Origin: Basidiobolus meristosporus CBS 931.73
Lineage: Eukaryota > Fungi > Basidiobolomycota
Length of the DNA stretch: 36,332 nt
Direction of reading: 5' to 3'
NCBI GenBank assembly: GCA_002104905.1
Contig: MCFE01000786.1
Coordinates: forward strand, 1-36,332
Of the stretch, positions 1 to 36,332 are shown in pieces. The notes under the pieces were generated by a model that made no database searches, was not told the origin of the DNA, and saw only the letters and a list, made by a program, of their open reading frames with translations. Positions within the stretch are counted from its first letter, which is position 1. Every line of letters begins with the position of its first letter. The translations under genes and the position numbers were made by a program.

Positions 1-302
1 TAGGGGGTCATAGTACAGTCCAAAAGTCATATTCATAAGTAACCAATAGGAATTATTTCACAATGTGTAGATCAAAGTCAGTAGAACTCAAAAAGGAAAA
101 AAACCAACGAATCTTGGGCGAGCAATCTACAGTTGGTAAACTTACATATATTCCAAGAACTCGCAGAGTGATTTCAACATTTCTCTATCGTGTGCACTGT
201 TAGAGGCACTTTAGCACTGCAGTCACATATATATTTACCCCAGAACTTAAATTCTGTTAACCACTAAACCTCACATAGTTCCAATTCGGAACTTTTGTCA
301 CA

Positions 303-3300
303 ATGTTAAGTCTGGACACCATGACAATTGCAAAAACCCCACCACCTTGTATAGTTTCCTTAGAAGCCTATCTCAACTGTCTGAATAATCCAGCACTACT
401 CATATCGCACATCACTACACACTCGACACCTCCGAAATTCAATATACTCTACGCTAATAGCTATTTTCTCACACTATGCGGCTTGAGAAATTTTACCACC
501 ATTTCTAGCCAACTAAACGAACATATTGTCCCTGCAGACCAGGAAAAATTTCTCACCTGGCTTCAAAGAGTCAGCAAGAACGAAATATCTGATGAAGAAA
601 CCTGCACAATTCACATATATGGTGAGCACCCTGACTCGGAATCTACCGCGCAAAAAGGAAGGCCAAAGTGTAGATTGTCAAGTGAAAAAGTGAAGCTTGA
701 GTGGAGTGGAGTTAGTGTTAATAGCGAAGCAATAGTTCTGACAGGAGCAGTTATCGTCGAAGCAAAAAAGGGTAACGTGGCAGATGCGGAGGACTGTTTG
801 GTGGAAAAATCAGTTCAAGCTGAACATACAGAAGTCATAGAGCGTAAAGATACGAACTTGAAAGATGATTGGCAGAGCGTAGTAGAGGTAGGTTCAATGA
901 TACGTAACCTGTAATAGGCAAGCAGGTAAACATAGTAAACAACATCTAACATCCAAATCGTATTAAGCTAGGAAATCTTTTCACCGGTGGCGGTGCTACG
1001 GGAGAGCTCTTTCGTAACTATGATTGGAGCAATTCATTTCTAGGGCCAGTCACCAAATGGCCTCAATCCCTACTCACAGCCGTGTCATTATGCATAGCAT
1101 CTCCACTTCCTATGGCAGTATGGTGGGGACCACAGTTGACGATAATCTAGTAAGTTAAAGATAGCTAATTATATTTTTGGTGTTTGTCCAACTATTGCCA
1201 GCACCATTGTCGAGGATGTTTGGACTAATAAGGAGATCAATGTAGCAATGACGGATATTGTGGTGTCGCAGGACAAAAGCATCCAGCCATGTTTGGGAAA
1301 GAAGGACCAGTACATTGGGAGGAACTTTGGGAGGGCATAAGGCCGTTTGCAGAGCAAGCAATGCAAGGAAAAAACTCATACGTGGAAGACGATTTGTTGC
1401 TCATGACGAGGAGAGGGTATCTCGAGGAGACGTACATCACGGTAAGTGGGTGTGATGAGGTGAATCGAGGAGAGGGAGGGAGGGAAGAGACACAATACTA
1501 ACTAAATTGGTACTAGTGGTCATTTATACCGATAAGGCAGGAGGATGGCACGGTGGGTGGACTGCTCAATCCGTACATTGAAGTGACAGAGAGAATACTA
1601 GCCGAACGGAGGTTGAAAACACTCAGAGATATAAATGCTGAAACTAACGTTGCCAAAGATGCCAGGGAAGTATTTGAATCCATTGGAAAAGTACTTTCAG
1701 AGAATCCGTATGACATACCATTTGCGGCACTTTATACACACATCCTCCTAGACGATGAAGAAATGGAGGAATCCTATGACTCTGAGAGCAATGTCACGGC
1801 TAAATCGGAGTCCTTACATTTATCACAAACAGTTGGAATGCCAGAAGAACATCCATCAATGTTCCCTATCATTAGACTTACACCATCGTTCGAAGCCAAT
1901 GTCCTTCAAGACGCTGTGAGGCTTGCATACGAAAGCAAGCAAAGCGTGAAGATCGAGCTGGGTGAATGGTTTGGAGAAGTACCCATTCGCGGATGGGACA
2001 CCGCAACGACACAAGCAATAGTAAGTCCGATCATGGGGAACAACAAGGACGGAGTGATGGGAGTTCTAGTAATCGGACTCAATGCAAGACGAGAGTATGA
2101 TGAAAGTTATGAGACATTTGTCGAGCTCGTTTGTCGGCAAACAGGATCAGCCATCATCAACATCAGTGCATACGAGGAAGAGGTTCGGAGATTCAAGGAG
2201 TTGGCGGCAATTGACCGAGCCAAGACAGCATTCTTCAGCTCAGTTTCACACGAGCTCCGCACACCGCTGACCTTGATCTTGGGGCCAGTGAAAGACATGC
2301 TGTTGGAAAAAGACCTTGCCTCAGAGACGAGGTCAAAGATTGTCTATATGCATCGCAATGCGGAACGGTTGTTGCGACTAGTGAATCTACTGTTGGACTT
2401 CAGCAAAATCGAAGCAGGAAAGATGCAGGTAAGTGCCAGATATGTTCTTGAGACGGGAGTGAGGTGAATGAATGAGTGAGTACTAACGTGGAAACATGAT
2501 CATGTTGTAGGCCACTTTTCAAGAAACAAATCTGGGCAAGTTCACGGCCGACCTGGCGAGCATGTTCCGATCGGCGATCGAGAAAGGAGGAGTCCGGTTT
2601 GAGGTGGACTGTGAGAGGATGGAAAGGAATGTATGGGTTGACAGGGACATGTGGGAGAAGATCGTGTTCAACCTGATTGGGAATGCATTCAAATTCACGA
2701 TGAAAGGGTCGATCACAGTGAAGCTGGCATCATCTGAGGATGACAGGCAAGCGATACTGTCGGTGGCAGACACTGGGGATGGGATCCCGAGCCATGAGAT
2801 TATGCGAGTGTTTGAGCGGTTCCACCGAGTCGAAGGACGAAAAGGGCGCAGCCACGAAGGGACAGGAATTGGGCTTGCACTGACCCAAGAGCTCGCCAAG
2901 TTGCACGGTGGTACAGTTGGAGTGACCAGTGAGTTTGGTAAAGGAAGCATATTTACTGTGCATATTCCACTCGGGTGTGGCCATCTGCCCAGTGATCGGC
3001 TGGTCGAGCCTTGTCCTGCTGGAGAGGAAGAGCCACAGATGGAGCATCATTGTACATATGGACGATCATTTGTTGAAGAAGCGCGACACTGGCTTCCGAT
3101 GTCAGAGGAGGAGACGACCGAATATTACTCGAACACATCAAGTACCGATTCAAATGCCGGTGGTTCAGTCAATTTTCCAGTTGTCAGCCGTGGTTGTCGC
3201 GTACTACTTGCAGACGACAATGTGGACATGAGAAAGTACATCAAGAGCATCCTGGAGAAATGGTGGAGAGTGACCGAGGCAGAGGATGGAGAGCAAGCAT

Positions 3301-6139
3301 ACCAGATGGCAATTGCAGACCCACCAGATCTGATTGTGAGTGATGTGATGATGCCTAACCTCGATGGATATGGTCTGTTGAAGCTACTTCGAACTCAGCC
3401 TCTCACCAAATTCGTCCCAGTGATTCTGCTGAGTGCACAAGCTGGTGAGGAGGCACGAGTGGATGGGCTGAGTGCCGGGGCGGATGACTACCTTGTGAAG
3501 CCATTCAGTGCGAAGGAGCTGGTTGCCAGAGTGCATACCCATCTGGAACTCGGGAAGCTGAGGGTTGAACTAGAGAGGATGGTGAAAGATCGAACCCAAG
3601 AATTAATTGCGAGTGAAATGAGATATAAAATGCTTGCGAAGTTAAGTCCTGTTGGAATATTTAGACTAGATATCAAAGTAAGTACCCCGCCATATTATAT
3701 ATCTTGAATGATTACGTGCCAATTTTACTTCACCGACATTAATGAATTGTTATGTAAATAGGGCAATGTAACGTACACGAATGACAAGTGGTGGTGTATA
3801 TCAGGTCATAACCGAGATGTGGATCCCACTGCTGCCAACTTTTTGACGAGTGTTCATCCTGAAGATCGTGATCGAGCTGATAAATTATGGAAGGAAGCAA
3901 TTGAGCAATTCACACATTCAATAGTTGAATTTCGATGGAAACGCGCCAATGGAGAATCGCGTTGGTGTGTTTGTAAGTAGTTATTCAAATTGAACCTTAC
4001 TTCAACAATGACTCAATGCCATCTGCGTCTCTACTTAGGCGAAATGATAGTACAATACGATGAGGACATGAAACCATGCGGCTTTGTTGGTGCCATCACT
4101 GACCTAACCGAACGAAAGTTACTGGAACAAGAGCGTCTTTCTGCTGTCAGACTTGCAGAACAGCAACAACGGCATCGTGCCGAAGAAGCTGAGGAGGTGA
4201 AGAGGCAGCAGGAGCTGTATATTGATATGACCTGCCATGAGCTGCGCAATCCTCTCAACGGAATCTACCACAGTGCAGACCTGCTGCACGAATCACTGGA
4301 GAAAGTGCAGAAAGAGGTGCGTAAGGAAAGCATCGCGAAAGTGGCCAACTGGCTGGAGAAAGAGATTGAGGATGATCTGGATGTTGTTGATACGATCACC
4401 CTCTGTGCTCAGCACCAAAAGGTAGGGTTCTATTCTATGGATGAGGATGGCGACGATAGCACCAGAATGAGCACAAGAATGTGAGACCGGAGGTTAACAT
4501 GATTTCATTTGTATGAATAGAAAATTGCAGATGATGTGCTACACATGTCGAAGATCAACATGAATCTGCTGGTACTGTCGAAGACCAAGCTACGTCCTGT
4601 TGAGGTTGTCACGAATGTGATTCGAATGTTCGAGACCGAGGTGCGCCTTAAGAGGATAGATCTGCGGCTCGTTGTAGCTGAAGGGTACACTCACATGAAG
4701 GTGGACTGGGTGAAGGGGGATCCCACACGGTTCACACAGATATTGTAAGTAGACATATACAGTATCATTTGACGATTGGCTAATGTATTTCGCTTCGACT
4801 TATGCCAGAATCAATTTCCTTACAAATGCAATTCGGTTCACAGAGAAGGTGCCCTTTAGACAAGTAACAGTAACACTCGATGCATCTGATCGAGTACCCT
4901 CACAGTCAGCTATTGAGTTATCAAATAATGAAAAGGTGCTACAATTAACCGGAACGGCAACAAATGCCAGCGATGGGTGCACTACCAGCCCATTGGGTAA
5001 AGATCTAGATGAATGCGAATCTCCAACTTTGGGATTAGACGCAATCGACTTTGGAATGGAATGTGTTGGAGGCGAAGGTGCAGATAGACCAACTGCTGCA
5101 CACCCCGATGCAGTATACATTGCAGTTGCTATCAAGGACAGTGGGGTTGGAATGACCATTGAAGAGCAAGCTAACCTATTCCAACGATTTGCCCAAGCCA
5201 ACCCTCGAACATATGCCGAGTTTGGAGGAAGTGGACTAGGACTGTTCATCAGCAAGCGATTGGTGGAGCTGCATGATGGCAAGATCACTGTGAGATCGAA
5301 GAAAGGTGATGGTACAACATTCACTTTCTACCTGAAGTGCGATCGGGTGGATGTCATTGGCGAAGGAATATCTGAAGGACATGTTATAGCGGAAAACGAC
5401 CCTAATCTATTGGAATTCATGTATACTGAACCTCACAAACCTCCAGTGGATAATCTATCCACTTCACAGGGCAATAAGGATAAGCCAAAGAAGAGGCCCA
5501 TTGTTACCAAAACAAAAACGAAATTTTCGAAGGTCAAGGATGAGAACCTAGTCTATGCGAAGGAGAAGCTAGAATCCTCTGTGTGGGTCCAATCGGATGA
5601 TATGCAAAATTGTCCAACACCTGGGTTAGAACGTAATCGTAAAGCCACTTCAAGTGAATTACCCACCACACTAAGCAACAGTGTACTAGTTGTGGAGGAC
5701 AATCTTATCAACCAACGAGTGCTCAAACGACAACTGGAGCTAGCGGGATTCTCGGTTGGGGTGGCCAAACATGGCGCTGAAGCGTTAGAGGTGATGAGTA
5801 AGGTCAGCTATCACCTGATCCTAATGGTAAGTCATCCCCTTGAGAAGTGTGAGGCTATTTCATGTAATCAACGATGATTGACCGGAATGGGTTCGATTTG
5901 TGTAGGATCTGGAGATGCCAGTGATGGGTGGACTGGAATGCACGCAGCGGATCCGAGAGCTTGAGAAATCCGCGGGAGAGCAGCAAGTTCCGATTATCGG
6001 AGTGTCAGGGAATGCGCGGGAAGAGTACAGGCGCCTTGCCCTAGCATCAGGAATGACGGACTACGTTATCAAGCCATACGACAAGCAAGCGCTCATCAGC
6101 CTCATCAACTCATTCTTAGCTAGCATAGTGCCTATCTGA
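303..6139 (+). CDS. Dual hybrid histidine kinase, copy 1 (~1703 aa, 10 exons: 303-887, 968-1149, 1246-1441, 1517-2428, 2511-3677, 3762-3972, 4039-4421, 4521-4744, 4809-5826, 5906-6139)
   Basis: GT..AG introns with CTAAC-like branch sites; exons sum to 5112 nt in frame. HK1 H-box FFSSVSHELRTP, N-box NLIGNAFKFT, DTGDG, GTGIGL; REC1 LLADDN/VSDVMMP/KPF; HK2 H-box DMTCHELRNP, NFLTNAIRFT, DSGVG, GGSGLGL; REC2 VVEDN/LMDLEMP/KPY. Two transmitters plus two receivers is the architecture known for fungal dual HKs such as Cryptococcus Tco2. Confidence 0.92.
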
Positions 6140-7494
6140 ATTGCATCTGCATTGTACCATGTATATAGCATATACTAGATTGTCAAATATTTATGGCTCA
6201 ACCCATGAATAAACAAGGAGATGAATTATTGGAATGCCCTGTTCACTAGCAAGATCTCATACATTCGGGATTACAACCCAAGATTTCATGAAAATCATCA
6301 GGTCATTTGCACAATTCTGCAACAAATCAATCGAAATCAAAATATGTCTTCAATCAGTTGGTTTTTTACCCGCAAACAAATCATAAACCTGTAAATCATT
6401 CAGATGATGAGTAGATTGAGATTGCTATATAAATTTTTCAGCAACCACTATTAACATGGTGAATCAATGCACCCCTATCATACGCATTTTCTCCATGTGG
6501 GCGTTTGCACATTCTACATCCTTACTGAGCGAGTTTCCCTCTTGGAGTTCAGTGTCGATTATTCAATCCTGAATCATCTCAGTGACAATGTTGTTTAGTA
6601 CTGGTTCAAACATTGTTTACCAGACATGCGGTATTTGTCTAGGGTATCAAGTGTTTCCAAGAACCAGCAAACGAACCGAATGGCATGTTGAGTACTGGTA
6701 TATTAGCCTGCTTCCTTGCTTCAGTGCATGCCGACCTGGTAAAATGGGGACTTGATTCGAGATTGGTGTACCAAATAGGAAAGCAGAGTTCTTGGGGTTC
6801 AACAAGTGTAAGGTGACATGAGAATATAGATGGACTCTGCGGAGGATGAGTACTGGACAGCAAGTATGTGTTAGTGCATGCCGTTACGATAAGCAATTGA
6901 ACGAAACATATGCCTCGAAAGGTCCTTCTTTCGCGCAGCAGGCTGTTCATTTCACTGAGATATTATAAACCAGTTTGATGTTACATGAGTTTCGAGTTTA
7001 CTGTCTCAGTGAACTAGTTCAGTATTTCCCAATTAGGATCACTAATATACATCGAAATATGGTTGCCGATTGATATCACTCTCAAGCTAGAATTATTGAA
7101 ACGAATATAAAATTCCTATCATCATCGGCGTTTCTATCCATCACATATGATCTACCAAATCTACGGTAGCCCCATGAATCTTGCCCAGAAGGAATATTTG
7201 TGGTTCACTCTCTAAATTGAAGTTGGGATCAGTTACTACTCCAGGGAATACCCGCAGAAACATCCATATTGAGTAATGAGGTTATTATCTAATCAACTGA
7301 ATTGGGTACTCCCTCCATATAAGCTTCATTCATCAGCGTCTCTACAGTATTGGTTTCATCCGTGTCAGAGTACAATTTCGTCGCTATTTCCATTAGTTCT
7401 CTCAAAGAGTTGAGTAGTATATAAATTCATAGAAGACCAGTATTAATACCTATCAATATATTATCTATATTCCCGTCCAGAACTCTGCAACACG

Positions 7495-10400
7495 ATGCTC
7501 AGCCTGGACATATTGACGATTCCCGCAACCCCTCTACCTTGCGCTATGACACTTGAAGAATATCTCAACTGCCTGAACAGGCCTGCACTGCTTCTGAGCT
7601 ATACCCCCTCAGACACTACAGTCCTGCCTCCCGCTGTTACCTTACTCTACGCTAATGACTACTTTTTGACTTTGTGTGGTGCAAAAAATGTGACGATGTT
7701 ATCCGACCGACTAAAAGTACTCCTGACCCCCACAGATCAAACACATTTCCTTACCTGGCTTGAGAGAGTGAACTCCAACGAACTCTCTGACAGAGACCCC
7801 TGCAGCATACACATATCCGGAAAGCCACCGGACCTTACGCCTGACACAAAAAATACCAAACAGAAGAGCGAAAAGATACAGGCGGAGGTGAGGCTCGAGT
7901 GGACTGGGGTCAACATTCGTAACGAAGCGATTGTCTTGACGGCAACGGTTGTTGCTAAGAGTGGACAGGAAGTCACAAAAACAGCGGAGGAGGTTGGTTT
8001 GAGTAAAAAATTGACGGAACGAAACCCTACCGAAATCAGTGCGGATAAGGAGGATGATTGGCAGAGAGTACCACAGGTAGGTTCAGCATTTCAATCATGG
8101 GTTGCTCGCCATGAGTGAGTTGATATGTGTGAGGTAGACCGCTAACCATCAACCTTTCATGAAGCTGACAAGCACTCTCTCAGGTGGAGGAGCCATGGGG
8201 GAGATGCTACGTAACTACGATTGGAGCAATTCATCGTTGGGTCCGGTCACCAAGTGGCCCCAGTCCCTGCTCTCAGCAGTGTCGTTGTGCATGGCATCCA
8301 CACTTCCTATGGCGGTGTGGTGGGGACCACGATTCACGATCATCTAGTAAGTAGAGGTCAACCAAACACATTGGTGTGGTGGTTGCTGACCATGCGTGGC
8401 CGTCACCACCACCACTAGTGATCAGAGATGGACTAACAGCAAGATTTCGTGTAGCAATGATGGGTACTGTGGTGCAGCAGGCCAAAAACACCCCGCGATG
8501 TTTGGGCAAGAAGGCCCGGTGCACTGGGAAGAGCTTTGGGAGGGCATAGGACCATCGGCAGAACTAGCAATGCAGGGGACAAACTCATACGTGGAGGATG
8601 ATTTGCTACTTATGACCAGGCGAGGGTATCTCGAGGAGACGTACATTACGGTGAGTAAGGGTGATGAGCCGAATGAGTGGGAGAGAGGGAGAGATAATTT
8701 TCAAGTGGTACTAAACGAAGTGAATCTAGTGGTCATACATACCGATCAGACAGGAGGACGGCACAGTGGGGGGATTCCTCAACCCATACATTGAGGTGAC
8801 CGAGCGAATCCTTGCCGAGCGTAGGCTCAAGACACTCCGAGATTTCAGTTCTGAGATCAACCTGGCCAAAGACACCAGGGAGGTGTTCGACTCGATAGGA
8901 AAAGTACTTTCGGAGAACCCGTACGACATCCCATTCGCCGCACTCTACACACACATGACCCCAAATAAGGATGTGATTGAAGAGTCTTACGACGACGTGA
9001 GCAGCAGCACCAACACCAAGTCGGACTCATTATACCTCATTCAGACGGTGGGAATACCCGAGGATCATCCCTCCGTATTCTCTACCATTAGACTTTCACC
9101 ATCATTCCAAGCCAGTACTGTTCAGGAAGCAATGAGACTTGCATACGAAAGCAAGAAAATAGTGAAAATCAAGTTGGGCGAATGGTTTGGGGAGGTGCCA
9201 ATTCGCGGATGGGACACCGCGGCCAGGGAATTGATAGCAAGTCCAATCATGGGGAACAACAAGGATGGAGTGCTAGGGGTGTTGGTGATGGGACTCAATG
9301 CCAGATCTGAGTACGATGAGAACTACGAGACGTTTGTTGATCTCGTTTGTCGGCAAACAGGATCAGCCATCATCAACATCAGTGCATACGAGGAAGAGGT
9401 TCGGAGATTCAAGGAGTTGGCGGCGATTGACCGAGCCAAGACAGCATTCTTCAGCTCAGTTTCACACGAGCTCCGCACACCACTAACCTTGATCTTGGGG
9501 CCAGTGAAAGACATGCTGTCGGAGAAGGACCTGGTGCCGGAGACGAAGACCAAGCTCACGTACATGAACCGGAATGCAGAGCGGCTACTGCGACTAGTGA
9601 ATCTACTGTTGGACTTCAGCAAAATCGAAGCAGGAAGGATGCAGGTAAGTGACAGATCTGACTATAAAGCTGTAGTCAGGTGGATGAATGGATTGTGCTT
9701 GAGAGAGTGAGTGAGTAAATGTGTACTAACGTGGAAACATGATCATGTTGTAGGCCACTTTCCAAGAAACAAATCTAGGCAAGTTCACGGCCGACCTGGC
9801 GAGCATGTTCCGATCGGCGATCGAGAAAGGAGGAGTCCAGTTTGAGGTGGACTGTGAGAGGATGGAAAGGAATGTATGGGTTGACAGGGACATGTGGGAG
9901 AAGATCGTGTTCAACCTGATTGGGAATGCATTCAAATTCACGATGAAAGGGTCGATCACAGTGAAGCTGGCATCATCTGAGGATGACAGGCAAGCGATAC
10001 TGTCGGTGGCAGACACTGGGGATGGGATCCCGAGCCATGAGATTATGCGAGTGTTTGAGCGGTTCCACCGAGTCGAAGGACGAAAAGGACGCAGCCACGA
10101 AGGGACAGGAATTGGGCTTGCACTGACCCAAGAGCTCGCCAAGTTGCACGGTGGTACAGTTGGAGTGACCAGTGAGTTTGGTAAAGGAAGGTGAGTGAGA
10201 TTTAGCACTTTGGACGAGTGGCTCGTGGGATCCAAAGTGAGATGACTGTTGGAGAGGAGTAGCTAACAAGGAGCTGATTCATATTTCTTTAGTACGTTTA
10301 CAGTCCACATTCCACTTGGATGCAGCCATTTATCCCAGGACCGGTTGATTGAAACCTCAGAAGTAAATGACAATGAGGTTGAAGTGGACATGCCAAGTCG

Positions 10401-13400
10401 GTATGGACGATCATTTGTTGAAGAAGCGCGAAACTGGCTTCCGTCATCAGATGAGGACAGCACCGAGTATCACTCGAACACATCAAGTACTGATTCAAAT
10501 GCCGGTGGGTCAATCACCTTCCCAGTCGTCAGCCGTGGTTGTCGCGTACTACTCGCAGACGACAATGTGGACATGAGAAAGTACATCAAGAGCATCCTGG
10601 AGAAATGGTGGAGAGTGACCGAGGCAGAGGATGGAGAGCAAGCATACCAGATGGCAATTGCAGACCCACCAGATCTGATTGTGAGTGATGTGATGATGCC
10701 TAACCTCGATGGATATGGTCTGTTGAAGCTACTTCGAACTCAGCCTCTCACCAAATTCGTCCCGTTGATATTGCTGAGTGCACAAGCTGGTGAGGAGGCA
10801 CGAGTGGATGGGCTGAGTGCCGGGGCGGATGACTACCTTGTGAAGCCATTCAGTGCGAAGGAGCTGGTTGCCAGAGTGCATACCCATCTGGAACTCGGGA
10901 AGCTGAGGGTTGAACTAGAGAGGATGGTGAAGGAAAGAACCAAGGAGCTGATTGCCAGTGAAGCCAGATACAAGACTCTCACTAAGCTTAGTCCTGTCGG
11001 GATATTCAGAACAGATTTGGAGGTAAGTGTTTTGCCAGAAGTAAGGAACTGGGGCTTGCTCCATCTTGTTTCCACAACGTGTGCTTTGATATTTGAGCCT
11101 AGTACTAACTTCTGGATTGAACATTGCAGGGGAATGTAACGTACACAAATGACAAGTGGTGGAGCATCTCGGGTCACAATCGGGAGATGGATCCATCAGC
11201 TGCTGACTTCATGTCAAGCATTCACCCGGACGATTTTGAGTTTGTTAGCCGAACATGGAAAGAGTCGCAACGAGCTCAGACAGGCTCTGCTGTTGAGTTC
11301 AGATGGAAGTGGGCCAATGGTGATACCCACTGGTGCTTTAGTATGTGTTGATCTGGTTGTTTACTACATATGAAGCATACTTTATTAACTTGTTTACATT
11401 TTCCAGGTGAAATGATTGTTGAATACGACAATGAGATGAGGCCATGCGGTTTCGTTGGTGCACTTACGGATCTCACTGAGCGCAAGATGCTGGAACAAGA
11501 GCGCCTTTCTGCTGTCAGACTTGCAGAACAGCAACAACGGCATCGTGCCGAAGAAGCTGAGGAGGTGAAGAGGCAGCAGGAGCTGTATATTGATATGACC
11601 TGCCATGAGCTGCGCAATCCTCTCAACGGAATCTACCACAGTGCAGACCTGCTGCACGAATCACTGGAGAAAGTGCAGAAAGAGGTGCGTAAGGAAAGCA
11701 TCGCGAAAGTGGCCAACTGGCTGGAGAAAGAGATTGAGGATGATCTGGATGTTGTTGATACGATCACCCTCTGTGCTCAGCACCAAAAGGTAAGGGCATG
11801 TTATATGGACAGAAATGGTGATTGGGTCGAGAGTAGCTTCGATCCGCCTTGGTATTCAAGATGAGTTACTTGATTGTTATTCACCTTGCATTTAACAGAA
11901 AATTGCAGATGATGTACTACACATGTCGAAGATCAACATGAAACTGCTGGTACTGTCGAAGACCAAGCTACGTCCTGTTGAGGTTGTCACGAATGTGATT
12001 CGAATGTTCGAGACCGAGGTGCGTCTGAAGGAGATAGATCTGCGGCTCATTGTAGCTGAAGGGTACACTCGCTTGAAGGTGGACTGGGTGAAGGGGGATC
12101 CCACACGGTTCACACAGATATTGTTAGTATTTAAAAATTAAGGATCAAATTCATAGATTCTAATCCTTCTTTTTGACCTTTAGAATCAACTTTATTACGA
12201 ATGCGATTCGGTTCACGGAGAGGGTTCCATTTAGACAAGTGGTTGTCACACTCGATGCATCTGGTCGAGTACCCTCACAGCCAGTTATTGAGTCACCAGC
12301 TATGGAGACCGTGCGACAAACAGGTGATACGATTAGTGAGGACGATGTGGGCTGCAAGATCAACCATTCAACCAAGATTAAAGCTGAACGTGAATTACCA
12401 ATGGTTGGGTCCGATTCTGGGGATTGTGGGAAGGCGTATTTTGGAGCTGAAGGAAACAGACCAGCAGTCGCACACCCTGATGCTTTATACATTGCAGTCG
12501 CCATCAAGGATAGTGGAGTTGGGATGACAACTGATGAACAGGCGAACCTATTCAAGCGATTCGCCCAAGCCACCCCTCGAACATACGCCGAGTTTGGAGG
12601 AAGTGGACTAGGACTGTTCATCAGCAAGCGATTGGTGGAGCTGCATGATGGCAAGATCACTGTGAGATCGAAGAAAGGTGATGGTACAACATTCACTTTC
12701 TACCTGAAGTGTGATCGAGTGGATGATATCGAAGAAGGAAAAGCTGAAGCATGCGCAGGGGTCGGGAGTAGTCCTAATGCAGCGGAGATGATGTACACAG
12801 AGCCACACAAGCCACCGGTAAATAACCTACCGACCACTGAAGAGCAGAAGAGCAAGCCAAAGAAGAAGGCAACCGCACTCAAAGCAAAGAAGAAAGGCTC
12901 GAAGGCTCGAGATGAGAAGCTGGTCTGCACGAAGGAGAGACTGGATTCTTCGGTTTGGAGACGATCCAATGATATGGAATCGAACCCCCGAACTGGCTTG
13001 GAGAGCAAATGCCATACCAAATCTCAGGGTATATCGGTCGGAACCAGCTACAGCATTCTAGTTGTGGAGGACAATCTTATCAACCAACGAGTGCTCAAAC
13101 GACAACTGGAGCTAGCGGGATTCTCGGTTGGGGTGGCCAAACATGGTGCTGAAGCGCTAGAGGTGATGAGTAAGGTCAGCTATCACCTGATCCTAATGGT
13201 AAGTCATCCCCTTGAGAAGTGTGAGGCTATTTCATGTAATCAACGATGATTGACCGGAATGGGTTCGATTTGTGTAGGATCTGGAGATGCCAGTGATGGG
13301 TGGACTGGAATGCACGCAGCGGATCCGAGAGCTTGAGAAATCCGCGGGAGAGCAGCAAGTTCCGATTATCGGAGTGTCAGGGAATGCGCGGGAAGAGTAC

Positions 13401-13511
13401 AGGCGCCTTGCCCTAGCATCAGGAATGACGGACTACGTTATCAAGCCATACGACAAGCAAGCGCTCATCGACCTCATCAACTCATTTTTAGTTAGTGTGA
13501 GCCCTATTTGA
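7495..13511 (+). CDS. Dual hybrid histidine kinase, copy 2 (~1702 aa, 11 exons: 7495-8076, 8165-8346, 8455-8650, 8730-9644, 9754-10190, 10293-11022, 11130-11340, 11407-11789, 11899-12122, 12184-13198, 13278-13511)
   Basis: Same catalytic motifs as copy 1; exons sum to 5109 nt in frame; all splice sites GT-AG. Confidence 0.92.
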
Positions 13512-14542
13512 AACTTAAGTACATTGTAGCATATAAATATTTTACATTAGAAAGGTATTTTTTTTTTTGGGGGGGGCCAAATATATGAATTGCACGAGTG
13601 ACTGGTTTGTAATTCGATAGTGGCGAGCTAATTCAAATTAGGCTACCCTGAAATCTATCATTATCTGTGCTTCTATTTATTCGAATTATCCAGTCCATCT
13701 GTAGCATCGTTCAGCTATGTACATGGCATTCCAATTCAAAGTTTGCCAACATTGATATATTAATTGCCTATACCCCTGTGTTAGCTTGAGAATGGACATT
13801 GTTAATCGACTAGTGTTCAGGATTGGTGGTGATCAATGAATTATATGCCTATAGTTTAATCTAATTATGCCGGCCTAGTTCAATACCCATTAAATTTCAG
13901 AACTTTAGTCTAATTCCCGTGTTCTTGACGGATGGCGCCGTGTAGAAATGTGGAGGTAAAGTTTAGTCATCAAAAGTAAGATCATGTAACCTTGGCAGAG
14001 TATAATATGAAACTGATGACTGTTTCATTCGTGTGTGTGGGGCAATGGGTCGCATTTTTCACCTGAAAATGGCTTAACGAATCGAGACTAGGCAGATAGG
14101 ACTTGGTGTATCAATTGCTCCAAATTGGAATTCCGGAATTATTATCAATCAGATACATTAAGTAAACCCTCCCAATTTCTTTAGCCTATCAGGCTGTGCT
14201 CTTGAGCAGTAGTAAGTGCCCACTCTTATCGGAGTTACCAAAATCTACGATGGTACGATGAACCTCGACCGATTTGGATTCTCGTGGTTCGCACCATATT
14301 GTCAATGGAATCAGCTATTACCCGAGAATGAAATTCACCGGGTATTCTTATTTAGTATAAGGGTTGTATGGGGATGCATGTAATATCTTCCTCAACCAAC
14401 CTTAGTTGTGATAATTTCCATACGAAACAAACTTCCACTTTACACTTTCTCCTTTACTTTCACTGGCACTCGCTAAGTAGTCAACTTGGTGACCCATAGT
14501 GTTATCAGTCCTTATTTTACAAACGTTTTCGTTCGCTAAGTT

Positions 14543-15738
14543 ATGCTCAGTCTTGATGAGATGACGGTACCAACTCCCCAATCACCTTGCAAGTTTACTT
14601 TAGAAGATTACTTGAGCTGTCTAAGTAGCCCTGCATTACTTCTACACTACTCTCCCGCCCACACAGAAACTGCACCCCCTACCATAACAATACAGTATGC
14701 CAACGAATACTTGCTTAATTTGTGTGGCGTGAAAAATCTGAGTAAGATTTCCAACCAGCTGCGAGATTTTATTTTTCCGGCAAATGAAGGGCAGTTTCTC
14801 AGCTGGCTACAAAGAGTGAATTCCAACCAAGCCTCCGATAACGAAACTTACACAATTCAAATTAACGACAGGCAACTGGACTCCATACACCACTCAAATT
14901 CGAGTAAAAAGAATAATGAAATGGTGATAGGTCAGGTGGAGCTCAGATGGAGCGGAGTCAGCATAAAGAACGAAGCAATAGTCCTCACGGGGATTGTTGT
15001 TACTAGGGAGAGCCCAAGTAGCATAGCAAGTGAGCTGGAAAATACCTCAAGTGAAGAATCGACCGAAGCAGAACACACGGAAATCATCGAAAGCGAGGTT
15101 GAGCTGGATGATTGGCAAAGCATACCCCAGGTAAGTTCCGTGATAAGAAACTAGTAATGATTAGGCGGTCAGGCGTAGGGTAGATGACTAATCCTCGAGT
15201 TTTGATCAAGCTCGCAACCATGCTGTCGGGTGGAGGCGTTATGGGGGAGATGCTACGTAACTACGATTGGAGCAGCTCGCCGTTAGGGCCAGTCACCAAG
15301 TGGCCCCAGTCCCTGCTCACAGCGGTGTCACTGTGCATGGCATCCACACTTCCTATGGCAGTGTGGTGGGGACCGCAGTTCACGATCATCTAGTAAGTAG
15401 AGGCCAACCATACGCATGAGTGCAGTGATTGTTGACCGAGCATGAGCAGAGCCGTTGTTGGAAGCAAACGAATTAACCATATATTTCGCGTAGCAATGAT
15501 GCATACCATGGGGTTGCAGGACAAAAGCACCCAAGCATGTTCGGGAAGGAAGGGCCCGTCCACTGGGCAGAACTCTGGGATGATGTAGGTCCGCTAGCGC
15601 ATTTAGCAATGCAAGGAACAAACTCGTATGTCGAAGACAACCTGCTGTTCATGACCAGGAAAGGGTATCTCGAGGAGACATATATCACGGTAAGCAAGTG
15701 TGATAAGATCTACTTTACGGGTGGCGGGGGGGGGAGCG

Positions 15739-15785
<47 letters not shown>

Positions 15786-18700
15786 AAGTGATGCTAACCA
15801 AACCGATTTTAGTGGTCGTACATACCGGTCAGACAGGAGGATGGCACAGTAGGCGGATTCCTGAATCCTTATATTGAGGTGACGGAGCGAATCCTTGCTG
15901 AGCGGAGACTCAAAACGCTCAAAGACATCAATGCAGACGCGGCAGTGGCAAAGGATACAAGAGAGATGCTCAGTTCGATAGGGACAGTCCTGTCTGAGAA
16001 TCCATATGACATACCATTTGCGGCCCTCTACACACACATTCTACCAGATGACGAGGAGATGGAAGAATCATACGACAACGTGAGCAGCACTACAACAAAG
16101 TCGGACACTCTACACCTGACGCAGACAATAGGAATGCCAGAAGAACATCCATCAATGTTCCCAATCATTAGACTTGCACCATCGTTCCATGCCAATATCT
16201 TGCAGGACGCAGTGAGACTTGCGTATGAAAGCAAGCAAAGCGTGAAGATCGAGCTGGGTGAATGGTTTGGGGAGGTGCCAATTCGTGGATGGGATGCCGC
16301 CGCTACCCAAGCAGTAGTAAGTCCGATCACAGGGAGCAACAAGGATGGAGTTCTAGGAGTGATAGTGATGGGAATCAATGCCAGACGCGAATATGATGAG
16401 AATTACGAGACGTTTGTTGATCTCGTTTGTCGGCAAACAGGATCAGCCATCATCAACATCAGTGCATACGAGGAAGAGGTTCGGAGATTCAAGGAGTTGG
16501 CGGCAATTGACCGAGCCAAGACAGCATTCTTCAGCTCAGTTTCACACGAGCTCCGCACACCACTAACCTTGATCTTGGGACCAGTCAAGGATTTACTATT
16601 AGAGAGAGATCTAGCAAAAGAAACCAGAACCAAGCTCACGTATATGAACCGGAATGCAGAGCGGCTACTGCGACTAGTGAATCTACTGTTGGACTTCAGC
16701 AAAATCGAAGCAGGAAAGATGCAGGTAAGTGCCAGATATGTTCTTGAGACGGGAGTGAGGTGAATGAATGAGTGAGTACTAACGTGGAAACATGATCATG
16801 TTGTAGGCCACTTTCCAAGAAACAAATCTGGGCAAGTTCACGGCCGACCTGGCGAGCATGTTCCGATCAGCGATTGAGAAAGGAGGAGTCCGGTTTGAGG
16901 TGGACTGTGAGAGGATGGAAAGGAATGTATGGGTTGACAGGGACATGTGGGAGAAGATCGTGTTCAACCTGATTGGGAATGCATTCAAATTCACGATGAA
17001 AGGGTCGATCACAGTGAAGCTGGCATCATCTGAGGATGACAGGCAAGCGATACTGTCGGTGGCAGACACTGGGGATGGGATCCCGAGCCATGAGATTATG
17101 CGAGTGTTTGAGCGGTTCCACCGAGTCGAAGGACGAAAAGGGCGCAGCCACGAAGGGACAGGAATTGGGCTTGCACTGACCCAAGAGCTCGCCAAGTTGC
17201 ACGGTGGTACAGTTGGAGTGACCAGTGAGTTTGGTAAAGGAAGGTGAGTGAGATTCAAATCTTTGGATATACGTCACGGTGCGATGGCTGATTTCGGAAA
17301 GTAACTAACACAGATTATACCAATGCTCATTAGTGTATTCACTGTACACATCCCGTTCGGATGTAGCCATCTTCCAAAGGATCGATTGATTACAGCCTCA
17401 ATGGAGCAGGTGAATGAGGTTGAGGTTGAGGTTGACATGCCCAGCAGATATGGCCGATCAATTGTGGATGAGGCTCGTCACTGGCTACCACAGTCGGATG
17501 AGGACAGCACCGAGTATCACTCGAACACATCAAGTACCGATTCAAATGCCGGTGGGTCAATCACCTTCCCAGTCGTCAGCCGTGGTTGTCGCGTACTACT
17601 CGCAGACGACAATGTGGACATGAGAAAGTACATCAAGAGCATCCTGGAGAAATGGTGGAGAGTGACCGAGGCAGAGGATGGAGAGCAAGCATACCAGATG
17701 GCAATTGCAGACCCACCAGATCTGATTGTGAGTGATGTGATGATGCCTAACCTCGATGGATATGGTCTGTTGAAGCTACTTCGAACTCAGCCTCTCACCA
17801 AATTCGTCCCAGTGATTCTGCTGAGTGCACAAGCTGGTGAGGAGGCACGAGTGGATGGGCTGAGTGCCGGGGCGGATGACTACCTTGTGAAGCCATTCAG
17901 TGCGAAGGAGCTGGTTGCCAGAGTGCATACCCATCTGGAACTCGGGAAGCTGAGGGTTGAACTAGAGAGGATGGTGAAGGAAAGAACCAAGGAGCTGATT
18001 GCCAGTGAAGCCAGATACAAGACTCTCACTAAGCTTAGTCCTGTCGGGATATTCAGAACAGATTTGGAGGTAAGTGTTTTGCCAGAAGTAAGGAACTGGG
18101 GCTTGCCCCATCTTGTTTCCACAACGTGTGCTTTGATATTTGAGCCTAGTACTAACTTCTGGATTGAACATTGCAGGGGAATGTAACGTACACAAATGAC
18201 AAGTGGTGGAGCATCTCGGGTCACAATCGGGAGATGGATCCATCAGCTGTTGATTTCCTGTCCAGCGTGCATCCTGATGATCGTGAACATGTTGATCGAA
18301 TTTGGAAAGAGGCACAACGTGCTCAAGTAAGTTCAGCTGTTGAGTTCAGATGGAAGTGGGCAAACGGAGAAACTCGCTGGTGCTTCAGTACGTGAATGCC
18401 TATTTATATTCCCCGAGTAGGTTATATTAACAGTATGCTTACCCAAATTGTATGTTGCTAGACGAAATGATTTTGCAACATGATAATGAAATGAAGCCAT
18501 GTGGTTTTGTTGGAGCACTAACTGATCTTACCGAACGGAAGCGGTTGGAACAAGAGCGCCTTTCTGCTGTCAGACTTGCAGAACAGCAACAACGGCATCG
18601 TGCCGAAGAAGCTGAGGAGGTGAAGAGGCAGCAGGAGCTGTATATTGATATGACCTGCCATGAGCTGCGCAATCCTCTCAACGGAATCTACCACAGTGCA

Positions 18701-20558
18701 GACCTGCTGCACGAATCACTGGAGAAAGTGCAGAAAGAGGTGCGTAAGGAAAGCATCGCGAAAGTGGCCAACTGGCTGGAGAAAGAGATTGAGGATGATC
18801 TGGATGTTGTTGATACGATCACCCTCTGTGCTCAGCACCAAAAGGTAGGGTTCTATTCTATGGATGAGGATGGCGACGATAGCACCAGAATGAGTACAAG
18901 TATGTGAGACCGGAGGTTAACATGATTTCATTTGTATGAATAGAAAATTGCAGATGATGTGCTACACATGTCGAAGATCAACATGAATCTGCTGGTACTG
19001 TCGAAGACCAAGCTACGTCCTGTTGAGGTTGTCACGAATGTGATTCGAATGTTTGAGACCGAGGTGCGTCTGAAGGAGATAGATTTGAAGTTAGTTTTGG
19101 CTGAAGGGTACACTCGCATGAAGGTGGACTGGGTGAAGGGGGATCCCACACGGTTCACACAGATATTGTAAGTAGACATATACAGTATCATATGACAAAG
19201 GGTTAACGTATTTTACTTTGGTTTAATCAGAATCAACTTTATGACGAACGCGATTCGGTTCACGGAGAGGGTTCCATTTAGACAAGTGGTTGTCACACTC
19301 GATGCATCTGACCGGGTACCCTCACAGCCAGTTATTGAATCGCCAGCTATGGAGACCGTGCGACAAACAGGTGATACGATTAGTGAGGACGATGTGGGCT
19401 GCAAGATCAACCATTCAACCAAGATTAAAGCTGAACGTGAATTACCAATGGTTGGGTCCGATTCTGGGGATGGTGGGAAGGCGTATTTTGGAGCTGAAGG
19501 AAACAGACCAGCAGTCGCACACCCTGATGCTTTATACATTGCAGTCGCCATCAAGGATAGTGGAGTTGGGATGACAACTGATGAACAGGCGAACCTATTC
19601 AAGCGATTCGCCCAAGCCACCCCTCGAACATACGCCGAGTTTGGAGGAAGTGGACTAGGACTGTTCATCAGCAAGCGATTGGTGGAGCTGCATGATGGCA
19701 AGATCACTGTGAGATCGAAGAAAGGTGATGGTACAACATTCACTTTCTACCTGAAGTGTGATCGAGTGGATGATATCGAAGAAGGAAAAGCTGAAGGATG
19801 CGTAGGGGTCGGGAGTAGTCCTAATGCAGCGGAGATGATGTACACAGAGCCACACAAGCCACCGGTAAATAACCTACCGACCACTGAAGAGCAGAAGAGC
19901 AAGCCAAAGAAGAAGGCAACCGCACTCAAAGCAAAGAAGAAAGGCTCGAAGGCTCGAGATGAGAAGCTGGTCTGCACGAAGGAGAGACTGGATTCTTCGG
20001 TTTGGAGACGATCCAATGATATGGAATCGAACCCCCGAACTGGCTTGGAGAGCAAATGCCATACCAAATCTCAGGGTATATCGGTCGGAACCAGCTACAG
20101 CATTCTAGTTGTGGAGGACAATCTTATCAACCAACGAGTGCTCAAACGACAACTGGAGCTAGCGGGATTCTCGGTTGGGGTGGCCAAACATGGTGCTGAA
20201 GCGTTAGAGGTGATGAGTAAGGTCAGCTATCACCTGATCCTAATGGTAAGTCATCCCCTTGAGAAGTGTGAGGCTATTTCATGTAATCAACGATGATTGA
20301 CCGGAATGGGTTCGATTTGTGTAGGATCTGGAGATGCCAGTGATGGGTGGACTGGAATGCACGCAGCGGATCCGAGAGCTTGAGAAATCCGCGGGAGAGC
20401 AGCAAGTTCCGATTATCGGAGTGTCAGGGAATGCGCGGGAAGAGTACAGGCGCCTTGCCCTAGCATCAGGAATGACGGACTACGTTATCAAGCCATACGA
20501 CAAGCAAGCGCTCATCAGCCTCATCAACTCATTCTTAGCTAGCATAGTGCCTATCTGA
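14543..20558 (+). CDS. Dual hybrid histidine kinase, copy 3 (~1705 aa, 11 exons: 14543-15130, 15211-15392, 15494-15689, 15813-16724, 16807-17243, 17334-18069, 18177-18387, 18462-18844, 18944-19167, 19231-20245, 20325-20558)
   Basis: Same catalytic motifs; exons sum to 5118 nt in frame; all splice sites GT-AG. Confidence 0.92.
15742..15782. repeat. Intronic microsatellite (GA)19(GT)1 in HK copy 3
   Basis: Read directly, preceded by a G9 run. Confidence 0.95.
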
Positions 20559-21663
20559 ATTGCATCTGCATTGTACCATGTATATAGCCTATACTAGATT
20601 GTCAACTTTTGGATATGAAATAAAAAAACATCTGTAGGTATCAAGATCTTGTAAACTTATTACGACTCAAGATCGCAGGAACATTTCTAGGTGTCTTGCT
20701 GAAACTATTCTGACACTTGATTTAAATGGTTTACTGGTTGAAATGGTGATATGAACCAACCTCATTTTACCATCCAACGAAATGTGAATTTAATATACTG
20801 CCAAGTACAGTGTATCATAGATGATGTAATCATTGCCAAATTCTATTCCAAGCTCTGGGAGATTCCCATGACGTAATTCGCGATACAGGTACTGCTCCTT
20901 TCAAGCAAATGGGAAACTCGGGTTAAATAGGCTAATCCACCAAGACAGCGTTTTCCATGCCCCTGCTAACATATATGTCTATTCCGATGCCGTCTGTGAT
21001 TACGAATTAGATATCAAAGTAGCTGTATAGAACCGTTGGTGTTTTGAGCAGGTGTAATGTGGAGATTTCGGTAGTTGAGCTGGGCTTTTTGGCTCATTCG
21101 TCTGTAAAATCAAATTGCTAATTCTTGGAGAATAAGGGGTAAGGTGGATGGTCTAGTAGGAGCAACAGACCATGTGGGGCTTGGGTTTTCGGATTGGTGA
21201 TTCATCTGAATCAAAATTGCATGTTGATTGATAATGCTGCGATGTGCTGCATAGGACATCAGATTTACCCGATGAACCAGTTTATTACTCTTTTAAGCAG
21301 GCTAACAAATTATCATTGTAGCTGCTGTCTCATCTCATCAAGAATGATCTTTAAATCTACGATCGCAGTGCCGGCCTCGTCCAAATTTGGTATTGGTTCA
21401 AATTGACAATAGGTTATCTATAACTCGAGGAGAAATTCACCAAAAGCATTCATGTTCGACATCAAGATTGTTGTCTAATGCACTTTAATAGATCCTCCTT
21501 ACCCATATCCAACTCACCTGCTCCTTTCACAATTTAAATATTGTCAACACCTCTGTACTTTCTCTGGTCCTCTAAACGACACTCGTATACCACTTATTAA
21601 TAGTATTCGATAGTAATTGCATCAATCCCTCCATCAAAACCTCCGTCCGTAACTCTGCAAAAA

Positions 21664-24600
21664 ATGCTCAGTTTGGACATAATGCCAGCTCCAACACACC
21701 CCTCACCTTACGCACTTACTTTGGAGGACTACCTGAGCTGCCTAAGTAGGCCTGCACTACTCCTGAAATACACGCCTCCCAATACTACAACTTTATCTCC
21801 TGCTGTATCCATACTATATGCCAATGACTATTTCCTCAGCATATGTGGCACAAAGAACGTGTCGACTATATCCAACCGGCTGAAGCAATTGATTGCTCCA
21901 AAAGATGAGGCTCCATTTCTCAACTGGCTTCAAAAAGTGAGCGTAAACGAAGTTTCCGATAAAGACACCTGTACTATTCGCATTTGCACCCAGCAACTTC
22001 ACCCAGCATCTTACTCAAACGGCAGCCGAAAAAGCGAAATGGCCAGAGCAGAAGTGGAGCTCAGATGGAGCGGAGTCAGCATAAGGAACGAAGCAATAGT
22101 CCTCACGGGGATTGTTGTTACTAGGGAGAGCCCAAGTAGCATAGCAAGTGAGCTGGAAAATACCTCAAGTGAAGAATCGACCGAAGCAGAACACACGGAA
22201 ATCATCGAAAGCGAGGTTGAGCTGGATGATTGGCAAAGCATACCCCAGGTAAGTTCCGTGATAAGAAACTAGTAATGATTAGGCGGTCAGGCGTAGGGTA
22301 GATGACTAATCCTCGAGTTTTGATCAAGCTCGCAACCATGCTATCGGGTGGAGGCGTTATGGGGGAGATGCTACGTAACTACGATTGGAGCAGCTCGCCG
22401 TTAGGGCCAGTCACCAAGTGGCCCCAGTCCCTGCTCACAGCGGTGTCACTGTGCATGGCATCCACACTTCCTATGGCAGTGTGGTGGGGACCGCAGTTCA
22501 CGATCATCTAGTAAGTAGAGGCCAACCATACGCATGAGTGCAGTGATTGTTGACCGAGCATGAGCAGGGCCGTTGTTGGAAGCAAACGAATTAACCATAT
22601 ATTTCGCGTAGCAATGATGCATACCATGGGGTTGCAGGACAAAAGCACCCAAGCATGTTTGGGAAGGAAGGGCCCGTCCACTGGGCAGAACTCTGGGATG
22701 ATGTAGGTCCGCTAGCGCATTTAGCAATGCAAGGAACAAACTCGTATGTCGAAGACAACCTGCTGTTCATGACCAGGAAAGGGTATCTCGAGGAGACATA
22801 TATCACGGTAAGCGAGTGTGATAAGATCTACTTTACGGGTGGCGGGGGGGAGCGGATGAGAGAGAGAGAGAGTGTGTGTGTGTGTGTGTGGACAAGTGAT
22901 GCTAACCAAACCGATTTTAGTGGTCGTACATACCGGTCAGACAGGAGGATGGCACAGTAGGCGGATTCCTGAATCCTTATATTGAGGTGACGGAGCGAAT
23001 CCTTGCTGAGCGGAGACTCAAAACGCTCAAAGACATCAATGCAGACGCGGCAGTGGCAAAGGATACAAGAGAGATGCTCAGTTCGATAGGGACAGTCCTG
23101 TCTGAGAATCCATATGACATACCATTTGCGGCCCTCTACACACACATTCTACCAGATGACGAGGAGATGGAAGAATCATACGACAACGTGAGCAGCACTA
23201 CAACAAAGTCGGACACTCTACACCTGACGCAGACAATAGGAATGCCAGAAGAACATCCATCAATGTTCCCAATCATTAGACTTGCACCATCGTTCCATGC
23301 CAATATCTTGCAGGACGCAGTGAGACTTGCGTATGAAAGCAAGCAAAGCGTGAAGATCGAGCTGGGTGAATGGTTTGGGGAGGTGCCAATTCGTGGATGG
23401 GATGCCGCCGCTACCCAAGCAGTGGTAAGTCCGATCACAGGGAGCAACAAGGATGGAGTTCTAGGAGTGATAGTGATGGGAATCAATGCCAGACGCGAAT
23501 ATGATGAGAATTATGAGACGTTTGTTGATCTCGTTTGTCGGCAAACAGGATCAGCCATCATCAACATCAGTGCATACGAGGAAGAGGTTCGGAGATTCAA
23601 GGAGTTGGCGGCAATTGACCGAGCCAAGACAGCATTCTTCAGCTCAGTTTCACACGAGCTCCGCACACCACTAACCTTGATCTTGGGGCCAGTGAAAGAC
23701 ATGCTGTTGGAAAAAGATCTAGCATCTGAGACCAAGATCAAACTCACATACATGCATCGCAATGCGGAACGGCTATTACGATTAGTAAATCTATTGATGG
23801 ACTTCAGCAAAATCGAAGCAGGAAGGATGCAGGTAAGTGACAGATCTGACTATAAAACTGTAGTCAGGTGGATGAATGGATTGTGCTTGAGAGAGTGAGT
23901 GAGTAAATGTGTACTAACGTGGAAACATGATCATGTTGTAGGCCACTTTCCAAGAAACAAATCTAGGCAAGTTCACGGCCGACCTGGCGAGCATGTTCCG
24001 ATCAGCGATTGAGAAAGGAGGAGTCCGGTTTGAGGTGGACTGTGAGAGGATGGAAAGGAATGTATGGGTTGACAGGGACATGTGGGAGAAGATCGTGTTC
24101 AACCTGATTGGGAATGCATTCAAATTCACGATGAAAGGGTCGATCACAGTGAAGCTGGCATCATCTGAGGATGACAGGCAAGCGATACTGTCGGTGGCAG
24201 ACACTGGGGATGGGATCCCGAGCCATGAGATTATGCGAGTGTTTGAGCGGTTCCACCGAGTCGAAGGACGAAAAGGGCGCAGCCACGAAGGGACAGGAAT
24301 TGGGCTTGCACTGACCCAAGAGCTCGCCAAGTTGCACGGTGGTACAGTTGGAGTGACCAGTGAGTTTGGTAAAGGAAGGTGAGTGAGATTCAAATCTTTG
24401 GATATACGTCACGGTGCGATGGCTGATTTCGGAAAGTAACTAACACAGATTATACCAATGCTCATTAGTGTATTCACTGTACACATCCCGTTCGGATGTA
24501 GCCATCTTCCAAAGGATCGATTGATTACAGCCTCAATGGAGCAGGTGAGTGAGGTTGAGGTTGAGGTTGACATGCCCAGCAGATATGGCCGATCAATTGT

Positions 24601-27515
24601 GGATGAGGCTCGTCACTGGCTACCACAGTCGGATGAGGACAGCACCGAGTATCACTCGAACACATCAAGTACCGATTCAAATGCTGGTGGGTCAATCACC
24701 TTCCCAGTCGTCAGCCGTGGTTGTCGCGTACTACTCGCAGACGACAATGTGGACATGAGAAAGTACATCAAGAGCATCCTGGAGAAATGGTGGAGAGTGA
24801 CCGAGGCAGAGGATGGAGAGCAAGCATACCAGATGGCAATTGCAGACCCACCAGATCTGATTGTGAGTGATGTGATGATGCCTAACCTCGATGGATATGG
24901 TCTGTTGAAGCTACTTCGAACTCAGCCTCTCACCAAATTCGTCCCAGTGATTCTGCTGAGTGCACAAGCTGGTGAAGATTCAAGGGTCGATGGCTTGAGC
25001 TCAGGGGCGGATGACTACCTTGTGAAGCCATTCAGTGCGAAGGAGCTGGTTGCCAGAGTGCATACCCATCTGGAACTCGGGAAGCTGAGGGTTGAACTAG
25101 AGAGGATGGTGAAGGAAAGAACCAAGGAGCTGATTGCCAGTGAAGCCAGATACAAGACTCTCACTAAACTTAGTCCGGTTGGTATATATAGAGCCAATTT
25201 GGAGGTATGTATTATGCCACTACTTCAGTGCAGTAATAGTATGAACATTTATAACTTTATGTTTATAGGGTCACATAACGTATACCAATGACAAGTGGTG
25301 GAGCATCTCGGGCCACGACCGAGAGGCCGATCCAACAGCCTCTAATTTCTTTTCCAGTGTACATTCTGCGGACCGTGAATACGTCGAACGGATGTGGAAC
25401 GAAGCCACTGAAACACAAACAAATTCAACCATTGAGTTCAGATGGAAGTGGGACAATGACGAACCGCACTGGTGTTTTAGTATGTGTTTATATTTGGTTG
25501 CTATATGATATAGGTAACTAATCTGCTCACATAATACTAGGTGAAATGATTGTTGAATATGATAATGAAATGAAGCCATGTGGTTTTGTTGGAGCACTAA
25601 CTGATCTTACCGAACGGAAGTTACTGGAGCAAGAGCGCCTTTCTGCTGTCAGACTTGCCGAACAGCAACAACGGCATCGTGCCGAAGAAGCTGAGGAGAT
25701 GAAGAGGCAGCAGGAGCTGTATATTGATATGACCTGCCATGAGCTGCGCAATCCTCTCAACGGAATCTACCACAGTGCAGACCTGCTGCACGAATCACTG
25801 GAGAAAGTGCAGAAAGAGGTGCGTAAGGAAAGCATCGCGAAAGTGGCCAACTGGCTGGAGAAAGAGATTGAGGATGATCTGGATGTTGTTGATACGATCA
25901 CCCTCTGTGCTCAGCACCAAAAGGTAGGGTTCTATTCTATGGATGAGGATGGCGACGATAGCACCAGAATGAGTACAAGTATGTGAGACCGGAGGTTAAC
26001 ATGATTTCATTTGTATGAATAGAAAATTGCAGATGATGTGCTACACATGTCGAAGATCAACATGAATCTGCTGGTACTGTCGAAGACCAAGCTACGTCCT
26101 GTTGAGGTTGTCACGAATGTGATTCGAATGTTCGAGACCGAGGTGCGTCTGAAGGAGATAGATTTGAAGTTAGTTTTGGCTGAAGGGTACACTCACATGA
26201 AGGTGGACTGGGTGAAGGGGGATCCCACACGGTTCACACAGATATTGTAAGTAGACATATACAGTATCATATGACAAAGGGTTAACGTATTTTACTTTGG
26301 TTTAATCAGAATCAACTTTATGACGAACGCGATTCGGTTCACGGAGAGAGTTCCATTTAGACAAGTGGTTGTCACACTCGATGCATCTGACCGAGTACCG
26401 TCACCAGGTGTTATTGGACCACCGAGTAATGTAGAATTACTCAAATCAAATCAAGTAGACAATTCGAATGCTCGGATACAAGCGAGTCCAGAAAACCATA
26501 GATCATTGGTGCTGGAACCGGATTTGAGTAGTGATGCTCTAGATATTGTCGGCGATGATGAAGCAGCTATCAGATCCGATGTCGTCTACATCGCAGTGGC
26601 TATTAAGGATAGTGGCGTTGGAATGACCACTGAAGAGCAGGCAAACCTCTTTCAACGGTTTGCCCAAGCAAATCCACGAACATATGCCGAATTTGGTGGA
26701 AGTGGATTGGGACTGTTCATCAGCAAGCGATTGGTCGAGCTTCATGATGGGGATATTACAGTGAGCTCCAAGAAGGGAGATGGCACAACATTCACCTTCT
26801 ATATCAAGTGCGAAAGAGTATACGAAGTCACCGGCAACTCTGCTAACAATGACCGTTCCGATTGCTATGATATAGGTGACATGAAACCATCAAGAACTAT
26901 CGAAAACATTTGCGCTGAAGCTTCTTTGGTTCGTTCTATTGAATCATGTAAACAATCCAACAAGGTCAAAGCCGCTGAGCTCAAGTCTCGCAAACTCAAG
27001 AAAAAAGTAACTGCTAGCAATATAGCGATCAAGCCGGATGCCGCCCCCAATTCCACTCTCAATGCACAGAGTAACGCATACCGTGTACTTGTGGTAGAGG
27101 ATAATCTTATCAATCAACGTGTACTTAAGCGCCAATTACAGTTGGAAGGTTATTGCGTGGGCGTAGCAAAGCACGGAGCTGAGGCACTAGAAGTGCTTAA
27201 GAAAGATAGCTACCACTTAATTCTGATGGTTCGTGCGAATTGAAAATGAAAGGTTGCGCAGTGCACTAACATTGGTCTCTTTTTTAGGACCTTGAAATGC
27301 CCGTAATGGGTGGCCTGGAATGTACCCGTCGGATTCGTGATATTGAAAAAACTAACAATGTACAGCAGATTCCAATTATTGGAGTTTCCGGCAATGCTAG
27401 GGATGAATACAGGCGTTTAGCAATAGACTCTGGAATGTCTGATTATATCATTAAGCCATATGAAAAGCAAGAACTAATTAACCTAGTTGCTAATAGTATT
27501 CAAATGAGTAAATAA
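21664..27515 (+). CDS. Dual hybrid histidine kinase, copy 4 (~1670 aa, 11 exons: 21664-22248, 22329-22510, 22612-22807, 22921-23832, 23942-24378, 24469-25204, 25269-25479, 25541-25923, 26023-26246, 26310-27228, 27288-27515)
   Basis: Same catalytic motifs; exons sum to 5013 nt in frame; the 3' third is more divergent and has a shorter linker. Confidence 0.92.
22858..22889. repeat. Intronic compound microsatellite (GA)7(GT)9 in HK copy 4
   Basis: Read directly; same intron position as the copy 3 repeat, preceded by a G7 run. Confidence 0.95.
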
Positions 27516-27720
27516 TGATCACTCCGGTGTATATACACATTTATTATGCAACAATCCAACGCCACTTACAGTTGGTTGGAGGGGTGAAGGTTATGAAGCG
27601 ACTCTTGGCCAGAAGTCTTGATTGGTGACACATGTATCACGAAGGCTTAGTCGCATGAAATATGGTGCCAAAATATAGGCTTATCTTGAAAGAAGAATAA
27701 AGATTATTACGGTATACAGC

Positions 27721-27727
27721 TATAAAA
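27721..27727 (+). promoter_or_regulatory. Putative TATA box (TATAAAA) of the Cys-rich pseudogene
   Basis: Consensus TATA 42 nt upstream of ATG 27763. Confidence 0.45.
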
Positions 27728-27762
27728 GCCATTTACGAATAACTCAACATTAATCAACTAAC

Positions 27763-28263
27763 ATGCACATCTCCAGAATTCTTTTTGGAGCCATCATTGC
27801 TTCTTCGGGCTCCGTCTCGGGTGCTCCAACAGCTCCTTGTAACAAGGATAGTGGCGCAACCTATTATTGCGAAGGTGCAAACTTCTACGTTTGCGAAACA
27901 TCCTCCAGTGGCTGGTTGCTACGAAATATCTGCTGAGGAAATTGCTGCGGCTCATCTGCCGATGGTGCACACTGTCGAAACTGCAGTAGGCAGCCTACCA
28001 ATACCCTGCCAACCGCCACAAAGTCCACTTCAAAACCAAACACCACAAAGGCCGCCTCCAAACCAAGTGTTACAAAATTCTCTACTACCTCTAGCCCAAC
28101 TCAATTGTTACCCCAGGAGCAAACTGCTTGGCCAATTGCAGATATAGTTGCACTGGGTCGAACTTACAAGGTTTGCAAGGATGGGCAATGGGCGGTGCAA
28201 AATAATTGTGGAAGAAATTTCTGCGATGTGTTCCAATATGCGTAGTATTGTTATAATTGCTAG
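27763..28263 (+). pseudogene. Pseudogene of a small secreted protein with two Cys-rich domains (CBM19/chitin-binding-like pattern) joined by a Ser/Thr/Pro/Lys linker
   Basis: Not called in the ORF track. Signal-like MHISRILFGAIIASSGSVSGAP; domain 1 C..YYCEGANFYVC...W....C*GNCC......HCRNC; domain 2 C..YSCTGSN/KVC..GQW....CGRNFC.....A*YCYNC. In-frame stops TGA 27934-27936 and TAG 28243-28245, plus an apparent -1/+1 frameshift pair near 28100 and 28165. The family assignment is by Cys/Trp pattern only. Confidence 0.7.
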
Positions 28264-28719
28264 ATTGTCAGGCGCGCATTGATGACATTTTACACATTAT
28301 GGTTAGTAAATAAAACCATTACTTTCAACAGAAAAAATGGAAGTAACTGTGACCATATGGCAAGATTGGAACTGATTCTTGGTACCTGCATGGGTTTCAT
28401 GAATGTTGTTGATGGTAGTTATTCATATATTGAGGGCTTTGAGATAGCGATCTACATGAAACGGGAGTAATATTCGGGCCCTACAACAGTAACATCGGCA
28501 TTCATTATACTCGGAGTTGTGAGTGGCAAATACATTGAGTTCCTTACTGCAGCTCACTAGCAGCATCAAATCGATGATCAAATGGTGCACGTAATCAATC
28601 AAATGAGTGGATATTGTTTATTTGGGATATCGTGAACCAACCCTATGGATGGATTAGTAGCAAAATCGGGTTTGTTGCTCAGATTTGTCGCAGATGTTCA
28701 TTAGATGCAATTTTGTATA

Positions 28720-30777
28720 TTAATATTTTGTATTGTTGGTCCACTTGTTCATCCAGTTGACTGCTTCATTGTACCAGCGGATGGAGTTTCCAGGGCGGAG
28801 GATCCAGTGGTTTTCGTCAGGGAAGTAGACCAAACGTGCAGGCACCCCCTGTCTTCTCAAAGCGGTGAATGTGCCAAACGCCTCACCGTCAACAAGACGA
28901 TAATCCCTTTGGCCATGGAAAATCAACATCGGGGTCTTCCACTTGGTGACGTAGTTGGATGGGGAGAATTGCTTGTAAAGTTTGCCAGCCTTCTTCTCGT
29001 ATGGGGCGCCTCCGAACTCGTACTCGGGGAACCAGAGCTCCTCAGTAGTGTAGTAGGTGGATTCGGTGGAGAAAATGCCATCATGGTTGATCAAGCACTT
29101 GAAGCGATCGGTTTGTCCGTTGATCCAGTTGACCATATATCCTCCGAAACTGCCACCCAGGGCACAAACACGGTTGCCATCGGCATAGGAGTATTGCTTC
29201 AAGACGTGATCCAAGCCTTTCATGAGATCCTGGTATGGACGTGTACCCCAGTGTTTGCTAATCTCATTGGTGAATTTCTGGCCGTAACCGGTGGAACCGC
29301 GAGGGTTGATAGCAACAGTGACGTAGCCAGCATTAGTGTAGATGGCGGCATTCCAGCCAGAGCCCCAACTATCCAACCAGGCTTGCTGTGGGCCACCGTG
29401 GATCATAAATGCGACAGGATACTTCTTCTTGGGGTCAAAGTTGATGGGCTTGAGAATGAATCCATGTACACGAGCTCCTTCAGCACCCTTGAACCAGAAT
29501 TCTTCTGGTTTAGTGAGCTCAAAGTCCTTTATCTTGGCGGCGTGGATGTTGGTACGTTGCTTCAATTGAGTTCCGTCGGTCTTGATGGTGAAGTACTCGG
29601 TAGGATGGTCGAGTGAACTCCGAGTCAGAAGCAAGGTATTCTTGTCTACCTGGGAGATGGCGCCAACACGATGCTTGTGAGTGATGGGCTTGATGTGGCC
29701 AGTGCGGACATCAGCATTGAATATTTTGACGTGGCCTTTGTCCTCAGTAGGAAGGAAGATGGTCTTAGAATCAGATGACCAGATCAAGCTGTTGGGACTG
29801 CGGTCCCAGTTTTCGTTGAGGTAGCGATCCTTCTTGGTTTTCCGGTCATGGAGGATAATTTTCTTACGATCAGCTTCAAATGCACGTGTCTCCATTTGAG
29901 ACCAGGCCAAGGTCTTGCCATCCGAAGAGTAAGCAGGAGTAAATGTAGAGCCAAGGTTCTTGTCGGTCAATGATTTTGGAGGTTTGCTACCATCAGTAGG
30001 GACCACATAAACGTTGATGTCAGTCTCCCAGGCCTCATCTCTGCCTGGCCTCTTGGAGAGGAAAGCAATTTCCTTGCCATCGGGAGAAATGTCATAGTCA
30101 CTAGAATCCCCAAATGGATCGGTAGGAGACTCCAACTTGCCACCAGGCATGACATTGATGGCTTTACTAACAGTGTATTTCTCCCCATTCTTTTGGATCT
30201 TGGTGGTGAAAATATTTTGCTTCTTGACAGACGTCCAGTGATCCCAATGTCTAAATAGGAGCTCTTCGTAGACCATAGCAGAGTCGGTACGCTTCTCATT
30301 GGCCGCATCAAGTTCTACAGCTTTTTCCATACTGCCATCAGGGTAGACAGAGGTACTGAAGGCTAGCAACTTGGCTTTGGTGTTGTACTTGACATTACCT
30401 ATGTCACGAGTGAAGTTGGTCACTTGCACCGGCTGGGCCCCAGGCTTGATGTTGATTGCCCATAGCTGGGATGTTTCGGTGCGTGAAGAAACGAATCCAA
30501 CAGTAGCGGAGTCTAGCCAAAGAGGTTCGCTATCACCAAACTTACTGGGGTTGGTTAGTGCAGTGATACGGTCATTTTTGAGGTTAAGTAGCCACAAGTT
30601 TCCTGTGCTCTTGTTCTCTACGGAAGAGTAATTTGATTTAGTGAAAACCGCCCATTGACCATCTGGTGACGCAACAGGAGCTCCAGGCTTATCCAAAGTA
30701 GCCAAATCGGTTGAGGTGAGTGGGCGGAGGGCTGCGACTACTGACACCGCAAACAAGGTCAGTAAGTATTGCTTCAT
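28720..30777 (-). CDS. DPP5: Secreted S9-family serine peptidase, dipeptidyl-peptidase V-like, 685 aa, intronless
   Basis: Signal peptide MKQYLLTLFAVSVVAA (ATG 30777; the ORF-track start at 30855 is likely too far upstream). N-terminal propeller repeats SPDG/SSDG; IHGGPQ; nucleophile GGSFGG; Asp in GQRDYRL; His in DENHWI. Confidence 0.9.
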   Translation of the reverse strand: MKQYLLTLFAVSVVAALRPLTSTDLATLDKPGAPVASPDGQWAVFTKSNYSSVENKSTGNLWLLNLKNDRITALTNPSKFGDSEPLWLDSATVGFVSSRTETSQLWAINIKPGAQPVQVTNFTRDIGNVKYNTKAKLLAFSTSVYPDGSMEKAVELDAANEKRTDSAMVYEELLFRHWDHWTSVKKQNIFTTKIQKNGEKYTVSKAINVMPGGKLESPTDPFGDSSDYDISPDGKEIAFLSKRPGRDEAWETDINVYVVPTDGSKPPKSLTDKNLGSTFTPAYSSDGKTLAWSQMETRAFEADRKKIILHDRKTKKDRYLNENWDRSPNSLIWSSDSKTIFLPTEDKGHVKIFNADVRTGHIKPITHKHRVGAISQVDKNTLLLTRSSLDHPTEYFTIKTDGTQLKQRTNIHAAKIKDFELTKPEEFWFKGAEGARVHGFILKPINFDPKKKYPVAFMIHGGPQQAWLDSWGSGWNAAIYTNAGYVTVAINPRGSTGYGQKFTNEISKHWGTRPYQDLMKGLDHVLKQYSYADGNRVCALGGSFGGYMVNWINGQTDRFKCLINHDGIFSTESTYYTTEELWFPEYEFGGAPYEKKAGKLYKQFSPSNYVTKWKTPMLIFHGQRDYRLVDGEAFGTFTALRRQGVPARLVYFPDENHWILRPGNSIRWYNEAVNWMNKWTNNTKY

Positions 30778-30823
30778 GATGTGGATAAACAAGAATGCAA
30801 TATGCTGACATGGGGAACGTGCG

Positions 30824-30830
30824 TTATATA
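30824..30830 (-). promoter_or_regulatory. Putative TATA box (TATATAA) of the peptidase gene
   Basis: Lies ~47 nt upstream of ATG 30777, inside the spurious 5' ORF extension, which supports the shorter start. Confidence 0.5.
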
Positions 30831-32045
30831 GCAGTTCGTCTGAGCAAAACAGCATACTTTGCAGTGATGATTGGGTTAAGCTAGCAGTTTTCCCATGGTA
30901 TACTACATGTGTACTGGGATTTTACAATGCGTGGCACGAACATCATCAGTGTGTGGGAGAAATCGATACTTGATATGTAAGAATGGGCGTGGATCTGGTA
31001 AACTTGAATTAGCCCAGGACTGAAACAGGGATCAGAGTTCCATACCAATCATGACTAATACTAGCTGTTGAGGTAGCAAGCAGTAACATCAATGAAGTGC
31101 CAACTGTTAGAATAGTTCAGTATCAAGAGTATGGCTGGCCCTTAATGTCGAAATAGTTGCATGTCAGTATCGAGAATGTCTGGTTAGTTGTTGTGCTTTC
31201 GCTGTTGTGATCCCTGTCCTTGCCAAGTCATAGCGGTAGTCATGTTATTTGTGGTGGCTTCCGGATTTTCTAGTCATGGTACCAGATTAGGATGTAGAGG
31301 GTGCATTTTGTCTCATCGACAACCTCATAACCGTAACTGAAAGAATGTGGTTGATTGATCGCGGAAAGGGCTAAAGAGGACATGTGAGAACATTTGCTTA
31401 GGGCTTCTGAATTCGGATTTGTCACATGACGCAGACAACTGGATCTCCGGATTTTGCGGGTATTTGGACAGGGAACAAAACTCAACTGGTGTAAATGCAT
31501 TACAATATCCAACATCAAAAATGTGGTGCAACTCTGAATAACGTGATATTCCACAAGATGATGTTTAGAATTAGATACTACACCGGGGCACTAGCCCAAG
31601 TGGAGACTGAAATTCCAACATATGGAATCTGAAGCCTTAAGTTCCAGGAATCAAACAGATGATATCAAAATGCGTAAGTGTGTCAATACCTGTATTTGTA
31701 GGTTTATCGATAGGCGGGTAGTGAAACTCATCTAGAGCTCAAACCCACTTGATAAAGGTTATTGCAGATAGGCTGCCTACAACTTAATATCGCACAATAA
31801 CAATCACAATATATGTATCTCCCACACAACACAATGTATATGAGTATCTGACTGTAGCTATTGCTTTCATCAAACTATGGCTGACTGTAATAAACTACTG
31901 ACTTCCTACCCAAGACGTTGCCATGAGAGTTTTTGAGATGCCAGAAGTAACTGGGAGAACAAGATGATTATGTGGTATTCACTTGATAATTTTTTGTATA
32001 TCAAAGTGCTTTTATACTTCTAAATGGCCTTGGCTGAACTAACAC

Positions 32046-32057
32046 TTAGGGTTAGGG
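32046..32057 (+). repeat. Interstitial telomeric relic (TTAGGG)2
   Basis: Exact telomere units at the inner edge of the CpG-poor terminal block. Confidence 0.75.
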
Positions 32058-32474
32058 TGCTGGTGCTTTACTGGGAAATTTGCACATAAAGTGCAATCTT
32101 GAAATATGGCAAAGCCATATGAGTACAGCAACTAATATAAGAAGGGGGCATGATAATCACAGTTGTATCCAAGAGAAAAGTGTAATAAAACAGTTCAATA
32201 GTGTAACTGAACCAAGGGGACAATTAAGTGCAGAATTTTAGAATTGTCAGATAGCAGTGGAAATATTAGCAGAAAGAATTTGGGTCTAATATTGGCTTTA
32301 GATATAGCTAGGTTTGGTTATAGAGGTAACAGAGATGGTTTGCTATGCATGCTAGGCTTGGTGTTCTTGGAAGTACTAGATATGCTAGGCTTGGGTAGTA
32401 AGTAAGCAAGAAAAATAAAATCTGTTTCATCAATCAGCAGATGTCTTGGTAGTTGCTGAGTGGATGGATAGATC

Positions 32475-32513
32475 TTAGGGTTGGGGGAGGAAAGTCACCA
32501 AGTGGTGAAATCT
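32475..32513 (-). mobile_element. Isolated ~40-bp retroelement 3'-end module (stem-loop) joined to TTAGGG
   Basis: TTAGGG TTGGGG GAGGAAAG-TCACC-AAGT-GGTGA-AATCT, the same module as the element termini. Confidence 0.6.
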
Positions 32514-32515
32514 GA

Positions 32516-33081
32516 GGGGGGGGAGACAGTCACCAACAGGTGAAATCTTTATTTCAGTTGAAACAAAGAAGCCAGCACTACAATTGTAGCTTTGGTACAA
32601 GAGTGTGTAGCTGAGGGGAATTTGTAGGTAAGTGAATAAAAAGAGATGATAGTTCTACTGTACTCAAGACACTGTTCAGTGGCAAGGGGGCAGCAAGAGA
32701 GGTAAGAATGATTTGTGAACAACATTGATAAAGGGAATGTGATTTGGATTGACACTCATCATAAAGGGAGTGTGTTGCATCAGTTACTACTGCCCAAGGT
32801 CTGTCAAGTACGTCAGGTAGGCCAGCTTGAGTTTTTCTGACTGCAGAATATAAGGAGCAAACTTCTTGACTTCAGGATCTCCAAGTATAGTTCTCCAGCA
32901 GGTGCCAGGTGTAGTGTGGTGTGTTCTCTTCCAGGCCTTGATTAGTGGGCTATTGCAGTGGTGAAGTCTGAGATATAACCTGGTTCTAAGATAGAGAAGT
33001 CTGATCATATAGGGCATAAACCCAAAAGCATCAAGAATAGCATGTCTGTAGGGGCATTCAGGCAGATGAGGCACCAAGGAG
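32516..33081 (-). mobile_element. Older, 5'-truncated (~570 bp) copy of the telomeric non-LTR element
   Basis: Collinear with 33565-34129 at roughly 85-90% identity by eye. It encodes the same C-terminus (VPHLPECPYRHAIL...WRTILGDPEVKKF) with the stop at the homologous site (32578-32580), but has premature stops at 32784-32789. The 5' break is followed by degenerate TTAGGG-like units (33091-33123). Confidence 0.85.
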
Positions 33082-33116
33082 CTCTATGAAAGGGCTAGGG
33101 TCATGTTAGGGCTATG

Positions 33117-33515
33117 TTAGGGGAGGAAAGTCACCAAATGGTGAAATCTTCATTTACTTACAACAAGTATCTAAAGAAGCCAAGTTAATCTGAAGTAATT
33201 CCAAGAAAGCTAGGTCTGGGAGATATCATCCTGGTAAGCCAGGTCTGAGAGTTGAGGAGTTGAGTGGTACTGTATTTCCTAGTCAGCTAGGTCTGAGAGA
33301 GGTTTCCTGGAAAGCCAGGCCTGAGAAGTGAGAATCTGAGTATATCTGAGGTAAGTTGTACTGGTTTGCGGTAGCTGAATTGTGGCCGTAATGGCCAGTA
33401 GACTAGGGGGACTGAGGGTAATTTCTGGGCAATCACTGGCCAAATTTACTAGGCAAATCTGGCCAATTAGCATTTCAAGGATTTCAGCCGATCAGAGCCT
33501 TTACTTTGCCTGGTG
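33117..33515 (-). mobile_element. Unassigned ~400-bp segment ending in the element's 3' stem-loop but with an unrelated body; candidate non-autonomous partner
   Basis: TTAGGGG-AGGAAAG-TCACC-AAAT-GGTGA-AATCT at 33117-33149, then sequence not alignable to the RT element, with four 15-bp repeats. Confidence 0.45.
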
Positions 33516-33516
33516 T

Positions 33517-33567
33517 TTAGGTGAGGGAAAGTCACCAAGTTGGTGAAATCTTTATTTAGGGTTAGGG
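33517..33567 (-). mobile_element. Second isolated 3'-end module plus (TTAGGG)2
   Basis: GAGGGAAAG-TCACC-AAGTT-GGTGA-AATCTTTAT, then TTAGGGTTAGGG at 33556-33567. Confidence 0.6.
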
Positions 33568-36060
33568 GGGAGACAGTCACCAACAGGTGAAATCTTTATT
33601 TCAGTTGAAACAAAGAAGCCAGCGCTATTGTTGTAGCTTTGATACAAGAGTGTGTAGCTGAGGGGAATTTGTAGGTAAGTTAATAAGAAGTGATGATAGT
33701 TCTTCAGTGCTCAAGACACTGTTCAGTGGGAAAGGGGGTAGCAAGAGAGGTAAGAATAACTTGTGAACAACATTAATGAGGGAAATGTGATAAGGATTGA
33801 TATTCATCATAAAGGGAGTGTGCTGCTGCAGATATTGCTGCCAAAGGTCTGTCAAGTACTTCTGGTAGGCCAGCTTGGGTTTTTCTGACTGCAGAATATA
33901 GTGAGCAAACTTCTTGACTTCAGGATCTCCAAGTATAGTTCTCCAGCAGGAGTCAGGTGTTGTGTGGTGTGTTCTCTTCCAGGCCTTAATCAATGGGTTG
34001 TTGCAGTTGTGAAGTCTGAGGTATAATCTGGTTCTAAGGTAGAGAAGTCTGATCTTATAGGGCATACACCCAAAAGCACCAAGAATAGCATGTCTGTAGG
34101 GGCATTCAGGCAAATGAGGCACCAAGGAGGTAATGCACCATACTGCAAACTTGTCAAGCTTAATACAGTCTCTAGAAGTAAGAGAGAAAAGTGGTAAGCC
34201 AAATTCCAGGACAGGGAAGACCAACTGCTTGAGTAGAAGGAGGCAGCTGGGAGCTGAAGTTGTAGGAGGAGTAACAGCCAGTAGCTTGTAGAGTGCCTGT
34301 CTTGCCAGGATAATTCTCTTCTTCAGGTGTGCTCCAGAGTCTAGTCCAGTAGGAAGGAAAGGAAAGCCAAGATATGTAGCAGAAACCTGAGCAGGTAGAG
34401 TGGAGTTCTCCAAGTTGATGGGAGAGCCCAAAGGTACTGTCTTTGCAATGGAAAGCTGGAGATTATTCTTCTGCAGATACTGGTGGATGGTCTGGGAGTC
34501 TTGTTGCACATTGGAGGAAGATATTCTGATGTCATCAGCAAAGAGAGTAACCAGGCAATCAGCTGAGAGTCTTGGGAAATCATTCAGGAAGATGGCAAAC
34601 AGTATAGGACCAAGCACAGAGCCTTGAACCACTCCATTAGGAACTGAGAACACAGCAATTGCTCACTTGGGTGCAGAATTCTTGCTTGTGGATCCAGAAA
34701 CAGAGACCTGACAAGGAGGGTGAGAGAGGTACTGGAGAAGCATTCCAACTTGGACCAAAGCAGATTTCTGTCAACTGAATCAAAGGCCTTAGTAATATCA
34801 AACAGAACAGAGGGATACTTGCACTGGAGAGAGTGATCTTGGCTAAGTATGACTGCATATTCCAAGGAGAGGCCAGGAACAAAGCCAAACTGTGCAGGAT
34901 GAAACTTGAGGGAGTCAGAGTAGAGCTCCTGAGCAAGCAGAAGCTCAAACACCTTTCTGCAGGTGGGCAGCAGAGATATTGGCCTGTAGGAGCTAGGATC
35001 CAGGTGCTTTCCTTTACCCTTGTACAGTGGCAGAACATTTGCAAAGGACCATTCCTCAGGAGTAGAAAGCTGGGCTGAGCATTGCTGAAACAGTGGAAGC
35101 AGAAGTGCAGACATGGCCTTGGTACTAGTCTTCAGAAGCTCATAGGAGATTGTGTCCACACCTGGAGCAGTAGAGTTGGGAAGCCTCTTGAGCACATTAT
35201 GGATTCTCCTTTGATTAAGTGCAAGTGGGATGGGCAGAGTCTTGAAGTCAGGATGAAAGCCAGGAGTTGCGTACTGCTTTGTAGAGAAGAAGATGTTAGC
35301 CAGCTGTTCTGTTGAAGGTAACTTCCTGGAAGAGGGCCTCATTGCCCTGTAGAGTCTTGATACTGTTCTTGTTATAGAGTTGGAAGATTGCAGAGGCAAA
35401 GAACCCATAATATGATCCCAGAGCTGAGTATGCAGAGTGTGGTGAATTGCCTTGGAGTGGTGTATTGCTGTCAGGAGGAGTTTCTCTGTTTTTGGGTTAG
35501 GGAAACTCAGGTAGCTTTGTTGCAGGGCTGAAACAATGGATTCCCATTTTCTTGAAGTAACAGCAGTAGTCTTGCATGGCAGTGAGAGGGAGGCAGAGAC
35601 CAGAATCAGATGCTTCACAAAGAGCCAGGCATAGTTGAGATCATCTGGCAGAGAAAGTAGCAAACTGGCAAGCTTCAAGTAGTTCCCAAAGTCTTTCTTC
35701 TGATTCTTGGTAGCTTTGTGGGTGAGCACAGTAAGTTTTGGCAGCTTCTTCTTCACAACTGGTTGCATAGAAAGGGACCAGGCTGGGTGGTCAGAGGCTC
35801 TCAAGGATCCTAGCTCAGCTCCAGAGAATTGCTTGACTTCATTCACAAAGTAGAGGGCAGCAGCAGAAGGGCAGATCCAGTCAACACATCTTTTCTCAGA
35901 TTGAGCACCTAGTGCTAGCAGATGGATTGCTCTCAGGAAGTTCATTAGGAATGTAGACCTTGGCTTCATTCTTGCAGTCAGAGTAGTCTTGTTCTCAGGA
36001 TGGGGAATGTTAAGATCTCCAAGCAAGATAACAGGTGTTGATATAGATTGCTGGTATTGC
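33568..36060 (-). mobile_element. Telomere-attached APE-type non-LTR retrotransposon (LINE), 5'-truncated, ~2.5 kb
   Basis: APE motifs VILLGDLN, VDWI, SDH. RT motifs APGVDTI, YRPISLLPTCRKVFE, QFGF, DITKAFDSVD, GVVQGSVLGPILF, LFADD. ~57-nt 3' UTR ending in a G run joined to (TTAGGG)2; the 5' side abuts the telomere. Confidence 0.92.
33625..36060 (-). pseudogene. Disrupted EN-RT ORF (ORF-track pieces 34584-36026 and 33625-34653 are one gene)
   Basis: Frame switches near 34650-34660 just before the GVVQGS motif. There is no real start: the frame stays open up to the telomere (KQYQQSISTPVILLGDLN). Confidence 0.85.
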
Positions 36061-36332
36061 TTAGGGTTAGGGTTAGGGGTTAGGGTTAGGGTTAGGGTTA
36101 GGGTTAGGGTTAGGGTTAGGGTTAGGGTTAGGGTTAGGGTTAGGGTTAGGGTTAGGGTTAGGGTTAGGGTTAGGGTTAGGGTTAGGGTTAGGGTTAGGGT
36201 TAGGGTTAGGGTTAGGGTTAGGGTTAGGGTTAGGGTTAGGGTTAGGGTTAGGGTTAGGGTTAGGGTTAGGGTTAGGGTTAGGGTTAGGGTTAGGGTTAGG
36301 GTTAGGGTTAGGGTTAGGGTTAGGGTTAGGGT
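36061..36332 (+). repeat. Telomere (TTAGGG)~45, running to the end of the window
   Basis: Perfect units except the third (TTAGGGG, 36073-36079); G-rich strand runs 5'->3' toward the end, as at a right-hand chromosome terminus. Confidence 0.98.

Follow-up and report, generated by a model that had tools for sequence, protein, structure and literature searches.

A dual HK/HHK (histidine kinase/hybrid histidine kinase) group was reportedly recognised in the Basidiomycota by Lavin et al. 2014. Dual HHKs are already described from Basidiomycota as well as from Amoebozoa and early-diverging fungi (the review PMC4965123; PMC5285503; PMC6324907): Herivaux et al. 2017 (PMC5285503) report them from early-diverging fungi, and Kabbara et al. 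2019 (PMC6324907) list dual histidine kinases in Amoebozoa (the DhkD branch) and Klebsormidium; their function has been termed obscure (PMC6324907). The four genes analysed here, u1 to u4 of Basidiobolus meristosporus CBS 931.73, resemble the fungal group (Tco2 of Cryptococcus neoformans) in that each polypeptide possesses two HisKA-HATPase_c-REC modules, has input domains of the PAS and GAF types and lacks a clear membrane segment. The likeness to Tco2 is one of layout, and the Basidiobolus genes differ in their number (at least 10), in their tandem arrays at chromosome ends and in their homogenised catalytic parts. The dual kinases of Amoebozoa and Klebsormidium share the doubled modules with u1-u4, likewise by layout alone, but represent other lineages, from which subtelomeric arrays are not reported. 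PAS-GAF hybrid kinases of bacteria that contain a second kinase module (such as Kofleriaceae and Pyxidicoccus MAG proteins) have the same sensor-kinase-receiver order and about 44-48% identity in HATPase-REC, but fall outside the fungal clade, lack introns and align to roughly half of the fungal protein.

Subtelomeric multigene families include FLO, PAU and MAL of yeast, EPA of Candida glabrata, TLO of Candida albicans and MSG of Pneumocystis. Like these, the Basidiobolus array comprises paralogues within tens of kb of telomeres and is marked by block copying between chromosome ends, gene conversion, copy-number differences, pseudogenes and telomere-linked retroelements. In contrast to their surface, nutrient-uptake or effector cargo, its cargo is a large cytosolic signalling enzyme that appears to be under purifying selection, with conversion confined to catalytic segments. 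In the accessible literature we found no published description of subtelomeric tandem histidine-kinase arrays, and in the accessible dual-HHK literature none of the dual kinases of Basidiobolus or of how many there are and where they lie. The view of the initial annotation that this is not a described system therefore stands for the genomic behaviour of the array but not for its proteins, which belong to a known class (dual HHK) and already have GenBank annotation. The locus very probably represents the known fungal dual HHK family in a tandem, subtelomeric expansion specific to this lineage, with cores homogenised by conversion, divergent sensors and no evidence of a switchable contingency locus.

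The chromosome end and its kinases

The window, i.e. the whole stretch of DNA that was analysed, is an entire contig of 36,332 bp. Four head-to-tail units of about 7.1 kb each, all on the + strand and 77-96% identical in pairwise DNA comparison, begin 302 bp after the contig start, and an S9 peptidase gene forms the telomere-side end of the array:

303-6139, + strand: u1, dual hybrid histidine kinase, 10 exons, 1703 aa; intron 5, present in u2-u4, is missing
7495-13511, + strand: u2, dual hybrid histidine kinase, 11 exons, 1702 aa
14543-20558, + strand: u3, dual hybrid histidine kinase, 11 exons, 1705 aa
21664-27515, + strand: u4, dual hybrid histidine kinase, 11 exons, 1670 aa; 3' third diverged from u1-u3
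28720-30855, - strand: prolyl oligopeptidase (S9) gene, 711 aa, without introns (Pfam Peptidase_S9, E 7.6e-60)
33558-36061, - strand: telomere-adjacent LINE (Pfam RVT_1) with reverse-transcriptase ORFs at 33625-34653 and 34584-36026
36061-36332, + strand: telomere, 45 copies of TTAGGG, at the contig end

The initial annotation had placed four dual hybrid histidine kinases in tandem about 9 kb from a telomere, and this is borne out, with 8.5 kb between the stop codon of u4 (27515) and the first telomere repeat (36061). For the gene models we relied on conserved GT..AG introns; spliced contigs from a public run (X3) confirm seven of them: 19168-19230 and 20246-20324 in u3, both with GT..AG joints, and 22249-22328, 22511-22611, 22808-22920, 23833-23941 and 24379-24468 in u4. 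The u1 model and the public protein K493DRAFT_342709 (P0156) have the same sequence, and u2 is about 98% identical to public P0160, whose annotation lacks the N-terminus; the JGI models of u2 and u4 are truncated.

All four products show the same layout: PAS, PAS-like, GAF, HisKA-HATPase-REC, coiled coil, PAS and a second HisKA-HATPase-REC. A Pfam search of the spliced proteins, proposed as a check at the outset, recovered two HisKA, two HATPase_c and two Response_reg domains together with PAS in P0156; exon-wise searches cover u1 and u4, and u2 and u3 share these domains by alignment of the four models. Key residues of u1 are H566, N683, D712, G742, D903 and K955 in module 1 and H1151, N1293, D1397, G1427, D1627 and K1682 in module 2, and the equivalents (H, N, G1, G2, phospho-accepting D and K) are found in both modules of u2-u4. 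No internal stop or frameshift occurs in the models of u1-u4, and the earlier statement that they bear no disabling lesion holds: all four are open throughout and, by residue content, both modules appear catalytically competent. A strong hydrophobic segment was not found in any of u1-u4 (top 19-aa Kyte-Doolittle mean 1.5-1.6), and their products are probably soluble sensors. Following the domain order, the N-terminal sensors would control how active kinase 1 is, and kinase 1 would phosphorylate receiver 1; receiver 1 may act through the coiled coil and the PAS domain on kinase 2, and receiver 2 would pass phosphate to the HPt protein and response regulators of the cell.

The sister array and the origin of the family

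A second array of five kinase genes (k1-k5), an S9 gene and a LINE is found on contig MCFE01000568.1, colinear with the window, intergenic DNA included, at 82-88%. Its S9 gene (685 aa, - strand) follows the fifth kinase in a block 87.6% identical in DNA to that of the window, and the window LINE shares 97.9% identity (blastn) with the LINE located beyond the sister array. Two of the five sister genes are damaged, with exon 1 or exon 4 carrying stops or insertions. We infer a telomere at the end of this 57-kb contig from the LINE that the two arrays share and from a single telomere-repeat dimer. The window array probably starts with u1, because an EF-Ts gene stands upstream of k1 at the sister locus. 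Trees support positional orthology of u2 with k2 and k3, of u3 with k4 and of u4 with k5. A more distant single paralogue (P0153, contig MCFE01000038.1) sits close to a third telomere, at 2.2 kb. The genome-wide search for paralogues that the initial annotation had suggested led to two further loci; k1 is absent from the table of hits, and the count of at least 10 family genes in B. meristosporus is a lower bound.

Since the window is a whole but short contig beginning 302 bp before u1, and since a second contig is colinear with it, one could suspect collapsed or expanded repeats, or two alleles of one locus. Such an artefact is extremely improbable. The units u1-u4 cannot be an assembly duplication, because they differ in 4-23% of their DNA and in about half of their first 190 residues; moreover, their intergenic spacers are unrelated, the unique spacer between u3 and u4 is bridged, at an even depth of about 170, by independent short-read contigs, and independent short-read contigs contain words specific to u1, u2 and u4. 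Between the two arrays, DNA divergence is 12-18% (dS about 0.5), and copy number and pseudogene state differ as well, far beyond allelic variation; the arrays may be old homeologues.

In a phylogeny that covers neither Tco2 nor agaricomycete dual kinases, a partial B. ranarum protein forms the sister branch of the array clade, followed by Spizellomycetales chytrids and Bifiguratus, with bacteria outside. The fungal clade (B. ranarum, Spizellomycetales, Bifiguratus and a pucciniomycete) is separated from bacterial sequences with an SH-aLRT of 100; its pucciniomycete member (P0172) sits on a long branch (2.97), and in it HisKA and REC are each clearly recognisable only once. Fungal relatives are 36-70% identical over 83-96% of the length, among them the basidiomycete Meredithblackwellia eburnea with 36% over 83%. 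Contigs of B. ranarum (3-19 kb) hold one single-copy gene among ordinary genes.

Basidiobolus is known for horizontal gene gains, and a bacterial block that was acquired by horizontal transfer and later amplified would be in line with the very many bacterial proteins that are about 44% identical in HATPase-REC and show a PAS-GAF-kinase-receiver arrangement (dual in some cases), as well as with the intronless S9 gene next to the array. The kinase genes, however, contain 9-10 spliceosomal introns at conserved positions, and their nearest relatives are fungal, in the strongly supported clade apart from bacteria; nor does the Basidiobolus clade nest within one bacterial group, away from other fungi, in the present tree. 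A bacterial origin of the block is hardly credible.

Gene conversion in cores and divergence of sensors

The most divergent part of the array is the domain encoded by exon 1, with dN of 0.23-0.47 and dS from 0.7 to saturated within the array, and about half of the first 190 residues differ between copies:

303-887, + strand: exon 1 of u1, predicted variable N-terminal PAS-fold sensor
7495-8076, + strand: the same exon in u2
14543-15130, + strand: the same exon in u3
21664-22248, + strand: the same exon in u4

Pfam gave no match to this N-terminal domain. An AlphaFold2 model from a 16-row family alignment has a pLDDT of 80-92 at residues 15-110 and 128-152, and its top matches in a fold search of the PDB are all PAS or LOV (TM by target up to 0.76); according to this model, the exon 1 domain is a PAS-fold sensor.

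Synonymous divergence changes abruptly along the genes. Within the array, dS amounts to 1.1-1.9 in most pairs for the N-terminal, PAS-like and GAF domains (GAF 0.77-0.80 for u2-u3 and u2-u4; u3 and u4 share a recent tract), as against 0.01-0.25 for HisKA1-HATPase1, REC1 and HisKA2. Introns fall into two classes, one with 98-100% identity and one at background (about 0.5-0.65), and the matching partner shifts along the gene. Tracts of 176-1267 bp are 98-100% identical, in addition to one u3-u4 tract of 3.1 kb at 96%. Four conversion tracts, in coordinates of u1, are:

2373-2945, + strand: end of HisKA1, intron 4 and HATPase1; matches u3 16669-17241 (570/573)
3183-3586, + strand: REC1; matches u2 10528-10931 (399/404) and u3 17575-17978 (403/404)
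4137-4645, + strand: HisKA2 and intron 8; matches u4 (505/509)
5686-6186, + strand: REC2, intron 10, stop codon and 47 nt downstream; matches u3 20105-20605 (499/501)

Related to the first tract, u1 2480-2945 corresponds to u2 9723-10188 and u4 23911-24376; for intron 4, u1 and u3 agree at 100% and u2 and u4 at 99%, but identity across these two pairs is only 65%. The REC1 tract recurs in u4 (u1 3183-3448 against u4 24710-24975, 265/266). That of HisKA2 is shared with u2 (u1 4137-4424, 288/288) and u3 (u1 4137-4630, 492/494), intron 8 being 98-100% identical among u1, u3 and u4. The REC2 tract reaches u2 as well (u1 5686-6097, 410/412); intron 10 is the same throughout u1-u3 (100% identity), and that of u4 cannot be aligned with it.

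Positional orthologues of the two arrays provide a control for this mosaic: for u2-k2/k3 and u4-k5, dS is mostly 0.3-0.7 along the gene, with one interval at 1.5. REC1 has a dS of 0.035-0.15 within the array versus 0.47-0.56 between positional orthologues, and core dS is 0.5-0.7 for cross-array non-orthologues versus 0.05-0.44 inside an array. At the level of sequence, these comparisons show that the catalytic cores of one array have been homogenised by gene conversion and that the sensor regions stay divergent. The four-gene array, together with its S9 gene, is old (sensor dS above 1), and a copy of the block reached a second chromosome end at dS about 0.5. From then on each array has continued to convert its catalytic and receiver segments, introns included, among its own copies, with the sensor PAS domains, PAS2 and linkers remaining divergent and all domains under purifying selection. 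Because the two arrays diverged together and were homogenised separately, the locus is a clean, internally controlled case of part-gene conversion.

The fungus would thus hold kinases that differ in their inputs, are nearly identical in their phosphotransfer parts and are expressed together. It is conceivable, though we regard it as tentative, that the arrays form an evolvable 'sensor library', in which core-confined conversion keeps the copies compatible with a single HPt/response-regulator pathway, and selection keeps N-terminal PAS, PAS2 and linkers different. If so, many inputs would lead to one output, a mode of receptor-family evolution undescribed for eukaryotic two-component systems. 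Chromosome ends, on the evidence of this locus, can diversify intracellular signalling proteins, beyond surface and nutrient genes. At least nine close paralogues with near-identical enzyme parts and very different sensors amount to a natural domain-swap series, suited to two questions: which signal the N-terminal PAS perceives, and how the two modules cross-talk. B. meristosporus is culturable, a gut commensal and occasionally a human pathogen, and histidine kinases are of interest as antifungal targets because they are absent from animals.

Transcription, selection and the question of a contingency locus

The initial annotation had likened the array to a subtelomeric contingency locus. In the strict sense, copies would be silenced or switched (telomere position effect) or would turn over rapidly among strains, and sensor repertoires would vary by cell or individual. 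Typical subtelomeric dynamics are indeed present: the three loci lie near telomeres (8.5 kb in the window, 2.2 kb for P0153, and the sister array followed by its S9 gene and LINE), ectopic recombination and gene conversion have left conversion tracts and an intron mosaic, and copy number is 4 versus 5 with two damaged copies in the sister array. The N-terminal PAS is, furthermore, the fastest-evolving structured part.

Switching or fast adaptive turnover, on the other hand, is at odds with the selection estimates. Between positional orthologues, dN/dS is 0.01-0.14 in PAS-like, GAF, catalytic and receiver domains and 0.24-0.40 in the N-terminal PAS, and reaches 0.60 in the second inter-domain linker. 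Values near or above 1, the mark of diversifying evolution, were not found in the N-terminal PAS (within the array 0.22-0.33, where sensor dS is saturated and dN/dS neither shows nor excludes positive selection). These ratios, at most 0.40 with the second linker alone at 0.60, point to purifying selection on every domain; the orthologues have also stayed intact since their split at dS about 0.5, and together this points to stable array genes.

The transcript data bear on the same question. Run X3, labelled 'DNA?', is taken as RNA-derived because it is spliced and without intergenic coverage (intergenic depth is zero, also beyond 20608 after u3); the transcription call refers to its assembled contigs, not to levels or conditions. 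These contigs contain copy-specific 30-mers of all four genes, among them one of u1 (5656-5685) and one of u2 (from 9524), match u3 without differences at 19285-19699 and 19874-20134, and cover the unique 5' end of u4 (21530-22083). We take sequence unique to each copy as a sign that u1-u4 are all transcribed; only one transcribed copy, which had been named in advance as grounds for rejection, is not what X3 contains. Its copy-specific sequence argues against strict one-at-a-time expression in bulk. A true contingency locus is accordingly unlikely, and of the original comparison it is the subtelomeric dynamics that stand, not the switching.

A further reading, that these are redundant, slowly decaying duplicates with open ORFs, some of which no longer function, is quite unlikely. 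It could appeal to the stops or insertions in two of the five sister genes and to the truncated JGI models of u2 and u4; yet u1-u4 have kept every catalytic residue, dN/dS against the orthologues is 0.01-0.14 in the conserved domains, and all four copies are represented in transcript contigs.

The telomeric kinase array and its expression

The initial annotation had placed four intact tandem dual hybrid histidine kinases near a telomere, and this is confirmed by gene models without stops, by complete motifs and by the TTAGGG end. The four genes (u1-u4) lie head-to-tail in units of ~7.1 kb, which share a patchwise identity of 77-96% in a self-comparison of the window, and stand with their telomere-side flank as follows:

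303-6139, + strand: u1, 1703 aa
7495-13511, + strand: u2, 1702 aa
14543-20558, + strand: u3, 1705 aa
21664-27515, + strand: u4, 1670 aa
28720-30855, - strand: S9 prolyl oligopeptidase gene, intron-less, 711 aa
33558-36061: telomere-adjacent LINE
33625-36026, - strand: reverse-transcriptase ORFs
36061-36332: telomere at the window end, 45 TTAGGG repeats

Seven introns were fixed by GT..AG joints in X3, a spliced public sequencing run that was used, like the runs X1 and X2, as assembled short-read contigs; these joints map to conserved GT..AG sites in every copy. The remaining three introns were placed by cross-copy conservation. For intron 8, one of these three, the splice sites shared by u1-u4 were picked, and the alternative intron 8 of one JGI model was rejected, its site being mutated in u1 and stops interrupting u2. 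No model contains an internal stop, and that of u1 is identical to the public protein K493DRAFT_342709 (P0156, 1703 aa). Public annotation already covers all four genes, as hypothetical proteins or histidine kinases, with two of the four models too short. Joined spliced models of u2-u4 entered the alignment, the dN/dS estimates and the trees; database searches were run with single exons or P0156.

In the stop-free frames of units 1 and 4 the Pfam order is GAF (weak), HisKA, HATPase_c, Response_reg, PAS_3, HisKA, HATPase_c, Response_reg, and the H-box His, the N, G1 and G2 boxes and the receiver Asp and Lys are kept in both modules of all four genes. The four proteins show no convincing membrane segment, and their N-terminal 340 aa (exons 1-3 alone) have no Pfam match. 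Modelled by AlphaFold2 from its sequence alone, exon 1 gave an uninformative result (pLDDT 40); from a 16-row family alignment, the same exon adopts a PAS fold, for which all top PDB matches are PAS or LOV domains, and exon 1 is accordingly predicted, on structural modelling, to encode a PAS domain. The domain order suggests a relay in which the sensor would act on kinase 1 and this on receiver 1, which may in turn gate PAS2 (the PAS domain between the modules) and kinase 2, with receiver 2 passing the signal to an HPt. In each gene, intron 10 directly precedes the codon for the phospho-accepting Asp of receiver 2 (window 5906, 13278, 20325 and 27288). Intron 3 is shortest in u1 and u2 (75-79 nt), against 113 nt in u4 and 123 nt in u3, where it contains a perfect (GA)19.5 microsatellite (window 15742-15780).

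An assembly artefact, which would leave fewer copies in reality, is rejected because the copies differ too much for assembly duplication; moreover, the unique u3-u4 spacer is evenly covered in the X1 and X2 contigs, and at this contig level the array is real. Odd joints in X1/X2 (19772>20105 and 20542>22054, with 30 letters on the short side) are located at shared-tract boundaries and are read as graph artefacts. The u3-u4 spacer (20608-21411) is not covered in X3, which was treated as transcript-derived because of this and of its spliced joints; the public index records it as 'DNA?', a label that seems wrong or missing for a run behaving as a transcriptome. The possibility that only one copy is transcribed fails on contig-level data, since copy-specific 30-mers of all four genes occur in X3: one single in the window in u1 exon 9, and window-unique ones in u2 exon 4, u3 exon 1 and u4 exon 10, those of u2 and u4 being present in X1-X3 alike. 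X3 contigs also cover, with 0 differences, the 5' end found only in u4 and the 3' part specific to u3.

Uneven divergence within the array

Synonymous divergence within the array varies strongly along the genes. For most pairs, values of 1.1-1.9 or saturation are reached in the N-terminal PAS, the PAS-like domain and the GAF; the same holds for PAS2, and for both linkers of the more distant pairs. Divergence falls to 0.01-0.25 in HisKA1-HATPase1, the first receiver and HisKA2. Tracts of 176-1267 bp with 98-100% identity overlie the catalytic and receiver segments. Compared between copies, an intron shows 98-100% identity or no more than the background level, and the matching partner shifts along the gene: u1 matches u3 and u2 matches u4 in intron 4, u2 matches u3 in intron 6, and u1, u2 and u3 all match in intron 10. 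Codon-level constraint, which could also keep dS low, was rejected because intron identity argues against it. The intergenic spacers of the array are unrelated to one another. Together, uneven dS, intron mosaic, tracts and unrelated spacers carry the signature of gene conversion.

A sister array at a probable second chromosome end

The 57-kb contig MCFE01000568.1 carries five tandem dual kinase genes (k1-k5), followed by a minus-strand S9 peptidase gene and a LINE. Aligned with the window, it is colinear and 82-88% identical, also in the spacers, and the projected intron sites of k1-k5 are conserved. The genes k2, k3 and k5 are intact; k1 and k4 are damaged in the sensor half. In local coordinates of that contig (c568, L001-L003) the features are:

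L002 2124-7995: k1, stops in exons 1 and 4
L001 16960-23079: k4, exon 4 with a stop-containing insertion of 107 nt
L003 16512-18569, - strand: sister S9 gene, 685 aa
c568 local 41653-44156 (MCFE01000568.1 about 49978-52481): sister copy of the LINE

The catalytic exons of k1 and k4 are still open, and the JGI annotation gives shorter proteins for both. An EF-Ts gene lies upstream of k1, which makes u1 probably the first gene of the window array. Intron 5 is missing from u1 exactly and with the frame kept (u1 2945-3057 against 10191-10292, 17244-17333 and 24379-24468), and likewise from its positional orthologue k1 (junction 27-mer at c568 local 4799); the difference goes back either to an old precise loss or to a gain by the remaining copies.

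Between the positional orthologues (u2 with k2/k3, u4 with k5) dS is mostly 0.3-0.7 over the entire gene. Along these genes, dN/dS reaches 0.24-0.40 in the N-terminal PAS domain and 0.34-0.60 in the second linker; the PAS-like and GAF domains, the receivers and the catalytic domains stay at 0.01-0.14, with the exception of HATPase2, which has a variable insert (0.17-0.31). In the cores, non-orthologous pairs across the arrays have a dS of 0.5-0.7, compared to 0.05-0.44 for pairs within an array, which implies that the block was duplicated with its cores already alike and that homogenisation has since proceeded separately in each array.

With 97.9% identity from one chromosome end to the other, the LINE stands far above the surrounding 82-88% and has therefore recently moved or been converted. 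A shorter internal repeat links window 32489-33081 and 33526-34129 at 89.6%. Both kinase arrays end telomere-side in the S9 gene; a bacterial origin of this gene is worth testing because it is intron-less beside kinase genes with 9-10 introns.

Precedent and relatives

In fungi, dual histidine kinases form an already named group, initially thought to be restricted to Basidiomycota, with Tco2 as the first characterised member; they were later found in early-diverging fungi and Amoebozoa, and their function is obscure (PMC4965123, PMC5285503, PMC6324907). PMC5285503 covers Basidiobolus only as to hormone-receptor homologues; of two preprints, one on Entomophthoromycotina kinases is silent on dual kinases, and one on 19 Basidiobolus genomes holds nothing on kinases, ploidy or telomeres. 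Histidine-kinase arrays in tandem or in subtelomeric position were not found in the literature searched, where papers that pair 'subtelomeric' with 'histidine kinase' deal with unrelated single genes. The earlier suggestion of an undescribed system thus does not extend to the protein class, which is known, or to the genes, which are publicly annotated; it stands for the genome-level behaviour, of which no description was found. Apparently new are the expansion at chromosome ends, with a block duplicated between ends and with gene birth and loss, and the array-local conversion confined to phosphotransfer parts, with sensor domains divergent under purifying selection. The further proposal of a 'contingency locus', in the sense of switching, is unsupported by whatever could be tested.

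In the trees the next relatives of the Basidiobolus genes are from Spizellomycetales chytrids and Bifiguratus, then from a pucciniomycete on a long branch, with bacterial proteins outside. This topology and the conserved introns argue against a recent bacterial origin of the kinases, and horizontal transfer was rejected on these grounds. The Basidiobolus genes group in a single clade, which splits into two branches. The array branch, within which positional orthologues pair, has a partial B. ranarum protein as its sister; the expansion is of uncertain age relative to B. ranarum, as concerted evolution can cluster the copies of one species. The telomere motif is absent from the two B. ranarum contigs examined, and with contigs of just 3-19 kb their context is uninformative. 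The single-copy branch unites two B. ranarum genes with P0153, a more distant single paralogue on another contig. No inverted repeats were found around P0153, which ends 2.2 kb before the TTAGGG telomere closing its 204-kb contig.

Follow-up and report, generated by a model that had tools for sequence, protein, structure and literature searches.

A patchwork of shared tracts among four tandem dual hybrid histidine kinase genes of Basidiobolus meristosporus, probably made by gene conversion

Four dual hybrid histidine kinase genes lying in tandem near a telomere of Basidiobolus meristosporus CBS 931.73 match one another in a patchwork, in which the copies that are identical change repeatedly along the gene. 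The mosaicism is real: an earlier note on this DNA had described it, and its observation is confirmed at all coordinates checked. The most probable explanation, to which we give a probability of about 80% on the sequence evidence, is that recurrent gene conversion, interlocus (non-allelic) and non-crossover, moves short stretches among four old paralogues. This reading is drawn from the sequence of one strain and not from directly observed events; contigs of three runs carrying the same species label (X4-X6) were searched and contained none of the locus sequence.

The array and its genes

The window, that is the whole stretch of DNA analysed, comprises 36,332 nt (contig MCFE01000786.1, positions 1 to 36,332, assembly GCA_002104905.1). 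In it a direct repeat occurs four times at a period of 7.05-7.37 kb, and the array consists of four intact, intron-bearing genes (1670-1705 aa) on the + strand.

303..6139, +, copy 1: dual hybrid histidine kinase, 1703 aa, 9 introns (without intron 5); curated model, intact ORF
7495..13511, +, copy 2: dual hybrid histidine kinase, 1702 aa, 10 introns
14543..20558, +, copy 3: 1705 aa, 10 introns; apparent hub copy
21664..27515, +, copy 4: 1670 aa, 10 introns; telomere-proximal
6140..7494, no strand, spacer 1: compared by blastn with the other three spacers
13512-14542, 20559-21663 and 27516-28719, the other spacers: compared by blastn
36061..36332, +, TTAGGG telomere repeats at the window end: read directly from the sequence

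The array is subtelomeric, with 8.5 kb between the stop codon of copy 4 and the TTAGGG telomere. It is neighboured by an S9 peptidase gene with a syntenic orthologue in B. ranarum (pS 0.73 between the two species). On the B. ranarum contig a kinase 3' end adjoins the S9 peptidase, in the same arrangement as in the window.

The spliced ORFs are continuous, and in all four copies the HisKA-HATPase_c-REC module occurs twice (Pfam, exon by exon). As read from the protein alignment, the H-box motifs SHELRTPL and CHELRNPL and the receiver motifs DVMMPNLDG and LILMDLEMPVMGG are kept in 4 of 4 copies. With two modules, and a phospho-accepting His and a receiver Asp in both, the predicted proteins are those of fungal dual hybrid histidine kinases, a group reportedly described by Lavin et al. 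in 2014. The nearest database matches were unnamed partial B. ranarum proteins. According to the accessible part of Herivaux et al. 2017 (PMC5285503), early-diverging fungi possess the dual group, and B. meristosporus CBS 931.73 was among the genomes explored; that part makes no mention of tandem arrays, subtelomeric location or conversion mosaics. The likeness of the array proteins to the group is one of domain architecture.

All 10 introns of copy 3 are backed by spliced contigs of a transcript run (X3), and the position of copy 1 intron 1 (888-967) was set by analogy with copy 3 and not from RNA. The copy 1 ORF is uninterrupted over 2562-3707, across the site of its lost intron 5.

15131-15210, 15393-15493, 15690-15812, 16725-16806 and 17244-17333, +, copy 3 introns 1-5
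18070-18176, 18388-18461, 18845-18943, 19168-19230 and 20246-20324, +, copy 3 introns 6-10
2945..2949, +, intron 5 loss in copy 1: precise removal, junction 2947|2948, from the alignment

A mosaic of changing partners

A four-way MAFFT alignment of the copies resolved into exact-identity blocks with changing partners. There were 47 segments, in which 11 of the 15 possible identity partitions of four copies occurred. Shared tracts are ~40 to 1,600 nt long; those of 40-1,174 nt differ by 0-0.4% inside, against 20-50% in the flanking paralogous sequence.

14543-14967, +, all copies distinct: N-terminal part of exon 1
14968..16579 (= 22086-23687), +, 3=4 tract: 1.6 kb, 5 substitutions and a (GA)n-type indel in intron 3; exons 1-4, introns 1-3
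16669..16830, +, 13|24 segment around intron 4: copy 3 = copy 1 (2373-2534), copy 2 = copy 4 (9610-9815 / 23798-24003); 16/16 informative sites
16893..17241, +, HATPase1 exon block of all four copies: copies 1=3=4 exact, copy 2 with one difference; pS 0.00-0.03
17602-17840, 17869-17978, 18621-18847 and 18989-19068, +, further all-four blocks (REC1, HisKA2), from the alignment
18033..18249 (= 10986-11202), +, 2=3 tract: exon 6 end, intron 6, exon 7 start
18250..18479, +, all copies distinct: PAS_3 exon 7 and intron 7; pS 0.65-0.91, pN 0.15-0.32
19343..20516 (= 12296-13469), +, 2=3 tract: 1174 nt, 4 differences; 59/60 informative sites back 14|23
20517..20605 (= 6098-6186), +, 1=3-only tract: stop codon included, reaching ~47 nt into the 3' flank

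Copy 1 joins the longer 2=3 tract at 19634-19758 and again from 20105 on.

The earlier note had copies 3 and 4 matching from 14936/22054 for ~1.6 kb, three introns included; similarity does begin there and exact identity at 14968/22086, and the match continues to 16579/23687 with 5 substitutions and one microsatellite indel. Its pairing of the introns was borne out as well. Intron 4 pairs 1=3 (2429-2510 = 16725-16806, 100%) and 2~4 (9645-9753 ~ 23833-23941, 99%), with 65-66% identity between the pairs. Intron 5 is 100% identical in copies 3 and 4, 66% in copy 2 and missing from copy 1, and intron 6, which follows REC1, pairs 2=3 (11023-11129 = 18070-18176, 99%; others 46-57%). The intron grouped as 1=3=4 and described as post-HisKA2 is intron 8, which lies inside HisKA2 (98-100%; copy 2 59%). 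Towards the 3' end, the pairing 2~3 claimed for the HATPase2 exon was found at 99% in exon 10, and intron 10 and exon 11 agree with the grouping 1=2=3 claimed for the REC2 region. The match of copies 1 and 3 only, put at the stop plus ~45 nt of 3' UTR, is exact over the stop and 30 nt, and 98% over 47 nt.

That no single tree fits, as had also been claimed, follows from penalised segmentation, which gave all three unrooted topologies in the order 12|34, 13|24, 12|34, 14|23, 12|34, 14|23. Within segments 80-100% of the informative sites agree (147/153, 16/16, 24/25, 33/39, 19/23 and 59/60), and each topology has near-unanimous support in a different segment (147/153, 16/16 and 59/60). Chance is excluded as the source of the switching: 63 topology switches were counted among 374 informative sites, compared to 209±8.5 (minimum 178) in 10,000 shuffles; PHI was 0.396, compared to 0.561±0.004; and the longest concordant runs (Sawyer-type) beat all 5,000 permutations for 6 of 6 pairs (p<=2e-4).

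The fraction of the gene lying in exact tracts of at least 50 nt with another copy was 39% for copy 1, 53% for copy 2 and 86% for copy 3. Differences within tracts numbered 11 in 3,513 nt for the 3-4 pair, 12 in 3,072 for 2-3 and 6 in 2,312 for 1-3 (0.26-0.39%). Among the identity classes that join two or more copies over more than 20 columns, only the 2=4 half of the 13|24 segment lacks copy 3. The central copy 3 thus appears to be the exchange hub, and it may be a preferred donor. Whereas the catalytic cores are homogenised, the copies remain diverged in the N-terminal region, in the linker and in the internal PAS domain. The 3' third of copy 4, from about 26394 on, has escaped conversion and is strongly diverged (pS 0.8-1.3).

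The net effect of exchange is mainly homogenisation of the catalytic cores. The suggestion in the earlier note that exchange would shuffle domain variants into new receptors holds only in the sense that copy 3 joins copy-4-type and copy-2-type variable parts. A stronger version, in which the array is a standing diversification device whose subtelomeric 'master' copy 3 directionally gives and takes short tracts, continually re-assorting two putative sensing modules (N-terminal region and internal PAS) on a homogenised chassis, strikes us as improbable. If true, it would yield new sensor combinations far faster than point mutation, perhaps via exchange with dual-kinase genes at other subtelomeres.

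Origin of the tracts

When the four spacers (1.0-1.4 kb) were compared by blastn at word size 7, no similarity was found except the 47 nt 3' of the copy 1 and copy 3 stops. As the spacers share nothing, the tracts are internal to the genes, which favours short-tract, non-crossover conversion. The map of 47 segments and 11 partitions shows that tracts of ~40 to 1,600 nt, introns included, passed from one gene copy to another on many occasions. In the mechanism we propose, conversion would require local homology, and so would persist where purifying selection keeps the copies alike, probably in HisKA1, HATPase1, REC1, HisKA2 and REC2 and the introns embedded among these. Divergence or indels would block it over the ~140 aa at the N-terminus, in the internal PAS and in the HATPase2-REC2 linker, and presumably also in every spacer and over the last third of copy 4. 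The outcome would be a common homogenised catalytic chassis with copy-specific putative sensing parts, and one clearly chimeric gene, copy 3.

Exchange need not have been confined to the array. Ectopic exchange with dual-kinase genes elsewhere, at other subtelomeres, possibly alongside conversion within the array, would account for 'unique' segments, among them copy 2 intron 8 and the last third of copy 4. In its favour are the telomere 8.5 kb from the array and the position of that last third outside the (c1,(c2,c3)) clade. However, escape from conversion explains the unique segments equally well, and the B. ranarum kinase 3' end beside the S9 peptidase makes the position of the copy 4 3' end look old. 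A near-identical external relative of copy 4 exon 10 was not found in a search whose length filter hid full-length proteins, so this carries little weight. We consider a contribution from outside the array rather unlikely.

The earlier note had left the choice between gene conversion and unequal exchange; the evidence sustains the first and speaks against the second. Unequal exchange does occur in tandem arrays, and copy 3, which largely resembles copy 4 towards its 5' end and copy 2 towards its 3' end, could be pictured as a copy-4/copy-2 hybrid from a misaligned crossover; or whole units might have duplicated recently and then diverged locally (birth-and-death). But a crossover is expected to homogenise the adjoining spacers, and these have no sequence in common. 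Identity also begins mid exon 1 and stops inside the last exon, and conservative segmentation requires at least 5 back-and-forth switches of partner, with 13|24 and 134|2 patches interspersed. We therefore hold such an origin to be improbable, and homogenisation of whole units by unequal crossover was rejected on the dissimilar spacers and on tracts with both ends inside the gene. Precise absence of an intron, as would be left by cDNA-mediated conversion, was found only for intron 5 of copy 1; all other tracts keep identical introns, and DNA-DNA exchange therefore seems to dominate. A VSG/var-like cassette scheme, with silent or pseudogene donors and one expressed copy, was also rejected: 4 of 4 ORFs are intact, and contigs of the transcript run carry copy-1-, copy-2- and copy-4-specific continuations besides copy 3.

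Could the mosaic have been made by the assembler, through jumps between paralogues or through polishing with mis-mapped reads? The all-four-identical blocks (230-470 nt) exceed short-read length, the linkage of variable parts across them comes from the assembly alone, and contigs discard minority variants, so that hidden SNPs could be missed. We compared the assembly with read-derived contigs of two DNA runs and one transcript run, which are at most 335 nt long at the locus and may derive from the same culture. Junctions of copy-specific with shared sequence recur in contigs of these three runs, with copy-1, copy-2 and copy-4 continuations at 14936, 16585, 16629, 17243, 17255, 17497 and 20105. 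The copy 2 junction sequences are loose ends of contigs at 16629, 17255 and 17497, the intronless copy 1 junction lies in a DNA-run contig (X1) with a loose end at 17243, and the copy-3-unique segment 18251-18509 is present in independent contigs. The few SNPs within the 3=4 and 2=3 tracts appear as both letters, those of the 3=4 tract at 15225, 15450, 15696, 16316 and 16406. Moreover, switches such as 34 to 13|24 and 34 to 23 span 75-170 nt that contain no long all-identical stretch, and the tree conflict survives any relabelling of copies across identical blocks. An artefact is thus very improbable.

Silent sites and introns separate exchange from selection; the earlier note had argued this from the introns. 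Inside tracts pS is 0.00-0.03; outside it is 0.6-1.1, on par with the S9 peptidase orthologues (0.73), and 0.6-0.9 at pN 0.03-0.13 in conserved exon windows. Introns are 98-100% identical for changing sets of partners and 46-68% otherwise. Purifying selection on catalytic exons without sequence exchange, even through codon-level or splicing constraints, would fit the coincidence of the all-four-identical blocks with catalytic domains, but is refuted by the identity of synonymous sites and whole introns between partners that vary block by block.

GC3 is raised in the tracts of copies 1, 3 and 4 and not in those of copy 2; a GC bias of the conversion is therefore no more than a possibility.

Known systems and the use of the array

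The array reveals no new mechanism. Gene conversion among tandem copies is well known, and the array adds a clear case of it from a gene family new to the process. In the HMA4 triplicate of Arabidopsis halleri, as far as the accessible part of the preprint goes (bioRxiv 10.1101/2025.10.29.685298), interlocus conversion at rates that vary along the gene has left a mosaic of homogenised and diverged segments, with effects of exon/intron structure; process and outcome are the same in the kinase array. Whereas the HMA4 duplicates are recent, the four kinase copies are old at silent sites (pS saturated). Their patchwork is also finer, with its 47 segments, 11 partitions and one hub copy, and it lies in fungal subtelomeric genes known from one strain. 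Plant NLR and receptor clusters such as the RPP8 family likewise show chimeric alleles and patchwork similarity from intergenic exchange among paralogous sensor genes, in the accessible text of that study (bioRxiv 10.1101/694240 = PMC6771003). There, exchange is argued to raise the diversity of recognition domains, whereas in the kinase array the putative sensing parts escape and the catalytic cores are homogenised. As in classical concerted evolution (rDNA etc., PMC10462631), copies within the genome are more alike than their age predicts; unlike rDNA, where whole units and spacers are homogenised, largely by unequal crossover, only intragenic patches are shared, and spacers and promoters are entirely dissimilar.

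In this expanded sensor-kinase family of an early-diverging fungus, then, paralogues do not evolve independently. Trees of their full-length sequences will mislead, and copy-specific function is best sought in the regions that escape exchange: the N-terminus, the internal PAS and the linker. The array is a very clean natural example of gene conversion. Within 6 kb, stretches saturated at silent sites give way to near-identical ones and back again dozens of times. Together with the hub copy and a tract that ends at an intron-loss heterology, this alternation makes it a useful test case for modelling homology-dependent conversion as well as 'escape from concerted evolution': in the alignment, the all-four-identical tract of copy 1 stops exactly at the intron 5 loss junction.

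Four tandem kinase genes and their neighbourhood

Repeat finding and self-BLAST revealed four direct repeats in the window, with a period of 7.05-7.37 kb and one + strand gene per unit. The genes were modelled from open frames, GT-AG sites and a four-way alignment, and introns 1 and 8 were refined by the alignment or by transcript joints. The ORF is intact in all four copies, and in the alignment every copy retains its H-box histidines and receiver aspartates. Exon-by-exon Pfam searches gave the domain order weak GAF, HisKA, HATPase_c, REC, PAS_3, HisKA, HATPase_c, REC, by which the genes are predicted dual hybrid histidine kinases, a group described from early-diverging fungi in a survey that included B. 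meristosporus (PMC5285503).

Features of the array and its distal flank
303-6139, + strand: copy 1, intact ORF, 1703 aa
7495-13511, + strand: copy 2, intact ORF, 1702 aa
14543-20558, + strand: copy 3, intact ORF, 1705 aa
21664-27515, + strand: copy 4, intact ORF, 1670 aa
28720-30855, - strand: S9 peptidase (prolyl-oligopeptidase family), intact, just distal to the array
36061 to window end: TTAGGG repeats, read directly

The TTAGGG repeats at the window end show that the array is subtelomeric. The stretch 32489-36332, which abuts these repeats at 36061, looks like a telomere-associated retroelement block; it contains a direct duplication of ~600 bp (32489-33081 and 33526-34129) and, near the repeats, two minus-strand reverse-transcriptase ORFs (33625-34653 and 34584-36026). 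The best-matching proteins (79% and 72%) were partial sequences from Basidiobolus ranarum. A syntenic B. ranarum contig carries the 3' end of a kinase followed by the S9 peptidase (locus L001, 5616-7679; 86% amino-acid identity, pS 0.73).

Changing partners along the gene

Once the four units had been aligned with MAFFT, blocks of exact identity were seen to switch partners repeatedly along the gene. The introns illustrate this most directly.

Intron identities among copies (3=4 means that copies 3 and 4 match)
Introns 1-3: 3=4, at 100, 99 and 85%
Intron 4: 1=3 100%, 2=4 99%; 65-66% across pairs
Intron 5: 3=4 100%; copy 2 66%; copy 1 without intron 5
Intron 6: 2=3 99%
Intron 7: no two copies alike
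Intron 8: 1=3=4 98-100%; copy 2 59%
Intron 9: 3=4 100%; copy 1 80%
Intron 10: 1=2=3 100%; copy 4 53%

In addition, copies 2 and 3 agree at 99% across exon 10, and the stop codon and next 47 nt are common to copies 1 and 3 only. The coordinates in the earlier note all agreed with the four-way alignment and these intron identities. The 85% value for intron 3 reflects a length difference of 10 nt in a GA-rich microsatellite (15696-15779 in copy 3, 22814-22887 in copy 4); the surrounding 3=4 tract is otherwise identical, and the difference looks like the result of slippage that followed conversion. When exact runs of at least 40 nt were used to map partitions, the gene fell into 47 segments; of the 15 ways in which four copies can be partitioned, 11 occur.

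The mosaic is real, and the statistics for it are overwhelming. Over 374 parsimony-informative columns the quartet topology switched 63 times, compared with 209±8.5 (minimum 178) after the site order was shuffled, and the PHI statistic was 0.396, compared with 0.561±0.004. For every pair of copies, the longest concordant run of polymorphic sites exceeded that in all 5,000 permutations. Penalised segmentation gave, in order, 12|34 (147/153 columns), 13|24 (16/16), 12|34 (24/25), 14|23 (33/39), 12|34 (19/23) and 14|23 (59/60). As each of the three unrooted trees is strongly supported somewhere, one tree cannot fit the gene. The proposal that no single duplication tree would do was thus borne out, and the four-way alignment with per-segment topologies, which had been suggested as a check, showed partner switching beyond chance.

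Assembly error, unequal exchange, selection and gene conversion

Could the switches be assembly chimeras? Logan contigs of three sequencing runs (X1-X3) were compared with copy 3; contig depth was not taken as copy number, and 15732-15788 was passed over as a repeat. X1 and X2 are DNA, because introns were covered and no spliced joints were found. In these runs both letters were present at the few positions inside tracts where copies 3 and 4, or 2 and 3, differ (14967, 15225, 15450, 15696, 16316 and 16406, and also 16830, 17414, 18107, 19472, 19797 and 19803). They include a contig unique to copy 3 (18251-18509), and their loose ends match the intronless junction of copy 1, intron 5 of copy 2 and other copy-specific continuations. 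The Logan contigs are short, may stem from the culture that was also used for the assembly, and give no phasing across the 230-470 nt blocks identical in all four copies. Several partner switches fall within 75-170 nt with no such block intervening, and the topology conflict cannot be removed by relabelling the copies.

Contigs of X3 leave out precisely the ten introns modelled for copy 3 (intron 1 being 15131-15210), and the run behaves as a transcriptome. At 14936, 16629 and 20105 it has loose ends with sequence peculiar to copies 4, 2 and 1, respectively. Therefore, the splicing model for copy 3 holds, and copies 1, 2 and 4 appear to be transcribed. Of the 31-mers of the 5.7 kb gene, its most conserved blocks included, almost none occurred in three further runs (X4-X6) from another study under the same species label; either that isolate lacks the array, or its divergence is far beyond what a conspecific should show.

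Unequal exchange had been offered in the earlier note alongside gene conversion; conversion fits the evidence and unequal exchange does not. With a word size of 7, blastn detected no similarity among the four spacers that follow the copies (6140-7494, 13512-14542, 20559-21663 and 27516-28719; 1.0-1.36 kb), save in the 47 nt downstream of the stop codon in copies 1 and 3. Identity starts in the middle of exon 1 and stops inside the last exon, and the partner alternates repeatedly between these points. Dissimilar spacers, gene-internal tract ends and alternating partners are what short conversion tracts without crossover would leave behind, and they argue against exchange of whole units.

The suggestion that conversion and not selection produced the identity was upheld by the intron identities and by synonymous divergence in a codon alignment of the four spliced models, which was bimodal. 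Within tracts pS was 0.00-0.03, with 11 differences between copies 3 and 4 in 3,513 nt, 12 between copies 2 and 3 in 3,072 nt, and 6 between copies 1 and 3 in 2,312 nt. Outside tracts it was 0.6-0.9, rising to 0.8-1.3 in the 3' third of copy 4, and it stayed high in well-conserved protein windows (pN 0.03-0.13). This background equals that between the S9 peptidase and its B. ranarum orthologue (pS 0.73), so the copies are old and their silent sites saturated. Purifying selection is ruled out as the source of the identity by whole introns and all synonymous sites being identical, which must therefore result from copying between genes.

Conversion between these genes also appears to have been DNA-to-DNA, since introns are kept in all tracts but one. 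The exception is copy 1, where intron 5 is precisely deleted (2945-2949, compared with 17244-17333 in copy 3) and the frame crosses 2947|2948 with the codons of the other copies' spliced form. The all-four-identical tract of copy 1 ends exactly at this junction, as expected if a heterology of 90-102 nt halts heteroduplex extension. The loss itself may have happened separately, through a reverse transcript or through microhomology.

Copy 3 as hub, escaping regions and relatives

Counted from exact runs of at least 50 nt common to another copy, coverage was 86% for copy 3, compared with 61%, 53% and 39% for copies 4, 2 and 1.

Alignment columns by sharing class
3-4 only: about 1,725
2-3 only: about 900
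1-3 only: 158
2-4 only: 86
1-4 only: 10
1-2 only: 0
123: 647
234: 268
134: 236
124: 20 (sole triple without copy 3)

These classes identify copy 3 as the hub. Blocks identical in all four copies cannot be produced by a copy 3 that is only an acceptor, and copy 3 may be mainly a donor. The homogenised regions are the end of HisKA1, HATPase1, REC1 and HisKA2, and REC2 for copies 1-3; all copies differ from one another in the first ~140 codons, in PAS_3 and intron 7, and in the HATPase2 insert and the linker. This layout fits homology-dependent conversion, in which fast-diverging regions would escape once their identity is too low for exchange. For the chimeric copy 3, the idea that domain variants are shuffled into new receptors is plausible. 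GC3 was 0.55-0.59 in tracts and 0.41-0.44 outside them in copies 1, 3 and 4 (0.56 and 0.56 in copy 2), a contrast that is confounded by domain conservation and not conclusive for GC-biased conversion.

It is established that interlocus gene conversion between tandem paralogues leaves mosaics of homogenised and diverged segments: the Arabidopsis halleri HMA4 triplicate has been modelled explicitly in this respect (10.1101/2025.10.29.685298), and NLR clusters, RPP8 among them, provide further descriptions (bioRxiv 10.1101/694240, PMC6771003). Literature searches turned up no comparable mosaic, either for histidine kinases or for Basidiobolus. The array adds a new and unusually clean case to a process already known; it does not represent a new kind of system.

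Taken as outgroups for dating the duplications and polarising the tracts, the B. ranarum fragments lie at roughly equal distances from all four copies. The sole fragment spanning the PAS block falls outside all four (91/81 support), and the tree of the 3' region is a polytomy. In a search for an external donor of the divergent exon 10 of copy 4, the top match was 51% (B. ranarum); as the length filter leaves out full-length kinases, this says little about donors. For the HATPase1-REC1 exon of copy 1 (2511-3677), the next relatives after Basidiobolus were hybrid kinases from bacterial genomes or metagenomes, at 45-54% identity over >90% of its length, which seemed high for a fungal kinase core.
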